A DNA stretch of 64,000 bases, taken from Amoebophrya sp. A120 (taxonomy: Eukaryota; Protista; Dinoflagellata). The notes under the pieces were generated by a model. The model did not search any database and was not told where the DNA came from. It saw only the letters and a program-made list of their open reading frames with translations. Below are positions 1 through 64,000 of the stretch, piece by piece (positions within the stretch are counted from its first letter, which is position 1; each line of letters begins with the position of its first letter). The position numbers and the translations under genes are program-made. The DNA is taken from the NCBI GenBank assembly GCA_905178155.1, contig CAJINV010000011.1, forward strand, positions 3,375,077 through 3,439,076, written 5' to 3'.

Positions 1-3000
1 CTGGACGTGTGGCTGAACGCCACCGTGACCAGGGTCCTCTTCGCCCCCGACGGAGGTCGTGAGAACAACAGCGAGAAGCTATCAGAAGGAAAAATCCCCC
101 CTCCCCATATTGAACAGGTATGCTTCCGAAAATTTGCGTTGCTGATTTGAGGTCACAAATCACATTTGTCTTGCAAGAAGACAAGGGCAGAAGCTTCCGG
201 CCCATTATGGAAGCGATTTTTCATGCAGCTGTTGGGCCTAAAGCTAAAGGGGAGCCGTTTGCCATGCTGAACAACTAGACCCATAGGCCCCTACCTAGCC
301 TGGGGATCTGGCCGCAGTGCCTTCCTGCAATGCGAAGCTGATTCGTGTACACAAATCAAGCGTCAGAAATTCCGTTTTGATATGGGGGGGGATTTTTCCT
401 TGCAATAGAAGCGCGCCACGGGCATCGAGGTGCAGGTCGGGCCCCACGGGCTGAACAAGCTGCGCGTGTACGCGTCGCGGGAGATCGTGTTGTCCGCTGG
501 GGCGCTCGGGACGCCGAAAATCTTGACGCTGTCTATGACCCGCTCAGACCTTACAATCTCAACTGTTACAATAGAATCTGGAAATCTGTGATGCAAGAAC
601 TGAATGATCTAGCCTACTCCCATAGGATTGCGCATGAGAAGTTTCGGAGTCCCAAACCCACCTGAAATCCGGCAAAATTTGTATTGCGAAAAGCTCAATT
701 CTCTCTGCGTTCCTCATGCTCTTCATGCAATACAAATTGCAGATTCTATTGTAACGTTTGAGATTGTAGGGTTTGAGCAGGCCATACTGTCCGGAATTGC
801 CGATCCCTATGATTTGGGACGCCTCGGGATCCTATGACAGTGCACAACTCCCCTGCCCCCTTATTTGTCGTGCAAAATGGCAAGCCAACCCTTTGCCTCT
901 TGGCACTGTTTGCATGACAAGCTCGTCTGGTAGCCCAAATAGCACTACAATCCAGTGCAGATTTGTCATGCAAAACCGGCTTTCTTGCTGATGCTTGTAT
1001 TGCCGTTCATGCTATACAAATGAGGGGGAGGGGGAGTTGTGCACTCTGATAGATCCCGGTCACGCAGGCAAGTTACGCGGTGGGGAAATATTTGAAGGAC
1101 CACTTATGCTGGGTGGGGTATGTGATGATGGAAAAACACTTCGGGAACCGCGACGACTGTGACACCGGCATCATGGGCAGTGAGCGCTTGGGAATTTTTC
1201 TCAACATAACGAAAGAGGAAGACGTAGACGTCGGGGGCTTTGCGGCTGGTACTTCTAGTGGGGAAGATGAAGGTAGTAGTAATGCGAGGACAAGTAGTTC
1301 CAGTGGTAGTTTATCGCAGGTAGAGTCAGGACAGAATCCCGACGAGCCCGAAACCGAAGAGCAAAAAGCGGAGAAAGCCGAGAAGCGAAAGCAGGCCATG
1401 TGGGAGAACGTACTGCGGTACGAAGCGGAGGCTTCGAAGGACGACGCCAGCACGCTGACCTACGAGGAGCACGGCGTCATCGTGCCATCTAGAAATAATG
1501 CCGAACAACCGAATGGAAGTAGTGGCAAGGAAATAGAAACGAGCGATGTATCATTGCAAACAGAAAGAAATCCTTCCACAGTTGTTGAAGATCTTTCCCG
1601 CTTTACCGACGCCGCTGACCAGTTCGCCGTCGAGGGAGAATTGCGGCTGTTTTCTACCTGCTATGAGGAGAGCGAGCTGCAGAAACCCGGCACGCCAAGT
1701 GCGCAGGTCGTGGCGGAAAATAGTAGTAACCAGGATGAGGAGAAGAAAGACAAAGACTCGACGACCGCGCTGCATTACACCGTGGAGTTTGTGCAGATGC
1801 GGCCGAAGACCACGGGCCGGGTCTTCGTGAAATCGAATCGGCCCGAAGTGCCGCCAACCTTCGAGTACCCGCGCATCTTTCCCGAAGACTACGACTACCT
1901 GGCGCAGATGGGCAAGTGGATGGGGGACCAATTCGCGTCCACGGGCAGTACGCAGCCGGAGCCCATCACCGAACAGGCGTTCTCCCCCGGCGCGCTCGAG
2001 TCCGCGCGGGCGACCGCGCGCCTCTACCAGCACCCCTGCTGCTCGGCCGGGGTGACCCGCGTGCTCGACCAGGATCTCAGGGTAATGGGCGTGAAAAATC
2101 TGCGTGTGGCCGACGCCAGCGCGTGGGCGGAGATTCCGTCGAGCCACCTGGCGGCGCCGACGATGGCCTTAGGGTACCTCGCCGCCGAGTGGATGGTGCA
2201 CGACGCCGGGGGGTCGAGACAAAGCGTTTTCGACGAGGATAAGGAAGAACACCTGCATGAGCTTGAAATAAGCCTGGAGAGCAAGATATTGAAAAGCGTG
2301 ATTTTGGACGCGACGGCGCGGATGTTGCAAGAGGACGGGCTGCAGGAGCTGAAGCAGTACTTGGCAGTTCTGTTTGACGGGCGTATGTCGGTGGTCGACG
2401 TGCGGAACGATGAGGAACTGAACAACGGCCTGCGCTTGCGCGACGAGATTCTCCAACGCGTCGCGAACACCGTGATTGCGATCTTCCAGCAGGTGAAGAG
2501 CATCGCCGATCGGGATCGCCAGAGTATCAAATGCAAATGTGTCTGGGTCTGGAACAAAGCAACTTGTCATGCTAAATCTGAATCATGTAAAAAACTTGTG
2601 TTGCATGATTGCCAAAAGCTGTCCGCTTTTGACCTAATGCCAATCCAGAGGCAGTTTCTCATGCAGGATTTGCATGATAGAATTCTCACAGAATCTGTCA
2701 TGCTACGTCCTACATACCAGACCTCATGGGTCATGGAAAACCTGCATGACACCCAAACATATTTGCAACGCATACAGATGAGCTTGAGCAGGGAACAAAT
2801 AAACCCAGCGGCCGGCGTCGAAGTTGATGTACCGGAAATCACCACCGCTCACCTGGGGTTGGTTCGGGACGCGGTGCTGCAGCAGGTGTTTGACTCCAGC
2901 TTTCCCGACCCGAATCCCGAAGAGAAAGCGCGGGTGCGGGACCACAAAAATGTCATGAAAATCTTGCTTCGAGCGCGATTGGTGGTGGGGAACAAGAACG

Positions 3001-5575
3001 AGGATTCTGTTCTTGCGCAGACGGAAGTTGTAGAAGATGCGCTGCCCTCCACCTCCGCGGAAGAAATAGACCGATCAACAAGTAGTGACCACTCCACCCG
3101 CATGGTGATCGATTACCCCCTATGAACTGCAACTTTGTCTGGGTCTGGGAGATTGCGAGATTTGTGATGCTAGTCTGGCATGAGTCTAACTCTAAACTCT
3201 GTATTGCGTGCCAACGAAGAGACGCCCTTGTCTGTCATGCAAAAACGCAGCTTCCCATGCTGAGTATGCAACTCTGAACCACGGAAAAGTTTGTCATGCT
3301 GGGGAGCGCATTGCAGTGAGCTTAGTATTCCCTTCCTTGCATCACAAATTTCCAGACCCAGACATATTTGCAATGCATACCCCCCCAGCTGCCCGGTGCC
3401 GGTGGTCGAAATCGTGACGAAATACGAAAAATCTGCCCTGCAGGAGTTGACCGAGCGGGAAGAAAACATCCCCGAAGGAATTACCTCCATATCGCGCGAA
3501 CTGCTCGCCGGCCGCAACTCCAAACCCGAGCCCGAGATGGTTGCCGACAAAATGCTGGCCAGTTTCGACGACGCGTCAAAAGGTTCGCCGAAAATACAGA
3601 GTGAAGAGAGAGATGAGGTGGAGCAAGCAGACGTAGAAAACGCCGAGTCTGTGGCCCCGCAGTCGGACGCGTCGTCGTCGCGCGCCACCCTGGTTGACTT
3701 CGGCGGGCACATCCTGGAGCGCACGGCGGTGCACAAGATCGCATTTGGCACGGGCACCATGGACGACCGGTATTTCCTGGATACCTGCGTGGCCTTTCTG
3801 CGCGCGGGTGGGCGCGTGCTGGACACGGCGCACTTGTACGACAACAATGAGCAGATCAAAACCTGTATCAAGCACTCGCAAATCCCCCGGGAGGAGATCG
3901 TCATCGTCACCAAGGTGATGCCGCTCGGCCGCCGGGAAACGGAGAAGGCACTGAGCAACGCGTTCGAAACGCTCGGCACGGAGGAAAATTTTCTGTACAA
4001 AAAGACCTTCCCGCTCGACTACGTGCTGGTGCACTGGCCAGGGAATAACAAGGACCGCAAGCTGCCCATCCGGGTGCCTGCGGACTGCGCCATGACGGCG
4101 GAGGAATCTGAAAATAGGAGTACTAACTCGCAGGAGTTTGCCGGCGCGAACACGGCACTTCCGGACGAGGGCAGTAGTGGTGGCGGAACGCCGGCACGAA
4201 ACCCGCCGCTCATGTACGGTGGCATCAAGGGGCCGGAGGAAGAAGGTGCAGAAGACTTCTTTCCGGGTAGTACAGGGACAAGCGCGAAGCGGTCGCTGCG
4301 GCCGGATTCCTGGCGGAAATGCCGGGAGGAAACGTACGCGACGATGATCGAGTGGCAGAACCGTGGGAAAGTGAAGAAAATTGGGTATAGCAACTTCGGG
4401 ATTCACCACGTAAACGAGTTTGCAATGAAGTTTCCAGACCACCCACCCCAGATGCACCAGATGGAAATGAACCTACGGAAGTCGCAAAATTATGTCGTAC
4501 GACAGTACAACTACCGAATAAATTGCGTGGCAATAAATCTTATGCTCCAGCAAAGGAAAACGAAAAACGAAGCTTGTCAAGTAGTACAATGAATCGGGCA
4601 AAAATTGTAAAAAGAAATCTGTGATGCAGAAGTATTCTGTTGCAATTTGTACGAGCGCACCGTCGAAGATAGTTTTGCGACGTCGATAGAACCCAGCGTA
4701 CGTGGATCTGCCCGTGGTGGAAACCCACGCGGTGCAAAACCAGTACTACAGCTCGATCAACCAGCCCTGGAATAAGTGCGTCATTATGGCCTACGGTCTG
4801 ATTGGGGGCAACAACCGAGGGCAGCTGAACCTGAAGCATGTGTATCCTGTGCAAAAGTATCGTACTCGTATTGCAATCATGCATTACAAATCTTTCACTT
4901 AAGGTAAATCAGCACTTTTACAAATTTTATCTCTTGTGCTGAGGAAATTTGTAATGCATTTATACGAGTGCGATACTTTTGCAATTCATAATGTGGATCA
5001 GATCGCAAAGCGGAACGAGATCGACCGGTACGCGATGCTGGTAAAGTGGATCGTTGACCACTTGAACGGAATCGTCCTCGTATCCTGAGGAAAATAAACC
5101 GATAGTACAACAAGAAGGGAACAACCCATATTTTTGCCGCATAAGTGGGGCTAGCCAGCACGTGATGTGCCAGTTGTAGAGTTTTGCGGTCGTTGACATT
5201 GTTGTACACAAACCAAGAACAGTGATTGGCGACTTCTGTTGCACGTGACATCAACTTTGGGTCACTTTAGTGCAGTCGAAGTCGTGCTGGCGACAGCTAG
5301 TATAATACTGTCGCATTAATACTACAGATCTCATCGTGCTTTTCATCCCATGCATGAAGATCATGACAAATATGGGTACTTGTACAGTCACGGTGAATAT
5401 TTTGCTCATTGGATACCGCGTCGCGAGTCGGAGCACGGACCGGCTGAAGGAGGCTTTGTGCTTGTGGAAGAGTTATCCGAATAGGTTACCAGAGACGGAC
5501 ATGACCTACCTGACCACGGTCGCGAACAACTTCTTCCGCAAGGCCTACACGCCCTACCCGGACGACATTGGATAG
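1..5575 (+). CDS. 5'-truncated gene: GMC oxidoreductase (C-terminal half) apparently fused to an aldo-keto reductase domain; 8 introner introns
   Basis: After removing the elements at 80, 534 and 833 it reads LDVWLNATVTRVLF...KRATGIEV...REIVLSAGALGTPKILTLSGI...VGKYLKDH, then HPCCSAG...LRVMGVKNLRVADAS (GMC motifs). After the element at 3121 it continues in frame into AKR motifs DTAHLY, IVTKV, LDYVLVHWPG, KKIGYSNF, QMEMNP, IAKRN...KW and VASRSTDRLKE. Stop at 5573-5575. Confidence 0.8.
80..407. mobile_element. Introner, family C (TIR ..GAAAAATCCCCC); 5-bp DR GAAGC
   Basis: gaagc|TAT...ATA|gaagc; IR ggaaaaatccccc / gggggatttttcc; removal joins ENNSEK-RATG. Confidence 0.85.
534..786. mobile_element. 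Introner, family B (TIR TATGACCCGCTCA..TTACAATCTC); DR CTGTC
   Basis: ctgtc|TAT...ATA|ctgtc; removal restores ILTLSGI. Confidence 0.9.
833..1051. mobile_element. Introner, family D (TIR ..AGTGCACAACTCCCC); DR GATCC
   Basis: gatcc|TAT...ATA|gatcc; removal restores LGIPVTQ. Confidence 0.9.
2525..2774. mobile_element. Introner, family A (TIR ..TGCAAA.ATGTCTGGGTCTGGA); DR CAGAG/CAGAT
   Basis: Family A ends; 4/5 DR; 3n length and stop-free, so the ORF reads through it. Confidence 0.85.
3121..3379. mobile_element. Introner, family A; DR CCCCC
   Basis: Removal joins ORF 1080 to ORF 3291 in frame. Confidence 0.9.
4474..4688. mobile_element. Introner, singleton family (TIR ..GTCGCAAAA.TAT); DR GAACC
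   Basis: TAC...ATA; removal restores QMEMNPAY. Confidence 0.8.
4843..4990. mobile_element. Introner, family E (TIR ..TGCAAAAGTA); DR ATGTG
   Basis: Removal restores LKHVDQIAKR. Confidence 0.85.
5081..5415. mobile_element. Introner, family G-like (TATCCTGAG.AAAATA); DR CCTCG/CCGCG
   Basis: Imperfect TIR; removal restores GIVLVASRS. Confidence 0.75.
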
Positions 5576-6457
5576 ATTGATATGGAATTCTTATACGTAA
5601 TTTACCACGCAAAGACATTGTATCACCGGGGCAAGAACTGCAAATATCTTCCAATCTCCTCGTTCGGTGGGTCAACCAAAATAAGTCACCCAAGAAGACG
5701 AAAAAGTAGCAGATGAATATTTCTTTCAGTTCTTGACAGACTGCATGTACCACTAGGAGCTTGCTCGGAGGATCTCCACCACGGGATAATGTCTCGTCTT
5801 CAGTAGCGCCGATTCATTTTACGTGCTCGACGATGATCTGCTTGGCGATCATAGATAGCTGCTCCCACGCGGGCATGCAGCGTTGCGTTTGCTAGGAGCC
5901 GATATAAGTAAACGGCTTTCGATGTTCTGAAACTTCAGAAAGTCGAGACACAGTCGCCCTGGATCGTCTTAACATCAATTTTTCGTGCCTTCCGATGGCT
6001 AATCCGACCGGTCGTGGTGTAAGAGGAAATTTGTCGCTCGATCGGAAGATTACATGCGCTTCTTTTTGTTGGATCGTAATCGTAATTCCATTTCGTCTTT
6101 ACTGGCGCACGATTTGTGTCTTGTCAAGCTTTGGCTTTCACTTTCGAATTGCGAGGTGCTCGAGAGTGATGAAGCAGTGCTGACCTAAGGATTTCCAACT
6201 GTACTCCATACACGAAGCCACTCGGTATATCCATCGTTCGTAGAAGAGATAATGAAGCGCACCAGCCGGGCAGTCTTGTGCTTCTACGACCTTCTTTTTT
6301 TGCCGCTTGTTCTTTGGTCGTCTTTCGCCCAGCACATTCGCTGTCGTGCTTGTAAAGTTTTTTCATCTTTTATTTGACCCGCAATTGTTCCATTCCTATC
6401 AGTACTACCGCAGCGAAGTGCAACTTGCAGGAGAGGACCAGGAGACATAATTTGGAA

Positions 6458-9400
6458 ATGGCGAGCCTGCAGGAGCGGACCGCTCCTGCCGCGGAGCGCT
6501 TAATCCAGTCCTTGCTCGAGCGCAATACCGTGAGGAAAAATCCCCCCTTCCAATGATATTAATTGAAATGGAAATCGGTGATGATCCAGGACTTGTGTAT
6601 TGATGTAGAGGCGGACCACTGCAGGTGGATGCAAGGCCTGGGCAGGGGTGTTTTGAGGTAGGCACTACGCAGGCCGCTCTCTGTCGAGTTGTAGGTCTAA
6701 CAGCGTCAGCACAAATCGCTTCCGTAAAAATGCACCGGGCTGGCTGGAGTGGCCCTGCTCTTGGTCTTGCAAGACAGACGCGATCATCTGAGGTCACAAA
6801 TCAGCGTTGCAAATTTATTTTAGGAGCATATGGCTGTATTTCAGAGCAGGGGGGGCTTATTTTTCCTCACAATACGGAAGGCGGGCGAGCTAGACGAAAA
6901 GCGGGCGCAGCGCATGAGCAGTATCATCGAAGGCATTTCTCTTCATCAGGGGCGCATGATGTTGCTGGCGGGCCGTCAACCGAATACAACGTCTGACATG
7001 GTGAAGCCAGGAGAACTGTCTTCTACTTGTTCGCCTTCTTCTCCTTCCGCGGAACTGCACCACCAGGCCAGCGCGCGGTGGTCCCAAGCAGCGAAGCAAG
7101 TGAAGCGGCGCATCTCCGGGGGCACGGAGGATTTGGACGCTAGTAACAAACTCCTATCTTCGCGGGGACTTAATACGGGACGAGCTGGAAAGGGCCTTCC
7201 TGCCGGAGTTGGAGGAGCTGGGCTGCGCGAGACAGTTGCCGCAGTGGCAGCTGCTTCGCCGAACAATCCCAGCCCAGCACTGGATTTTTCATTATCTACT
7301 TCGCAATTCCGGGCAAGAAGTAGTGCCGCCCTGTCGTCCACCAAAATAAACACAATGCCCTCGTCTACTTCCGTCAAACGGCAATACAGCACCCGCGGAG
7401 CTGCCCAGGGACTGCAACCGGAGCAGAACCTCCTCTGCCCGGCCGACATCTTCAACTACGTGGCCTTCGGGCAGGGTTCGCTCCGGCCGGACTCCCCGGA
7501 GGTGCAAGTCGCGACGGTGCTGTCTGGGGATGGTGCGCAGCACGTCGAGGAGGCCCAGGAGCGGCAGCTACAAACCGAGCGCGCTTCCCGGGGCTTCAGC
7601 ACCGCCGGACCGGGAAACCAGCACGCCCTGGACCTGGTGCGGCAGCGGTTCGGAGAGGAGAACTACGCGTGGCCCCCGCGGGGGTCTTCGAGTGTAGTTC
7701 TGGGTGGACATCAACAACATGGGCAGCAAGTGAACAACATCCCGACACCTCCTGCTCCAAAGGAGGTCGACGAAATAAAATCACAGCTGGGGACAGGAAC
7801 TACAACAAACGTAGTACGCAAGAACACGATCATGGCCGCTCCGCCTGCAGCTCCTTCGACCAGCAGGTTCAGCGACCGTATCCACGAAGTGCTGGCTCGC
7901 AACAGGGAGTTGCTACCCACTAAAATCCTCGTAGAGCAACATGATAATGATAAAAAGTACGACCAGACGGCGAAAGAAAATAATGACAATAATCTCCCAG
8001 AAGATAGTAAAAATCCGAGCAGCACGGACTTCTACACGACAATGCCGTCTGCCCCGGTGAAGACTTTTTTTCCGTCTCTCGCTCCGGCTATCCCTTCCAC
8101 GCTACATATTCACCTGAACGAGCAGAACCAAGTAACCGCGGGAAGTACAACTAGTAGAAGAACCTCTCCTCGTAGTAGTAGAGCCAGCCCGGTTCATCTT
8201 ACATCCTTCCGTGACGGCGCCAGTCCACCTTCTCACGCCGTCCAGATCCAGACGGTACATGACCGAACTATGACCTGCTCAAACGTTACAATCTCAAACG
8301 TTACAATAGAGTTTGGATTTTGCCTTGCATGACGAGCATGACAGACTCGGACAGCATTCCACTTTCTGCAGTACAAATTTCGCCAGATTGTAGTGCGGTT
8401 TGGGACTGCGGAACTTGTCATGCGCAAACCTATGAGAGTTGGCTACATAATGCATCCATTGCATCACAGATCTCGATATTCTATTGTAACGTTTGAGATT
8501 GTAACACCTGAGCAGGTTATACGAACGGGAGACCATGTAACCGTCTCCGTACCGATAAAAACGGGACACACGGCGCGACCTCTAGTTAATACTAGCCGGC
8601 AAAGCCCAATTCCGGCGAGCCCAATTTCGCGGCCGCGCGCGACGTTCTTGACCGTGGATGACCCAACCGGAAAAATTCCGCAGCTCATGCCGTGCCACAG
8701 CAGTCCGCGGCCGCTCCGCGCGGGTTCTAGAAGTAGTTCTTTGGAGCGCATTCGGCACGGTAATAAACCGGTCGTGACCTCGGTGTTTGGTGCGGATGGT
8801 GCGATGGTGACGTATGGCAAACCGGCCTTGCTTATCAAATGTAAAAATGTCTGGGTCGGGAAGAATGCAACTTGTGATGCTGTCTCTGCATTATACAAAA
8901 ATCTGTATTGCATGACCAGCAAGAGGGCTCCAGTTTGTGCTACATGGAGGGGGTATTTCTCATGCGGGATAGGCATCAGAAAGCCCGCTGAAAATCTGTG
9001 ATGCCAGGCTATGCATTAGTTATGCGTCATGTAAAATCTGCATGACATCCAGACCCAGACATTTTTACATTTGATATTGCTGCAGCCCACGTTGCGCTCG
9101 CCGTCGATGCGCGCGGGGGCCTCCGCAGCTTCGAGTGCAGCGAAGAAGTCTACTTCACGGTGGAGTACAACTAGCCCGGGGGCGAGGAGCGGGCGAGGGT
9201 CGGCGGGTGCCTCTTCACCGGCACTGTTCAGTCACCAGAGCTATCAAATGTGAAAATGTCTGGGTCTGGAAACTTGTGACGCTGGGTGGCGTCTCATGAT
9301 GAGGCCACAAGTGCTGGCTCAGCATGACAAGTTTCTGAGCTTCTAGGTGTTGCCTATTCTGCATGACAAACTGCGTTTCTGCATCACAGAAAAGTGGGGC

Positions 9401-11305
9401 TCTTGGGTAACGTGCATGACAGATTTAAGAGTCATGCCAGACAAGCATGACAAACATGCATTCTTCCAGACCCGCCAGACATTTTTGCATTTGATAAGAG
9501 CTTCGTGGGGCAGGACGAAGCGACCGTGCTCCAGCAGCGGGCCGCAAAGCGGAAGCGGCAGGAAGAGTTGCGGGCGAGCAAAAAGTATGCATTGCAAATA
9601 TGTCTGGGTCTGGAAGATTGCGAGATTTGTCATGCTAGTTTGGCATGACTCTTAACTCTGTATTGCGTGCCCAGGAATAGCCCCTCTTGTCTGTCATGCA
9701 GAAACACTGTTTCTCATGCGGAATAGGCAACACAGAGCCGCGCAAAAAATCTGTCATGCTTGGCGGTGCATTACAGTGCGCTTTCTATTCACTGGCATGC
9801 ATCACAAATTTCCAGACCCAGGCATATTTGCATCTCATAATAAGTTCACGAACATTTTCTACGGGTCGGAGTCTCTGTTCCACGGCGCGGATCTCTCCGT
9901 GCGGAGCCCCACGCAACTGGAGTACCAGAAAAGGCTCGAGGAAGAGGAGAAAAAAGATGAAACATCGAGTCGGAACACCTTCACATTGACGAAGCAAGTT
10001 GGAGAACAAGAAGAAGAAGAAGACCTTGCTGCGAATGGTACAACCGCAAACAACGAAAAAAATCACGACATATTTTTCGCACACCCGGAAATTGAAACTT
10101 TCGCGCAAAAAACGCCGGGGAGTGCTGCAGGGGCGAACGAAGCAAAGACAGAGAGTAGTAGAAGAACCACATCAGTAGCAGCAGAAGTTTCCCGAATCGA
10201 GCAGATTCTCGCCAGCAGTCCAGCTGCGACGTCGACACTTCCTTCGGTGGATGAAAAATTGAAGCAGGAAGACATTACAACAGGAAAAATCCCGGCAACC
10301 AAGAACTCTTTTCCTCCAGCCGAACAAAGTTCTAGCATCAAACCCGACGGCGCAGTAGAACTTCAGCAGGAAAAAAACGAAGGTGGAATGACGCCCGAGA
10401 TCAACAAAGCTGGGGATGACTTTCATCTTCAATTGGGACAGAACTTGGACAATGTCTCAGCAAGAACAAAAAAGAGGTTCTCGGTCGGTGCTGCGGGTTC
10501 CGTGACAGTCGTTCCAACGAGTGTAGTAGAGAAAACTAGTACCGGCGATCATCTTGATCTAGAACTACTTCGAGAAGATGACGCTGAAGCAGGGGGAAGC
10601 AGCACGTTGGAAACGGAGGTAGAAGATGAAACAAGAACTGGTGCAGCAGCGCCACCTTTGTCCACCTCGGCAGCTTCATCTGCGAAAGTAGAGCGTCAAC
10701 AACATCTCCACCACATTGTTCAACACGACGGCGCGAGCCGGCTCTATTTTTACCAAGAACAAAAGACAAGTTCTGGCACTGAAGATCAGGTAGAGCTGCA
10801 CGACGAGGACGACGGCAACAGGGGGCAGCGCGAAGAACCTACTGCGGTTGTTCTTGAGAATATCATGAGTGGCAAAAAAGCTGAAATAAGCACTTTTGCT
10901 ACTGCGGATCCACAACAAGAGCACAACCCCTTGCCTTCAAACTCGAGCACCGACAAACACACCTCCCGCAGCGAAGCGCATTTCGTCGCCAGGATAAAGA
11001 AAAAGGTACTTTTCTTGAACTGATTCTTTCCATGATGAGTATGTTTCATTTATTGTTTCAACGCACTGTACCTGTAGTCACTGCTCCTCGATTCGTGTAG
11101 AGTTTTTGTTTCACTATCACTAGCGTTGTTGCTTCTATCACAGGTCGCGAAGACCCGGCCCGACGTCCCAGAGGAGTCAGTGGAAGTGGAGACTGGACAT
11201 CACGACAGTTTCGCTTTTGTCTACGGCCTCGATCCGGCCACGAACCAGCGCGAAATGCTGTTCGTCGCTCCGAGAATAAAGAAGGGGGCTTCTACTTCCG
11301 GATGA
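6458..11305 (+). CDS. Hypothetical low-complexity (S/P/E-rich) protein; 5 introners plus a GT-AG intron at 11006-11143
   Basis: The ORF segments 6374, 6830, 8393, 9071 and 9716 (with a short exon at 9502-9585) join into one frame on element removal; last exon 11144-11305 ends in TGA. Confidence 0.65.
6526..6874. mobile_element. Introner, family C; DR CGCAA/CGGAA
   Basis: IR gtgaggaaaaat / atttttcctcac; removal gives LERKAGEL. Confidence 0.8.
8269..8521. mobile_element. Introner, family B; DR CGAAC
   Basis: Long TIR, perfect DR, frame restored. Confidence 0.9.
8833..9076. mobile_element. Introner, family A; DR TTGCT
   Basis: TIR tatcaaatgtaaaaatgtctgggtc; perfect DR. Confidence 0.9.
9242..9496. 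mobile_element. Introner, family A; DR AGAGC
   Basis: TIR plus perfect DR; frame restored. Confidence 0.9.
9586..9839. mobile_element. Introner, family A; DR AAAAG/ATAAG
   Basis: TIR plus 4/5 DR; joins RASKK-FTNIF. Confidence 0.85.
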
Positions 11306-12165
11306 GGACGGCTAGTTTAATATTTCTTTGGCGGGCGGGCTTGCACTGGCTGGAAGAATGTTGTACATAGTGATAGTTCTTCACTTTGCCCCTGTAAAAT
11401 GGATTACAAATTTGTGATGTACATGTATGCCTATCTGAACTCAACTAAGCACACCGCTTGTTGTTGATTTTGCGACGATACAAATGAAATGACGATGTTT
11501 CGGTTTCCATTTTGCTTGATGCATTCATCAGTGTTTGAAACTGAACCATGTGCACGAGAAACAAAGCCTCCTGGGTCCGTCGCGCACCAGGAAATGCATA
11601 TAAGTAGGTGTTTTGTGCGGTTTTGCACTTGTTCAGGAATATTAAGTAGCGGTAAAAATACGCGTGGCCGTGTCGAAGTCGATCTTAGGAGTTTATGATG
11701 AAGATGATCCTGGTGCATGGTCAACGCCACACCGTTCGCGAAGCGAAGAACGATCCTTTTGCGATTTGCCGATGCTAGTAGTGTGTCCTGTCGTTTCGTT
11801 TTTCTGGTACAGCCGGACAGTCGTGACTCGATGTGAAGGCTCAAAGGGTTCCATGACCTGGACCTTTGACCTTCGCGTTCGGTTCCAGAACTTTCGTTTC
11901 TACTCACTTACTTCCCCCTCCGGGACTGCTTACATACTTCTTGCACTTTGTTTCCACAAAAACGACCTGGTCTCCCTCAAAGGAGGAATTCGCTCCCGGT
12001 TCACAAATAAGTAAGTACTTAGAGACGGCTGCAAATGAATATGTGGAAATATTTCTTCTGGACGTGAACGTTTCTCGCCTGCATGCTGCCTTCCTACCTG
12101 TAATTACATTTACCTAAACCTAAACCTAAAAGCCTGCTCTGCAAAAACCGAAGTAGAACAGAATC

Positions 12166-15100
12166 ATGTCTCTGTACGCAAGCCGGGAACCGACCGACAT
12201 TCTGGGCTATCACTCCAGTCCGCAGAGGATAGAAGCGACTTTGCAGACGGATGTGGACCTGTACTTCCGGGGGGACACGGAAGAGTTGGTAGCGTCGCTG
12301 CGTCGCGGATCGCCGACGTCGGAAGGTGATAAAGAAGGGATCACGGGAAGTGGTGCTGCTGCGCTAGGGAACAACAACAAAGTGCGTGGAGCAAGCACGA
12401 AAAGAACGACGAGCCTTTCAACATCATCCTTTGCAGGCACACCTGCCGTCATCTCGCCCGTAGCTCTTCCGTTTGTCCACGAGAATGAGGAGGGCTTAGC
12501 GAGCAGTGTAGAGGACAAGTACATAGAGTTGTCTCACGATGGAAGTAGTAGAAGCCCTTCATCCAGCAACGAGGAAGTGGCTTCCACTCCGGAAACTCCG
12601 TGCTTCTACAAGCGGTGGGGGTCTCAGCGGAGTAGCCGGAGTTATAATTCCACGCTCTCAGGAGAAGTTTCCTCTTCAGGCGGTGGAAGAAGGTCGGCCG
12701 GTTCATCCTTGCTCGGGGCACGAAATGAGGACCACCTCGATCCGGACAGTGAAATTATGAGTGGGACCTACCAGTCGAGTGGAAGTAGTAACGCAGGAGC
12801 AGCTTCCAAGTCAAGTAGCGAGAAACACGGTAATATTGCACGGCTCAGAAGAAAAAAAAGCCGCAGCAATATACTTGGAAAGGGAAAAAATGATCTCCAG
12901 ACATCATCGTCGGTGTCCTCTTTTGCGAGCAGTGCTACTGCTGTCAGTGGGTTTTCCTCGGGGACGACGGGTAATTATCACCCGACACGAACAAACAACC
13001 CGGATGCATCGAAAGCGAAACGCGTAGGACTGTTGCGGAAAATTGTGAAGAATGTTGTTCTGCCGCTGTTGGAGCTCGGGAGAAGCAAATCCAAAAACCA
13101 CGAGCGAGCTGATGGAGGAATAAAAGAAGCCTCGTCTCGACGTCCGGGAGGTTTCAATACCGCTACGTCCTCGCGTGGCATCAACAAACACGGGATCGTG
13201 GACGAAGATCATGAGATGAATAAATCTTCAGGAAGACAAGCGGGAGAAGATCTTCATTCAATTTCAAGCAACGGCAGACGAAGAAGACCATCTCTGCCCC
13301 CCCGGCTCCGGTCTGCGAGGCACCTACTCGCGAGCCGAGAGTATGAACGACAGGTCGAAGCGCTGCTGCGCCAGTATTGGCAGGATTTCCAGATGAACGC
13401 GGAAGAAATGGAGCAGAAACTTGCTGAAGGAAGGCGAGAGAGGATCACTTGCACTGACGAAAAAGGGCAGCATCGCCATTCTAGGTCGTGTAGTACAAGA
13501 AGTGACGCCAAGGCCGCAAGGACCTCGGCAGAAGGAGAAGAGGAGGCACCATACGTTGATACTGGCCAGCACACGACTTCTTCCCGACCGAGTTCCACGG
13601 CCGGCGTTCAGACAGAGGAGACCGGGGATGTGGTCTCTCGGCTTGACCAGCACAGTAGCAGAGTGGCGATTTCTCACCTTCCTGAGGTGTTTGGAATGAT
13701 CGGGGGACGACAGCATACTTCCAGTGTAGAACGCCTTACTAGCAATGATATGGCTAGTATGTAGTGAGGTCACCGAACGGTTCTAACCGGGGAGTTTTTT
13801 TGCCACCCAGACAGCAAAACGGCCGTCAGTTTTCAAGCGGCCGGAAGCGTTTTCTGACATAAAAGATTTTCAATTACCAAGCGGCCGGGGCTTTGCCATC
13901 AAACAAGCCCGGTCGAAAACTATCGATTCGCACTTGATAAAACGACGCAGGAGAGCCGGCAAAAGGGGCGCCCTTCTGAGGCGCCCACCGCCTTGGTTTC
14001 TGGCGATTTGGGGCGCCCAAAAAGAGGCGCGCAAAACACGCGCCCGAAATCAGAACAGCGAAACAGCATGGCACGGCCGCGATTTCGGAGCATTTTGGGC
14101 AGCCGCGAAGGCGGCCGCCTTTCCGCCGGCTTCAGAGCCTGGGAAGCTTTGCAAAAAGCGCCGGCGGGAAAAATAAAAACGCAAAAGAGAAAAAGCGCGC
14201 CAGACGCGCAAAGCCAATCCGCATGCTATGGGTCCGGTTTCCCTTCGCTTTTTGGGCGCCCCCCGTGGCGCCCGGATCGGCCCCATAGCATGGGGCCTCG
14301 CTTTCGGAATGGAATTTCGGGAATTTCCCAAAATTTGCGATGTTTATCAAGCGGCCGCCATACCGTGCGGCCTAACGTTACTCGCGGCGGTATGGCGATC
14401 CCAGAAAAAGCAAAGCCGCGGCCAAGGCGATGGCCGGCAAGAAAACGCCCACGGCCTCACTACCTCCGCCCCGGCGGCTATATTTGGTACTATGAGTCAG
14501 AGCAAGGATTTGTACCCTCCAGCTGTTGACACCGACGAGCACGATGAGAAGAGCTCGGGGAGAAACAGCGGCGCAAGCGTCTTTAGAGCCTCCGACACAA
14601 AGAGAAGTCTGCCGTCCTTCGAAAAGAACATTGTGCAGCAGATTGCGAGCAACGCACAGCTGCACAACCGCCGGCTGCACAGCTTCTACCGGGATGAAAG
14701 CCGGCACACGCTGCGTGACTTGGTCCTTGCGCCGGAGTCCATGGATAGTAAGGACAAAAATCTAGCCGGTGCTATTACTTCCTTGGAACAAATAGATCCG
14801 GTAGATAGACTATCGACATCTACATCTAAGTCTAGTAACCAGGATCATCGCGTTGGAGGCTTTCATAGCGGTAGTGTAGTTGCAGGAGCACAGGAGCCGT
14901 TGGATCACGATGAACTACCAGAGGAGCCAGCAGAGAGAAGCATTTATGTCGATGCGGAAAACGAAAAGGAAAACAACACCACCGAGAACTCTGCCACCAG
15001 GCTCGAAGATGTTCTGCTGTCAAAGTCCGAAACAATTTTCTCTGCCAGGTGGGAAGCCGAAGTCGAGGAGGACTTTTTGCGGAGCCTGGACGACCTGAGC

Positions 15101-16180
15101 CCCATCGCGCACAAGGAATCTCCGCCACGGCCCTTTGATGGAGATTGTGCGGGGGGACGACCACAAGTGGCAACTTCTTTCGACGTCAAGTTGGAAGAAA
15201 ACGGGAACTACGGTGGACAACTACCACGGGAGCTGCAAGATGACGTCTCGCCGGGGCAAAATCCGAGTTTGGAGGACGATGCATATGCAAGACGATTTTT
15301 ACCACGGCGGGGGCTCTCTGAGACTACAAGAATATCGTCTGCTAGTACAAAAGCTGTCGCAGTTGGAAAAAGTTGTGCCACATCACCTGTAGTCGCCCAG
15401 TCGATAATTCAAAAATCGCGGCGCGCATCAAAACTAGCGCCAACCCTGTCGAAACAGACGGATTATGAATCCACTCGCTTGATAGAGACGGACGACGAGG
15501 AAAATGAGTTCGACGTGTCTGCCATGAGCGGAAAATTTACCTGGCCGCTCTCGTCCCCGTCGTGTAGTGCGTCGAGCAGAAGAACATCGTGCTCCACCCC
15601 TCGGGATGAACAAAAAGATGCGTCAACACCGGGGCGAGAAATAAGTACTAACAGCGACGATGAGGCGGACGCAAGAATCGTGGATGATGCACATACTCGG
15701 CGCTTTTCTCACGACCACGGTGGAAGAGAGGAAAGCAAGCGCTCAGATTGTTCCCTCCGGTCCGGGGAAAAACATCCGGGCAGGGTGGATTTCTACTGCA
15801 GGAGTGAAGTAGGCAGGAGCAGCTTCGGCCGAGAAAATTCTTTTGGAAGAAGAGCTTGTCCAGATGCTGTGCAGATGAATGACCACAACAGCTCCGTTAG
15901 GTCTTCTACTTCTCATCTTTCCATAGCATGTCGGCCTCGTCGTCACATGCCCTCGAGTAGTTCTTGTGACACGACCTCCGACCAAGATTTGTCCCACTCC
16001 AGTCGTCGGCGCCGTGAGCAGCAAGGAGTGGAACAAGCAGACCGCATGGCCTGTTGGCGGGAGTACCTCGCCGAGAAGCGGCGGGCTAGGGTTTTCTACA
16101 AAAAGTTGGAACGTTTGGAGCATGCCGAAGAGAGATTTCTCGCACTGGCGAGCGCCTTTGACGCGGGAAACTCAGTTTGA
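12166..16180 (+). CDS. Hypothetical Ser-rich protein; probably one gene split by the 733-bp repeat (12166-13756 + ~14490-16180), otherwise two genes
   Basis: The stop codon of ORF 12166 lies inside the repeat; removing 13757-14489 fuses both ORFs in frame. Confidence 0.5.
13757..14489 (+). mobile_element. 733-bp non-autonomous repeat, copy 1 (GTATGTAGTGAGG...CCTCACTAC-hairpin-TATATTTGGTA)
   Basis: Highly similar to 21114-21846 and 33826-~34405; sub-terminal IR; ccgcc-cc-ggcgg stem-loop near the 3' end. Confidence 0.85.
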
Positions 16181-16586
16181 TGAAAATAAAAAGGCCCACA
16201 TTTTGATCATACCTGAAATGGCTTGATGCGAAAAAATTTTCTTTTTCAACACTTGCTTCCTTCAATTTCTTCGCTTTGACTTACAACTTTCTCACCACGA
16301 CAGTTATGTGTGTTTCATCTGGTCTTTGTCGCGTTTTCTCTTACGAACTGTTGAGCGAGCATGTTACTATGTTTGAGGACAACTTCCTCGACGTTATCGT
16401 TTAAACGTACCGGCAGTCCACTTCGCATCATGCTTCACAATGCTGGTCGTGCGAAATCAAGTACAAATTCGTGAGAACAACAAGGATGTTTTGTTGTTTT
16501 GAGTCCACTCGTGGTCCATTTTTGCCCCGCGAGGACCACGAGCCCCCGTGGTCGTAGGTTTCTTGCCGTAAGTCATTCTTCTCAGG

Positions 16587-19500
16587 ATGAGCAAAAATCG
16601 TTCCCGCCGGTCGGCGCGTGAGTCGATCGGCGACTTCATTCGTCGCGCCAGCCGGGAGCTGCTTGGCTTTCCCGGAGCAGGTTCCGAAAAGGAGACGGAC
16701 AGGGAGGACGAGGAGCGGTACCAGAAAGCCTACATAGACGCGAACATTCACAAATACCAGCGGAAGCGCAGGCGGAGAGATGATGTAATTGTTGACAAGG
16801 ATGTTCTTGAACAAGAAACTGGACAACAAGAAGTAGTAGAACCACGGCCGCCAAATAACGATCGGAAAAGAGGTGGAAAAAATAAGCATGTGAAAAAGCC
16901 GCGGACCGATTCGTACGATTTTTACCACGATTTAGTCGAAACCCGCATACGGAATTCGCACCGGAATAAAGAACATCAAAGAAAGCCGCAAAGGAAAAAT
17001 AAGCGAGGTTTCAGCAAGTCGTCGTCTACTTCTAGAAACGGTTCTTCAAAGAGAAAGAAGAGTGGCCGCAACAAACGAAGTAAAGACGAGGCAGCTTCGA
17101 ACAACGTGGAAGATCTGGTCGTGGAAGAGTTTGTGAATTGTGCGACGCAGAAAGATCCGAAAAAAGCGGAGTTTTATTCCCGAGGCTCGCGGTCGGGATC
17201 TGTTGTGGAGGAAGGGGAGGGACGGGACGAGCAGAGGGGGGAGCGGGATCTTCATCCGGACGGTGCGGACCTAGCACTACCACGAGCAGGTCGAGCGGCT
17301 GTAGATGAAACAGACCCTGAAGTAGAACAGGATTTTGAGAGTCAGCAAGTTCTTGCCTCTGGAGGCTCATCTTCCCGAAAGAAAAAATCCTCGAACAGGG
17401 GAGCATCTTCGAGTAGGAGAAGTGAATCAAGAACAGGATCTTCCAGGAGCACTCGAGAGGATGTTGAAGCCTCGTCTCCGTCACACAAAATAAAGGGTGC
17501 AAGGAAACAACGAGAAGATGTCGCTACCAAGAGCGTCAATGACCACCTTAACGACCGCGAGTACGACGATATCCCGGCACGACGGGAGCAGCACCGCAGT
17601 CGTGCGAGGAAGCGATCGGATCGGTCAACGTCTTCGTCTCGGCGGAGTAGCAAGACGGGCCGCCGAAGAAAATCTGGATCTGGTCGGCGGTCGTCGAGTA
17701 CGCAGGAACGGCGACAAGAATCGCGTTCCCTCGACGACTTCATCTTGCAAGATGAAGCGAACGCCGGAAATAAAGCTCCCTACTCGAACGGCAAAGCGGA
17801 ACGTAGTAGGTCCACTTCGGGAGTTGAAGCCCCAGGAACTGCATCGAGAAAAAGCAAGAACTCCTCGTCATCGTCGCGCCGTGAAGACGTGGGGAGGCCG
17901 CGGCACCGGAATACTAAAACAAGCAAAGAACCAAGGAGCAAAGGAAAAGACAGCAGGCGAATTTCTGTTGATGGACGAAGGAGCGGGGTGGAGGACGAGG
18001 GCTCGGTACTCGCATCTTCAGACGGAGAAGTACTAGATCATGTACACGACCCGCAAAATAGAACACGTGCACGTCGTCGTGGCTCGTCGTCACCCGGTTG
18101 TAGTTCTACTTCTGTGGAGTTTCTTTCACCCCCACCTCCTGCAAAAAGGACCACTTCGCGGGTTTCTTTCGCCGACGACGTCGAGGAGGCAAAGGTTTTT
18201 GCCGCAGATATTCCAGCTCACGACGTCGATCTATCCAGCGACACAGAGGTTCTGCTGCCCGCGAAGCCACCCCCGAAGCGGCAACCGTCCGTTGAACAAG
18301 ACCGGAAAAGAATATCTTTGTACGGGCTGGACCGGAATGGTTGGTTAGATCACGATCGTCGCAGCTCTGCAGATCAGCCCGTATCATGCGCTGCTCCTTC
18401 AGTAGGGCAAAAGTCGACGTCCAGCACTGGAACAAAGGATAGTAGTACAGTTCGTCGTGCAGGACGGGTCACGGAACAATCTTGGGGGGAACTGAACAGA
18501 GAGCAGCTAGACGCCGAGGAGCACCAGAAAAACATGAAAATAAATGCGACCGACCACCACCTGGAACTACATCAAGCCGGCACACCGGTATCAGAGCAGT
18601 CGACCGTTGCTCCTCCGCTGTCAACTACGTCGTCTCGAGCGGTGTCACCCGCGATGACCACGGTCGCGCCATTGATGTGTTCTCGCGCAGCCACAACTAC
18701 AACACTCGGAGCAGGCAGTAGGTCCTCGTCAACCTCCACATCGCCCCCGTCGAAAGTAAAAATCTACTCCGAGTCCACAACGACACGCTCTTTCACCCCT
18801 ATCTGCGGCGGGTGCGGGGAACCCATCGGGGAGAATCAGCGGGAGAAAGTTGTGTCTGGCGTCTCCTTTCACGATTCCTGTTTTGGCTGTACCAGTTGCG
18901 GAGAGGCGTTTGACTGCAAAAGAGCGTTTTTCGTCGGTGACAGGAAGTCCCTGTGCCAGGACTGCGCGGGCAGTTTGGTGGAGCGGAGTTCGGGTGAAAA
19001 GAGCCCGGAAACCGCCACGGCTTTTGTGCTGAGCAACTTCCAGATCTGTCAGGTGGTGCAGACCAATGGAAAAGGTACTTCTGAGCTATGCTATGAATGA
19101 ATGTATACAACTTCTCACGCGAGCTACAAAGATGTAGATGAATCAAGATCACAGAATTGCAGCCTTCTGCGGCCATGGATATAACCGCACTGGTTTTAGT
19201 ACTTGTCCGATTGTAAGACTTTTCAATGCGTCAGAAAGGAAATCGAGATTCGTGGATGAAGGAAGAGAAACATCAGGTGGTGCCGGGCGGCTGTCAAGGA
19301 ACGACACCAAGTTGCACCTGCACATTATCCCCGCGGATGCAAGCGCCTTGACGAATCCCCTGTTTCATCCTCAAAAGCCAGCTTCTGCTCCGAGAAGTCC
19401 GAGCAAACCGTCGGCACTGGAGGAGGTGAGGACAGCGACTGACAGGAGCATGCAGACGGAACAAGTTTTTGTGGCGTCCAGGCCGCCGCCTGTTTGCGAT

Positions 19501-22500
19501 GCGGCGGTCAACGTCGACCTTCCGCCGCTTGGAAAAAATTCGGTATCTTCCGCCGCGCCGATGACGATTCCCGTTGGCAATATTAAGCGCGAACCGTCCG
19601 TCACGCCGCGGGACAGTCGGCAGCTCGTTACTGGTGCTTTTTCTGTGGCGGAGTCCGAGTCTGTCGAGTCTGCGGTGCCGCAAGGAACAGTAATTGTCGA
19701 CGTCGATGAGAACAATTTACCTGCTTCTGCAGTTGGCGTTGTGGACGAGCCAACGGTTTCTACTGCAACTGTAGCACCTGCTGCAGGAAAAGATGTCTAC
19801 GCAAAGACAGCCACCTCGGTCGCGGGAGAGACGAACGTTTTCGATGAAGAAGCGAAACAGGAGGAGGTACAAGAATGCGCGCCAGCGTACGAATCCCGAG
19901 CGGCTGACAGTGACACCAAAGAAACCACGGAACCAGTCGGGTTTGCAGGAGGTGCAAGTGCTGCAATTAGTGCATGCGAAGAAGCCGACGTTCTTCCCGC
20001 AGTACTACCAATACCGCTTGTTGCACAAACTCACCCTTCGCTACAACCTGCAGAAGTTCCGGTTGCGGCCACTACTAATGTGCTCGAGCCAGCGGGAGTA
20101 AGTTCGGTGATGAGACGAACAGAGCAGAAGGAATGCGCAACACATGACGACACCCCTGCAGCGCAAGAACAGGCGCAGGTTCAAAATGTCGAAGAACCCT
20201 CTGTCATCCCCGGTCTCGTCGTTCCCGCGGAAATAAACAGGGTCTCTTCAACATCATCTGCGGCAGTGGTACCTCCACGACCGCAGGCTGCTTCACATCA
20301 GCCTGGCGTGGTCAGCTCTACCACTTGTAACACAGACAAATTTGCGGCTTTTCGGGCCAGGGTCAACATCATATGGATTGCAAAAATGTCTGGGTCTGGA
20401 TGAAGCTTGTGATGCTAAAATGTGGATGATGGAAACAGTTCCGAATGCAACACAGCATGACGACTTTTCAGAACGCTTTCTCATACTATGAGATAAACTG
20501 CGTTTTTGCGTGTACAAAAGAGGCCGCGACTTTTGTTGGCTATGCAATACAGATTTCCTAGGTATGGAGAGCTAGCATTACAAGTTGCAAGCTTCCAGAC
20601 CCAGACATTTTTGCATTTGATACATCAGCGGTTTCGACAAATATTTTGCGGACATTGGGCTGACCGAGAAGTTGCAGAACCTCGAAGCCGCAGTTTTGGA
20701 GCAAACAAAAAGCGTCTTCGCCCAGCGAGAGGAAAGGATCAAGGAAAAGCGGGCGAACATGCAGAAGAAATTCTCCCGCGTTGCGCACAAAGTGGCTGCG
20801 TTTTTTCAAGAAGAAGCGAAGCAGCTGGTGGACGCGTGTGCGAGGGAAAATTCGCCGACGAAACGGGACGCGTTGATCCTGGAGTTCGTCGAAAACAAGG
20901 AGCGGGTAGTGGCGGAAATTCAAAAGAATGAAAACTTTCTACTCAGAAAGAGGAAAGAGCCGTTGGCGGGGCGAGTAGAGGAGCATCGTGCGAAGAGCGC
21001 CAACAAACTAGGCACGGGAGCTCCTCCTGCTGCTTCTCGTCGGGGGGAAAGTAAGAATAAGTTTCGATTTCTCGGCGCCCGTGAGGACCATGCAAGTGAC
21101 CACGACCCGGATGGTATGTAGTGAGGTCACCGAACGGTTCTAACCGGGGAGTTTTTTTGACACCCAGACAGCAAAATGGCCGGCAGTTTTCAAGCGGCCG
21201 GAAGTGTTTTTGAGCATAAAAAGTTTTCACTTATCAAGCGGCCGGGGCGTCTGCGGCAAAATAGCCCGGGCGGATTCTATCGATTCGCACTGGATAAAAC
21301 GACGCAGGGGAGCCGGCAAAAGGGGCGCCCTTCTGAGGCGCCCACCGCCTTAGTTTCTGGCGGTTTGGGGCGCCCAAAAAGGAGCGCGCAAAAAACGCGC
21401 CCAAAATCAGAACAGCGAAACAGCATGGCACGGCCGCGATTTCGGAGCATTTTGGGCGGCCGCGAAAGCGGCAGCCTTTTCGCCGGTTTTAGAGCCTGGG
21501 GAGCTTTGCAAAAGGCGCCGGCGTGAAAAATAAAAACGCGAAAAATAAAAAGCGCGCCAGACGCGCAAAGCCAACCCGCATGCTATGGGCCCGGTTTTTC
21601 TTCGCTTTTTGGGCGCCCCCCGTGGCACCCGGATCGGCCCCATAGCATCGGGGCTGGCTTTCGAAAAGGAATTTTGGAAATGTGCCAAAGTTTGCGACGT
21701 TTCCCACGTGGCCGCCATACCGTGCGGCATAACGTTACTCACGGCGGTATGGCGAGCCCATAAAAAGCAAAGCCGCGGCCACGGCTGCGGTCGGCAAAAA
21801 AACGCCCACGACCTCACTACCCCCGCCCCGGCGGCTATATTTGGTACTTTTCCAAAAAGCACGACCAGACTTTCGGGGCCGCATTTATTCGCCGGCAGAG
21901 GGCGAAGCTTTCCCGCCTCCATCATCGCAAGCGCGCTCAACGCGGAGACCTACGCGGAGTATCGGAAGTCTTTGGCTTTTCAGGAGCCTGGTGGAACAAG
22001 AACAGCACCGGAAGTTGCAGTGGATCAGGCTGCGCTCCTTCGTGCTGCTACGGTGCCTCTCGCGTCGGGGAAAAGGACTACTTTTGCCGGGGCGACGTCT
22101 GCAGGGGCAACGTCTACGGCCCCAGAGATCGAACCCGGCAGCCAGAATGGTCCGCGGACTCAACGACCTCACGGGCGCCAGGCTCAGACACCTTCGCAGG
22201 GAGAAAATTCTTGTCACGGTGAAAATTCAAGTTATGGTGCTGCAAATATTTATTTTCCCATTACCGGCGGCGGCGACTGTCATCGCGCTGCCGACCATCG
22301 GCCAGCACGACCCTTGAAGATGCCCGCCGGACGAGGAGATCAAGCTGCACATCAAAGCCCGAGCGTAACTGCTTCTGTGCCGCCCGCCATCCCGCCGAAC
22401 TCTCCCCGCCTTCACGAGCTCTTTCAGGACTGCTTGACAGCGAGCGCGGAGCACGCACGAAAAACTGTGCAACAGTTCAGAAATAGAAATACTACCACCT

Positions 22501-23990
22501 CGAGGGGTAGACTATTGTTCTCACCGGTTCTACTTCCAACTGAGGATATTCATTCGGCACACGCGAGTGGTCGACAGAGTGGCACAAAAGCTGCACGAGG
22601 GGAGAACTCCACTCAGGGCCAAAACGATCATGTCAAAGTCCACCTTAAAAACCACCGGAAGCCTATGCTAACGACAACAAGCAGAGCTGCACCAGCACCA
22701 GATGACGCCAACACTGCTGACCAGATAGGAACGAAGGCTGGTTGTTTTTCGGTAGCAAGCAGCGCCCTACAACATTCAGTGCCCTGTCTTGATGCACCTG
22801 TTGCACCTGTACCGCACGAATCTGCTCCTGCTGCTGCAGTTCGGGACGAGGTGGGTCTGCATGAGGAAAGCGGATCATTCCTGCATACAACTACCCCCGC
22901 GCCCGGTGCAGCACTTCGACCTCCGCGCGCAACTGCGAGGAACACCTACCGTCGCAGATCACGACTCGACTTGCTTCAAGTGGACAGTTGTACACGCAAA
23001 AATGTTGACCACGACGGGGGGCTGCACGATGAGCCGGTAGTTTACGACCATAAAGAAGATCATAGCGGCTCAGACAGCCACAGCTGCGGGCAGCAACAAC
23101 AGGTCGCGCAATACGTCGAAGAAAGGCCGCCGCGCGTCCGGAAAAAAACCTTTCGCCGCAGGGACCCAAGCAAGCTGTTCGCGATTGATTTTTGGCAGTC
23201 AAAACTGCAGGAGTATGAGTCCCAGATGTCGACGAGTAACGTTGATCAGGCCCAGGAGCGACAACTTCAGCCGCAAAATATCATGAGCCAGCAGGAAGTC
23301 GTTGAAACCGCTTTCATCCCGCTGCAGCAAAAAGCAGCCTACCATGATTTGACGGAGCTCACCGTTCTTCCGGTGAAATTTGACTCCACGAGAATCGCGA
23401 GTAAAAGGGACGAGGACTCCGCGAGGTTTCCCACCATCGTTGAGCAGGAGGACGCTCGTGGAACCGTCGCGGCTGAAGGAGATGAGAATACAACGAACTA
23501 TGCGCAGGAACAAGGCCGAGCCACGCCCCTGATTTTGCGGAAGGACTACGATTTCGGCAAGAAGGATTTAGTCGGGAGAAGCAACAAGAATTTCCTGTCT
23601 TTGGAACAGGAGGCTGCAATGATGAGTCGGCAGAAGGAAATGGCTTTTGACGTCTTAGTCGACGAAAATAGTAATATGCACGAGGACCAGCACGTTCACT
23701 TTGGCGGTCGAGTTGAATATCAACATGGATTGCGAGGACCCTCCGGTGCTCATGCTCTCGTTCGACACGAGATGCACGATATTCCTCACCTCCCACTGGG
23801 CGTTCCGGCGACCTACCAGGGCGATTTCTCGAGCATGGCCGCGGACCTTCTGCAGCAAATGCGAGTTTCGGAGAAGCGCGCGGCGCAAAGCGCTGGTTTG
23901 GTGCGGAGAGAGCGCCAAGCGCAAGCCAGATTGACCTCGCAGTTGTCCTCTAGGCGTGAATCCGGGGGTCATGCGGGGGTAGTTTCGTAA
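16587..23990 (+). CDS. Large low-complexity protein with one LIM domain (GT-AG intron 19075-19234, introner at 20372, 733-bp repeat at 21114); the portion after 21846 may be a separate gene
   Basis: CGGCGEPIG...FHDSCFGCTSCGEAF...LCQDC is a LIM zinc-finger pattern (~18800-18966); phase-compatible joins link ORFs 16587, 19138, 20672 and 21585. Confidence 0.6.
20372..20622. mobile_element. Introner, family A; DR CATCA
   Basis: TIR plus perfect DR; joins RVNI-SGFDKY. Confidence 0.9.
21114..21846 (+). mobile_element. 733-bp non-autonomous repeat, copy 2
   Basis: Same ends and length as copy 1; 11-bp IR gtagtgaggtc/gacctcactac. Confidence 0.85.
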
Positions 23991-24496
23991 GGAAGGAACG
24001 GCTCATCCCTTCAGGGTGATGATGCGAATGATATTTGTGTGCATTGATGCCTTGCACTGATCACGTTCGTAGTTGTCGAAAATGAATAAAACTGCGGACA
24101 CAAAAATTTGGCTGAGACTTGATGTAGTTGTTCTACTTCAAGACGAATACGAAAATGAAAAAAGAGTATCTAAATGATCTATAGAAAAGAGACACCGGGT
24201 CATGTAATGAATGTTGCGTCCATGATCGCTCCCGGCTTATTGGATGTTCCGTCCATCGCTCCCGGCGTCTTGTTCGCGGTGCGTTGGTATCCTCGTTCTG
24301 GCAGCAGCACTGCGACGACTGAGTGCTGCCGGTTGTAACCTTTTCGAAGGACAAACATTTTGAAATCGTTTTGTCGGTTCGACGAGGTAGTTGTCGCGCA
24401 AAAAAATGACCATGTAGTCCTGTGGGATCCCGCGGTGATCTCCCGCAGAGCCGGGATCGCGAATATGAAATCTTCGACACCCGTACTACAAGAAGG

Positions 24497-27400
24497 ATGC
24501 TAGAATTGCTGCAGCCGCGGCAACGAAGGCCCGCGAGAGAGGAGATGGAGAATCGAGCCGCGCAAGGCCGCATTCGTGGTTTCTTCCTTGCAAGCATTTG
24601 TCTCTGCGCCGTTGGCATCAATTTGTTCATCTCCGGGTGGGTGGCACACGCGGTCTCTCAAAACCAGGTCGACGCAGGAGAGACGTATACGCGGGCACTA
24701 GCGGTAGCTGGCAAGGATAGCCGTGAAGCTGCCGACGCAGACGAGAATGCTGAGGAGTCAACTGACACTTCTGCGGCGGCCGCGCTACCGCCACCAAGTG
24801 GAGGAGCGAAAACGTTCGCTGCTCGACAAGTTGCAGCTGAAGTAGATCATCATGGACTATCTTCGCTTGTTCCAGAAAGCAGCGCTGCTGGAGTTGCACC
24901 AGGAGCGGGACCGGCCACGGAGGGGACCACGCGCGGTCCGTCGCAAGTGGTAGCAACAGCAGCTTCGGGAACGGTTTCGTTTGTGCAACAAGGGCGTGCG
25001 ACCAACCTTGGCAGTACGAGCATAGAGACGGATTTTTCCGAGGGAGATGAGTCATCGAACCTGGTTCGTCGTGGAACCGATGCTAAGCTGCAGCACGGCG
25101 AGCGTTTCTCACCGTGGTCTGTAGGAGGACCAGCTGTATCTTCGGACGAAGACGACGGAAAGAACATCACGATAGAAAAGGCACTAAAAAATGCTACGGC
25201 TACAACTAATGCAGCGTCTGTTGTTGATTCGGTCGCAGGTAGTTCATCTCGAAGCGAACTGGTACGTGGATTGAACCGAAGGCAAAAACGTGAGGTGATT
25301 GTGGACACGTGCATCCGCCAAATTTACGAGGATATGCAAGTCGGTTGGAGCTCGGACGACGATCTCGCTGCCCCGCAGGAAAAGCTGTTGAGCGTCGCTC
25401 TGATGCGACGGTTCGTGAATGTGACCAGTGGAGAATTTCGCTTCTCGCTCGTTAGAGATTTTGCGGAGCGACAAGTTGCGGCGGGCCGGGTGGTTTGCCA
25501 ATCACGCCTTCCTATCCGCCCAGCATTTTTCCCGGAAATGTCTTTCTTCCTGTCGACTACGGACGGGTCGCTCGTCGTCAAAAATGACGGGGACGAAGGC
25601 AAAATGGGACCACCCAACTGGCTGGACCAGACGCAGCGTTTCTTCGAGCATGCGTTCGACCTCGACGGGGACAAGCTGGTTGCGGTCTACGAACCGGGCC
25701 TGCAGTGTCCAAGTCTGGCGGCGCCTGGCCTCCCCCCGCCGGAGGAGGACCCTAGTACCCCGGAAAGAGTACTACCTGGACCTCTACTGGGCCCCGCCGC
25801 CGCAAGGTTTGACCTGTTCCAGTGTTTGCTGCATCAGTCCGATTGGTTCTCCCGCGCTTCGGTCAATACGGTCTCGATTCAGGAACAGCATGACCAGCAG
25901 AGCTTTTCCGCGTTGGAATTGGAGCAGCAGTTGTTCATGATGCAACGGCGGAGCCACCCTTCCATTGACGAAAATGATCTTCGGTTTTTGAAGTCGCATT
26001 TCCACGATAAGCATCACCACTTGGGGCATAAAATTGATGAGTTCGCAGAGTCCGTACCAACAATCAAGGGCGTCCTCCAAAAGCATAACCTGGCTGACAA
26101 GGTTGTCTACATTCTCCAAAAGTTGATGGTCGGAGAAATCTACACGGCGCGGAACGGCAAAAACTTCCACCACAGCACGCTTGCGTTGGACTTACGGTGG
26201 CGAAAAGAGAAAGACCGTAATGAAAATACAGAAAATGAACGCTGCCGAGAGCTGCTGTTGGATGTAGTGCACGGGATAGCCTCCGCACTTGGTGTCGAAG
26301 ATCAGGAACGAGTTTTCTTCGGTTACTTGTACGCCAAACTGTACGCCAAAAAAAAAGGTGAGGACCCGCGGTGGCATTGGGACGAGGAAATCAAAACGCG
26401 TCACAAAGCAACAGATGAGCAGGGGCGTTCTTTCATGTACAACGACTTGCCGAGATTCTTTATCACGTTCAAGCGAGCTTTTGACCTGCAGGACCCGGAA
26501 CTCGATGTTGAGGACCAGGGAGAGTTTCTCCACGATTTTAAAAATGGCAACATTGTAGGTCGAGGGAACGGTGGTGGTTGTAGTGTGCACAATCGATTCC
26601 GAGTCTTCATTGCCCGTAAGGCTTTTCCCGCGCTTGTGTGGAAGAATGCAGAGTTGCTCGTGGAAAAAGTGAAGAAGGCGGCGCATGCGCATCAGCAGGA
26701 GATAGAAAAGCAGCACGCGGCGGAACAAGCAGAACATGACCGTGTGCTTCAGAGAGCTCGCGACCACCAGCACAAAAAAGAACAACAGGAGCGATTGCCT
26801 CGGCACAGCGCAGCACCCAAAGCGGCCCCGCAGCCAGCTTTCATCACAACGCTAAAGGGCGTTGAGCACGAGGCTTTCTTCTTCTGGAGCTTGGACGGCG
26901 CCGAGGTGAACAGATTGGGGGACAGCGGCTGGGACGACGGCGGCAAAAGAGACGAATACAAACGCCTGGCGTACGGTGTGCTGCGCGAGTTCCTCTACGC
27001 GATTCATATTCTGGTAGTCCACGCACGGAGCTTCGACTCGACGACTTCGAGTCGGTTTTCGTTTTCCTCGGATAGAAGTGTGATGCCTCATATTGAATCA
27101 CGTGTGAATGAAGAGAAAAATACGCCGGTATACAACGCACGCCTTTACTACGAGTGTTCCCACAAATACTATTTTGATCACGTCCACAACCTCCGATACG
27201 ATTACGACGTCGAGGAGAGGACTAAACTTGAAGCATGTTACCGCAACCGTCCGTTCGAGCATCTACTGCACCAGCTGGACTATCAACTGCAAAAATGTCT
27301 GAGTCTGGAAGATTGCAACTTGTCATGCTGTTTTTGGACTCTAAAAAAATTTGTATTGCATGACCAGCAATAGGGGCACAGTTTGTGCTACGCGGAAAGG

Positions 27401-27946
27401 GCATTTCTCATGCGGAAGGTGCATCAGGAAGCCCTCTAAAAGTCTGCGATGCTAGGTCATGCATTACAGGCGTCATGTGTCATGAGAAACATGCATGACA
27501 AACTTGGCAATCTTCCAGACCCAGACATTTTTGCATTTGATATGGACGACAAAAACACGAAGTCGAAAAGGGAACACAATTGGGGTGTCATCTTCAGCCA
27601 TGATGCCTTCGAGAAGATGACCGATGAGCAGTCTGAGATGGCCGATGCCCAGCTGGATCATTATTTTTTGATGCTCACCGAAAGCGCGGAAGCGCTGGGT
27701 ATGGCAACGGATGAGGGCGAGGGTGATGTCGACCACTACTGGAAGCCGCTGCGTTCGCTTTGGTCAAAAACAAAAAAATTCTTCTTCCATCGGAGAAAAG
27801 GTATAATGAAAATAATGAGAGAAGAGCTACAGGCGACAGCCGAGGCGCAGCAGCAGGAAGAAAAAGCCCGCGGACTTGTCGATGAGCGAACTTGGAGTGC
27901 GCATCTGGCTCACCGAACAAAATCTTTGAACCAAATAACCTTCTAG
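24497..27946 (+). CDS. Hypothetical ~1000-aa protein with an N-terminal hydrophobic (TM/signal-anchor) segment; one introner
   Basis: Long ORF; FFLASICLCAVGINLFISGWVA; removing the element at 27281 joins HQLD-DKNTKS and runs to the stop at 27946. Confidence 0.7.
27281..27542. mobile_element. Introner, family A; DR TGGAC
   Basis: TIR plus perfect DR. Confidence 0.9.
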
Positions 27947-28682
27947 ACGATCCACCACCAGCACCACCTCCATCTCAAGAACCAGTAGCGCTGCAACCAC
28001 GACGAGTCGTACCAGTCTTCAAACTATGCGGGTTTCCGTTTTGACAAAGGTCACGGCCGCGGAAAGCACTTTTTGCTTCTTTACTAAACTTCTGTCAGCG
28101 TTTTTTTGCAATTTTCAATCTTGATGAAGCCTCGCTGTGCGTCAGGCTGCCTGTTGATGAAGACTTTTTAAGTAAAACAAACTTAGAACCTGAACCATCG
28201 TCCGTATCTGCTTGATTACAAACAAGCTCGCACGCCGACAAATGCGAGCAAAAGATTGATTTTGAACAAAGTGGAGAGTATCCCAAAACTTTTAGTGTTT
28301 GTTTGGTTTACTCACGTCTTGAGATCACAGTGGTCCGCAAAACACGATCCAAGAAATTACTTACTTGCCCTTTCTGGATCGGGAAATTGTATAAAAGCTT
28401 TTGGGAAAAAATACGAGTTCCACGATCGATGAAGACTTGAACAAATCTATCATGCACGCAAGCTTCTCTACTCTTCATTTGGATTTACAGCAGCGCCAGC
28501 GACACAAAAAAGTTTTTCTATTCACTCCTTTGGTTTTGCGTTCTTTAACTTTATCCGACACAAGTAAAGATAGACAAAATTTCGATCAAAGTCCTTTGCT
28601 TAGCATTAGCCATACTGTTGATCAAGACTGACAAACTCAACCCTACAAGATGTGTTTCGGGCATTGGATGCAATGTTCGTTC

Positions 28683-30433
28683 ATGTCCGGAGCCCCGCAG
28701 TTCGGGCGCAAGGAGAAGGCCGAAACGCAGAGGAAACAGATTTTCAACGAGCTGCCGCAGTACGAAATTCCGTATGCATTGCAAATATGTCTGGGACGAG
28801 GTCTGGAAGGATGTAAATTGTAATGCTGCATTTGGATTCCAGAAAAAAACTGTATTGCATGAGCAGCAAAGGGAATGCAATTTTTCCTACGCGGAGAGCG
28901 CATTTGTCATGCGGAATAGGCATCAAGAACCCCTCAAAAAATCTGTGATGCTACGGCGTGCATCACAGATATCATGGCTGATGCAAAACGTGCATGACAA
29001 GTCCCATAATATTCCAGACCCAGACATTTTTGCAATTGATATTCCGGCCAAGTGCACCAAGCCGCTCGGCACGGACCGGACCCGCAACCTGATCAACCTG
29101 TACAGCTTCCACCCGCTCTATGGAAGCGTCAGGTTTGAAATCGTCAAAGTTGAAATAATCTGTAATGCATAAAATGCATGACCCGAGGCGCGTGTGTTGC
29201 AGAGCAGGCAAGTGAGGCCGATTGTAAGCCTGTTTGGGGTTACAGCTCGAGCTGCTAAAGTAGCATTAGAAAATCGCTCTTCTTTGCTTAAACAGCATGA
29301 CAAACTGGATTTAGGGACCACCGAAATTTGTCATGCGCCACTTGGCAACTGGGTTCCAACTGGCATCCATTTTATGCATGACAAATTATTTCAACTTTGT
29401 CGATTTCAACTCTGACACATCCATACGCTCCCGAAATCCGGTCTGCAGCTGGAGGGCGAGAACTCCGTCCACAGCACGCTGGCGGATTTGGCGAATGGGA
29501 AAACGAAAAACGGAAAAATAAATCCTCCAAATGACCGCGGTAACAAACCAACCGCAAATGGCAACGGGTACAACCACACAACGCAAAATGATAACTCCGA
29601 GAATGAGGAGGAGGAGGAAGTTGAAAAACAGCAGTACATGGAGCGGCACATGGTTTTGTCGGAAAAAGGACTGATCTTCGGCTCCGCCACGCACTTAGAC
29701 GGCCAGGTCCTGAACATGCACAGCAGTGTGGCCAAGCAGCACTGTGCTTTGCTCCACAACAACGGGAAGCTGTTTTTGAAAGCGATCGACGGTGTGACGA
29801 AAATCTGGTCCATGACCGAATGGAAGAAGGTGTTGAATCGAAAAGCGTCGGAAGCGAAGGACAAGGAGCCCATCCGGTGGATCGGGAATAGCGACGAGTT
29901 TAAACTGTTGGAAATCACGGGGATTGATAAACTGCAGAAAGTCTCGAAAAACCGGTGCGTGTTTCAACTTGGGGACTCACCGACGGTTTATTGGATCGAC
30001 TACAAGGAACTACCGCTCGGGGACACAGAGCACGAGGAGGGATTGGCGGAATTGTCAAAGGTATAGTTGTACTTACAAAGTTTTTTATTCGAATCATTCA
30101 AATTCTGATTCTCTCGATAATTAATGTTAATGACAGTGACGTGTAATGCTGAATTTGATTTGTGTAGTTAAAGTTATTGCTCGTTATGAGCCTGACTTTT
30201 GCGAATGCGATTCATTCGAAGTTTTCGAACTTTACTTGTAACAGCTTGACCGGGAGCGTGACAAGGACACCAGAAAAAAGGATCGCGACCGCGACGATGA
30301 ACGCGATAATTACAATGAGAAACACAAGCGGAGTCGAAGTCGCGGGCGCAGTCGAGAACGGGACCGCGATCGCGACCGCGCTCCTGCACGGGACAGTCGC
30401 GAAAGGGATCGGAGGAACGACCGCAGAAGGTGA
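28683..30433 (+). CDS. FHA-like domain protein with a C-terminal RD/RS-rich tail; 2 introners plus a GT-AG intron at ~30061-30244
   Basis: Reconstructed MSGAPQFGRK...YEIPAKC...LIFGSATHLDGQVLNMHSSVAKQHCALLHNNGKLFLKAID...VFQLGDS (FHA-like); last exon LDRERDKD...RSRSRGRSRERDRDRDR...RRR*. Confidence 0.65.
28773..29041. mobile_element. Introner, family A; DR TTCCG
   Basis: TIR (left copy has a small insertion) plus perfect DR. Confidence 0.9.
29119..29425. mobile_element. Introner, singleton family (TIR ..TTGAAATCG.CAAAGTTGAAATAAT); DR CGCTC
   Basis: ~40-bp TIR, perfect DR, joins FHPL-PKSG. Confidence 0.9.
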
Positions 30434-31562
30434 GATGGTGAAGTCTTTGGAGTTTATCTTTATGAAATAATCTAGTAAACACTGTGACCGTAAGTTCATG
30501 CTCACTCCCATTGCGAAAGATGATTTCCTCCGACATGTATTCGCACAGCGACAGAAGTCCAATTTCATCACGGCAAAGCAGCACAAAAGTGACGAAATTC
30601 ACACAACAGCGCCATTCATTGTGTTTCCAGTTCATGATGTGGCCTTCTGCACCTGCGTTAGTTAGGATGCATGGCCACTGTTCATCCAGTGCCCAATTTT
30701 TGTTCGTAAAAAACAGTTTGACTCGTCGTCTCGTTTGTCACTTAAATCGGTCCTGAGTTGCTCCACATAAAATTCGGTTTGGCACGTCGTTTCGTTTACT
30801 GAATTCTTGTCGGTTTTGCGTGTCATAGTCTACTTACAACTTCGGTGCGGGTGCAGCTTCAGTCCCTGCTTACCACGTGCGCTTTGCCGTATTAAAGTAG
30901 AACTAATAATTCTTTCGTAACAAGTGCTACATGATCGGACGTCTTAGTAAGTACCCTGCTACAACTCGTAGTTCTAGCCGACCTGATTTAGCATTAGCGC
31001 AGAGAACAACTCCAATTTCGGTAAGTGAAATCGTACGGAAGATCTTGATCAGCCGCTCCAAAATTTTACCCCTTCATCAGAGCGAATTTACTCCTATAAT
31101 TGTGAAATCCCCCACATTGTCTACCTTTACCCAAAATTAGCTATCCCCAAAGAAACGTCGCGACTGTTTACCCAGGCACTATTGAATGAAGTTTCGCAAC
31201 AAGTAAGTAGATACCAACATAACATAGAGATGCATATTTATTTCATCTGCGAGTAGGAGTAAATACAGTATTTTGCTAGAGTTCTGAAGCAATAATTTTT
31301 GGATTTGCAGAGGACGAGATCTATGTGATCTCCATCCGTGGTTCTTGGTGTATGATCGAAAAGAACGTCGAAAATCATGGTACCACGTGCTAGAAGCGCC
31401 GCAGCTCCGCACTTAAGGAGAAGTACAATAGTACCCAGCAGCGGGCGTAGGCCGGGATATAAAGGTTTTTCACCAGCGCGAACTGCACCACCATACTAGC
31501 TCCACCAGTCGGGGGTGGTCATTTTGACCACTGAACGGCACCGGCGTAAGTGAAAAATCGAA

Positions 31563-34500
31563 ATGTCGGCTTCCACTTCCCCTCCGCGAACCCCCGCTAG
31601 CACGGCTAGCAAACCGGGCATGTTGCCCGGCGCGAAAATGGTGCTCCCAAAGCCGCCGGTTCCCAGCGGCCTAGCGACGCCGACCAAAGCCGCCCAGGAA
31701 GCGGAGCGGGCGAACCGCAGCTCGGTGACGGACTTTACGAAGTTGATCCGGGGTGCGAGCGCGGTGCGCGAAGAGGCGTTTACGTTGAACGTGAAAATCG
31801 CCTATTTGAACAAAACCGTGAAATACGCCTTCAACCGGAGGGAAAAGGTGTCCGACCAGGTGGAGCGGTTGTGCGGCGTGCGCGACGTGCCCTACGACGA
31901 GGACGCAAACTACCAAGTTTTGCTTCGCATGGCGCCGAAGCACCTGCAGAAGTACGCCATCGGGGAAGAAGATTTCTACACTTTGGAAGATAACGCGGAC
32001 GTCCGACTAGTCGGGGGCTCGGATTTTGTCAACACCGCCCTGCAAAAAATCAGCGAAATCTCCTCGGGGTTTGCGGCTTCCGCCCCCGGGGAGAAGCTCG
32101 AGCAAAGCTCACAGGACGAGTTGCTCCGCTGGTGCGACTCGTTACTCAGGAATTGCGGGATAGTGGGTACTACTAGGAGACTCCATAAATTATTTTTGGC
32201 TTTTCTACTTTGCGTTAACTCTAAAGAGCACGACACTAAAACTAATTCAAATCCAATTCAAACCGATTTCAAATCTGCGGGCTATTGCAGCCTTTGGGCT
32301 TGTGGCAGGTGTGTTGGCCTAGAGTGGCCGCGATCCGCTTATTGTGTCGCGTCTGCCCTCTTCCGGTCATTATGTGACACGAGAATTCTCGGCAAAGCGG
32401 GTTTTCCTGGTAAGGTTTCTAACGATTGCGGGGCCATGTGTGTAGGCCATCGCGCGGAGGACCGTGCTTGACTTTTGTGATCCCTGTTCATGTGGTTCAT
32501 AGCATCAGCAGGGACACAACCTTGCCCGTGGTGTTGCCTCCGCCCGTATTCCCATGGTGCACGATTCACAGTCGAAAGGGGTCGGGGCTCGAGCGCTTCT
32601 GGAGACACACTCCAACAGGGCAGCCATTTCTTTTGGCTCGTGTTCTGGCAAGGAAGAGGCTGGCGGCCGCCGTATTTATTCTTCGCTGTGCCAAGCAATG
32701 AGCTTCGGGCACTCGCTCGCCCCCATTTTCCGAACTCCCTTTTTGTCAGGGACATGCCATTGCTGGAGGAATTGGCTGGGGGGGCGGTAGCTTTTTACGA
32801 CGACTGGAGGCAACTGACACCTGTGGCAACATTTCGCCTCTGCTGCTATTGCGCTCGCATGCATTATCCTAAAGGCGGCGCGTTCCGGCTGTGAAGACCG
32901 GCGACTTTCTGTCGATATGTGTTTGGCCTCTCCACTTCTGTTTTTCAAACGGAGATCAAATTTGAAAGGAGTTGGAAATAAGTTAGAAAAAAGTTAGGAC
33001 CTGGAATGTAATATGGCTAACTTTTTTCTACCTCTTTCTAACTTTTTTCTAACTTCAAACCAATTTCGATTTGAAATTGGTCTCGGACCTCAATTTCGAT
33101 TTGAAATTGACCAGAGTTGCCAATTTCGATTTGAAATGGGCCCGGGAGGCCAATTTCGATTTGAAATTGGATTGGTTGGTGGATTTCGATTTGAAATTTC
33201 TTCGGGGTTTCAATTTTGGCCCACAATTGCCAGCGATTGCCCTTCGATTCCGTATCGTCGAGCCATCTTGTAGAGCCCCCAAGCGCCTCGCATCAGGCCC
33301 CGTCGTTATTAGGCCCCACGAGATGTGGCGGGGTCGTCGGCTTCGACATGCGGCTGTCAAAGGCACTGAGGGTTCCACAGATGCGTTGGCTTCTTTGTCC
33401 GATCGATTTCGATCGTGGATGGAGGTAAGTTTCTCTTCTTGTGAGCATTTGATCCTTGGGCGCCTTTGTGCCGGCTTCTCTGGGGGTGGTAGGTTTTCTA
33501 GTGGCGGCGTTGTAACATAGCTGGAGCGTGTAGCCGAGCAAGATGGCTTTCATGGATGGTTGAGGTAGCTCCGCTGGTGCGACTCGTTACTCAGGAATTG
33601 CGGGATAGTCGGTAGAAGCAGACTTTGCATATGTTTTTTTTGGCTTGTTTTCTTTGCGCTCAATGTCAAGATGAGCTTCTTGTTGTTTTCCTTTTCCATG
33701 TTTCATTATAGTGGCACCATGAGGAAGGAGCACACGGCACTTGTTGTCAACATGCATTGACACAAAGAATTCCATTTCATCAAGCACTGAAGTCTTCAAA
33801 GCGCTCCCAGTCTCCAGCAAATATTGTATGTAGTGAGGTCACCGAACGGTTCTAACCAGGGAGTTTTTTTGACACCTACCGTGAAAAACGACCGGCAGTT
33901 TTCAAGCGGCCGGAGGTGTTTTTGAGCATAAAAAGTTTTCACCTATCAAGCGGCCGGGGCGTTTGCGGCAAAAAGGCCCGGTCGAAAACTATCGATTCGC
34001 ACTGGATAAAACGACGCAGGGGAGCCGGCAAAACGGGCGCCCTTCTGAGGCGCCCGCCGCCTTGGTTTCTGGCGATTCGGGGCGCCCAAAAAGGGGCGCG
34101 CAAAAAACGCGCCCAAAATCAGAACAGCGAAACAGCATGGCGCGGAAGCGATTTCGGAGCATTTTGGGCGGCCGCGAAAGCGGCCGCCTTTTCGCCGGTT
34201 TGAGAGCCTGGGAAGCTTTGCAAAAAGCGCCGGCGTGAAAAATAAAAACGCGGAAAATAAAAAGCGCCCCAGACGCGCAAAGCCAACCCGCATGCTATGG
34301 GCCCGCTTTTTCTTCGCTTTTTGGGCGCCCCCCGTGGCACCCAGATCGGCCCCATAGCATCGGGGCTGGCTTTCGGAAAGGAATTTTGGAAATGTGCCAA
34401 AATTTGTGCGAGTTGCTCCCAGGACGAGTTGCTCCGCTGGTGCGACTCGTTACTCAGGAATTGCGGGATAGTGGGTACTAGCACACTGCATAATTTTTGT

Positions 34501-37500
34501 TAGCTTTTCATGAGGAAAGGAGGAATCGAATGAGCACGACGCGACACTTGTCAATATGCCGCATGTTCACTACATAGCGAACTTCATGATTTCATCAAGC
34601 AGTGAACGACAAATCGCTCCCAGTTCATCTTTCCACCAAGGAGATTTCCAAACACGACTTTACAGGTCAAATCGGCGAATGGTTCGCATCTGAGGTGATA
34701 TCGCTGAAGGGCATCCGAGTCCTCTTCAACGCGCTGGTCAACGTGCAGAAGACCGAGAACGTGCAGCTGATGGAGCGGATTGTGGGTGTGATCATCGGCA
34801 TTTTGACCATTTTGCTGCAGTTCGAAGCGGGGATTGTGTGGACCGAAAAGGAATTGATGCTGGACGAGGATTTGTTAGAATCTCTCGTATGCGTCCTGTT
34901 CGGGAAAATGCGGTCCAAAGCGAACATTTCGCTGTTAAAAACCATGGGCTCGCGGGACGTGCGCTACACGCTGAACACCCGGAAACTCGCGTCCGCGTTC
35001 CTCTGTACGATGCTGCAACAGTTCCACAAAGACGTACCTCTCGCATTGAATAAAGCCTTCATGCGGCAGCCCGACGCGACGGTGAGCAGTTACTACAGCA
35101 TGATGGTCGAGTATCGTACGAAAAAAGTGTTTCACTGTAAGGATCTTGCAAGTTTTGCATCACAAGTTTGTTCTACATCACAGAGAAAATTTGCCATGCG
35201 AGATTCCAAAGGGAAAACACAGCGAAAAATCTAGTGTCTTGCATGTGTAGCAAGACAAACACGTCTAAGATACAGTTTCTGCATTACAAGTTTACAGTGA
35301 AACAGTTTTTTCTTGCGATATCGAGTTAAGCTCCGAGGACCCGCTGTACAACCTGGTTCTTGTCGTGTTTCTCTTCCTAGTCGAGCAGGACGACGTGAAG
35401 CAGCAGATCTTCAAATACCTCGACTCGGAACTCGCAGGCGCAGAAACCAACAAGTGGAAGATATTACAATGAAAAATGCCCCCTCCCCATAACAAAACGG
35501 AATTCTGTGATGCAGATTTGTGGTCACAAATCAGCTTTGTGATGCTAGCAGGGAAGAGATGCTAGCAGGGGAGAGACCCTAAACCCTGGAAACGGGAAAT
35601 AGCATGACAAATTGCCTCCAAACGAGGGACCAACTGCGCCTCTACTTGGCCTTCTAGCAACACACAACGATTTGTGTATTCAAATACAGCAACACAAATT
35701 TCGTTTTTGATATGGGGAGGGGGGATCTTTCCTTTTGATAGAAGAAACGCGCGAACGCGCCCGCGAACAGCAAGAAAATGCTGGTGGAAGACTCGTATCA
35801 AATGCAAATATGTCTGGGTCTGGAAGATTCTTACATTTGTCATGCATGTCTGACATGACTCGAGAATCTGTGATGCATGGGCACGAAAAGGCTCTCCTAT
35901 CTGTCATGCAAAAACGTTGTTTCTCATGCGAAATACGCAACACATAGCAGCTCAAAAATTTGTCATGCTAGCAGCTGCGTATTGCAGTCCGGCTATCATC
36001 CACTTTTAGCATGACAAGTTTCCAGACCCAGACATTTTTGCATTTGATAACTCGCTGTTATCCTCCCTCGCCACCGCCTGCGCGGAGACGGAGCGGTTGG
36101 AACTGTCCGGCGGGCAGGGTGGGGGCGGCCTGGCCACCGGGGCGGATTCGATCGAGAATCTGAAGCAAACCCTGCGCAAAATGGACGAGAGGAGGCGAAA
36201 AGTGGAGGCGGATCTGCGGAAGGCGCACCAGGCGATGTGCAAAATGGTCGAACTGGTGGATGTGGACAACGCGCTGGTGAACCAGTCCCTCCGGGCCATC
36301 GTCCGCTACGGCTGGGACAGCATTCACTGGCAGAAGGGGTACACCTGTCTGCACTTCGCTGCGGAGTGCATGGAGGCTCCGAACGTGGTGGAATTGCTGG
36401 CGCTGCTAGCGAAGGATATGAACGAGAGGGACGCGACGGGCAAGCGACCGTTGGATTACGCACGGAAGGAGCGAAAGCAGGCCAATGTGGAGGTGTTGGA
36501 AAAGATGAGAAACCAGTTCTACCGGCAGCAGCAGGCGGAACGGGCGATTCAAAAGAGACAGAACATAGACTACGCGAGACAGGTACAACTCATGATGGGA
36601 GGTTTTTGATGATTGAGATGCACACGTTCGTGGTTGTATCCACAGCTACTCGTGGTTGTGATTTTCGCTTAGAAGTTAAGGTTTGATGTTGAAAATGTTG
36701 TTTCTGGTCTCGTTTGCATTTGTCAAACTCATAATTGCAGGTCGAGATCCCGGAGAATTTAACGCCCACCCTCCGCGCCGGGATCGAAGCCGTTCTGCAG
36801 ATGGGCTGGAAAAAGATCAAGTGGCCGAACGGGTTTTCCGCCCTCCACTTGGCCGCGCAGTGCGGAAACCTCGAGGTGGTGAAAATCCTTCTCGAAAGAG
36901 TTGTGGGCGTCGGCGAAGACTACGAGGCGCGCGACAAGCTCGGCAACTCGCCGCTGGACTACGCGGTTTCGAGCAAGCACGAGATCGTCGCGGACTACCT
37001 GCGCAGGTACGACCCCAAGACCATGGGCGCGAAGAAGGAGAGCGATGAGGCGTTGACGTTGTCCCCCGGCCCCCGACCGGAGCGGGACCAGCTCGCGGAC
37101 GAGGCGGGGAGCAAGCGGAAACTGCCCGAATCGCCGGTTTTTTCCGCGCCGGACCGGAAAAATTTGCCGCAGAAGATCCCGGATAGCGTGACGGACGAGA
37201 AGGTGAAGAAAAATTTAGAGGACGTGATGTCCAAGGGGTATGGCGCGATCAACCGCATGCGGTGGCCGCGGGGGAAATCGCCGTTGCACGACGCCTGCGA
37301 AAAGGGAGACCTCCCGGTGGCCCTGTGGCTGCTGAAGTTCGGCGCGGATCCGTATAAAAAAGACGAGTACGGGAAGTCCGCGATCAGTTACGCGGACGAC
37401 AATGGGTTTAAAGCGGTCTCGGACGGCATCAAGAAGGAATGGAAGATTATGCACTGCAAAAGTACAGTACTAGTAGTAATCGCAGTCACGCATTACAGAT

Positions 37501-40500
37501 CTCCGTCCCACGGTAAATCAGCATGACAAATTCCATTTGTCATACTGAGCTAATTTGTAATGCGAAGATTCTACTACTGTAGATAGTACTTTTGCAATTC
37601 ATAAAGATGATGGCCGAGCAACTGCACGGTGCGACGGACACCACGAGCCTGATTGCGCAGATCCACGCCCTGAACAAGGCGCTGGGCGAATCCCACGACG
37701 CATTAGCGGAACTCGGCGGGCAACGGGACGCAATGGAGCAGTTGACGGGGGACAAGTTGCAATTGGAACAGCGGGTCTTCTTCCTGCAGCAGTGGATCAA
37801 CGGAAAGCGGTTAGACGAGATCGGCGCGCTCCACGACGACCAGTGCGAAACCTACGGGAAACAGCTCGAAGCCGTCGGAATGCACAAGTTGCGCGCGAAA
37901 TTGCAGGAAAGCAGGATGGCGGGAGGGTAGAGAATTTTTGAGTTGTGCTGGCCTGGTTGTGTTGTAGTTGAAAAACTACTTCATCATTTTCCGTTTTGCC
38001 GGCATTGTACTGTCGTTAATCAGAAATCTACTTTCACAACCACATTTGATCTGATATTACTTAAAAAAACAGGCTGAATCTCGAACTCCACGACGCCGCC
38101 TTGGCAGTGGAGCAGCTTCTCTTCCGCGCGGGCAAGGGTGGTGCCCACGGCATTCGCGACGGCATTCTGCATGCAGAGGGGTTGGTGAAAATCGTAGGCG
38201 GCTCCATGTCTCCGCAAGCTTCTGCCGTCCAGTCTCCCGTCGCCGGCCCCGTTCCCGCATTTCCCGGCGGTAAGCCCGGCGCGCCCGCGGCAAAAGGCGC
38301 CCCGCCGGTCGTGAAAGGCGCTCCACCACCGGGCAAGGGTGCTCCAGCTGGCTTGCTCGCTGGCATTCAAGCGAAAGGCGGTAAGGGCGCAGCACCACCA
38401 CCCGGCAAAGGCGCCGCGCCACCCGGCAAAGGCGCAGCAGCCCCACCGGGGAAGGGCGGCGCAGCACCGCCCGGGAAAGGAAAGGCGGCACCAGCGAAGG
38501 GAGCAGCAGCAGCAAAAGGAGGAGCAAAGGACGGAGCGGCCACGGCTTCCAAGGGAGGTAAGAATAAAACCGCGATTGACCCGACGCTGAAGAAACCCGG
38601 TATAATACCACCGAAACCCATGAAACCTCTGTGGTGGAGCCGGTTAAATTTCGGCCGGAACATTAAGGATGGGGAGACCGTGTGGGAAGGCATCGAGGAT
38701 TTCTGCCCGACACTCCTCCAGGAAGACAGCACCGCTATGCTGGACTTTGTAGAGAGGTTTTCCAAAACCATGACCGCCGCGGACAAATCCATGAAGGGCG
38801 ACGACGAGAAAAGTATCAAGAAGAAAGAACTGAAAGAGCTGGTCGTTGTCACCGACGCAGCACTCGCCGTCGGAAAGCAAAGGATTTGCAAAGACCTGCC
38901 GTCCCCCGAGATTCTGTGCGCGGCGATTATGGAGTTCGACGAAACCATCATCGACAAGGAGATGCTCGCCGGGATAAAGAAGGACTTAATTCCGGACGCC
39001 GGCGAAGTGGCGGCCATGGAGAAGCTGCGCGCCGAGCACCCGGACGTCCCGTTTGCGCTGCCGGAAAAGTACATGTGGGCCATCGGACATATTCCAGTCT
39101 ACGCCCAGAGATTAAACTTGTGGAACTTCACAAGAAACTACGAAGACAGGCTACAGGTATAGTGTATGAATATGCAGTTCTTGTCGATGTGGTGTCCTCG
39201 TGTGCCGCCTGTTTCTACGTTGATTTTTCTGTACGCAGAAATGATTTTCGAAAATGTATGCGCTTGTGCCATCTTGATCATCTTCACGAAGGCATAAATG
39301 CCTCAATTCACGTTTATTTTCACAATCGCATCATCTATCAGGATTACGAAATCGCCTACGAGAAGTTTGTTCAGGCGGTTTCTGCGTTAGAAAAGTGTCC
39401 CGCCTTCGAGCAGCTGCTTGGCGTAGCGCTCGCCGCGGGGAACTACCTCAACGGCAACACGAACCGGGGGCAGGCGGACGGGTTCGAACTGAGTGGGCTC
39501 TCGCTCTTTAACACAGTGAAGGACAACGTTGTTGTCACGAAGAAGGTAATATAGTGAGCTTTTCTTAGAGCAGACGGAATCTTGTCTGGCGCTTTATTTG
39601 TGACTCGTCTTCGAAGCGATTTTGACTAAGGAAGACTCTATCAGTGTCCTCGTCGTCGCTGAGTGAATTCAGAATTTTCCGAAATTGACAAAAACAGGCC
39701 TCCGACTGGATTTTCACGCAGTTTCTACAGACAAACCCCTTGTTTGCGAAAGCTCGGGTGGATTTGATGGAGGAACTGGCCCCCGTTTTCACCAACGTGA
39801 AGCGGCGCATCGCCAAGGACAAGGACGGCGGCGCGAGCATGTCCAAACAAGCGAAATATGCGAACGAGGAATTTGACGGGCTGGTCAAGCTGTTGAAGGA
39901 CGAATTCGACAAACACCACGAGGATTTGCAGATGATTCTCGGTTTTTTCGAGGACCCGACGGATCCATATCCTGAGTAAAAATGACGTCCCCACCCCCTA
40001 GTGAAGATGGGAAATCTGCTAGACAAATCAAAAAGCTTAGGTTGAAGCGCATGACAAGTTTGGCCTTGTAGTGTAGTCCTGTTTAGCTCGTTCATCAGGA
40101 ACATCACAGAGCTAGCGCATTATGCTCATGGGAGCATTGCAAATTCCAAAACACGGCTAGCAATCGCTTCTCATGGGGCCTTTCCGCATGACAAACATTT
40201 TGAGCATGCGTTTTTACATGACAGCCATGGGGTGGGGGTGTTTTTACATAGGATAACCCAATACGCACGGTTCTGGTCCCGGAGTTTGAATCCGTGGACG
40301 CGCGCATGAAGGAGTTGATGAAGAAGAAGCAGGCGGCCTCGGACAAGATGGCGCTGATGCAGACGAAATTTAATTTAGGGAAGATGACTTCTTCCGAATT
40401 TTTCCTTCTAATCGACGACTTCTTGATACCGGGGGATTTGATCTTGAACAAATCCGAAGTGGTGCAAAAGAAGTTCATGACCCCAATCTTCTGTGGCGTC

Positions 40501-40713
40501 TCGGCCCCGACACTGGACGGCATGCTGTTTTTATGGGGCCTGGAGGAGCCACGAGAAAAACAAGAAGGAACAACGAACGACCGCGGGAAGCGGCGGGCGC
40601 GCGCGCAAAACAGGCGCGGGAAAAAGGACGGGAAGCCGGGGGGAGAGGATTCCGATAGCGAGGACGAGGTCCCAAGACCCGTGAGTAAAGCAATGAAGTC
40701 TTCGCCTGTGTAG
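31563..40713 (+). CDS. Formin paralog A: N-terminal helical region, ankyrin repeats, PGKGAAPP FH1-like region and FH2 domain; 5 introners and 5 GT-AG introns (32167-34665, 36583-36740, 37927-38072, ~39157-39341, ~39546-39698)
   Basis: Ankyrin motifs GYTCLHFAA, GFSALHLAA, GKSPLHDAC; FH2 motifs MKPLWWSRL and LAAGNYLNGNTNRGQADGFEL. Confidence 0.85.
33061..33200. repeat. 30-bp-period array: 5 palindromic units CAATTTCGATTTGAAATTG separated by variable ~11-bp spacers
   Basis: Units start at 33061, 33091, 33121, 33151 and 33181 (last degenerate); spacers all differ. Confidence 0.9.
33826..34405 (+). mobile_element. 733-bp repeat family, copy 3 (3'-truncated), inside formin A intron 1
   Basis: Same GTATGTAGTGAGGTCACCGAACGG start; similarity ends near gtgccaaaatttg. 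Confidence 0.85.
35112..35320. mobile_element. Introner, family F (TIR TATCG.A.GAAAAAA.TGTTTCACTGT); DR TCGAG
   Basis: TIR plus perfect DR; frame restored. Confidence 0.9.
35462..35740. mobile_element. Introner, family C; DR GAAGA
   Basis: Similar to 80-407; perfect DR. Confidence 0.85.
35796..36049. mobile_element. Introner, family A; DR ACTCG
   Basis: TIR plus perfect DR. Confidence 0.9.
37448..37603. mobile_element. Introner, family E; DR AAGAT
   Basis: Similar to 4843-4990; perfect DR. Confidence 0.85.
39968..40255. mobile_element. Introner, family G (TATCCTGAGTAAAAA); DR ATCCA/ACCCA
   Basis: Joins FEDPTDP-IRTVL. Confidence 0.85.
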
Positions 40714-41967
40714 GTAAGGAACAAGTTCAGCAGGAGAGGGACCTCCGCGGCGCCTTCTAAGCGACAAGAACTTCCCGATTCGACCAGACTTCACCAAGCG
40801 ACTTTTTTGAACAATTCTACCCCTTTTTTTCAAGAAAAAACTACACGACTTTACAACTACACTTCTTTCTGAGGATAGTACTAAGAACTTAACTCAACAC
40901 AACACGACCAGACTGGTTGGTGGACCATTTTTCGGCGACAAAACTACACTCGACGAACACGACCATGTTCCGAGCTGCAAAGGATGAAAACGAACTACGT
41001 TTTTTGAAAAAAGCACAGTAGAATTTTGCGTGGTTTCCTGTTTCGCGACAAATCTATCACTAGGGTCGTTTTCATCCGCTCTATCTGCGGACAACGCGAT
41101 CATGTTGAGATGGTTTAGAGGGCGCCGTCGGCGTCGGCAGAGGTTTTTGAAAAACCGAGTAGACCCTGAAGCGTGGTTTTACTACCCTTCCAATGGATCA
41201 TCGTAACGATGATATCGTTTCGAACGACATGTAAAATACCACAATACCATGAACGCGCACGACGGAGGTGTCTTGTTGCAATCGGTCGGAGTCCTCTTAC
41301 GGCCCAATGGCCTACCGGCGTTCGCGCCATTGGCGACACTGCAACGACCCCGCAGCTTCTGTGCGGTAAGATTGTTCGATTTTTCCCTCAGAACAGTAGA
41401 AATACTCTGCTTTGTTCGTCAACCTCAACGTGTGAGCACGATATTGCAGTTTTTGGCAGCACGCACATACGTTCTTGCAGCGGCAACAAGAGCCTCCCAC
41501 AGCAGAGATTTTGGAAAGGTCGTCGTGCGCGTCGTGTGCTGGTGATCACTAGAAGGAAAAGGTCGTTGGCGATAGTGCAGCAAAGTCGTGGTGAACAAGA
41601 AGATCCATGTAATCGAGCTGGAGGTTCATCCGTGTGCTACAGTTCAAACATTTGCGGTACAACGGAGGATCCTTCATTTTTCCAAATGGTTCTGTGTGGT
41701 CGTTCGATCTTCGCTGGTTTTTTTTGTTCGTGTGTAACAAGATTCGGTATCACCGTGGCACTGTCATAATTAAAGCTAGTTTGTTATACCACTTAGTCTT
41801 ACCTGTACCTGTACCACGTCGTGCTTCTACGTAAACCTGAAGTAAGCATAAAGTAGAAACAAGTGTCGCTGCCCTCGACGGTCCTATCCGCAGCCGTGCC
41901 ATTAAGTGTCTTTTCTACTTTGAAAATGCCACAGAAAGAGGTGGAATTTAAACTCAAAATCTGAACA

Positions 41968-44900
41968 ATGCCGTCAGCGGACTGTGGGCCGCGGAAGGTG
42001 GAGGTGGTGGAGGGTGAGAAAACAGATGTCGAGCCGAATGGGCCCGTCGCACCCCCGAATGCAGAGTATTGTTCTTTTTGCAGTTTTTTTTTGATAATGG
42101 AGCTGATGTTGAAATGAAATTGCTGTACAGCTACAGACTCTAACATTGTTGAAATTATAAAAAAATTTCAAAAATATCATGCGATCATATCCTCAGCGCG
42201 CCCGCCGCCGACTTGAAGACTCCGCAGCGCCGCTCTTCCCAACCCACCACCCCGCCCAAAGTCAGCAACAAGACCGAGCCCGGAAGGCTGGATGCGAACC
42301 GCATTCAGTCGATCGGCGCGGGTATCGCCGGCATCAAGGACAACGTGAATGTCCTTGCGGGGAAAAAAACCAACCACCAAGTGTTGGAAGAAAGGAAGCA
42401 GCAGGCTGCACGGCATGAGCATCACAATAAGCACACAGGGAGAGGAGGTCCTCATCATGGACGAAATTTGGGAGGATCATCATCGTCGTCCCACAACAAC
42501 CCGGGTGGACGAGGTACTACAACTCGAAACAATAAAAACAACAACTCGCAGCCAGTGTCGGAGGAAGTCGTGCTCACTGTTCGGGTCGACGCGAACGTGT
42601 GCCACACCGGGGACGAAAGGAAGATTCCCTTCACGTTTTTCAGAAATTTGCCGAGATTTTTCTCCCCCGACAAGGACTTGCTGTTGCAATTAGATCAGTT
42701 TTGCCGGGAGAATGGCATCGCCAACGACCACCACGCGGAGAACCTCATCCTGCTCAAGACTCGGAAAGACGAGAGCAAGTGGCTTCTACGCGCGGAGGAT
42801 TTGCATTCCATCGAGGAGGAGGAAGAAGTGCGTTTGGTTTCCGGGACAGGGTTTGTTGCGACCTGTTTGGACCAAATCGAGAACGCGCTGCTCTTGCAGC
42901 CGTCTAGCGTGGATCACCAAGACCTTTTGTTTGGAAATAACTCCTCTACTAGCAACGGTGATTTCGGCCATCATCAAGGCGGATCGTTTGGAACCAACGC
43001 TGCAACGGGAGGTGGTGGAGGTCTTCAAGATCCACACAACTCTGCGAGTAAAGCAAGCGACCTGGACGTCGAGGGGTGGCTGGACTGTGTGTGTCGCAAC
43101 TCTGCCGTTCCCGGCCCTTTGGGCGAGTGGTTCGCGGAAACGGTGATCTTGCAAAAGGGGTTGTCCGTGCTGATCAACGGGTTGTTGGAATTGCACAAAA
43201 ACGACGACTTGCGGAAAATCGAAGCGTTGTCGGGCCCGATTTTGGCTTCCCTCGCAGTGTTACTTCCCTTCGACCAGGCAATTTCCTACGTAGTATCAAA
43301 TGTAAAAGTGTCTGGGTCTGGAAGAGTGCAACTTGTCATGCTAATTCTGGATGGTGCAAAAATCTGTGTTGCATGATTGCCAAAAGCTGTCCACTTTTGA
43401 CCAAGTTGAGAGGGCTCATGCAGACGATGCATGATAGAGGTCGGGGAGAATCTGTCATGCTGGGTCATGTATGACAGACCTCACGCGTCATGGAAAACCT
43501 GCATGACAAGTCTTCCAACCTTCCAGACCCAGACATATTTCCATTTGATACGTGGCGGACGAGTACATTCTCGACGCGGATTATCGCAAGAAAAAACTGT
43601 TTCACTGTGAACTTGTGATGCAGAAAATGGATCGCAGAAGTGTGTGTCATGCCACACATGCAAGACAATCGATTTATAGCTGTGTTTTCCCTTAGGAACC
43701 CCGCATGACAGATTTTCAGTGTTACGCGTAACAAACTTGTGATGCAGATTTTGCAAAATCACCTTCTCCTTCACCACAGTGAAATAGTTTTTTCGTGCGA
43801 TACGGATTTCTTTGAGTCCCTGCTCGCGACCATGTTTGGGCGCGTTCGGAAATCGATGTTCCGGTGGGAGTCCTTCTGTGCGAAGATGAAAAAAGCCGAG
43901 CAGAACTGCAACGACGTAGACATGGCAATGGCGTCGTCGCCCTTCGAATGCAACTTCAACATGTATAACCCGCTCAGGCGTTACAATCTCAAATCGGTTA
44001 CCATAGAATATCGAAATCTGTGATGCAAGGTTCTTGCATGATCCAGCCAACTCTCATAGGATTGCGCATGACAAGTTCTGGAGTCCCAATCCGCACTACA
44101 ATCTGGCGAAATTTGTATTGCAGAAAGTGGAATGCTGTCCGAGTCTGTCATGTTCATCATGCAACACAAATCCCAGATTCTATGGTAACCGATTTGAGAT
44201 TGTAACACCTGAGCGGGTTATAACATGAGCACGCGCCGGTCCGCGCTGACGATTATCGGGTTGCTGCTGAACATATGGATTGTAAATATGTCTGGATGTC
44301 TGGAAGAAAGCAACTTGTCATGCTAAGTCTGAATCATGTAAAAATCTGTGTTGCATGATTACCAAAAGCGGTCCACTTTTGACCTAATCGAGAAGCAGTT
44401 TCTCATGCAGGATAGGCATGATAGAACTCTCACAGAGTCTGTCATGCTATGTCCTACATACCAGACCTCATGGGTCATGGAAAACCTGCATGACAAGTCT
44501 GGCATTCTTCCAGACCCAGATATTTTTACATTTGATAGAACACCAGTTTAGGCCGCGTAGCCGCGGAGAAATGCCACCAAGCGGCGCTCCGACCATTGCC
44601 AACCGACGTGCTTTTGAAATGCATTGTGGTGCCGACAGCGACAGCAGGAACGAATGCAACGGCAGTGGGAACAAGCCCGGTCGTGCCAGACGAAACAGAA
44701 CGACCAGCAGACCGCTCCAGCAGAGATGTTGCAGCTCCAGATTCCGGGGGAAAAACCACCCCTACTGCGAACAACAACTCCAATCCCGGCGTTGTTTCTC
44801 AGTTGAATTACTACCACTTGATGGTAGACGCGTCGCACAACCTGTTGGACCCCGCACACACGCTCTCTACCGTTTTGTTCTCGTTTCTCGTCTCGCAGCA

Positions 44901-47900
44901 GTCCAGTCAAAACCTGGTCCAGATCAACCCGACCAGCATTGCTGCGATCGCGCAGAACGTGGTCCGGGAGGTGAGTTCCATTCCCGGGTCGGAGCTGTTA
45001 CTCAGGCAACAGGAACTGGACCCCGTGCGGAAGTCGGAGTTTCTGAACCAGGTTTTGCTCCTTAATTTAGTCGACGCCAGCGTGGAGCAGGAACTGATCG
45101 AATACCGGCAGAAGTGCACCGCGGAGCGCAACGAGATTGATTTACTGAAGCAGCAATTGAAGAGAATCGAGACGAGGAGACGGAAGCTGGAGAACGACTT
45201 GCGGCACTATCACCTGGTGATGGTGAAGATGGTGGAGCTGATTTCCTTAGAGCATGCACACGTCTACGAATCGCTGAAAGCGATCGTCAAATTCGGGTGG
45301 GACAGCATGAAGTGGCGCCGAGGGTACACGGTGTTGCACTTCGTCGCCGAGTGCTTGGACGACGCGCGGATTGTGGAGCTGTTTGCCTTGTTGGCCACGG
45401 ACATGAACGGCCGGGACGCGAGCGGCAAGCGGGCTCTAGATTACGCTCGGAAGGAGCGGATGACGGAGAATGTGCGGGTGTTGGAGAAAGTAAGGAAACA
45501 GAAGTTCGTGGAAGAGCGCACACAGAAATTTCTGTTGCAAAACAACAACCTACTGCAGAACACGGTGGCGGAGGAATTACCGGATAATCTAACACCCATC
45601 CTCCACGACGGGATCGAGACGATTTTGAAACTCGGGTGGGAGCAGGTGCGGTGGCCAAATGAGTTTACGATCTTGCACTTGGCTTGCCAGAGCGGCAGTC
45701 TCCCCGCGGTGCGGTTCCTGCTGGAAAAAGTGCCGGGCGTCGCGGCGTACTACGCGAAAGTCGATAACCACAACCAGCGACCGATCGATTACGCGATGGT
45801 TGAGGGGCACCAGGAGGTCGTGGAGTATTTGGGATCTTTTGAGCCGGAAAAGGTCGCACAGAGCCAAGGACAGGGCGGGGGCGCGAACACAAAGGAGAAT
45901 TTCGAGATCCGCGCCCGCACTGGCGTCGGCGCGACCGCGATAACGACCGCACAATTTATTCCCCAGCAGAACCAAAAGACGGGTGCGACAACGATGAACC
46001 TGCTCCTGCAAAGTCCACGCGGCGGAGCGGGGGGCGCAGGAGCAAACGACGGAAGTGGGACAAGGGCAGCTGGAGCAGCTGGCGCTCCGGCCGCCGCTGC
46101 GCAAGGCGGGCGAATGAAGAACATCTTTCGGTCACAAACTATTGGCGCGCTAGAGGGGAACAAGCAGGAAGGAGTGCAGAGTAGAATCCCGGCGTTGCAG
46201 CTGCCGCGCTCCGGTCCGGTCGCGCTCACGAAGGACCAGAGTGATCTTCATCTGCACAGTGAGGACAATAATAAGACAACTGCGCTGCGTGAATTAGAAT
46301 ACGAAAGTGCAGCAAGTTTGCGGCAGCTCTCCATGGAGCTGGACGCGACGAGGAACGAACAGGAAAGGCTGTTTCGTGAGAACGAGAAGCTGGCGCAGCG
46401 GCTGCGGCAATCCGCGCAAGGGCAACTGGGGGCCAAGGTGGAGTTTCTGCAACGGGTTTTGGAGGGAAAAGAGCAAGTGGGGCCGCTGTCCTTGACGAAA
46501 ATAGAAGAGTTTGCCGAGCTTTTAGAGAAAGACGGAAGGTCGCATGTGAAAAAGCAGCTTTTGCAGCAGGAACAGGAGCTGCGGCGATTGGCTTTGCAGA
46601 AAGATGTGAAGCGATGCAGCACCATTCCGGAAGACACGGCAGCCGCAGACGTCGATATGGGGATACAAAAAGATGCGACGGAAGAACACGCAGCAGAACA
46701 AACTGTCGCTAGCGCAAAGCTTTCCATGTCGCCGAAACAGCGCAAGTTCATTCAGGATGCGACGAAGGATGAGTTTGCGGACTTGTGCCTGGAGCAGGTT
46801 GCGTATTTCCTCCGTTGCAAGAGCATGCACCGAGACCGCGGAGGGCGGGCAGAACAGGACGATCGGCCGTCCGCCATTTTGCGCGAGCAGCTGCGCGCGG
46901 ACTTCGTTGCGGCACGAGAAGATTTGCGGACGCGCGGCCGGCCGGTGCTGCGCGGGCGCATGGTGCGGGAAGTTGCGTGCAAGGTTGAGGTCGAGAGCAC
47001 GACGCTGTCGCATTCGCTACCCGTAGTGCCGCCGGAAGTAGCCGACCGGCTGAGCCAGCAGAACGCAGGCAGCTGCGCGCTCGTCCAGCCCGAAAGCAAG
47101 GACGACATCAACAGCAGTATTGCCGCCGCGGGAGCGAAAGGGGGTGGAGGAAAGCCGGCCAAAGGCGGGAAACCGGTCAAAGGACCGCCCGTCCCCGGCT
47201 CGAAGGGCGCCGCTGTTCCTGCGCCGGTTTCAGGCAAGCCCGGCGCGCCGCCGGTGCCCGGCGGGAAGGGTGCAGCAGCACCGCCGGTACCCGGTGGGAA
47301 AGGCGCAGCAGCACCGCCGGTACCCGGTGGGAAAGGAGGTGCGCCTCCCGTACCCGGTGGGAAAGGCGCGGCGCCACCAGTACCCGGAGCAGGAAAAGGT
47401 CCGGCTCCCCCCGGCGGCAAGGGAGCAGCCGCTCCGCCCGCGAAAGGCGCACCCGTCCCGGGAGGCAAAGGCGCAGCCGCTCCGCCCGCGAAGGGCGCCC
47501 CCGTACCCGGCGGCAAAGGAGCAGCCGCTCCACCGGCAAAAGGAGCCGCTCCACCGGCGAAAGGAGCCGCTCCACCGGCGAAAGGCGCAGCTCCCCCCGG
47601 CAAGGGCGCCGCACCACCGGGAAAGGGGGCCGCCGCACCTACGAAAGGTGGCGCAGTTCCGGCGAAAGGCGGCGCGGCTCCGGCGAAAGGCGGCGCGGCC
47701 GCGGCGGGCGGGAAAGGCAAAGGAAAGAAGCGGGGCGGCGGCTTCGACGCAACCAGCAGCCAGGAGTACATCACGCCCAAGGAACCGATGCGGGCGCTCT
47801 GGTGGACCAAGAAGCGGAAAAACCAGCTCCCGGACGACGGCGCGCACGTGTGGACCGACGTGCCGGATCTGTACAAGGAGTATTTTCAGAAAGAGGCGGA

Positions 47901-50900
47901 GGTGGAGTCGGAGTTCGTGAAGCGGTTCGGCAAGAAGAAAGCCGCCGTGAAGGAGGCGCCAAAAAAGGAGGACGCGGACAAGAAAAAGGAGGACAAACCG
48001 AAGTTGTATGGATTGCAAAAACGTCTGGGTCTGGAAGATTGCAACTTGTCATGCTAAATCCGAATCATGCAAAAATCTGTGTTGCATGAGTGCCAAAAGC
48101 TGTCCACCTTCGACCAAGTTGGGAGGGAGCTTCTCATGCAGGATAGGCATGATAGAGACCTCGCAGTTTCTGTCATGCTAGGTCCCTCTTCCAATGTGTA
48201 TCGGTTGAGGACTGCCCCCTTCATCCTAAGCGCCATCAGCCATGGTATCTGGAAAACCTGCATGACAAGTTTGCACTCCTCCAGACCCAGACATATTTGC
48301 AATGCATAAGTTGAAGCTGCTGACGATCATCGACGACCCCATGAAGCAGGGCGGTCTGAACGCGGCCTGCAAGACCCTGCCAGAACCCACGGTATTGCAG
48401 CGGGCGATACTGGACCTGGACGACGTAGAAATCGACGTGAACACCTTGGAATGGGTCCGGCGGGACCTGTGCCCGGATCCGGGCCAGTTGGCGCAGCTGA
48501 ACACGCTGCGGAACGAAAACAAGGGCGTCCCCTTCGCCGTGCCAGAAACCTACATGCTCGCGATCGCGCACGTATACTTGTTTTTGTAGCGCCGGGAATT
48601 ACTTCTGTACTTTGGGAAAATATAAATAACTAAACGCATTATCATGATGTTGAGCCTGGAAAAAGACTCGCTTGCCAATGCTGTGGCTTTGGATTTCAAG
48701 AATCAGTATCGAAAATCTATAGCGAGATGAAAACTACATTAGGTTCCCGGGTACATGCAGCGTCTGGACTGCTGGCTTTTTTCGCGCACCTACGAGGAAA
48801 GGCTGAAGAAGTGCATGACCGCGTACTTGGCATTTCAAGCCGTGATGCGGAGTTTGCGCACAAGTAAGGAATTTCGGAAGCTTCTCGGCCTGATTCTGTG
48901 CGCCGGGAATTACCTGAACGGGGGGACCGACCGCGGGCAGGCGGAGGGCGTGGATCTGGACGTGTTGACCAAACTTGACGCCGTGAAGGACGTGGAGGGG
49001 AAGATGCTGAGTTTTTGTATGCATTGCAAATATGTCTGGGTCTGGAAGACAGTAACTTGTGATGCTGAGTCTACACCCTGTAAAAATCTGTGCTGCATGA
49101 CTGCCAACAGTTGTCCACTTTTGACCAGGTTGACAGGGAGTTTCTCATGCGGGATAGGCATGATAAAGTTAGAGATCTCACAGCTTCTGTCATGCTCAGT
49201 GCTGCATTCCAGACCTCATGGGTCATGGAAAACCTGCATGGCAAGTCTTCCATTCGTCCAGACCCAAACATATTTGCACTTGATACTTTGGGTCGTCCAA
49301 CAATTTTTCACGGCGCCGTTTTTCACGCGGCAGCAGGGTCCGAACGGGGAGGACCCAAGAGAGCTGCTGTTTGAGGAGCTCCGCCCACTCTTCTCCGCGG
49401 TGCGGCGACGGATCGAGAAGTCGAGCGATGGCGTCGAGTCCCTGGCCAAGCAGGTGTCCGTCTCGATCGAGGACTACGACCAAATCGCGGACCAAATCAA
49501 ACAGGAGTGCGACCAGCGGTACGAGATGCTCCGCGCCTGCCTGTGCCAGTTCGAGGACCCCGCGGACAGTTTCCGGACGGTGCTTGCGCCGCTGTTCGCG
49601 ACCGCTTCGGAGTCGTATGAGAGTGCACAACGACAACCCCTCCTCGCCCTTATTTGGATGGCATGACAAGCAATACAAACACCAGCACAGCACATGGATG
49701 CTGTGCATCACATGTTCATGCGCCGATTGTAGCGGTGTTTCCAGAACTTTTCATGCCAACAGTGCTACAAGGCCACAACAACTGGATTGGGATTTTTGCA
49801 TGACAAACGAGGGGCAGGGGAGTTTTCCACCCTCATAAGCCCGTGGACGAGTTGATCGCGAAGAAAAAACAGGTAAAGCAGGAGTACGAAGATTTGTTGA
49901 AGTATTTCACGATGGGACAAGTGAAGGCGGCGACGTTGATCAAGATGATCGACGACATGCTTGTTCCCGGGGACCAGATCACGAACAAACCCGAAAAATT
50001 GAAAAAAGCCTACTTTGTCCCGCAGTTCTGCGGGAACCGCACCCCGACGGCAGACAGCATCATGGCCCTTTGGGACCTGAAGGAGCCCGAGTTGCGGTCG
50101 GAAGATATGCATTGCAAATATGTCCTCTGGGTCTGGAAACTTGTCATGCTGTTTGACGAATCCCGCGGACGCCTTCATTGACAGCCAAGCATGACAAGTT
50201 TTGGAATTGCTATAGTGTTGCTTATCTGCTTGACAAAGTGCGTTTCTGCATGACAGAGAAGTGTGGCTTTTGGGTGGCGTGCAGGACAGACTTGAGAGCC
50301 ATGCTAGCCGTGCATGGCAAGCCTTGCATTCTCCCAGACCCAGACATATTTGCATTTGATAGAAGAGTCGCTGGGACAAAAGAAGCCGCGAGCGACCGGT
50401 GCGCGAAAGACGGAGAATCGGCGGGGAATCCGGGGAAAAACTTCCACCGCGACGGGTGGTGCAGACGGGGCGAAGACGAGCGTGCGAGGTGCTGGGATTG
50501 GGAAGAATTCCGCGCTGAATGTTGGAAGTGAGAGTATTTCTAAAGACAGCACAGAACAACAAACCACTAGCACTGAGAAAAAAGGTGAGCAGGACAAGGA
50601 AGGTCCAAATCGTACCGGTGATGAAGTGGAGAAAACTGCTCATGGTGACAAGGCACCACCAGAGAAACAAGCAGGAGAGCTGCAAGGGTCAGCCGCAGGT
50701 ACACCAAATAAAGCATCGAATGCCGTGGTGGAACAAGTGAAGAAAAGCCCCGCAACTGCAACACAATCATCAGAAGACAAAGCCGCTGCAGCAGCGGACA
50801 CCAGCAAAGCTAGCAGCACAAATTCGCCAAAGCGAAGTCAGCGCCTCTCCGTCGCAGCAGCAGAGAAACAAGAGAACCACGACTCAACTTTGACGCCCAG

Positions 50901-51540
50901 CAAACGGCGAAAGACCAGTGTTGCAGCATCGAAATTACGGAGCGCATCTCGAGGGAAATCGCCAAAAGAGGACGCGGAGGAGAACAAAGACCCGTCTTCG
51001 GAGAAGAAAGAGACACCAATTGAGGCTGCGCAAATTCAGATCAACATCGTGCAGCCCCCTTCGAGCAGCAGTTCTGACTCCTGTGGCGTGCCCCAAGCCG
51101 CGGCGAATAGTGTGCCAGCGGGTATGCGCCGCGGCTCGGCGTTGCTAGGAGCCTCCGCCGCGGACCCGCGAACATCAAGTGCGCATTTGTCGCCCAGCGC
51201 GAGCAGCGCCGGCACGCCGAGCCAGACAAAGGAAAACAAGTTAGCAAGTACCGGAAAGGACGTGGTAACGAATGGAAAAGATGCCACTGCGCCTGCAGCT
51301 TCTAAAGGTGCTGTCGTATTAAAGGGCAAACAAGCACCAGCAGCCGGTCCACCTGCTCCCGCCGCCGCGACCGGAAAGAATGACACCGGACCCCCTGCTA
51401 CGGGAGCAAAAGCTGCGGTTGTTGCGCCCGGAACCAAAGGCGGCAAACCACCACCGGCGGCTGGAGGAAAGGGAGGGAAGCCTCCGCCGCCCGGTGCGAA
51501 GCCTTGGTGCCCGCCAGAAAAGCTTAGCACTGGGGACTAG
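41968..51540 (+). CDS. Formin paralog B (ankyrin repeats, FH1-like GKGAAPP repeats, FH2); 8 introners plus GT-AG introns 42066-42196 and ~48572-48742
   Basis: Collinear with paralog A (WLDCVCRN..GEWFAE; GYTVLHFVAE; FTILHLACQ; MRALWWTK; LCAGNYLNGGTDRGQAEG); start codon inferred from a phase-compatible first intron. Confidence 0.85.
43294..43550. mobile_element. Introner, family A; DR CGTAG/CGTGG
   Basis: TIR plus 4/5 DR. Confidence 0.85.
43582..43802. mobile_element. Introner, family F (opposite orientation to 35112); DR CGGAT
   Basis: Body is the reverse complement of 35112-35320; perfect DR. Confidence 0.9.
43964..44222. mobile_element. Introner, family B (opposite orientation to 8269); DR ACATG
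   Basis: ~40-bp TIR; perfect DR. Confidence 0.9.
44274..44537. mobile_element. Introner, family A; DR GAACA
   Basis: Body very similar to 2525-2774; perfect DR. Confidence 0.9.
47180..47720 (+). repeat. Coding tandem repeats (PPVPGGKGAAA / PPAKGAA) of the formin B FH1-like region
   Basis: Repeated gcaccgccggtacccggtgggaaaggc-type units; related repeats at ~38260-38520 in formin A. Confidence 0.85.
48007..48308. mobile_element. Introner, family A, with an internal ~45-bp extra segment; DR AGTTG
   Basis: Joins DKPKL-KLLTII; perfect DR. Confidence 0.9.
49018..49285. mobile_element. Introner, family A; DR TTTTG/CTTTG
   Basis: 3n length and stop-free; ORF 48755 reads through. Confidence 0.85.
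49616..49837. mobile_element. Introner, family D; DR AGTCG/AGCCC (degenerate)
   Basis: Related to 833-1051; removal with 5 bp gives ASES-VDEL, matching ESVDA in paralog A. Confidence 0.75.
50106..50361. mobile_element. Introner, family A; DR GAAGA
   Basis: TIR plus perfect DR. Confidence 0.9.
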
Positions 51541-52435
51541 TTTGTATGGTGTAAACAATTCAACATCCGAAACGATTTTGGTTTTGCGTATCGTGCACTG
51601 CGGCGCGAAAAAATGCTGATTGATGAATTTTTCAAATCCAATGATCACTTACTAGTATACTATACTGAATCTTTTGTATCTGAAAGTTACTTAGGACGTC
51701 CAAAACCAATCGAATACTTTTTCAGCGTTGGTGTAACAAAAGTTCGCAACGCCCCCCCAAAAATGTCTGAAGCTCTTCATCTAATTCACCGAACACTTTT
51801 GCAGAAACAACAGAAGCGTCCTCTATAGGCGCATACCAAATTAGAATAAAGATAAACATTGGTTGCCATAGAATGTAACAATAACTCTACTTCTAGCCGA
51901 TCGGGATGAAACTGAGGATGCCTAGGCCTCTACAACAACCATCAAAATGAATACCAATACAGTTTTGCGGCTTCTTGAAAATGAACATGAACAAAGAACC
52001 TCCAATAGAGGAAGTCTTCATGTCCTCTCCCTAAGATTGATTTTCAGCAAGAGCAACTCCAACGTGCGTGCACTCCTTATCGTTGTTGGACCTGAACCTC
52101 GTCGTGTGTTTGTCGTTGTAGAGGATGAAGCACCGAGCTCGGTGTTTTCGGCCTGCAAAATGATAGATGCTTAATGCCGGCCCCGGTCTTCGCATGATCC
52201 CGAGCCCGACTCTTGAGGCGACGGCTGAACAGATCAAGATCCGCAGGCCGCGCAGTTTTATTTTTCTTCGTGTGGCCTTGCTTGCTTCCTTTTATTTTTT
52301 TAGAAGCGGCTTTCTGTTTTTTCTCTTCGCTTACTATGAAACCGAACCTCGTCGGCGTCCTAATCAATAGTGCGCTGTATATTTCATTTTCTGCACTTAA
52401 TATGCAACATCAAAATAACTAAGGACTGACTGACA

Positions 52436-54696
52436 ATGGGCGAACAGCAAGCTCTCAATGAGGAAGCCCCAAGTGCCGCGAAGTCGGCGGCCCACGGCGA
52501 AGGCACGAGCGTGCCGTCTTCGGCTTTGAACAAGGCCTCCCTTCCAACAACCACTCCTGACGAAGACGAATCTTCCCTCTTCGAAGACCGAGAACGCGCG
52601 AGGAAAGGCCTCGCCCCCTCCGGCATCCTCCGCGTGGGGTTGAACCTGGCAAACAAACTTTTGACAAGCTCCATCGCGTCACAAACCGACAGCTGCACGC
52701 AGGCGGAAGGCGTTGCGCCGGAGCTGGCGGAGGAGCTCGCGAACGAGCTCGGCGTTCCGGTGCAGTTTGTCCCCTACCCATCCCCAAAAGCCTTGGCGGA
52801 GGACAGCACCAGCGAAAAGTGGGACATCGCGTTTCTAGGCAAAGACCCCAGTCGAGCAACCTCACTGGCTTTTTCCCTACCCTACGCCGACATCCCCTGC
52901 GCTTTTTTGGTAAAAAAGGAGTTGGCAGAGGAAGATAGCACAACTGCGTCGGCGGTACAACTTGAAAAAGTCGATAAACCCGGTTTTAAGATTGCTTCGT
53001 TCCGCGGCGCCTGTTACGATTTGTGGCTGCAGAGGAATTTGAAGCACGCGCAGTTGATCCAAGCCGACAGTTTCGACATGTCCGTCTTGTTGTTCGAAGA
53101 CGGCCGCGCCGACTGCGTTGCGGGCGTCGTGGGGCAGCTCTTGTCGAAGGAGAGCAGTGACTTCAAGCTTCTTCCTGGCCCGGCGTTCATGACCGTTCCG
53201 CAGGCGATCGCGGTCCCGGTGCAAAAGACGAAGGATTTATCGAGAATCATCCGGTTTCTTGACACCTTCGTCGCGAAACGGCTCGACGAAGCAAGTAGAA
53301 CTGGAGATGAACAGGAGGCGACCTGCAGTAGTACAACTATCGTAGACCTGTTGAAGAGGCATAAAGTGCACATCCGCTTGCTTCCCCACGAGCAGAAGCA
53401 GCTCGATCGCCTGCGCATCACGGTACTCGGGTGCGGCGCCATGGGCAGTATCTACGCAGCGCTACTCGCGTCCGCGGGCAACATCGTGACCGCGGTCGAT
53501 GTCTGGAAAGACCATGTGACGGCCATGCGAGAGAAGGGGTTGAAGGTCGAGGGCGCGAGCGGGGGACGGACGATACTGCTGAGTCAGGTGTCCACGGACG
53601 CAAGCGACATAGTCGGCGGGACCCAGGACCTCGTGATCATCGCCACCAAGGCGGCCCAAGTGCCCGCGGCGGTGAAGGCCGGCGCGCGATTGCTGCGTAC
53701 GGACGACCCGAAAGCGTGCATGTTGCTGATTCAAAACGGAATTGGGACGACCGAGGAAGGAATTTGCGAAATACTGGGTATAAATGTAGTTTTAGGTTTT
53801 TGGTTGAGTAGTTTGTTTCAGTTTCTTTAGCAGTTTTTCTATCAGCTTGACAGCACCTTCCGAATGTATGATATGGTGGGATCGCAGCATCCATGCATTG
53901 AAATTGAATAACCTTGTTCAACGCCGCAGGCCCCTCCGGTCCGAGGAAAATTCTTCTCGGTATCGCCAGCAACTTTGGCGCCTGCATGAAGGGACCGGGC
54001 CAGGCCGAACACAAATCAATGAACCTGATCGTGATGGGCGAAATGGCAAAACCAGACGAGGAGACACAAACAACTGCCACAGACCCCCTACTTTCCGCCC
54101 GCGTACAGCGAGTGCAGCAGGCTTGGAGTGATGCGGGCTTCACCACAAAAGGCTCAGCGGACATCCACGCGGACATCTGGGAAAAACTGATTTGCAACTG
54201 CGCCAACTCCGCCGTGTCCGCGGTGCTGGGTTTTACCGTCGGACAAATCCTCGACTGCCCGGAGGCCCGTAACCTGAGCCTGACGTGCGCAAAGGAAGCC
54301 GCGAAGGTGGCCACGGCGAAGGGCATCAAGCTAAAATGCGGCAATAGCGACGCCGAGATCGAGGCACACGTGCTGAAATTTGGATCCACTGTGAGACAAG
54401 CGCAGCCGTCGATGCTGCAGGACCATCTAGCGAAGCGGAAGTATTTTTGGCTTAGCGGATGCGTTGTTCTGATTCTGTTGTGGCCTTTCTCAGCTTTGAT
54501 TTTGCGTTTGTAAGTAACGAAAACCAAAGCACATATTTGTTCTTTTGGGCAAACAAACTTTTGAAACATGAAAACCAGGTGCGAAATCGGAGCAATCAAT
54601 GGGGCAATACCACTAGAGGCCGCAAAGGTTGGGTTGGAAGCACCGACGAACAAAATTTTGGCGGACATAATAGTCGCTCGGGAGTCTGCCTTTTGA
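52436..54696 (+). CDS. Fusion: type-2 periplasmic/ABC solute-binding domain plus 2-dehydropantoate 2-reductase (ApbA/PanE-like); GT-AG introns 53778-53929 and ~54441-54578
   Basis: APSGILRVGLN...GVAPELAEELANELGV...WDIAFL...AFSLPY (solute-binding fold) followed in the same ORF by ITVLGCGAMGSIYAALL, DLVIIATK, LIQNGIG, IWEKLICN and SMLQD...EIGAING (ketopantoate reductase motifs). Confidence 0.8.
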
Positions 54697-54799
54697 AACC
54701 CTAGACGCAGTTAACTTACGCCACCGCGATGTCGTAAATTACGATCAATGCAGCAGCAGCTGTAGAATGCCACTCCTAAATTTCATGAGGAGGCTCAAT

Positions 54800-56500
54800 G
54801 AAAATGAAAGTGTTCACGCGTTGGCGGTGCTCCGGCCTCACTGGTGTCGCACGAAGAAGGTGGGCGACCGCGTTGTTGTTTGATCGCGAGCCCATTATGC
54901 CCAGTATATCGGAGTGGAAGCACGGGCGGGCCGATTCCGTCAATGCCCAGCCGGGGGGGGGGGAACGTAGGGCCTAAATTGAAAGGCGCCCGCTCTCGCC
55001 AAGCGCCGTGCGCGTGTGTGCCTGCGCAGCCGGTTGGAACGAAGGGCGACGCCCGTTGTTTAGCGGCGGGTCTGCTTGGGGTTGCCGCCTTCGGCCGGAT
55101 CGGCGGCGGCACATAGTCCCGCAGAATGTCAACTACGCGACTTGCCACACGCTCGCCCCGGGCGTTTCGCAACGGGTTCGAGCGTCGTCGCGAAATTGAT
55201 TGGCGTCGCCCCTCATGGCTGCGCGGGCGCCTTCTTGGGCGGCGCCCGGGCCTTTGCCCGGGCCCAATGGCCTGGTGGCCGCAAATACACCGCCCGGGCA
55301 CCTTCAGACAGTTTTGCAAACCCCCGCCCGGGCCGCGCAGGACTTGTTTGCCGACGATTTCGCGGGGGCCCCGGATCAGATGGACGACCTGGCGCTTCTT
55401 TTTCGTGCAGAAGCGCAGGCGGCTGGCCCGCGGGGCGATGGTTGTCGCCGTGCTGCATACGCGGGGGGGACGGCCGCCGCCCGAGCGGGCCCGCTTTGTC
55501 GACGACGGGACCGAGTTCGCCCCGAACGTAGTCCGGCGGGTATTTCATAGACTTGCGCTCTTTGTAGAGCCAGTCTTTTTTCCCGTGCAGCTTAAGTTGG
55601 CCGGGGCGCTCTATGGAGTTAGTATGGGAAGCGAGGACCGACCCCACCCCACTACAGCGACGCGGGCGCCGGCGCCTTTAGGCTGGTGGTCTGCGGCCTA
55701 GATGCGGCGGGGAGCGGGCCCGACCGACGCGCGGGGGGCCCCCCCGCCCGGCCAAAGCGCGCGGCGGCGCGCGCGGGGGGCAGAATTTTGGCGCGCCTAG
55801 CGCCCCCCCGATGGATGTTGGGAGGGAAGCCGCGCCCGCCTCGCTTTTGCCCGTTAGGGGTTGCCCGGAGGTCGTGGCGCCGTGCATGTAGCGCGCAGAG
55901 GAAAGCTGCAGAGCCTGCCCGCAGCCCCTCTGGCGCGCGGGCGGCGCGGCCTCGCCCGGCGCGCAACTGCCAGTCATTCGCGTGCTATGTCCAACGTTGC
56001 CCGCCGCCGCGCAACCCACGGCCAGGCCGCTCGGAGCGTCGGGCCTCCATCTGCTTGCCCGCGCGCCCGCCCCACCCGCCCCGCGGGGCGGCTTTGTTTG
56101 CTTTCTGCGCCCGCCCCCCGACTTTGCCGGCGCGCTTGCGCAGGCGCCGCCCCTTCGGCGCAGCCAGGCCGCCGGCCCAGTTTGGGCCCGCCCCTCTTGT
56201 CGAGGCGGGGAGGCCCGCTGGCTCTCCGGCGGCGGCCCCGGGCATGTGAAAGGCCCCGAGGCGGCTTGCCGCGCATTGGGGCCCTGTAGCATATGCAGCC
56301 CGGCTTGATGTTTTTCGAAGCCCCGCGGGCTAGCCCATTCCTGCTCCGGCATTCCGTAGGGGGCTATGGTGCTCGCTGTTGGCGGCCTGGACCTGTCCTG
56401 AAGCGAGAGTGCGTGCGTGCGCTCGGTGTTGGTCAATCAAGCTCAGTGTTGGAGGTCGGATGGCGAATCTGCGGCCCTAGGGTCATTCATCGCCCGAAGG
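54800..56500. other. Very GC-rich intergenic island, probably a degenerate repeat or transposon remnant
   Basis: Abrupt compositional shift; many overlapping R/P/G/A-rich ORFs with no recognisable domain. Confidence 0.4.
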
Positions 56501-56789
56501 CCCATAGCCCTCTGCCGTTTTGTTTAGAAAGACTTATTGACTGACTTACTCATTTCGCGCCCTCGTTCGCGATCCTCTTCAACCGGTTGCGCTACAGGTC
56601 GTTCCGGACTACCAACCGTGCCTGCAGATTTGAATGCCGTTCGTTTTCGTCATTCATTGACAACTACGTGTCCCGCTAGCGTCATCGACATCTATGCCGC
56701 AGCTCCGTCGTTTCAGTTTTTCCACAGTTCCTGTTATCGTGTCAGAGATAGGTCAGCCTAGCAATAGTTTCGAATGAAACATTAACATG

Positions 56790-57538
56790 AATATTCGCAC
56801 TTTGTGCGGTCGACTATTGCGGAGCCACCTGCACGAAGATGCATCCGGAATGTAAAGGGTACGTCGAGCAAACGGCCACGTCGACCTGTGTGCTCTTCGG
56901 CCTTGTGTTATCCACAGTAAATTTCCCGTACACGACGTACAAATGCTGTCTACTCCCTTCAATCGTAGTCATACCCGTACATTTACAAAACTTTCCTTCA
57001 ATCTTAGTCAGCATGACAAGTCTTGAAGGAAGTTGTCGAAATTTGTCGTGCATTTTGTACATGTGCGGGAATTTTGTATAGCATATGTGTCAGGAAAGGT
57101 GGACTTGACCGCGGACGGCGGTAAGGACAAATTCCACAAATGGTGCGAAGACAAGTGCTATCAACTGCAAATACGTCTGGGTCTGGAAGATGGCAACTTG
57201 TCATGCTAGATCTGAATCATGCAAAAAATCTGTGTTGCATGATTACCAACAGCCGCCCTTTTTTACCAATTTGAGAGGGGATTTGATTTCTCATGCAGGA
57301 TAGGCATGATAAAGATCTCACAGAATTTACCATGCTAGGTACTGCATTCCAGACCTCATGGGTCATGTAACACCTGCATGACAAACCTTGCATTCATCCA
57401 GACATGTTTGCAATGCATAAGTGCCCTGCAACACTTACAACTGCACCAAGCGAGGGGGGAAGTCCAGCCTCCGCGGGCCGACTGAGCTGCATCAGTTTGT
57501 TGATGCTAGCCTTTTCGCTTCTTGTGGCTTGGAACTAA
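56790..57538 (+). CDS. Small Cys-rich PAN/apple-like protein with a C-terminal hydrophobic (GPI-like) tail; 2 introners; start not resolved
   Basis: DYCGATCTKMHPECKGYVEQTATSTCVLFGLV-SGKVDL...WCEDKC-PATLTTAPSEGGSPASAGRLSCISLLMLAFSLLVAWN*. Confidence 0.5.
56909..57085. mobile_element. Introner, singleton (imperfect TIR ..AAATTCCCG.ACA); DR TGTGT
   Basis: tgtgt|TAT...ATA|tgtgt; frame restored. Confidence 0.75.
57159..57419. mobile_element. Introner, family A; DR AGTGC
   Basis: Family A body; perfect DR. Confidence 0.9.
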
Positions 57539-59029
57539 TGGACGTGCCAGCAGAATATTCTGACTGGAGCATGGAACAAGAGGCTGCACGTAGTAGTGGT
57601 TCGGCTTCGAGATGAATGTGGACTCTGGCGGGGTTTGTGATACAGTGAACTTTAGGTCGTGCCACTTGAATCGCGCTTCTTTTGAAGCCACTAATAAAGA
57701 CCACAAATGTGTCTTTTTCCTCTGGTGAAATAGAGACGGAATTAGCCTTCGCCTCTGCTTACATCAGAAAGCAAGTCAAAAAATAAATGAATAAGCATGC
57801 TCCGGAATGCTGCGCGACCCGCTAAATTTCCTGCCACTGGATTGTATCGGCATGGAGAAGTGGCGCTGGCACGACTGCCAAAAGTTTTCGCCAATCCCGT
57901 GTCCGTTCAAGGCATATGGTAAAAATAAATGGAATGAAACTATGAAAATCGGTTAATTTCTTCAATTTCATCACATCTCTGTGTCCCACCCGATTCTCGG
58001 TTCTTTCTGAGAAAACTCTGTATTCACTGTGCGCCTTGTTGATATTTTGTCGGTACATATTAGGCTTGTGTCTTCCGCCACTGTTGACGAACTTATCTAC
58101 GTCTTGACGAAGAAGATGTGCAGCTCTGTGTCCACCTCGCAGTAGTTTTCGTTTGAGAAATCATACAGGTACTTCTCCTGGTATAATTGTCTGTCGCAGC
58201 AACGATGCGAGACGCAAAGAAGCCCCGTCGGTCTGAATCGTGTCAAAAGAACTTTTCGGTGCTATGTACTTATCTAATTTTTGTGCTAGCTTCGTGTACG
58301 TCCCTCTTTCTTGTCGGTGTATTGTATGTTCAAACAAGAAACTTCTGTTGCTGTCGTACGGTCGAGCGTGACTGCTTCGCGTACAAAAGCGCCTTCGTAC
58401 AAGAAAGTTTCTTACCGCACTAGTATTTCGTAATTTTCGTACACCTCGTCCGAAAGTATATTAGAAACACGTGGCGTCTGGAACACCGTCGGTAAAAAGT
58501 CGTGCTTTCACGTCCTCGTGCGCGCTACTGCTTCATTGTCGGTCCGTGCATGGTAGTCCTTCGGCTTTGATCTTCCTTCGTGCATCTGTGGACCACTTTT
58601 GCCGCTTTCACTTCGTACCGTGGCTTGATGCTCTGTGCGTTCTCGTAGAATTTATCGAAAATAAACCGAGAAAAATATGAAATGAAAGCATCTTTCCCCC
58701 ACCACCTCTTGCCTCCAGAGACAAATTTCCCGAAAGATATTTATGCAGAATTTCATTGACATGACTGAAGAAGCCCTACGAACGATTGATTGCACCATAA
58801 TTATCTGTTTTTGCGGCCGCGAGAGGCCGCGGAGACAAGTATGACTACGACATCGATCTATTCTATCATTCTTGATCGGTTGCTTCTTGTGTCAGCCACT
58901 TCCCAGTTGATCCAGCAGCAGCTTATCGACACGACGTAGCCGGCGCGAGACCACAACAGCTTCCTTTCACCGATCTTCGCAGAAAAGAAACGAAGACCAG
59001 ACTGCACTCGAGACTTTCTTACAGGAACT

Positions 59030-60972
59030 ATGACAGATCCATTCCGGCTCTACTTCAGAGACCAGTCCTCTGACGAGGAGGAAACGGACAGGCTTTTGTA
59101 CTTTTACGGCGACGAAAGTTCGAGCGACACCTCTAGTAGAAGTAGCTCCTCGGCAAATAGTACTAAAAACTCGAACGAGGTCCGCGTTGTCGAGAGGCCT
59201 GTGCAGATAAAAAACCAGGATGCCGGCGGGGAGAATCACGAGGCACACGATTCTTCGGCGCAAGACGTTGAGAGCTTGCCGAAGGGTACTACAAGTCTTC
59301 AGACAATAAGAACTCGGCGCGACCAGCGAGGTCAAGAGCCGGTACAACTTTTCGGCGGTCCCGCCCCCGCTGCGAGGAGGTCGGCGGCATCCGTCGACCA
59401 CCACCACCACCAGGAGGCAGGAGCTGCGTCAGGTGCCGCTACAACTTCTAGCGGGCATCATGATTCTGGGCATCATCATCATCACCATCATCATCACCAC
59501 CGTAGTGGCCACGGCACAGAAGCTGCGGCCAAGGAGGACGGCGGCGGCCTGTTGGCGTACTTTTTCAAGGCGGTGTACGTCGAGGGTAGCGGTAAAAACT
59601 ACGGGATCAGTGCCGGGGACGATGATGAAGAGTTTGGGCACCATGGTACCCACCACCATACGCACCACAGCGGAAGCAAGCATGAGGACAGCAAAGTCCA
59701 TTTGATGGCAAAAGGTTTGACGAAAAGCAAGAACAGCGAAAGCCTTGCGCCGGGGATGATCACAGACGGAAAGTCGCCCGGTGATAGAGGTGTGTGTTGC
59801 TGTCCGCTTGATCGCACACACCCCATAGGCGTATGCGGAATGGACAAGAGGCACTCGCCACCTTGGCACTTGAGGGTATAAATTTTGGAATTCGTTCTCT
59901 GTTTTCAGTTCATGTTTTGCTCATTCCTGTTTGCTTCATCTGCGATGATCATCTTCTTCTACTATCTTGCCTTACGTTTTCGTAGCGCGCGATATAACGC
60001 AGCGCGCATCCGTCACCGAAAAAACAAAAACTCCTCCCGTCAGGTATTTATGCCATGCTGCACGTACGTGAATTGGGCGGGCTGCGACGCAGTTGCCATA
60101 TTAATGTCCACCACCTGGTGGCTATCCTGAGTAAAAACGTACCCACACCAGAGTCAGGATGGGGATTTTGCGACACAAACCTAGGAGTTTTGTGAGTCAC
60201 GCATGACAAGTTGCACTCTGCAGTGTAGTGCAGGTTAGCAAGTGCAGCCGCGTCACAGATTCATCTGCTCATCCTGTTCACAGCATCACAAATTCCAAAA
60301 CACGATTGGAAATGGCTCTCATGCGGATGCGCATTACAAGTCTTCCTGTCTTTGCGACTGGTGTGGGTACGTTTTTACTCAGGATAGTGGCTGCTTTTTT
60401 GGCCTGTGTTTTACGTTACCTGCTGCTGGTATCAAATGTAAAAATGTCTGGGCCTGGAAGGTTACAAGGTTTGTCATGCATATTCTGCATGAGTCAGGAT
60501 GTCTGTAATGCATGATCTAGCATCACATATTTTTAGAGGCCTTCCTGATGCCTATTCCGCATGACAAATGCCCTCCACGCGTAGCACAAACCGGACTCCT
60601 CTTGCTGGTCATGCAATACAGAATTTTTTAGAGTCCAAAGTTAGCATCTTCACAAGTTCCAACCTTCCAGACCCAGACACTTTTGCAATCCATAGCTGGG
60701 AGCCGACGTCCTACAGTACGACAACGGACGCCGACGACTATCTTAATAGGGTAGGCGCCCCAGTACAGGCAGAAAATAAACAGAGCGCGAGCGTAGACGT
60801 AGCGGCCCTGCGGAACGTACCAACCATAGCCCCCCAGCACCGGAGCGGATCTGACGGTCAGAAGTTTCCGGACCGCGACCAAGCACACAGCGTTTACACA
60901 GGCATAATCAACGCGCCGCAGGCGGCGAACCCGGGTGGCAGTAACGGAGGTGGCAGTGCGGACAATGTTTGA
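59030..60972 (+). CDS. Hypothetical His-rich protein with a Cys-rich membrane segment; GT-AG intron 59876-60043 and 2 introners
   Basis: Poly-His tracts; joined exons give VFMPCCTYVNW...STTWWLLFWPVFYVTCCWEPTSY; stop at 60972. Confidence 0.6.
60123..60386. mobile_element. Introner, family G; perfect 29-bp TIR; DR GTGGC
   Basis: tatcctgagtaaaaacgtacccacaccag / ctggtgtgggtacgtttttactcaggata. Confidence 0.92.
60430..60694. mobile_element. Introner, family A (opposite orientation to 27281); DR GCTGG
   Basis: Body is the reverse complement of 27281-27542; perfect DR. Confidence 0.9.
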
Positions 60973-62314
60973 GCTCTCACAAGATGAACATAGTCCGTTG
61001 TGTTTGCATTGAACATCGAACATGATCATCAAACGCTGCGTCTTGCGTAATGACGGTAGCAAGATGATCAAGAAGAAAAAATTGTTCGTAGGATTTTTTC
61101 TGTCGCGATTTGAAATGAAGGCAGAAAGCAATCTTCGGAAAGAATGTGTGATAAAGTAATTGTCTCTAGAAGTACTCTTCAAGACGAATTCCAAGCGCAT
61201 ATATGAGGAAATTAACGAGTTTTGCTGCTTATGTATACCTAGCGGCATTTAAAACTTTTTACACTACTGACGGGAGTAGAGTCAAATCATCTCCTAGGCT
61301 ACCCAATCTCTTCTCAAAAAAATCTGTGGTTTTTTTTCCTTCCCCCAAACATGCCGATTCTCTTAATGCCACCAGCAGCAGCACAATTTTCGGGCTGATC
61401 TAGTAAAAAAATAGAAACTCGACGACTGGGCGCAAGACCAGTGGCATAGCAGGAGAAGGAGGATCGGCAATGTTTTTTCCATCGTGTATACAACTAAAGA
61501 AAAAGACGAACCTGCAAGAGGGGTCTTGTGCTGCTTGGCAGAGAAGCACAGGGCTCTTCGAACCGGGTTCTGCTGCACGAAATTAAACAGAAAAGCGCAG
61601 TTCTGTAGCATTTCCCACTTTTACTAACGTTCTCATTTTTTGTGCTTTACTAAGTACTTCTTTTCTATCTTTTGCTTATTTTCCGACAACTCTTTTGACG
61701 TGTAACTTTTCTCTCACAGCATTGAAAGCTCTTCCTCTTGAGCATGGAAATTAAAAAAAAAATCCCACCGAATTCTATCCGCCTCCCCGCGAGGCGTGGC
61801 GAATTTATTGTGTGTTACTCATCAACGCTCGGTCGTGATCTTCGTAAATAAACGATGCTCGTGACGGCTGCTGCTTGCAATTCGTATCTGGAAATGTCAG
61901 AAGAAAGATGAACAAGGTTCTAAAGTTCTGCAAGTAAAGTTAAACCAGCTGGATAAGAAGTAGAACTCGTAAGGTTGGTTGTGATCGTGGTCTCATTGAA
62001 TCGTCAACATCTCGTCAGCAGATGATTCGTGAACGAGATTCATCTTCGTTGCTCTTAAACCGAACTTGCTGTGCGGGTCGTATGCAAGGTTCGCCCTCCT
62101 GTTAGTTAGCCGTGGCTCCTTCGTAGAATGATGAAATATTTTCGTTGTCGTTGCAAACAAATCAGAAGTCGGACTGAGCAACCTTGATTGAAGATGCACC
62201 TAGAACCAATCAACACCTCATTCATTTTCTGTTTTTGCTCGCAGGGCGCGGTTTTTTTGTGGAAACAAATATTGGATTTGTTAGTTGCATAGCAAAGAAG
62301 GCCCTTTTCGAAAA

Positions 62315-63873
62315 ATGACGGACCTTTCGTCCTCTCTCTCGGGAGCTTCAAGTTCCACTTCAAGTTCCGGGTCCTCTTCGTCCAGGAGAAGTTTTATCAC
62401 GACCAGCAACTCGAGCTCATCCTCTGCGTCGTCAGCCTCAGAATCGGCTTCTTCTACGTCCTCTTCCAGCGCGTCCGGTTCTTCATCTTCCAGCAGTTTT
62501 TCGTCAGCTAGAGACAGCAGTCACCTAGGCCCACCGTCGGAAGTGCCAGAGATTGACGATGATGGGTCAAAAATGTCATCCTCTGTGGCCACCTCTTTGA
62601 TGTCCTGGACTGTGAAAGAACCGATTTATTCACATTCCTCCTCCCACCATCGAGAGCCAGAGAGCTCCATCACGGCCCGTGCCCGCGCGCTGAAGGCGCA
62701 GGAGCCGATTTTCCTCTTTGCGCCCTCGTCGAGAAGTGGCACGACATCATCGGCCTCTTCGTCCGGGAGCGGCTCATCTTCTGCCGCGGGGTCAAAGAGC
62801 AGCAAAGGTGGCTCTGGCTCCTCGTCATCGTCTGGGGGTAGTAGTAGCAGTAGCGGTAGTTCTAGTGCGACTGCGAGCAAAGAGTCCTCGTCCACAGCGA
62901 AGAAGTCGTCAGAAAAGTCTTCGAGCAAGCAGACGTCTTCCTCCTCCTCCAGTAGCGCGACGTCATCATCCTCTCCCGTGACCAGTTCTACCGATCAAAA
63001 GAAAAGCACTTCCGAGAAGAGCAAGCGGAAAAGTACTAGCAGGAAAAGCATAGACGACTCGAGTGGTGCAGCAGGGGCAAACATGAAAAAATCCGTCTCG
63101 AACATTACAACCGTAACGGAGCCGGGGCTACACGCGGAGGGCGAAGCACCTGCGCCAGGGACTTTGAACATGGCTCAGCCGCAGGTAATTCTTTCCGGAT
63201 CGGAGTCCGCACAAGATTCTTCTTCATTTGCGGCTAGCAGTAAGGAGCAGAACTACGGGACGAATTATGCGGGGAGTAGAACCTCTGCAGCACAACGACG
63301 GGAGCTGAAAGTGCAGCGGGCACTGGAGCAAACGAGACGCGCACTGGACGCTGGCGCACGGATGCACGCGGTCGGCGCGGAAATGACGGCGAAGAAAAAG
63401 GCGCTCGCGGAGGCGAAACGAGTAGCGGACGACGAACTGGTCCGGCGGTCGCAGCTGGAGCGGATCGCAAGGCGGAAGGGGTTGGGAACCCGGGTGGATT
63501 TGCTGACCAGTCACGACTATGAAATGCAAAAATGTCTGGGTCTGGAAGAATGCAAGATTTCGATTTGTGATGCAGGTTTTCCATGACCCATGAGGTCTGG
63601 GATGCGAGACCCAGCATGACAGATTCTTTGAGGTCTCTATCATGCCGTTCCTGCATGAGAAACTCCCTCTCAACTTGGTCAAAAGCGGACAGCTTTTGGC
63701 ACTCACGCAACACAGATTTTTGCATCATTTAGATTTAGCATGACAAGTTCTAATCTTCCAGACCCAGACATTTTTTCAATCCATAATGACGACGTGCATT
63801 CGAAAGCGGAGCGGGATGCGTTCCTAGCCGGGATGTTTTCCCAAGGCATGGAGATGTTGGAAAGGAGAAAAGA
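62315..63873 (+). CDS. Ser-rich hypothetical protein, 3'-incomplete (continues after a GT donor at ~63874)
   Basis: Poly-Ser ORF; removing the element at 63518 gives TSHD-DVHSKAERDAF. Confidence 0.6.
63518..63785. mobile_element. Introner, family A (opposite orientation to 48007/49018); DR ACGAC/ATGAC
   Basis: TIR plus 4/5 DR. Confidence 0.88.
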
Positions 63874-64000
63874 GGTATGAAACAAAAAATAAAAAATGAA
63901 ATCAAGAACTTCAAGTGCTGACGCTTTTCCTCGGGTTTTTGGCTTGACATTACATGTAACGAACGAGATGTGGATCTGGAAGTTTCAAGAATAATATGTT

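Follow-up and report, generated by a model that had tools for sequence, protein, structure and literature searches.

At which level, at which positions and by what machinery are the transposon-like elements in the genes of this locus removed? According to the published passages drawn on here, more than 60% of the introns of these marine parasites lack GT-AG borders, and the literature leaves open how they are excised. The window, the whole stretch of 64,000 nt of Amoebophrya sp. A120 DNA that was analysed, contains 35 elements of 148-349 bp between positions 80 and 63785 (Table 1). They start with TAT or TAC, end with ATA and carry terminal inverted repeats (TIRs) and a flanking 5-bp direct repeat, the sequence of which is arbitrary from element to element.

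An unanchored scan for a 5-bp repeat plus inverted ends, in which TAT was no requirement, gave 40 matches, and all 20 with at least 19 of 25 arm matches begin with TAT. Five Markov controls gave 9-18 matches each, with a top arm score never above 18. A second scan, anchored on TA[TC] and allowing up to two repeat mismatches, returned 39 rows; four of these were discarded (a weak pair, a cross pair and two inner arms that were nested), leaving the 35 elements. All 70 element ends start with TA, 68 with TAT, and 53 show the full motif of TAT, seven variable bases and AAA. A repeat length of 5 fits 26 of 35 elements exactly and 34 with at most one mismatch; lengths 6-9 fit none of the 35 exactly. 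The uniform TAT...ATA plus 5-bp rule stated in an earlier, sequence-only reading thus holds for the 35 elements and for the length, but "uniform" was too strong a word, as the repeat copies are imperfect at nine elements. In a related assembly, 129 of 153 elements found without using TAT have an exact 5-bp repeat, and none of 516 raw pairs has an exact 6-bp repeat.

Seven families comprise 30 of the 35 elements, and the largest, referred to as the main family, has 17 copies. In the related assembly, element copies are up to 95% identical. Like MITEs, the elements are short and non-coding, with TIRs, a target site duplication (TSD) of constant length and copies in both orientations, and they are likely non-autonomous DNA transposons. 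No transposase above the Pfam cut-off was found in the window frames, nor among 63 long ORFs of the related-assembly loci (from a total of 75, the other 12 being overlapping or duplicate frames). In two long element copies, no ORF exceeds 137 codons; the TIR motif has no match among viral contigs, and an Rfam search returned no family.

The elements favor coding sequence. Plus-strand frames with 150 codons or more make up 75.5% of the sequence and hold 33 of the 35 elements (P=0.004); the remaining two share one short frame that is open for at least 38 codons on either side. In the related assembly, 189 of 233 elements are located in exons, compared to 480 of 981 random points. This preference for exons is strong, with exceptions. 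Deletion of the element plus 5 nt removes a length that is not a multiple of three at 20 of 35 elements, in line with the earlier remark that many shift the frame, and yields open frames of 1175, 1095, 1702 and 678 codons. GMC, AKR and FH2 domains are found in the window, and between the two formin-like paralogues the same deletion gives the best alignment at 8 of 11 informative junctions. In agreement with the sequence-only reading, GT/GC..AG borders occur at none of the 35 elements in each of six registers. In a larger sample, they occur in register 4, i.e. with the join after repeat base 4, at 9 of 215 elements, near the 6-7 expected.

Removal from transcripts was read from two RNA-type contig sets, X3 and X5, which represent one sample, were taken as RNA by guess, supported by the skip of a canonical GT-AG intron, and cover the first 13 elements (up to ~20 kb). 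Junctions were read from assembled contig pieces, which drop minor forms. At 8 of the 13 covered elements the element plus 5 nt is absent exactly, as precise removal from transcripts requires, and at two more the contigs leave the genome sequence at the element border; the other three (80, 534 and 6526) have no row among the RNA-type contig pieces listed. The contigs agree with the deletion at 2095/2095, 1756/1756 and 2529/2529 letters. Four consecutive skips lie within one contig and three or four within another. The elements at 9242 and 9586 are both skipped despite their opposite orientations, which indicates a symmetric removal signal.

Table 1 Elements and introns in the window. Repeat refers to the 5-bp direct repeat unless another length is given; partner elements are named by their first position
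Feature	Position	Strand	Observations
TIR element	80..407	+	exact repeat; GMC-AKR gene; pairs with 35462
TIR element	534..786	+	exact repeat; same family as 8269 and 43964
TIR element	833..1051	+	exact repeat; pairs with 49616; RNA-type contig departs from window at 1052
TIR element, main family	2525..2774	+	repeat mismatch at base 5; RNA keeps 3' copy; RNA-type contig begins at 2775 with 0 other letters
TIR element, main family	3121..3379	+	exact repeat; RNA-type contig joins 3113 to 3378
TIR element, TAC start	4474..4688	+	exact repeat; inside AKR domain; skipped in RNA-type contig; whole within DNA-type contig 3354-4868
Shortest element, 148 bp	4843..4990	+	exact repeat; pairs with 37448; RNA skip from letter count alone
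Singleton, weak TIR	5081..5415	+	repeat mismatch at base 3; RNA keeps 5' copy; X3 and X5 pieces both begin at 5419
Singleton, TAC start	6526..6874	+	repeat mismatch at base 3 (silent); whole within DNA-type contig 4964-8295
TIR element	8269..8521	+	exact repeat; RNA-type piece stops at 8263
TIR element, main family	8833..9076	+	exact repeat; RNA skip by letter count
TIR element, main family	9242..9496	+	opposite orientation to 9586; RNA skip by letter count
TIR element, main family	9586..9839	+	repeat mismatch at base 2; RNA keeps 5' copy; X3 and X5 pieces both begin at 9842
Canonical GT-AG intron	11006..11143	+	one RNA-type contig (X5) skips intron plus four elements
Second family, 730 nt	13757..14486	+	3-bp repeat; TAT at 13758, ATA ends at 14482; putative intron
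TIR element, main family	20372..20622	+	exact repeat
Second family, copy two	21114..21843	+	90% identical to first copy; putative intron
TIR element, main family	27281..27542	+	exact repeat
TIR element, main family	28773..29041	+	exact repeat
Singleton TIR element	29119..29425	+	exact repeat
TIR element	35112..35320	+	first of the formin-like genes; exact repeat; partner 43582
TIR element	35462..35740	+	exact repeat
TIR element, main family	35796..36049	+	exact repeat
TIR element	37448..37603	+	exact repeat
TIR element	39968..40255	+	silent repeat mismatch at base 2; partner 60123
TIR element, main family	43294..43550	+	sole base-4 repeat mismatch in window (silent)
TIR element	43582..43802	+	exact repeat
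TIR element	43964..44222	+	exact repeat
TIR element, main family	44274..44537	+	exact repeat
TIR element, main family	48007..48308	+	exact repeat
TIR element, main family	49018..49285	+	repeat mismatch at base 1; directly past FH2 match
TIR element	49616..49837	+	repeat copies differ at bases 3 and 5; join predicted to combine parts of both
TIR element, main family	50106..50361	+	exact repeat
Singleton TIR element	56909..57085	+	exact repeat; short Cys-rich frame
TIR element, main family	57159..57419	+	exact repeat; same short Cys-rich frame as 56909
TIR element	60123..60386	+	exact repeat
TIR element, main family	60430..60694	+	exact repeat
TIR element, main family	63518..63785	+	repeat mismatch at base 2 (silent)

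Mismatched repeat copies break the ambiguity of the junction. In all six mismatched repeats tested, three by RNA contigs and three by orthologous proteins, the join falls after repeat base 4. The RNA contigs carry the 5' copy at bases 2 and 3 and the 3' copy at base 5. In the related assembly, base 4 is that of the 5' copy at locus L047 (among 97 homologues, 82 have Ala and one has Asp) and at L023 (Leu), and base 5 at L023 is that of the 3' copy (Gln). Register 3, a further candidate, was dropped in view of these protein tests. With the join placed after base 4, the intron reads N-TAT...ATA-NNNN, and a fixed register, with cuts 1 nt before and 4 nt after the hairpin, is quite likely. T at +2 and A at +3 are then present in 35 of 35 elements; 7 of the 8 canonical donors listed in the window (one RNA-shown, seven predicted) start with GTA. 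A codon-score test of the register favors the 5' copy at base 4 in 7 of 9 cases, but its own control failed (base 1: 7 of 13). Repeat mismatches are silent in 23 of 39 cases, compared to 39-43% expected were one copy free intron (P 0.008-0.03), and this excess may mean that the register slides. If the 1+4 register is fixed, the donor, the acceptor and candidate branch positions could be placed exactly and sliding annotations corrected, and this would explain how transposons with a 5-bp duplication land in exons free of cost.

The predominant splice pairs in print, which depend on the aligner, have T at +2 in nine of nine cases for A120, and nine of nine for A25 start with TT. The published donor and acceptor counts fit register 4, yet aligner sliding inside the repeat could yield the same, and they are not independent.

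A second repeated intron-like family of two 730-nt copies had been overlooked. It is unrelated to the TIR elements and has a GTATG-type start. Its TAT...ATA span plus 5 equals 730, the same length rule without a 5-bp repeat, and deletion of the first and second copy yields frames of 1097 and 1288 codons, respectively. An RNA-type contig (X3) begins at 14485, which corresponds to register 2 or 3 for this family and not 4. Pairing of TAT with ATA is not predicted in it (P ~0.03 or less). The family agrees, by description only, with fam26 of Gozashti et al. 2025, for which 730 bp, a 3-bp TSD, GT/AT donors and exclusively non-canonical acceptors are given (PMC12130899).

For the TIR elements, 33 of 35 predicted folds have a z below -2. 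Predicted pairing is good at TIR positions 1-3 and 8-13 but poor at 4-7, and the element ends could therefore open. Apart from the built-in TA, no spliceosome-like bias was found: G at +1 occurs in 83 of 250 (76 expected) and terminal AG in 24 (19.1 expected), G at +5 gives 41 versus 57, and a branch-like 3' end in 34 versus 48 (p=0.15) indicates no branch-site preference. Orientation biases expected of spliceosomal signals are absent. Counts of G-U versus A-C mismatches (28 vs 23, p=0.58; 173 vs 142, p=0.09) give no clear RNA-level signal. Purifying selection on TAT, considered because 0 of 180 sites had changed in the window, was rejected in a larger sample of 153 elements found without using TAT, where 12 of 513 sites had changed compared to 7.6-15 expected. 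On the 5' side alone, positions 1-2 are unchanged in all 53 free ends (1.6-3.2 changes expected).

These features can be combined in a mechanism of four steps. The elements would insert via a 5-nt staggered cut, as suggested by the repeat and by copies in both orientations; the element plus 5 nt is removed from RNA, as seen in the contigs; the cut would follow the fixed register N-TAT...ATA-NNNN relative to the hairpin; and the hairpin would replace U1 and AG recognition, with the catalytic core still seeing U at +2 and A at +3. Given the second and third steps, the chance that the fourth is correct appears slightly better than even. For the whole, a remodelled U2-type spliceosome that would measure from the hairpin without reading the +1 G or the final AG, the chances appear balanced. 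Among snRNAs, U2, U4 and U6 have been reported as detected and U1 as not detected. The join after base 4 fits such a spliceosome at least as well as the second removal system that the sequence-only reading had proposed.

A broader version is tentative: cuts might fall 1 nt upstream of any paired TAT...ATA ends and 4 nt beyond them, and this ruler might serve most introns of the lineage. If so, transposons with a 5-bp duplication would be removed scarless whatever the junction bases, the 730-nt family would have evolved an internal spacer that fits the same ruler, and an RNA hairpin would have taken over the choice of splice sites from U1 and AG recognition. T-A would stand at +2/+3 in A120-type and A25-type elements alike, and the geometry would converge on that of euglenids.

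The strongest alternative, possible though with chances clearly short of even, dispenses with the spliceosome: an endonuclease would cut with a fixed stagger beside the hairpin, an RNA ligase would join the exons, and a linear or circular hairpin would be released. Removal that is indifferent to +1, -2, -1 and orientation is consistent with such a pathway. So is a longer spacer on the 3' side (4 nt) than on the 5' side (1 nt), compared to 5-6 and 3 nt in Euglena (PMC12501133); moreover, circles are described as released from euglenid introns (PMC11282704), and RNase III-type and tRNA-splicing-type routes have been proposed (PMC12621601). However, this alternative leaves unexplained why T-A stands at +2/+3 and why the 730-nt family has a start of the GTATG type, and the Euglena sequence signature is absent here.

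Both mechanisms presuppose removal from RNA. The sequence-only reading had also considered precise DNA excision, by which the element would be lost during a certain life stage or from a certain nucleus, in the manner of ciliate IESs, and the edited template transcribed. Removal of the element with one repeat copy does resemble pointer-type excision. The DNA-type contigs (X1, depth 41-50), however, run from exon into element across every border among those listed, and hold three elements (4474, 5081 and 6526) whole at unique-DNA depth; they stem from one DNA-type run, possibly the source of the window itself, in which rare alleles would be invisible. Without a split between germline and soma, a cell would inherit the loss, yet the related assembly holds elements too. 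The literature search found no paper on programmed DNA elimination in Amoebophrya. Since the DNA-type contigs keep the elements, programmed excision is very improbable.

A hairpin between short direct repeats is also the usual setting for template-switch artefacts, and reverse transcriptase might have skipped elements that the true transcripts retain. Introns seen only in cDNA do exist (PMC8240250) and the RNA evidence here is all cDNA-derived, but this explanation is very improbable, as the assembled form has four consecutive skips in one contig and three or four in another, 20 of 35 frames would be shifted if the elements were retained, orthologous proteins have the residues that the join predicts, and the 730-nt family fits the length rule without a 5-bp repeat. 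With high confidence, the elements stay in the DNA and are removed at the RNA level.

Several known systems share features with these elements. The passages cited for IS3EU/GingerRoot describe TA..TA termini, as at all ends here, and 4-6 bp duplications for integrase-related transposases; the usual TSD is 6 bp, in contrast to the window, where 0 of 35 elements are exact at 6 (PMC10045372). Ciliate IESs are absent from the DNA of the transcribed genome, whereas the DNA-type contigs retain the elements. U2-type introns have GT or GC with AG; here, only T at +2 and A at +3 are fixed. Fritillaria similarly has transposon-derived non-GT-AG introns with TIRs and TSDs, described as handled by an altered U2 spliceosome, and prefers AG-AC and AG-AT ends, whereas the window elements are free at +1, -2 and -1 (PMC11282704, PMC13326754).

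The nonconventional introns of euglenids are similar in that their ends are brought together by a TIR hairpin, their junctions are obscured by direct repeats, the origin appears MITE-like and the unpaired 3' spacer is longer (PMC12501133, PMC11282704); base-paired ends and a longer 3' spacer are predicted here as well. In contrast to Euglena, where other bases and an offset of 3/5-6 are reported (PMC12501133), the ends here are TAT/ATA with a probable offset of 1/4, and the euglenid signature N3-CDG...CHG-N5-6 followed by a purine is absent from the end profile of the 35 elements.

In A120 itself, the sections of Gozashti et al. 2025 used here list many TIR families of 150-320 bp, mostly with non-canonical sites, and annotate fam38 as "Ginger; 5-bp TSD, TA/TA termini" (PMC12130899). 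Fam38 is ~810 bp with ORF homology, whereas the window elements are shorter and non-coding. The automated TSDs of the large families are 2, 4, 5 or none; in the window, only 5 fits (PMC12130899). Earlier publications had already described the start with TAT, the repeat of 5 bp and the TA/TA termini.

By its features, the class is that of the published Amoebophrya A120 introner elements (Farhat et al. 2021, PMC7789003), a match that the sequence-only reading had made, along with the remark, which holds, that the literature leaves the machinery unresolved; no openly readable paper fixing the junction or the removal machinery was found. The cited text of Farhat et al. gives an inverted repeat of TAT, seven variable bases and AAA, a direct repeat of 3-5 nt (a 5-bp example in the Fig. 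S19 legend), a length of ~240 nt, many families and co-oriented genes, and RNA-supported non-GT-AG introns beside canonical ones; it states the border position, which the direct repeats conceal, as unknown and calls the sites variable (PMC7789003). The window elements likewise have paired inverted ends, a repeat within 3-5 nt, the TAT motif and families, and 10 of the 13 covered elements show RNA removal with non-GT-AG ends. They are of the same kind, with a 5-bp repeat at 35 of 35 and tested joins after base 4, and this cut position is what is new here.

The window was scanned for 5-bp direct repeats flanking inverted ends. Without demanding TAT, 40 pairs were recovered; in 20 of them 19 or more of the 25 arm positions match, and every one of these starts with TAT. 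Arm matches in five Markov controls never exceeded 18. An anchored scan gave 39 rows, of which one cross pair, two nested arms and one weak pair were left out, leaving 35 elements of 148-349 bp between positions 80 and 63785. Their 70 ends all start with TA, 68 with TAT and 53 with TAT-N7-AAA. A repeat of 5 bp is the only length that fits the 35 elements (26 exact, eight with one mismatch, one with two). This confirms the sequence-only reading of TIR elements with a TAT or TAC start and a 5-bp repeat. The claimed lack of GT-AG borders is borne out as well: GT/GC..AG is found in 0/35 elements in all six registers (register n, exon join after base n of the repeat), and a same-length pair lies outside the repeat in three. 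Seven families take in 30 elements, the biggest having 17 copies, and BLAST found no copies beyond these. Insertion points are clustered, with 14 of 34 gaps being ≤200 nt where 5.2 would be expected, and none of 5000 simulations gave as many; local hopping and permissive chromatin are our guesses at the cause.

The window has a GC content of 52% and its long frames are on the + strand. Deletion of each element with one repeat copy (element+5) yields open frames of 1175, 1095, 1702 and 678 codons, and the removed length is not a multiple of three in 20 of the 35 elements. In all, 33 elements are found in frames 150 codons long or more, which cover 75.5% of the window (P=0.004), and the remaining two in a short frame, in line with the proposed location in coding exons. 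As for the GMC, aldo-keto reductase (AKR) and FH2 motifs that deletion was said to restore, Pfam recognises exonic domains of all three types, and ankyrin as well; the short AKR exons alone gave no Pfam match. Two formin-like paralogues serve as mutual empty sites, and element+5 is the best alignment at 8 of 11 informative junctions.

Features of the window other than the 35 elements
Feature	Position	Remarks
730-nt family, two copies	13757-14486, 21114-21843	90% identical; 3-bp repeat; intron-like
Two adjoining ankyrin + FH2 (formin-like) paralogues	31554-41766, 42153-51537	element positions differ between them
GMC oxidoreductase and AKR domains	1-5572	united in one frame
Predicted 2.5-kb GT-AG intron	32167-34665	in the first formin-like gene
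Truncated third copy of 730-nt family	33826-34406	within this intron
Two copies of preceding exon end	33565-33671, 34415-34509	within this intron
30-bp tandem array	33061-33198	within this intron
SBP_bac_3 solute-binding domain fused to ketopantoate reductase (ApbA)	52430-54700	frame split by predicted GT-AG introns
GC-rich stretch	54800-56400	62% GC in 54001-56000; no Pfam match in four frames tested; possibly another repeat
Short Cys-rich frame, hydrophobic tail	56791-57540	opens once two elements are deleted; no Pfam match; taken by us to resemble a PAN/apple surface protein

Four sequencing runs were compared with positions 1-20000, a stretch with 13 elements. The RNA-type contigs (X3 and X5) represent one sample, marked RNA by guess; the X1 contigs are DNA-type. 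The lengths of X5 record 16, X3 record 10 and X5 record 17 (each record being one contig) equal element+5 removal exactly (2095, 1756 and 2529 letters). These counts account for eight elements, as expected from the proposed removal from transcripts; for elements 4843, 8833 and 9242 (named by start coordinate) the letter count is the only support. RNA-type pieces starting at 1052 and 2775 back elements 833 and 2525 at one border each; among the matches listed, elements 80, 534 and 6526 have no RNA-type row. X5 record 17 lacks the GT-AG intron 11006-11143 too and thus behaves as mature mRNA, with normal introns occurring alongside elements as described from the sequence. Elements 9242 and 9586, in opposite orientation, are both skipped. 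X1 depth is flat (45-70) in unique bins, and X1 contigs continue unbroken from exon into element and hold elements 4474, 5081 and 6526 entire; element bins total 1e4-2e5, which is compatible with many copies and is not a copy number. As the RNA-type contigs lack elements that the X1 contigs retain, removal acts at the RNA level, barring a rare or stage-specific DNA form hidden by the contigs. Scans, frames and contigs together confirm the initial observation of the elements.

At repeats with non-identical copies, the message reveals the source copy of each base. In the RNA-type pieces starting at 9842, 5419 and 2775, the 5' copy supplies bases 2 and 3 and the 3' copy supplies base 5, placing the join after base 3 or 4. 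A motif scan of another assembly, maybe not independent of the window's organism, provided at least 159 loci (420 kb) with the same families. Proteins of this assembly match ones that carry the name Amoebophrya sp. A120: a Rab5-like gene is identical in five exon pieces and a SET-domain gene reaches 90%. The homologue tests, which presuppose that the changed repeat copy is the intronic one, comprise 3 of 16 elements with context examined (two of five non-silent base-4 cases and one of two base-5 cases). At locus L047, base 4 gives Ala when read from the 5' copy, a residue present in 82 of 97 homologues including the five closest, and Asp, present in one, when read from the 3' copy. The L023 orthologue carries the 5' version of base 4 and the 3' version of base 5. 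All six tests are compatible with a join after base 4, and hence with an intron N-TAT...ATA-NNNN in a probably fixed 1+4 register. Of 39 repeat mismatches in these loci 23 are silent, a share above the 39-43% to be expected with one copy evolving as free intron (post hoc, P 0.008-0.03); behind this excess there could be a register that slides in a minority of the transcripts.

The 730-nt family had been missed by the sequence-only reading. One copy breaks a frame of some 1100 codons and the other one of some 1290. The TAT...ATA span is 725, and in-frame removal is 725+5. Since TAT and ATA each occur at <1% of window positions, this fit suggests that the TAT...ATA+5 length rule belongs to the remover, not to the duplication. 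X3 record 14 starts at 14485, corresponding to register 2 or 3, which speaks against a shared register; an unspliced read ending there could also account for this start. The predicted fold lacks TAT:ATA pairing but has an adjoining helix.

The 35 elements fold far more stably than their shuffles (median z -7.4, 33 below -2), as expected of TIRs. The predicted stem has a 3-bp A-U end, pairs poorly at positions 4-7 and continues as a firm helix. With register 4, +2 is T and +3 is A, the same as in 7 of the 8 canonical donors listed in the window; T at +2 is also found in the predominant published donors of both strains, which depend on the aligner. A remodelled spliceosome guided by the element hairpin would remove the elements. 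We give this catalyst about an even chance, and chose it because U1 is reported missing and U2, U4 and U6 present. A euglenid-type nuclease/ligase is possible, though less favoured; it stays close to the spliceosome reading because the elements have no further spliceosomal preference, be it G at +1 (83 vs 76), terminal AG (24 vs 19.1), G at +5 (41 vs 57) or a branch-like end (34 vs 48). TAT decays overall at about the neutral rate, with 0 vs 3 changes hinting weakly at constraint on the 5' T-A, and the G-U tests were null. In the strict set of the other assembly, TIR position 4 carries C more often at the 5' end (46 vs 23, p=0.008 uncorrected); this excess is not seen in the window. Precise DNA excision, also proposed originally, is very improbable given the unbroken X1 contigs, and reverse-transcriptase skips mimicking removal are about as improbable.

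The element class is already known. For Amoebophrya A120, Farhat et al. 2021 (PMC7789003) count 29,850 introns of this kind, which have inverted repeats starting TAT-N7-AAA and repeats of 3-5 nt; they give U1 snRNA as undetected and call the intron border position unknown. The relevant passages of two reviews (PMC11282704, PMC11453091) add no mechanism, and no paper settling the position of the junction came up in our literature search; the addition made here is the probable fixed 1+4 register. Neither the window nor 63 ORFs from loci L001-L159 yielded a transposase. Long main-family copies with exact 5-bp repeats occur at L031:632-1465 (834 bp) and L061:3862-4492 (631 bp), with no frame >137 codons. 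The TA..TA ends of the elements recall those of IS3EU/GingerRoot, whereas the 6-bp duplication of the latter is not matched. Among the A120 entries in Dataset S2 of Gozashti et al. 2025 (PMC12130899), fam38 is annotated '5-bp TSD, TA/TA termini' and fam26 is a 730-bp family, which by its description fits the 730-nt family of the window.

What the first reader, a model, noticed from the sequence alone, without database searches (positions are those of the whole stretch)
534..63785. A shared internal motif GCATNACAA / TTGTNATGC recurs in families with unrelated TIRs
Seen: families with different ends and bodies carry several copies, in both orientations, of gcatgacaa/gcatcacaa/gcattacaa or ttgtcatgc/tgtgatgc/ttgtaatgc. 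Examples: 2525 and 43294 (A), 8269 (B), 35462 (C), 833 (D), 4843 and 37448 (E), 35112 (F), 60123 (G) and the singleton 29119. By eye the motif is uncommon in exons. Inference: a common binding site for one factor (transposase, excision or splicing guide, or chromatin protein) that marks a sequence as removable. This could be the unifying cis-signal of the system.
Basis: partly seen in the sequence, partly recalled or inferred. Interest (0 to 1): 0.78.

Follow-up and report, generated by a model that had tools for sequence, protein, structure and literature searches.

The report
Helically phased motif in parasite introners
Short mobile introns in this genome, likely a marine parasite's, carry several copies of one DNA word spaced in whole turns of the helix, which is likely the grip by which one transposase moves them.

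Summary
GCATNACAA occurs 61 times (2.2 expected); 60 lie in 35 elements of 148-349 bp with TAT...ATA ends and 5-bp target duplications. Likely-RNA contigs skip exactly element+5 nt at 9 of 13 elements covered, so they are introns. They fit the published Amoebophrya A120 introners. A window-trained profile (aaAYYTGTVWTGC) recurs in 321 of 325 held-out elements.

Not found in the papers searched: sites are spaced at multiples of about 10.4 bp in either orientation, chiefly as a same-direction pair 31-33 bp apart, which is all that 109-113-bp minimal elements contain. Spacings shared by many copies are phased; single-copy ones mostly are not. Cores mutate at half the rate of other interior bases, yet are broken in surviving copies and sparse in old copies within intact frames.

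Best reading (0.6): double-stranded DNA sites for the mobilising transposase or a bending partner, kept by transposition rather than splicing. The families are not unrelated: all share a terminal signature and some share interiors. No binding protein was found. Side finding: +3/+6 hairpin-type excision footprints pepper elements and exons.

The parts
80..407 (.). TAT..ATA element, family C1, 328 bp; 5 profile sites, no strict motif
534..786 (.). Element, family B, 253 bp; 4 profile sites, no strict motif
833..1051 (.). Element, family D, 219 bp; strict motifs 912, 963
2525..2774 (.). Element, family A, 250 bp; strict motif 2564
3121..3379 (.). Element, family A, 259 bp; strict motifs 3162, 3291, 3339
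4474..4688 (.). Singleton element, 215 bp; one profile site; interrupts an aldo/keto reductase frame
4843..4990 (.). Element, family E, 148 bp; strict motifs 4881, 4949
5081..5415 (.). Decayed singleton element, 335 bp, added by eye; two weak sites; removal with 5 nt keeps a 486-aa frame open
6526..6874 (.). Decayed C-like element, 349 bp; two weak sites; removal keeps a 1,080-aa frame open
8269..8521 (.). Element, family B, 253 bp; strict motif 8415
8833..9076 (.). Element, family A, 244 bp; strict motif 8872
9242..9496 (.). Element, family A in the other orientation, 255 bp; strict motifs 9322, 9361, 9445
9586..9839 (.). Element, family A, 254 bp; strict motifs 9627, 9799
20372..20622 (.). 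Element, family A, 251 bp; strict motifs 20407, 20575
27281..27542 (.). Element, family A, 262 bp; strict motifs 27320, 27493
28773..29041 (.). Element, family A, 269 bp; strict motifs 28818, 28904, 28992
29119..29425 (.). Element, family S (not a singleton: 9 members), 307 bp; strict motifs 29295, 29328, 29376
35112..35320 (.). Element, family F, 209 bp; strict motifs 35157, 35281; skipped (214 nt) in likely-RNA contigs
35462..35740 (.). Element, family C2, 279 bp; strict motifs 35537, 35602; skipped (284 nt)
35796..36049 (.). Element, family A, 254 bp; strict motifs 35837, 35960, 36009; no joint among those shown
37448..37603 (.). Element, family E, 156 bp; strict motifs 37521, 37555; skipped (161 nt)
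39968..40255 (.). Element, family G, 288 bp; strict motifs 40049, 40186, all sites in one direction; skipped (293 nt)
43294..43550 (.). Element, family A, 257 bp; strict motifs 43333, 43501; no joint among those shown
43582..43802 (.). Element, family F, opposite orientation to 35112, 221 bp; strict motifs 43613, 43737; skipped (226 nt)
43964..44222 (.). Element, family B, 259 bp; strict motif 44066; no joint among those shown
44274..44537 (.). Element, family A, 264 bp; strict motifs 44315, 44488; no joint among those shown
48007..48308 (.). Element, family A with about 40 extra bp, 302 bp; strict motifs 48046, 48260; skipped (307 nt)
49018..49285 (.). Element, family A, 268 bp; strict motif 49057; skipped (273 nt)
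49616..49837 (.). Element, family D, 222 bp, added by eye; strict motifs 49661, 49798; skipped (227 nt); mismatched duplications place the splice cut after base 3 or 4 of the 5-bp repeat
50106..50361 (.). Element, family A in the other orientation, 256 bp, with a 3-bp insertion in its TIR; strict motifs 50141, 50189; skipped (261 nt)
56909..57085 (.). Singleton E-like element, 177 bp; strict motif 57011
57159..57419 (.). Element, family A, 261 bp; strict motifs 57198, 57376
60123..60386 (.). Element, family G, 264 bp; strict motifs 60201, 60283, 60331
60430..60694 (.). Element, family A, 265 bp; strict motifs 60471, 60559; the last site is broken by a 3-bp insertion
63518..63785 (.). Element, family A, 268 bp; strict motifs 63565, 63738
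42419..42427 (+). The one strict match outside any element, in an exon; chance level

Best explanation
The motif is a conserved 12-base site repeated at whole helical turns inside TAT...ATA mobile introns, and it is likely the double-stranded DNA binding site of the one transposase (or its DNA-bending partner) that mobilises all these families. Shown: the elements have TIRs, 5-bp target duplications and both orientations; they are removed from likely-RNA contigs together with one duplication copy; they carry typically 3-6 sites; the cores are selectively conserved; spacings cluster at multiples of 10.4 bp, with a same-direction pair 31-33 bp apart as the basic unit and the first site usually 39-51 bp from a tip. 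Inferred: proteins bound on one face of the helix bend or wrap a 110-330-bp element, which is near or below the DNA persistence length, so that its two ends meet in a synaptic complex. Only copies with intact, in-phase sites found new lineages, while resting copies decay. Splicing likely reads the terminal hairpin and ends, not this motif. Inferred candidate enzyme: an integrase-type DDE transposase such as the one whose remnant is reported in A120 family 38 (same 5-bp duplication, TA/TA ends).
For: Enrichment. Held-out 1,484 sites in 325 elements, 321 of 325 with at least one. Phasing: one copy per family in the window, mean cosine 0.60 at 10.3-10.4 bp, 0 of 3,000 random placements. Held-out, 34 clusters, 0 of 300 in each of 10 draws, also with the 30-34-bp distances removed when both orientations are pooled. 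Twelve family consensuses give one peak, at 10.5 bp, in a 5-20-bp scan; sets of four families (A, E, F plus one of B, D, G, C1, S) give p <= 0.0025. Spacings common in a family are phased (75; cosine 0.54; 73% within 2 bp), single-copy ones weakly (424; 0.15; 48%). The two main A variants differ by 9-10 bp, C1 and C2 by 10-11 bp in three intervals. Five minimal elements, not used to derive motif or spacing, hold exactly two same-direction sites 32, 32, 32, 32 and 35 bp apart. Cores are more conserved than other interior columns in 10 of 10 families; private substitutions 0.037 vs 0.073. Precedent: cooperative transposase binding to subterminal motifs of a MITE (PMC1636448, abstract); helical periodicity read as DNA looping in an excision complex (PMC3464196, passages).
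Against: No binding protein, transposase or autonomous copy was found: no element over 520 bp except one A copy with a foreign insert; the 172 long frames of the loci were screened only by crude regular expressions. Farhat 2021 found no transposase in A120 and took this to rule out transposase mobilisation (section 16). The motif does not resemble the TIR tips more than chance (p 0.2), unlike many transposase sites (recalled). Families are related, so a few ancestral spacings (about 32, 41, 52) could be counted many times; only 3 of 12 families are significant alone, and same-direction distances without the 30-34 class are weaker (0-33 of 300). Phase relative to the tips is weak (0.20) and E and F have first sites at 43-46. 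Indels between nearest copies are 3 and 6 bp, not 10 bp. Sites are redundant, so tolerance of single broken sites does not exclude a role in splicing.
Confidence: 0.6

Rival explanations
1. The motif is a splicing signal read in the pre-mRNA (protein or guide-RNA site, or internal stems between opposite copies) that makes up for the reported loss of U1.
For: The elements are spliced with non-canonical ends. Cores are predicted paired more often than other interior bases (0.76 vs 0.60), 38% of it core with core. Most copies have sites in both directions. Private substitutions are halved in cores. U1 was not detected in A25 or A120 (PMC7789003, passages).
Against: A 10.4-bp period across orientations is a duplex-DNA property. 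39968 has one-direction sites, no predicted core-core pairing, and is spliced. Opposite orientations of A and F are both spliced. Copies with one or two weak sites lie in frames that need their removal (inference, no RNA laid). 3/6-bp insertions hit cores nearly as often as other bases (24 of 11,156 vs 124 of 38,933, p 0.09), and the core substitution rate is no lower than the 0.033 mismatch rate between duplication copies.
Confidence: 0.13
2. A host chromatin or architectural protein binds the phased sites in DNA, marks or wraps the element, and may recruit splicing while the gene is transcribed; transposition profits only indirectly.
For: Phasing and orientation independence fit any one-face DNA binder. 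No transposase was reported in A120. The motif differs from the TIR tips. Elements are CpG-poor (0.56 vs 1.15 in other DNA), so they are treated differently from exons.
Against: The motif is nearly confined to these elements (0.18 vs 18.5 per kb) and absent from other introns and repeats. No regular alternation of AT and GC dinucleotides was seen around sites beyond the motif and its repeats (by eye). Phase is kept in propagated lineages and lost in single copies.
Confidence: 0.15
3. The motif is a passive relic: all families descend by shuffling from one ancestor with a 31-32-bp internal repeat, and nothing reads it now.
For: All families share the TAT-S-N6-AAA end. With sites and TIRs masked, C1-C2 (z 15.4) and B-D (z 10.6) remain alignable, and six more of 66 pairs reach z 3.2-4.2.
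Against: Cores are conserved while the DNA between them diverges beyond recognition. Sites change orientation at equivalent positions, and intervals change by whole turns between related families. Minimal elements keep exactly the pair. A shows no inter-site homology to others (z <= 0.9), although 142 of its 195 interior bases were masked, so power is low.
Confidence: 0.09
4. The TG/CA-rich word is a by-product of methyl-CpG decay or base composition in the elements.
For: CpG observed/expected is 0.56-0.60 in elements and 0.68 outside sites; TG and CA are in excess.
Against: Markov models that keep element di- and trinucleotide content give about 1 match against 60. C-to-T is only 1.5 times faster at CpG (0.040 vs 0.027). 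Decay cannot set spacing.
Confidence: 0.02

Closest known systems
Amoebophrya sp. A120 introner elements (Farhat et al. 2021, PMC7789003; passages, section 16, supplement text search)
   Same: Inverted repeats starting TAT, seven variable bases, then three or more A; 3-5-nt direct repeats; about 240 nt; non-canonical, variable splice sites; many families. Family lengths here (109-113, 150, 209, 222, 252/262, 279, 307, 321) recur among the A120 rows of Gozashti 2025 (40 of 58 rows seen), mostly classed 'TIR DNA, unknown'.
   Different: The text seen describes only end motifs and argues against transposase mobilisation. No internal shared motif, spacing rule or footprint is mentioned; figures were not visible. 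The window was not aligned to the A120 assembly.
A120 introner family 38 (Gozashti et al. 2025, PMC12130899; passages and one supplement row)
   Same: [quoted passage not shown]
   Different: About 808 bp with frames like LTR-retrotransposon proteins. The elements here are short and non-coding. Whether family 38 carries the motif could not be checked.
IS3EU/GingerRoot and Ginger2/TDD integrase-type DNA transposons (PMC10045372, passages)
   Same: TA..TA termini (IS3EU, GingerRoot); 4-5-bp TSD (Ginger2).
   Different: IS3EU and GingerRoot make 6-bp TSDs, here always 5. Ginger2 ends are TGT..ACA (recalled). No transposase was found here.
Subterminal repeats of MITEs, e.g. Arabidopsis Emigrant bound by Lemi1 proteins (PMC1636448, abstract)
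   Same: Short repeated internal motifs besides the TIR in a non-autonomous element, proposed to set which elements a transposase can move.
   Different: Here the sites fill the whole element, are phased, are shared across families with divergent TIR interiors, and the elements are also introns. Binding is untested.
Paramecium IES 10-bp size periodicity (PMC3464196, passages)
   Same: Transposon-derived intragenic elements with a helical-repeat constraint read as DNA looping.
   Different: IESs are cut from DNA in development and total length is periodic. Here removal is seen in likely-RNA contigs while the DNA run keeps the elements, and the period lies between internal sites.
Euglena non-conventional introns (PMC12501133, abstract; PMC11282704, passages)
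   Same: Non-GT-AG introns with paired ends and TSD-like repeats.
   Different: Their splicing code is a terminal CAG/CTG pair; no internal phased motif is described in the text seen.

Membership tests
Amoebophrya A120-type introner | Inverted repeat starts TAT, seven variable bases, then an A run | tested here: met
   End logo of 360 elements: TAT 98-99% (partly required by the detector), A at positions 11-13 in 87-93%
Amoebophrya A120-type introner | 3-5-nt direct repeat at the borders | tested here: met
   143 of 202 strong-TIR pairs have an exact 5-bp repeat and 21 a 4-of-5 match, none 4, 6, 7 or 8 bp; most of the other 38 rows are shifted inner alignments
Amoebophrya A120-type introner | Removed from RNA with non-canonical ends | tested here: met
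   9 of 13 elements skipped as element+5 nt in X3-X6 (one sample, RNA status guessed; 5 joints not shown); contigs of X1 run from exon into element without differences
Amoebophrya A120-type introner | Lies in the A120 genome | not testable with these tools
   No genome held; the organism is inferred from the match to the published description
MITE (non-autonomous TIR DNA transposon) | Short, TIR, TSD, many copies, both orientations, no transposase frame | tested here: met
   12 multi-copy families, about half the copies in each orientation; 14% of the window
MITE (non-autonomous TIR DNA transposon) | Mobilised in trans by an autonomous partner | not testable with these tools
   No partner in 64 kb plus 180 loci; far too small a sample
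IS3EU/GingerRoot | TA..TA termini | tested here: met
IS3EU/GingerRoot | 6-bp TSD | tested here: not met
   5 bp only; not filed as a member
Ginger2/TDD | 4-5-bp TSD | tested here: met
Ginger2/TDD | TGT..ACA termini (recalled) | tested here: not met
   Ends are TAT..ATA; not filed as a member
Subterminal transposase-binding repeat | Repeated, conserved motif at fixed distance inside the ends | tested here: met
Subterminal transposase-binding repeat | Sequence related to the TIR binding site (true of some families, recalled) | tested here: not met
   Profile comparison p 0.2
Subterminal transposase-binding repeat | Bound by the transposase | not testable with these tools
   Needs the protein and a binding assay
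hAT-type excision footprint (side finding) | Extra base is the complement of the base bordering the element | tested here: met
   64 of 67 (+3), 18 of 18 (+6), 6 of 7 (+4); expected 42.8, 9.5, 4.0; rule from PMC5873905 passages
hAT-type excision footprint (side finding) | 8-bp TSD (recalled), giving +7 | tested here: not met
   0 of 3 seven-bp insertions fit; the sizes imply 4- and 7-bp duplications
Euglena non-conventional intron | N3-CDG ... CHG-N5-6|R signature | not tested
   Exact splice cuts are ambiguous inside the 5-bp repeat

The most novel reading that the evidence does not exclude
One sequence-specific protein wraps each short element on helically phased sites and does two jobs: it brings the ends together for transposition, and it marks the transcribed element for removal in place of the missing U1. 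A mobile-element protein would then have become the intron-recognition factor for tens of thousands of introns, in a genome whose exons are also reshaped by frame-preserving +3/+6 excision footprints.
Probability: 0.12. Interest if true: 0.9.

Novelty: new variant of a known kind. Interest (0 to 1): 0.62.

Why it matters
How Amoebophrya introners move and how they are spliced were left open: the describing paper found no transposase in A120 and no clear splice-site signature, and most families are still of unknown superfamily. A shared, phased internal site unites the families as one system and argues for a DNA-level protein complex. It supplies a ready bait for finding the protein, a spacing rule that can be tested, and a better probe for annotating decayed copies. 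The +3/+6 footprints show cut-and-paste activity in this genome and offer a mechanism for its fast protein evolution.

Tried and rejected
No own genome was held. The family-A TIR pattern found nothing in viral contigs. Raw RNA runs X9 and X10 did not cover the unique DNA (93 and 2 reads, all partial) and say nothing on splicing here; no listed holder is on record as RNA. Rejected: motif as a copy of the TIR tip (p 0.2); CpG decay as its origin; indels in whole helical turns between nearest copies (they are 3 and 6 bp); phasing of gaps between neighbouring elements (119 gaps, amplitude 0.08). My first reading of the +6 insertions as both 5-bp duplications plus a free base was dropped: the extra base follows the hairpin rule, which points to 7- and 4-bp duplications. 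No recurrent element with such duplications was found, so the footprints may belong to another element class. No nested TAT element was found in eight long copies. Pfam confirmed the aldo/keto reductase only for the piece before 4474; three short downstream pieces gave no matching hit. The 172 long frames in the loci were not scanned against Pfam. Supplement file sd02 of PMC12130899 was the wrong table. The scan's earlier findings held nothing. No protein search, fold or complex job was run, as no candidate protein exists.
Full report
1. The observation. GCATNACAA has 61 exact matches on the two strands, against 2.21 +/- 1.59 in 100 dinucleotide-preserving shuffles. I looked for elements without using the motif (TAT...ATA ends, inverted-repeat identity, 5-bp direct repeat): 45 candidate rows, of which 33 were kept and 12 shifted or weak rows dropped. 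These 33 hold 58 of the 61 matches. Two decayed elements were added by eye (5081, 49616), giving 60 of 61 in 35 elements covering 8,921 bp; 30 of 35 have a strict copy. Markov models of element DNA give about 1. A profile built from the window reads aaAYYTGTVWTGC and finds 18.5 sites per kb inside and 0.18 outside (circular for the inside figure).

2. What the elements are. Contigs of four runs that are probably RNA (one sample, status guessed) skip exactly the element plus 5 nt at 9 of the 13 elements in 30,700-50,600. Five ordinary GT-AG introns are skipped in the same contigs; one joint is cross-mapping and five were not shown. Contigs of run X1 run from exon into element without differences, so the elements are in the DNA; not all of its joints were shown. 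Removing element plus 5 nt opens frames of 486, 1,080, 418 and 1,702 aa. This fits the A120 introners of Farhat 2021 (TAT, seven variable bases, A run; 3-5-nt repeats; passages). The organism is inferred from that fit, not shown.

3. Independent material. One scan of metagenome contigs with a family-A TIR pattern gave 180 loci and 325 further elements, with 0 false calls in 147 kb of shuffled DNA. With the window's 35 they form 12 multi-copy families and 26 singletons; family A is over-sampled (186 of 360) by design. The window-trained profile finds 1,484 sites in these 325; 321 have at least one and 299 a strict copy. Of 2,079 distinct sites in the loci, 1,450 lie in called elements, 459 in element-like fragments and 170 elsewhere; by eye many clusters among the 170 are missed or decayed elements. 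The repeat is always 5 bp.

4. Are the families unrelated? No. All share TAT-S-N6-AAA, and the TIR interiors fall into related groups. With sites and TIRs masked, C1-C2 (z 15.4) and B-D (z 10.6) still align, and six more of 66 pairs reach z 3.2-4.2. A and E show nothing above z 2.5, with little unmasked sequence. B and D have different TIRs but a common interior, so bodies and ends have been shuffled. Ancestry therefore explains where the motif came from. It does not explain why cores are more conserved than other interior columns in 10 of 10 families, or why private substitutions are 0.037 in cores against 0.073 between them (p 5e-43).

5. Spacing. Measured at the terminal GC, distances between sites cluster near 31-33, 39-42, 49-54, 61-64, 72, 81-85 and 93 bp. 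With one copy per family in the window the mean cosine peaks at 10.3-10.4 bp (0.60; 34 distances; 0 of 3,000 random placements). In held-out elements, one random copy from each of 34 clusters gives 0 of 300 in 10 of 10 draws, for same-direction pairs and for all pairs. Dropping the 30-34 class leaves all pairs at 0 of 300 but weakens same-direction pairs to 0-33 of 300. Twelve consensuses give a single peak at 10.5 bp over a 5-20-bp scan (0.47; next highest 0.19). Sets of four families (A, E, F plus one of B, D, G, C1, S) give p <= 0.0025, but only 3 of 12 families are significant alone. Spacings shared by at least 15% of a family are phased (75; cosine 0.54), those seen in one copy weakly (424; 0.15). 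Related variants differ by a turn: the first site of A lies at 40 or 49, and C1 and C2 differ by 10-11 bp in three intervals. Five 109-113-bp elements below my first size limit hold just two same-direction sites 32, 32, 32, 32 and 35 bp apart. Caveat: if three ancestral spacings underlie everything, the number of independent events is small. The one-turn shifts and the common-versus-rare contrast are the best answer to that.

6. DNA or RNA? The period holds across orientations, which suits a protein binding one face of a duplex. A and F are spliced in both orientations, and 39968 is spliced with one-direction sites and no predicted core-core pairing. GT-AG introns and the 733-bp repeat lack the motif. 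Copies at 4474, 5081 and 6526 have one or two mostly weak sites yet interrupt frames that need their removal (the aldo/keto reductase hit stops at profile position 165 of 291 at 4472; no RNA was laid there). Small insertions hit cores nearly as often as other bases (p 0.09), and the core substitution rate is no lower than the mismatch rate between duplication copies (54 of 1,625, a lower bound). On the other side, cores are predicted paired in RNA more often than other interior bases (0.76 vs 0.60), and redundancy could hide a role in splicing.

7. Mechanism. Shown: anatomy, splicing in likely-RNA contigs, enrichment, conservation, phasing. Inferred: a sequence-specific protein binds the sites cooperatively on one face and bends a 110-330-bp element so that the ends meet; lineages that keep phase are copied, resting copies decay; splicing reads the ends. 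A transposase or its partner is most likely (0.6), a host chromatin protein next (0.15), then an RNA signal (0.13) and a passive relic (0.09). The lead for the enzyme is A120 family 38, listed with a 5-bp TSD and TA/TA termini and carrying frames like LTR-retrotransposon proteins. No such protein was found here, and Farhat 2021 reported none in A120. The motif is not a copy of the TIR tip.

8. Side finding. Indels between nearest copies are mostly 3 and 6 bp and are insertions (97 and 29 against 2 and 2 deletions). Most are a duplication of n-1 bases plus one base that is the complement of a flanking base (64 of 67, 18 of 18; expected 42.8 and 9.5), as in Ac/Ds hairpin footprints (PMC5873905, passages). 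That implies 4- and 7-bp duplications; the +4 class expected from 5-bp elements is rare (7). The 6-bp signature is also in open frames, about 0.8 per kb above background (168 vs 89.7). Cut-and-paste excision thus likely occurs in this genome, but its link to these introners is unresolved.

9. What is known. The elements are described (PMC7789003: passages, section 16, supplement text search; PMC12130899: passages, supplement legends, 40 of 58 A120 rows; PMC11282704, PMC9860276, PMC12005148 and bioRxiv 2020.10.14.339549: passages). They fail the TSD test for IS3EU/GingerRoot and the end test for Ginger2 (PMC10045372, passages; Ginger2 ends recalled). Subterminal sites in MITEs (PMC1636448, abstract) and helical periodicity in IESs (PMC3464196, passages) are the working analogies. 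Nine literature searches and these passages showed no report of an internal motif, its phasing or the footprints in Amoebophrya. Figures (for example Farhat Fig. S25), most supplement tables, bioRxiv supplements and subscription journals were not visible and could hold it.

10. Verdict. A real, strongly supported cis-element in a known class of mobile introns, with a geometry not found in the papers searched that points to a DNA-level mobilising complex and makes an open question testable. New variant of a known kind; interest 0.62.

Noticed in passing
element copies in window and loci L001-L180; e.g. window 50123 and about 60645: Private insertions are mostly 3 bp (97) and 6 bp (29), with only 2 deletions of each size. 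67 of 97 and 18 of 29 are a duplication of n-1 bases plus one base, and that base is the complement of a flanking base in 64 of 67 and 18 of 18. This is a hairpin-type excision footprint that always keeps the reading frame, implying 4- and 7-bp target duplications.
   Followed up: yes
long open frames in loci (146 frames, 101,577 bp) and window exons (26,833 bp): Exact 5-mers recur at lag 6 in excess: 168 vs 89.7 at other in-frame lags, about 0.8 per kb; in the window 38 vs 20-28. The same complement rule is enriched in non-element DNA. Footprints may be a driver of the fast protein evolution reported for this genus.
   Followed up: partly
window 13757-14489, 21114-21846, 33826-about 34410 (partial): A second repeated insert of about 733 bp, 88% column identity, starting GTATGT and bounded by GTA on both sides. 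It has no motif. Its length and 3-bp repeat resemble A120 family 26 in the Gozashti 2025 table.
   Followed up: partly
L024:1032-1144, L031:6048-6156, L059:2473-2581, L062:1008-1119, L115:552-663: Minimal 109-113-bp near-palindromic elements: two TIRs and one pair of sites; the best substrate for experiments.
   Followed up: yes
window 49611-49842: Mismatched duplication copies place the splice cut after base 3 or 4 of the 5-bp repeat, so this intron begins one or two bases before TAT (G-TAT or CG-TAT).
   Followed up: no
L077:571-1051, L042:4304-4760, L038:632-1465: Foreign inserts of about 200-580 bp inside elements end in simple repeats (TGAA, ATG or CAT runs) at or next to a motif or CATG word; possibly truncated non-LTR retrotransposons.
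   Followed up: no
window 34590-40700 and 42150-51540: Two neighbouring genes that look paralogous by eye, with formin FH2 and ankyrin hits, hold 13 of the 35 elements, while long low-complexity exons at 9.8-20.4 kb and 20.6-27.3 kb hold none; elements cluster, often under 200 bp apart.
   Followed up: no
window elements vs other DNA: CpG is depleted in elements (0.56) but not in the rest (1.15), with a mild excess of C-to-T at CpG; hints at element-directed methylation.
   Followed up: partly
window 33050-33200 and 54800-56400: A tandem run of a palindromic AATTTCGATTTGAAATT-like unit, and a 70% GC stretch; both unexplained.
   Followed up: no
reads of X9 on window 48017-48091: RNA reads that do not match the window's unique DNA carry a 90-95% identical piece of family A, so the family also occurs in another strain or sample.
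   Followed up: no

Follow-up and report, generated by a model that had tools for sequence, protein, structure and literature searches.

Introner elements of Amoebophrya sp. A120 have been described as insertions of ~240 nt that carry an inverted repeat of the form TAT + 7 nt + AAA, are flanked by direct repeats of 3-5 nt, form introns with non-canonical borders for which a hairpin model was put forward, and lie in genes arranged in unidirectional blocks (Farhat et al. 2021, PMC7789003). The same account reports most spliceosomal proteins and U2, U4, U5 and U6 in A120, with U1 undetected, and gene models built from transcript alignments. Introners of Polarella glacialis and Aureococcus are described as canonical-site introns formed in both orientations (Roy et al., 10.1101/2020.10.14.339549; Aureococcus as cited there). 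Nonconventional introns of Euglena are reported to follow the code 5'-N3CDG…CH'GN5-6|R (PMC12501133), and inverted-repeat-derived non-canonical introns of Fritillaria to require the U2 spliceosome (10.1101/2025.08.15.670264).

We analysed a window of 64,000 nucleotides of the A120 genome (contig CAJINV010000011.1, positions 3,375,077 to 3,439,076). A scan for TAT…ATA inserts gave 37 candidates, 5 of them overlapping alternative pairings, leaving 32 elements of 148-328 nt with a 5-nt target-site duplication (TSD), all within + reading frames; three shuffled windows yielded 2, 1 and 1. All nine coordinates named in the original prediction are starts of such elements with 5-nt direct repeats as flanks. 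For three window genes the annotated A120 protein is a 100% match, and the elements share with the published introners the TAT-N7-AAA ends, the direct repeat and the non-canonical intron position (PMC7789003): TAT is followed by 7 variable nt and at least three A, the border repeat falls within 3-5 nt, and the copies form repeated families in A120 genes. Judged by sequence, they are the published A120 introners and not a different object; the elements, and the idea that they are spliced in an unusual way, are already in print. Relative to the published text, the additions are a TSD of exactly 5 nt, a 50:50 orientation, the cut geometry, a free duplication and terminal triplets that are constrained but not absolute. 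In the literature searched, which for PMC7789003 covered the main and supplement text, we met no account of neutral orientation or of the cut geometry; in the main text of PMC7789003 the word 'strand' is absent and the passages shown for 'orientation' concern gene blocks, and in its supplement text only a gene-orientation legend came up.

To the window copies we added 352 from one metagenome assembly, with strands assigned by our own codon model, and defined 12 families over both sets. Across 382 elements the end consensus is TAT-N7-AAA, and positions 11-13 are A in 85-92% of ends. When copies were detected without using the repeat, 208/270 carried an exact 5-nt repeat, 3 a 4-nt one and none a 6-nt one. 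With a median length of 258 nt, inverted repeats, a fixed duplication and no coding capacity, the elements have the features of MITEs. No transposase was found among 42 window ORF pieces (Pfam), in the loci or in a scan for long elements.

The first host gene encodes a GMC-oxidoreductase/aldo-keto reductase (+, Pfam) and holds 80..407 (family 5, orientation A, TSD 5/5), where the annotated protein P0004 equals exact removal of the element plus 5 nt, 534..786 (family 8, A, 5/5; P0004 and the ortholog P0005) and 833..1051 (family 4, A, 5/5, opposite to 49616; P0004, with an ortholog that is not decisive). Gene-model junctions are available for 2525..2774 (family 0, B, 4/5), 3121..3379 (family 0, B, 5/5) and 4843..4990 (family 1, B, 5/5). 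A 1057-aa + ORF spans 8269..8521 (family 8, B, 5/5, opposite to 534 and 43964), and ORF evidence covers 8833..9076 (family 0, B, 5/5); 9242..9496 (family 0, A) and 9586..9839 (family 0, B, 4/5) lie opposite to each other in the same gene. ORFs together with the codon model cover 20372..20622 (family 0, A, 5/5), 28773..29041 (family 0, B, 5/5) and 29119..29425 (family 6, A, 5/5), and a 1089-aa + ORF spans 27281..27542 (family 0, B, 5/5).

The gene ankyrin-formin 1 (+) contains 35112..35320 (family 2, A, 5/5), whose predicted fold pairs the ends (z -6.4). Gene-model junctions likewise exist for 35462..35740 (family 9, B, 5/5), 35796..36049 (family 0, B, 5/5), 37448..37603 (family 1, B, 5/5) and 39968..40255 (family 3, A, 4/5, the difference being synonymous). 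In ankyrin-formin 2 (+) an ortholog covers 43294..43550 (family 0, B, 4/5), 43582..43802 (family 2, B, 5/5, opposite to 35112; predicted fold pairs the ends, z -5.0), 43964..44222 (family 8, A, 5/5) and 44274..44537 (family 0, B, 5/5). Further downstream lie 48007..48308 (family 0, B, 5/5; annotated protein), 49018..49285 (family 0, B, 4/5), 49616..49837 (family 4, B, 3/5) and 50106..50361 (family 0, A), the last opposite to 48007/49018 in the same gene model. The hosts of 56909..57085 (family 1, B, 5/5; a short + ORF) and 57159..57419 (family 0, B, 5/5) are weakly supported. A 412-aa + frame spans both 60123..60386 (family 3, A, 5/5) and 60430..60694 (family 0, A, 5/5, opposite to 27281), and 63518..63785 (family 0, A, 4/5, opposite to 48007/49018) is followed by 29 codons and then a GT donor-like site.

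The original prediction placed all host genes on the + strand, and the codon model agrees for 31/32; the exception, 60123, is called - with a margin of 2.6, and the 412-aa + frame that spans it contains an in-frame GT-AG intron. It also held that the frame is restored at each site it named. This is firm for 35112, 48007 and 49018, by annotated proteins, and for 43582 and 43964, by the ortholog; ORF length supports it for 8269 and 27281, and it is weaker for 63518, where the codon model agrees weakly, and for 60430. Overall, removal of the element plus 5 nt leaves 88/90 confidently phased copies in frame (40/41 and 45/46 by orientation), and retention would break the frame in 30/32 window elements. 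Removal of the element plus 4 or plus 3 nt broke long ORFs, and lengths of -1, +2 or +8 fitted the orthologs more poorly at 16/19 junctions, 833, 2525 and 50106 not being decisive. Orthologs show the pre-insertion state alone and were not counted as proof of splicing. Together, ORFs and transcript-based gene models, the latter an indirect line of evidence, point to removal of the elements from RNA.

Alignment bore out the claim that members of one family lie in opposite orientations. Once the outer 35 nt of inverted repeat had been trimmed on both sides, all the named pairs aligned in reverse only, with reverse against forward scores of 160 and 8 (35112/43582), 270 and 34 (8269/43964), 237.5 and 30 (27281/60430), 210 and -7.5 (48007/63518) and 229.5 and 20 (49018/63518); the best of 500 shuffles scored 0.5. 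Two opposite pairings within one gene, 9242 with 9586 and 50106 with 48007/49018, had been missed. The sense and antisense count over window and metagenome loci was 50:50 in 245 strand-called copies of 12 families (chi2 7.2, df 12, p=0.84), with neither orientation depleted; this count omits 139/384 copies with a weak strand call or from families under three members. Family 0 stood at 56:65, its lean of 12:5 in the window being gone in the loci (55:52). Related pairs sharing a locus had the same orientation in 19 cases and the opposite in 21. As in Polarella and Aureococcus, inverted-repeat DNA elements with duplications form introns in either orientation, as judged from ORFs and gene models; unlike the both-orientation classes 6, 8 and 10 described there, which are biased to one orientation, the A120 elements are unbiased (10.1101/2020.10.14.339549).

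Either-orientation removal had been taken as an argument against U1/U2 recognition. As argued, this is not supported: whichever way an element lies, its inverted repeats present identical 5' and 3' ends, and since the two ends read alike, both orientations would be the same substrate. Nor does orientation alone speak against a spliceosome, because canonical-site introners in both orientations (Polarella, Aureococcus) and U2-dependent Fritillaria introns exist. Non-ordinary recognition nevertheless stands, on other grounds. Transcript-based gene models lose the element plus 5 nt exactly at 15/15 junctions, both orientations included. A GT/GC-AG border at the exact junction is possible in 0/32 window elements and in 18/260 copies; as a set the elements lack the GT/GC donor and AG acceptor of canonical U2 introns. 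The 260 duplications show no base bias, the 260 copies do not favour a purine as first base of the exon, and G at the putative +1 is not enriched (88/260). Ordinary recognition is excluded because GT-AG is missing and the flanks are unbiased. Polarella and Aureococcus introners, in contrast, use or recruit G[TCA] and AG sites, whereas the A120 elements recruit no site (260 unbiased duplications; 10.1101/2020.10.14.339549).

The ends themselves are conserved after insertion and the duplication is not: substitutions reach 1.1% in the terminal triplets (11/1014 positions) and 4.1% in the duplications (52/1260; p=7e-6), the latter close to the interior rate of 4.3%. These rates, with no conventional border in 32/32, uphold the predicted symmetric signal at the ends, except that TAT/ATA is not absolute, 19/339 copies carrying one change. 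Conservation at positions 1-3 and 11-13 is sequence-specific, and these positions are paired in 96-98% of copies, positions 4, 5 and 7 in just 39-56%. The first T was altered 0 times at transcript-5' ends and 7 times at 3' ends, and the third position 5 times and once. This donor/acceptor asymmetry (Fisher p=0.005) is post hoc, comes from 19 copies, 5 of them with weak strand calls, and its p rises with strand-call stringency (0.048 at margin 5, 0.14 at margin 8).

We saw no G-U preference in the stem, private changes giving G-U and A-C in 34:31 cases (interior 327:325) and mismatches at positions 8-30 in 159:140 (n.s.), and predicted folds of sense and antisense copies did not differ (p=0.22). 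A post hoc G-U excess at positions 21-30 (65:35; sign-flip p=0.0013) vanished with private changes (13:10), and a lower substitution rate at the same positions was a scan-pattern artefact (3.5% against 4.3% in an unascertained set).

Imperfect duplications indicate where the cuts may fall. In the gene models, the base retained at TSD position 5 of 2525 is that of the right copy, which sets the 5' cut at least 1 nt before TAT; at 49018 the left copy supplies position 1, setting it at most 4 nt before; and at 49616 the left copy supplies position 3, setting it at most 2 nt before. These three junctions, all in orientation B, would put the 5' cut 1-2 nt upstream of TAT and the 3' cut 3-4 nt past ATA if one geometry is assumed. 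Mismatches are spread over all five duplication positions (15, 13, 9, 16 and 12), and the frame is intact in 23/25 copies with a mismatched duplication; the direction of mutation at mismatched duplications, in 58 metagenome copies, was uninformative for placing the cut. The analysis narrows the question of how these introns are removed, standing since 2021, to figures that can be tested: orientation is unbiased, no sequence marks the junction, and the putative cuts lie 1-2 and 3-4 nt beyond the repeats.

We give an even chance to a relaxed, U1-less spliceosome of U2 type that measures its cuts from the inverted-repeat ends rather than from GT and AG. The transposon-like inserts, bounded by TAT…ATA and a duplication of 5 nt, lie in genes in either orientation and are probably spread by an integrase-like transposase that makes 5-nt duplications. 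The spliceosome would cut 1-2 nt before TAT on the 5' side and 3-4 nt after ATA on the 3' side, inside the duplications, and the pre-insertion mRNA would be restored. A 5' cut at -1 would let the intron begin N-U-A-U, which resembles the GUA donors of this genome except that +1 would be free; as branch point, the A that opens the terminal AUA is a speculative candidate. We favour a spliceosome because the tolerated changes look donor-like, six canonical-looking donors all begin GTA and leave the fourth base free, most spliceosomal proteins are present along with U2, U4, U5 and U6 while U1 is undetected, and Fritillaria sets a precedent. Against it, a second step without any AG lacks precedent in the searched literature, the G-U and fold tests do not show RNA pairing, and G is not enriched at +1. 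Fritillaria borealis resembles A120 in its bulk of MITE-derived non-GT-AG introns, removed there by an adapted U2 spliceosome, as may hold for A120; it differs in a conserved U1 and in borders that prefer certain dinucleotides, AG-AC or AG-AT, where the repeats end, whereas in A120 U1 is undetected and the borders lie within duplicated sequence that is random (PMC11282704, 10.1101/2025.08.15.670264, PMC7789003). If confirmed, these results would show how widely splice-site recognition can depart from GT-AG. The random orientation offers a free natural experiment, each end being donor in half of the copies and acceptor in half; because the ends swap these roles, asymmetry across ~30,000 A120 copies would isolate RNA-level from transposase requirements.

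More tentatively, any insert bounded by TAT-N7-AAA inverted repeats, in either orientation and whatever the sequence at the insertion site, might be removed by a pure ruler mechanism, with cuts 1 nt ahead of its start and 4 nt beyond its end and free terminal dinucleotides. If so, a spliceosome or a new enzyme would render a transposon class invisible to protein coding and remove thousands of transposon introns, in convergence with Euglena, and the element would be a portable scar-free intron.

Rather unlikely, in our estimate, is a non-spliceosomal RNA system, either a structure-specific endonuclease with a ligase or machinery of the Euglena type, that acts on the paired ends and makes its cuts at fixed spacers. 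In its favour, neither junction dinucleotide is constrained, pairing is almost complete at positions 1-3 and 11-13, U1 is undetected in A120, and the Euglena code follows the same logic with a spacer length shown to matter (PMC12501133). Euglena shares the paired inverted motif, a short 5' and longer 3' fixed spacer, direct repeats and a suspected MITE origin; its introns have a CDG/CHG core, spacers of 3 and 5-6 nt, an exon-start purine and a reported circular product, whereas the A120 elements have a TAT/ATA core, putative spacers of 1-2 and 3-4 nt (sum 5) and no purine bias, and the window elements do not carry the N3CDG…CH'GN5-6|R signature. Against such a system, the tolerated changes follow a donor-like pattern, a G-U preference is absent, and canonical introns of the same genes require the spliceosome anyway.

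The original prediction also allowed for the DNA itself as the signal, which sits poorly with cuts that look asymmetric relative to the transcript. A protein on inverted-repeat or subterminal motifs that marks both ends and directs cutting of nascent RNA is improbable. Conservation is sequence-specific with no RNA wobble tolerance seen, and the shared interior motif GCAT[GC]AC averages 2.9 copies per interior, compared with 0.03 in shuffles, and shows no strand bias (347:364); transposase binding alone, however, predicts the same motifs, and no such protein was identified.

A hairpin, direct repeats, exact restoration and orientation blindness are the signature of template switching. Template jumping across direct repeats, or precise DNA excision, is still very improbable: the copies of the duplication do not stay identical (their mismatch of 4.1% per position is close to the 4.3% of the interior), even the 3/5 copy is removed exactly, the cuts look polarised by transcript and the elements are present in assembled DNA, while a laboratory artefact cannot account for intact conserved frames, as retention breaks 30/32.

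Least probable, and already largely refuted, are ordinary splice sites near the ends on each strand used by a normal U1/U2 spliceosome: canonical introners in both orientations exist (10.1101/2020.10.14.339549) and a frame-preserving GT/GC-AG pair lies at most 15 nt from the ends in 127/260 copies, but 133/260 have no such pair, most available pairs would add residues, and the gene models are exact at 15/15 junctions, none of which allows GT/GC-AG.

In the window there are 32 elements, 148-328 nt in length, that start with TAT, end with ATA and carry terminal inverted repeats of ~30 nt (the scan returned 37 candidates, 5 of which were overlapping alternative pairings, and 2, 1 and 1 in shuffled sequence). 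Every element is flanked by a 5-nt direct repeat, identical at 5/5 positions in 25, at 4/5 in 6 and at 3/5 in 1. Taking out an element together with one copy of this duplication (element+5) opens + frames of 1085, 1057, 1089, 1702 and 678 aa; among the host genes are two for ankyrin-formins and one for a GMC-oxidoreductase/aldo-keto reductase. Removal of +4 or +3 instead broke the frames, and retention disrupts the frame at 30 of the 32. All 32 lie inside reading frames, some in putative hosts, versus ~66% coding in the element-free window (rough p=2e-6); this excess may reflect targeting, or elements being lost faster when outside exons.

Annotated proteins that bear the name Amoebophrya sp. 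A120 match the exons of the window at 100%. The available text of Farhat et al. (PMC7789003) reports 29,850 repeated introns in A120, with inverted repeats of TAT, seven variable bases and at least three A, and direct repeats of 3-5 nt; it proposes a hairpin model and states that U1 snRNA was undetected. The end profile of our elements is the published motif, so that, given the protein identity, the elements are already known. The observation is nevertheless real, and concerns a testable property of a known class, orientation neutrality and cut geometry, that is apparently unreported: neither is stated for Amoebophrya in the literature searched, which was mostly non-subscription and included the available text of PMC11453091, and supplements may hold data.

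The original prediction held that members of one family are removed in either orientation from genes that are all on the + strand, restoring the frame each time. With the inverted repeats trimmed beforehand, all family pairs it named align in reverse only. Opposite copies also occur within single genes (window starts 9242 vs 9586; 50106 vs 48007 and 49018). A codon model places 31/32 hosts on +, and the exception, element 60123, shares a 412-aa + frame with 60430. Frame restoration was upheld overall and is least secure at 63518 and 60430.

A pattern scan of one metagenome assembly found at least 156 loci, and the loci listed carry the window's families at up to 94% identity. The window plus these listed loci (the combined sample, to which the following counts refer unless stated) contain 382 unique elements (426 before de-duplication vs 4 in shuffles), and an exact 5-nt repeat flanks 208 of 270 elements detected independently of the duplication. 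Among 384 copies scored, 90 were phased confidently on both sides, and 88 of these are in frame once element+5 is removed, 40/41 in one orientation and 45/46 in the other. Orientation, counted in the 245 copies whose strand was called and whose family has at least three members, shows no departure from 50:50 (family 0, 56:65, CI 0.37-0.56; across families, chi2 7.2, df 12, p=0.84). Likewise, related pairs sharing one locus, a check free of strand calls, are 19 same and 21 opposite. Neither orientation is thus depleted in this sample, in line with the original prediction.

The annotated A120 proteins P0002, P0004 and P0007 span 15 of the 32 window junctions and lack exactly element+5 at 15/15, including family 0 both ways within one model and family 4 both ways. 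The models of these proteins were built from transcript alignments, which is indirect evidence of removal. Element+5 is also the best-fitting length against orthologs at 16/19 junctions, which reflects the pre-insertion state only. We infer that the elements are removed from RNA, with cuts measured from the repeat ends. Non-synonymous differences between the duplication copies place the cuts, since the gene model shows which copy survives: the right copy at duplication position 5 of element 2525, the left at position 1 of 49018 and at position 3 of 49616. A single geometry would fit these three cases (n=3), a 5' cut 1-2 nt before TAT and a 3' cut 3-4 nt after ATA, so that both borders would lie in arbitrary host sequence. 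In the listed metagenome loci the duplication ends at phase 1 in 65/124, a skew absent from the window, where phases 0, 1 and 2, assigned from ORFs, number 16, 9 and 7; the skew could be a phase-0 excess, given a cut at -1, or alternatively target preference or calling bias. At 505-1608, metagenome locus L021 has a family-6 element of 1104 nt that contains an unrelated insert and retains perfect ends and a 5/5 duplication; a transposase-like ORF is not evident in it. A frame on - stays open once element+5 is removed, suggesting that removal is length-tolerant.

Substitution rates were taken from copies selected independently of the search pattern. Terminal triplets are changed at 1.1% (11/1014) and interiors at 4.3% (373/8628; positions 11-13, 1.7%), while duplications mismatch at 4.1% (52/1260). 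With duplication mismatch as a post-insertion clock, the triplets seem to be selected after insertion and the duplication apparently not. TAT/ATA is not absolute: a single change occurs in 19/339 copies, in no case at both ends, and 7/8 phased copies with altered triplets are still in frame. Changes at transcript-5' vs 3' ends number 0 vs 7 for triplet position 1 and 5 vs 1 for position 3 (p=0.005, post hoc; 0.048 and 0.14 under stricter strand calls). This asymmetry fits a donor N-U-A-U with +2 invariant; six canonical-looking donors here start GTA, the fourth base being variable. Changes that create G-U pairs show no excess (34:31; interior 327:325), which counts against an RNA-stem reading, although the ends pair in predicted folds in both orientations (z -6.4 and -5.0). 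Interiors contain the motif GCAT[GC]AC 2.9 times each vs 0.03 in shuffles, with at least two copies in 266/339 and on both strands, a candidate transposase-binding site. Five-nucleotide duplications suit integrase-type enzymes. The available text of PMC12130899 describes an A120 family that has inverted repeats as well as Copia/Gypsy-like ORFs.

The original prediction argued against ordinary U1/U2 recognition on the ground of orientation independence. That argument is insufficient, because inverted repeats show the same ends either way; according to the available text of 10.1101/2020.10.14.339549, Polarella introner classes are introns both ways with canonical sites and a noted orientation bias, and Aureococcus, as cited there, likewise has introns both ways with canonical sites. 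PMC9860276, in its available text, uses a method that takes opposite-orientation insertions into account. The conclusion itself stands, since GT-AG borders are lacking, flanks are unbiased and U1 is undetected: strand-specific conventional signals were sought at the exact element+5 junction, where a GT/GC-AG border is impossible in 32/32 window copies and possible in 18/260 overall, and no base is preferred in the duplications.

We give about an even chance to removal by a U2-type spliceosome without U1, and favour it over the alternatives; repeat-derived non-canonical introns of Fritillaria require the U2 spliceosome (10.1101/2025.08.15.670264 and PMC11282704, available text). A separate system like that of Euglena, where the available text of PMC12501133 describes a paired motif with fixed spacers, is a possible but less probable agent. 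It is doubtful that a DNA-bound marker directs removal. Template skipping or DNA excision is quite improbable. Hidden canonical sites are the least probable explanation.

A separate GC-rich repeat of ~735 nt occurs three times (13757-14491, 21114-21848 and a truncated 33826-34406), 89-93% identical, in one orientation throughout and starting with a donor-like GTATGT. TAT…ATA ends and a duplication were not found, nor was a match among the listed metagenome loci; it is possibly another intron-forming element. The two formins with ankyrin repeats are paralogs arranged in tandem, at 31563-40710 and 42153-51537. Within an annotated intron of 2.5 kb, one exon end of formin 1 occurs three times (32107-32227, 33565-33671 and 34415-34509), and at 33060-33229 the long formin-1 intron contains a repeat with a 30-nt period in five copies, which includes ATTTCGATTTGAAAT. 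The second formin is divided in the annotation, P0007 beginning inside the formin region; a single frame spans 42153-48586, and its ortholog P0001 has 2108 aa.

Follow-up and report, generated by a model that had tools for sequence, protein, structure and literature searches.

A 730-bp repeat skipped in frame without an AG acceptor in Amoebophrya sp. A120: a likely non-autonomous transposon of the Helitron2/Helentron type

More than 60% of Amoebophrya introns lack GT-AG ends, and their mode of removal is an open question (PMC7789003). The TIR introner elements described in this genus have non-canonical junctions located within short direct repeats, and their ends are paired by an inverted-repeat stem (PMC7789003). 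For Amoebophrya sp. A120 in particular, Dataset S2 of PMC12130899 lists a family, fam26, of 730 bp with a 10-bp inverted repeat, a 3-bp end repeat and 32 introns, the donors of which are GT (20), AT (10) or other (2) and the acceptors of which are non-canonical in 32 of 32; it is filed as "TIR DNA, Unknown", the entry giving a duplication of 3 bp and listing both sites as co-opted. Its sister family, fam71 (721–730 bp), has a GT donor and a non-canonical acceptor in 4 of 4 introns each (PMC12130899). Among rolling-circle transposons, Helitron2-group elements possess an inverted repeat of 8–15 bp, with the 5′ arm 0–2 bp from the 5′ end and its 3′ counterpart about 20–30 bp inside the element, upstream of a hairpin (PMC3627910); in Helentrons the arm is 2–4 nt from the 5′ end (PMC4067079). 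The Fusarium elements FoHeli1/2, which insert at TNAT-A/T and end in ATATTTT, also depart from the TT target (PMC5148889).

Here we analyze 64,000 nt of Amoebophrya sp. A120 DNA (contig CAJINV010000011.1, 3,375,077 to 3,439,076; the window). A preliminary description had recognized two full copies and a partial third copy of a repeat, all of which are confirmed (Table 1), although its length is 730 nt net rather than 733. The reading we favor, with moderate confidence, is that this repeat represents a mobile, non-coding element of 730 bp with T-N-GTA-Y as its insertion site, that transcripts skip it in frame without use of an AG, and that it is likely a non-autonomous rolling-circle transposon of the Helitron2/Helentron type. 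The element length, its target, the empty sites and two RNA junctions are direct observations.

Table 1. Positions within the window of the element copies, their structural features, host genes and controls.
Feature	Position	Strand	Remarks
Element copy 1	13757..14486	+	730 nt; boundary can slide 0-3 nt rightward
Element copy 2	21114..21843	+	730 nt
Element copy 3	33826..34406	+	first 581 nt only, 3′ side cut; continues into another short repeat
5′ arm of asymmetric 11-bp inverted repeat, copy 1	13761..13771	+	
3′ arm of inverted repeat, copy 1	14453..14463	+	one G-U pair; ends 23 nt inside 3′ end
Small 3′ GC hairpin, copy 1	14466..14477	+	identical sequence in 9/9 full copies
5′ arm of inverted repeat, copy 2	21118..21128	+	
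3′ arm of inverted repeat, copy 2	21810..21820	+	
3′ GC hairpin, copy 2	21823..21834	+	
GTA of target site, copy 1	14487..14489	+	stays in exon
GTA of target site, copy 2	21844..21846	+	
Paralogous empty site for L007 copy	970..1051	-	single GTA at junction
Host gene 1	12169..16180	+	1090 codons with 739-nt skip, 531 without
Host gene 2	16587..23990	+	exon 1 encodes a LIM domain; 2071 codons when the three RNA joints are applied, 1358 when copy 2 is retained
Skipped stretch, copy 1	13746..14486	+	739 nt, range 13746-14484 to 13748-14486; 3 possible cut positions
Control, TIR-type introner with variable 5-bp duplication	20372..20622	+	256 nt skipped in X3 and X4
Control, ordinary GT-AG intron	19075..19276	+	skipped in X3

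Compared with both GTAs included (13757-14489 and 21114-21846), the full copies in the window are 89.9% identical, and the boundary of copy 1 can slide because GTA is present at both ends. A pattern search with a fixed 5′ GTA, which would miss any copy flanked by matching duplications other than GTA, yielded nine outside copies (L001–L009), bringing the full copies to nine, seven of them outside. The element measures 730 nt in seven of the nine full copies, and 725 and 718 nt in the remaining two. A protein-coding element was rejected, as the longest stop-free frame (105–239 codons) varies among the nine copies. Rfam gave 0 matches in 13600–22000, and a viral collection gave 3 and 5 matches, none of which reached more than 1 nt past the search pattern and which are thus attributed to chance. 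In run X1, which is DNA-like, both filled junctions of copy 2 are present at single-copy depth, with contig starts among the joints listed at 21114 (8 contigs) and 21115 (2). Many of the copies are located in non-exonic sequence or within other repeats. Specifically, only two of the seven outside full copies look exonic, and the two of seven that restore a frame do not exceed a crude null (14/72 mismatched flank pairs).

With respect to structure, the 5′ sequence and its inverted copy near the 3′ end that had been described earlier are indeed present, as 11-bp arms found in all nine full copies, against a chance expectation of ~8e-5 pairs for an 11-bp inverted pair in equal-sized end windows. 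Depending on the boundary chosen, the 5′ arm lies 1–4 nt from the left end and the 3′ arm 23–26 nt from the right end. In predicted folds the arms pair with a probability of 0.95–1.0 in eight of nine copies and 0.71 in copy 2, and no compensatory change was found among the copies compared. The GC stem-loop noted previously also exists, but it folds as 4 bp with a 4-nt loop and is no stabler than shuffles (z 0.34 and 0.64); together with a 5′ hairpin built on the 5′ arm, it is conserved yet no better than shuffled sequence (z 0.16–0.64 for the two hairpins). Folding of the whole element gives z scores of -5.3 and -5.6. In terms of catalogued introners, the family is very probably fam26, a match made on features rather than sequence; the element motifs gave no match in any of the 14 supplement files of PMC12130899, and the table rows inspected carry no sequence. 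The donors and acceptors of fam26 are compatible with sense-strand cut positions of the 730-bp element, whereas the asymmetric ends and the T-N-GTA-Y target are absent from its row.

The target consensus, T-N-GTA-Y, is non-palindromic and resembles the element's own 3′ end. All 12 sequenced copies have T at position -2 (P about 1e-6, corrected for positions and bases), as do all three distinct 5′ flanks among the loose ends listed, while position -1 is free, with all four bases occurring. Paralogous empty sites were identified for two of the nine full copies tested, these being the only two inserted in other repeats, and each holds a single GTA at a junction without a gap. The net insertion is therefore 730 nt and one GTA belongs to the target, on which grounds a 733-nt element owning both GTAs was rejected. 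Moreover, in two of nine copies the trinucleotide at the 3′ side does not match the 5′ GTA (2/27 sites), as compared to 0/180 changes across the element's last 20 nt (hand-calculated Fisher p about 0.017). Mismatches of this type beside an invariant element 3′ end favor a target preference over a duplication, albeit among copies retrieved with a fixed 5′ GTA, and we find no variable 5-bp duplication at the element, in agreement with the preliminary description. The suggestion that the CT that follows might be part of the element is rejected, as the position that follows the 3′ GTA is occupied by C (4 copies), T (4) or A (1) across the nine full copies and RNA loose ends read TT, TA, GC and CT there.

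These ends could also be those of a Crypton-like tyrosine-recombinase element, in which an excised circle with the junction TG-GTA-T would recombine with the T-N-GTA-Y target and splicing would proceed as in our main explanation. We regard this as unlikely. The circle junction does agree with the target consensus, and the element shares with Cryptons, as characterized in PMC3212892, short direct repeats at both ends and the lack of terminal inverted repeats. However, the repeat here is 3 bp, often extendable by the T at -2 and the Y at +4, versus the 4–6 bp given there, the base at -1 is free and the end repeats mismatch in 2/9 copies. An asymmetric inverted repeat with a 3′ hairpin is also not among the Crypton features taken from that description. 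Similarly improbable is a TIR (DDE) element that moves by cut and paste and duplicates a strict 3-bp GTA target, the class assigned in the 2025 dataset (PMC12130899). Single-GTA empty sites fit a 3-bp duplication equally well, and the fam26 row gives a TIR of 10 and a duplication of 3, but the inverted repeat of the element is internal on both sides (1–4 nt on the left, 23–26 nt on the right) rather than terminal, the target is non-palindromic, and the two trinucleotides are unequal in 2/9 copies. By comparison, all 8 paired copies of the window's true TIR elements carry 5-bp duplications of variable sequence.

Both full copies provide the stop codon of an upstream frame at phase 1, and deletion of 733 nt joins the frames, as the preliminary description had observed; phase 1 is not a rule, however, given that removal of L001 restores a frame at phase 0. 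Neither half of host gene 1 has a Pfam match, and protein searches found no empty orthologue or annotated form of either host gene. Transcript evidence consists of one contig per junction (739 nt and 730 nt) in four runs of one sample, the RNA status of which is a software prediction; among the runs listed as containing the sequence, none is recorded as RNA. The raw RNA run X9 had no coverage of unique exons and is thus uninformative for these genes. For copy 1, an X5 contig (depth 8.33, with 210 nt on its shorter side) skips the element together with 9 exon bases upstream of it and keeps the reading frame. For copy 2, removal is exact at 730 nt and likewise in frame, with six equivalent cuts (21112-21841 to 21117-21846), and an X6 loose end behind 21116 matches 21847-21876. 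None of the three (copy 1) and six (copy 2) possible cut positions ends in AG, such that neither junction has a canonical spliceosomal acceptor, and the nearest AG is at least 46 nt inside or at least 9 nt outside. Splicing to the AG at 14521-22 would be in frame, but is absent among the three joints seen. The earlier proposal of a spliced mobile element is thus upheld by in-frame removal from the transcripts of both genes, whereas neither the 733-nt junction nor the host-AG joint (14523) that it envisaged was found. A role of the built-in GTATGT as a sufficient donor is also not supported, because in the copy-1 contig the cut falls 9 nt before this motif. A 7-bp stem that might set the shifted copy-1 cut appears in one centroid fold and is absent with 40-nt flanks or in a two-strand model, and is retained only as a lead. 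Taken together, a repeated element that gives in-frame RNA-type junctions in two unrelated genes behaves as an introner, and its absence without an AG from the assembled transcripts of two long genes suggests that it is likely a ready-made intron.

Joints of this type might alternatively arise if reverse transcriptase switched templates at 2–5 nt of microhomology on either side of a very stable hairpin, with the genes disrupted or spliced elsewhere. Both junctions do fall in short repeats without AG, where a strong hairpin can yield such joints, the predicted fold is very stable, the copy-1 junction is off the element end, and each junction is seen in one contig. We nonetheless consider this explanation quite unlikely. 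The frame is kept in long genes whose reading would, without the skips, end at about half and two-thirds of their length, the joined X5 contig has a depth close to the 12.1 of the contig for the next exon, and the X3 downstream contig begins at 14485, the same base as the copy-1 joint. In addition, the fam26 splice-site counts imply that 30 of the 32 introns share one orientation, a bias suggestive of selection acting on genuine splicing.

In terms of transposon class, our data are more consistent with the published Helitron2/Helentron pattern, as had been proposed. Specifically, the 11-bp length of the inverted repeat in all nine full copies lies within the 8–15 bp range, its arms are placed as in these elements, and with DINE-1, HINEs and FoHeli1/2 the element shares a short asymmetric inverted repeat, a fixed non-palindromic target and, probably, the lack of a true duplication; a conserved hairpin that is no stabler than shuffles follows the 3′ arm. 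Its 3′ end is ATATTTG as compared to ATATTTT in FoHeli1/2, and its target TNGTA as compared to TNAT-A/T. Unlike typical members of the group, it has a GTA-based target (T-N-GTA-Y) in place of T-T, its hairpins are weak, and it is removed from mRNA. No Helitron domain was found in the 21 window ORFs scanned, no Rep-helicase partner is known, and membership in Helitron2/Helentron is unproven. Replitrons, another HUH group, have direct repeats that are short and terminal, targets of specific orientation and a hairpin at the right end (PMC10288648), but a Replitron-like identity is very unlikely: in Replitron-1 both repeats are owned by the element, whereas here one GTA is target, and the text of PMC10288648 makes no mention of "inverted repeat". 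A CACTA family, as generally defined, was rejected because the motif is in the wrong orientation.

For a Helitron2/Helentron-type element, mobility would rely on an HUH Rep-helicase encoded elsewhere that nicks the same short motif in the element ends and in the target; the element end would thereby copy the target, leaving GTA on both sides without a true duplication. With respect to splicing, the 11-bp inverted repeat is predicted to fold the transcript into a single large stem-loop in which the ends lie next to each other, whereupon a host non-canonical splicing route would cut at or near them. The product would be the pre-insertion message (copy 2) or a message three codons shorter (copy 1), and with the message restored, sense-strand exonic insertions would be tolerated as new introns. 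A more tentative possibility is that nick-site mimicry by a Helitron2-type element makes each sense-strand exonic insertion a precise intron that needs neither duplication nor AG, with strand-specific, structure-guided splicing in a host from which U1 is reported to be missing. On this view, copy 1 would represent a natural mutant whose 5′ cut has shifted by 9 nt, to the foot of a competing 7-bp stem, bypassing a perfect GTATGT donor.

The introners derived from Helitrons in Suillus subalutaceus (fam5/6), Nemania serpens (fam1) and Polarella glacialis (fam15) are rolling-circle elements that form introns, but they use GT-AG (4/4; 20/20) or mostly AG (43/49), whereas the element has no AG at either junction. 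In this regard it resembles the Amoebophrya TIR introners, which also have non-canonical junctions in short direct repeats and an inverted-repeat stem (PMC7789003), and one TIR introner is spliced in the same gene as the element, as judged by RNA-type contigs. The TIR introners of the window, however, have terminal repeats beginning with TAT and variable 5-bp duplications, while the element, about three times longer, has an asymmetric repeat and a fixed-motif direct repeat. Judging by titles and abstract openings, we found no Amoebophrya introner called a Helitron in the literature.

What is new here is a likely reclassification, together with a route to the exact creation of introns without AG. 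With its fixed target, invariant 3′ end and asymmetric stem, the family offers a uniform test substrate for non-canonical splicing, in what are probably dozens of intronic copies, each with its own flanks. The family would also show how introns can be gained seamlessly without duplication of the target, and suggests a rolling-circle nature for some of the introners now filed as "TIR, unknown".

The 730-bp repeat is a real intron-forming element. As the preliminary description had proposed, each full copy (from 13757 in gene 1, 12169–16180, and from 21114 in gene 2, 16587–23990) places a stop codon in a long frame, and removing 3n+1 bases rejoins the flanking frames. Evidence for removal comes from contig runs of one sample (X3–X6) whose RNA status is a guess. 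RNA-like signs include a GT-AG intron skipped in X3, a terminal-inverted-repeat (TIR) introner skipped in X3 and X4, and zero depth in X3 and X4 at 24168–24348, as compared with 48 in the DNA-like run X1. Among the three joints in these contigs, one connects 13745 to 14485 (739 nt skipped) in a single X5 contig of depth 8.33, and an X3 contig begins at 14485, the same base as the far side of that joint. For copy 2, an X6 contig departs behind 21116 and continues as 21847–21876 (30/30 letters, unique in the window), a 730-nt skip, while a second contig, from X3, ends at 21116 and leaves 69 of its letters without a placement. With the skips, gene 1 encodes 1090 codons rather than 531, and gene 2 encodes 2071 rather than 1358. 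That these junctions are reverse-transcriptase artefacts seems improbable.

The cuts themselves differ from those first proposed. Splicing to a downstream host AG had been suggested as a possibility, yet none of the possible cut positions ends in AG, and the supposed built-in GTATGT donor is bypassed in the copy-1 skip, with 9 exon bases lost. Both skips fit one common 3′ cut ≤2 nt from the element's end, and the copy-2 skip is readable as GT..TG, the exact element. An X4 contig whose end falls precisely at 13759 is a hint that copy-1 removal also has a 730-nt form.

BLAST of the window bore out the repeat itself: copies 1 and 2 are full and share 89.9% identity, and a third, from 33826, lacks the 3′ part and measures 581 nt. 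A 20-base 5′-end pattern matched nine loci (L001–L009) in a metagenome collection. The contigs concerned come from a single assembly set and also bear the window's other repeat families; seven of these copies are full and two run off contig ends. The distance from GTATG to TATATTTG is 730 nt in seven of the nine full copies (two window, seven outside) and 725 and 718 in the remaining two, and pairwise identity between copies is 82–96%. Summed X1 depth, which by the tool's own warning does not equal copy number, is 12,801–32,940 in three bins wholly within the element versus 43–58 over unique DNA, indicating many copies, perhaps hundreds. A frame of ≥150 nt is restored on both sides in only two of the seven full outside copies (L001, phase 0; L003, phase 1), no more than under a crude null (14/72). 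The element is thus a general transposon, one that turns into an intron upon landing in an exon.

Other features of the window are collected below. The two adjoining ankyrin–formin genes are probably paralogues. Copy 3 breaks off abruptly at the start of one 43-nt-core unit, and its 3′ part was possibly lost by recombination between such units. About 70 raw RNA reads (X9) match 21172–21211, inside the element, with four changes; unique exons are absent from X9, which suggests a related element of another strain or species.

Coordinates of other features in the window
Feature	Positions	Remarks
TIR elements	3121-3379, 8833-9076, 20372-20622, 27281-27542, 28773-29041, 35796-36049, 48007-48308, 57159-57419 and more	Abundant; 244-302 bp; TAT start; 20372 copy skipped in RNA-type contigs
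Short repeat families with inverted ends	4850-4990, 29129-29425, 37455-37604, 39968-40255, 60123-60389	Common to L001-L007
Short repeat, three units	32107-32205, 33565-33671, 34415-34509	43-nt core nearly invariant
Tandem 30-nt units, five	33060-33229	Upstream of copy 3; conserved near-palindromic 20-mer in each
Ankyrin + formin FH2 genes	36735-39162, 44539-49666	Pro/Gly-rich repeats
Single ORF	52430-53830	Bacterial-type solute-binding (SBP_bac_3) and ketopantoate reductase domains
GC-rich island	54700-57000	0.60-0.70 within 55001-57000; no second copy in window or loci

With respect to the ends, the joined flanks of the nine full copies were searched against the window and loci for empty sites. 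Junction-spanning matches were obtained for two of them, L006 (a paralogue in L004) and L007 (window 970–1051, 90% over 82 nt). These are the two copies nested in other repeat families, relatives of window 39968–40255 and 850–1051, which are the source of the empty sites. Both alignments hold a single GTA and no gap at the junction, so the net insertion is 730 nt and not the 733 bp originally given. Target position −2 is T in 12/12 sequenced copies and −1 is free; the right-side trinucleotide is GTA in seven of nine full copies (GCA and ATA once each), followed at +4 by a pyrimidine in eight. This target, T-N-GTA-Y, is non-palindromic and matches the element's own 3′ end, and the boundary can slide by ≤3 nt. 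X1 contigs starting at the 5′ end do so at G (eight) or one base later (two). In contrast, the window's TIR elements carry variable 5-bp duplications in 8/8 paired copies. Changes number 0/180 in the element's last 20 nt versus 2/27 in the GTA after it (Fisher p ~0.017, by hand), a sequence comparison that favours mimicry of GTA over duplication; against it weigh the search pattern, in which the 5′ GTA of the outside copies was fixed, and the two X1 contigs with the later start.

The inverted repeat noted earlier holds up: 11 bp (13761–13771 with 14453–14463), far above chance. The element transcript folds much more stably than shuffled sequence does (z −5.3 and −5.6), with a predicted inverted-repeat pairing probability of 0.71–1.0 across all nine full copies; the small terminal hairpins are conserved, yet individually unremarkable. 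In copy 1 the 3′ tail could pair with the first 7 skipped exon bases, a 7-mer with 20 occurrences in 64 kb; this pairing is only a lead, since it varies with the context folded.

In terms of mobility, we consider a Helitron2-type route reasonably probable (features compared with parts of PMC3627910, PMC4067079, PMC5148889 and PMC11417382). In the manner of Helitrons, a Rep-helicase encoded elsewhere would nick one short motif that the element's ends share with the target, and this sharing would leave a new copy flanked by GTA on both sides. Within a sense-strand exon, the inverted repeat would fold the element into a stem-loop, which a non-canonical host route would then excise at or near its ends. 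Crypton-like mobility (compared with part of PMC3212892) and mobility as a TIR element whose GTA is a fixed duplication are both unlikely, and another HUH route (Replitron features, PMC10288648) is more doubtful still. The element thus works like a Helitron2-type transposon and like an introner; Helitron2 membership is unproven, because the TT target of that group is not that of the element and no Rep-helicase partner was found for it among the 21 ORFs scanned for domains.

Like the Amoebophrya sp. A120 introners of PMC7789003, the window's TIR repeats open with TAT, seven bases and an A run and are spliced inside short direct repeats. The host is probably this A120 organism, although protein searches gave no confirmation of the name. 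The present family is probably already catalogued: in a comparison covering 33 of the 58 A120 family rows in Dataset S2 of PMC12130899, fam26 matches by table features (length 730, repeat 10, end repeat 3, splice sites). Its donors are listed as GT 20, AT 10 and other 2, its acceptors as non-canonical in 32/32 and its class as 'TIR DNA, Unknown'; of the 18 places where that table says 'helitron', none is in an Amoebophrya row. Because GT..TG and AT..GT each correspond to cut positions on the element's sense strand, the fam26 counts would imply one orientation. From the same rows, fam71 looks like a sister family, of which the divergent 718-bp copy in L003 (3001–3718; 81%, ends conserved) may be a member. 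To prior knowledge of these introners, our analysis adds corrected ends, a target rule, a likely rolling-circle origin and exact removal without an AG.
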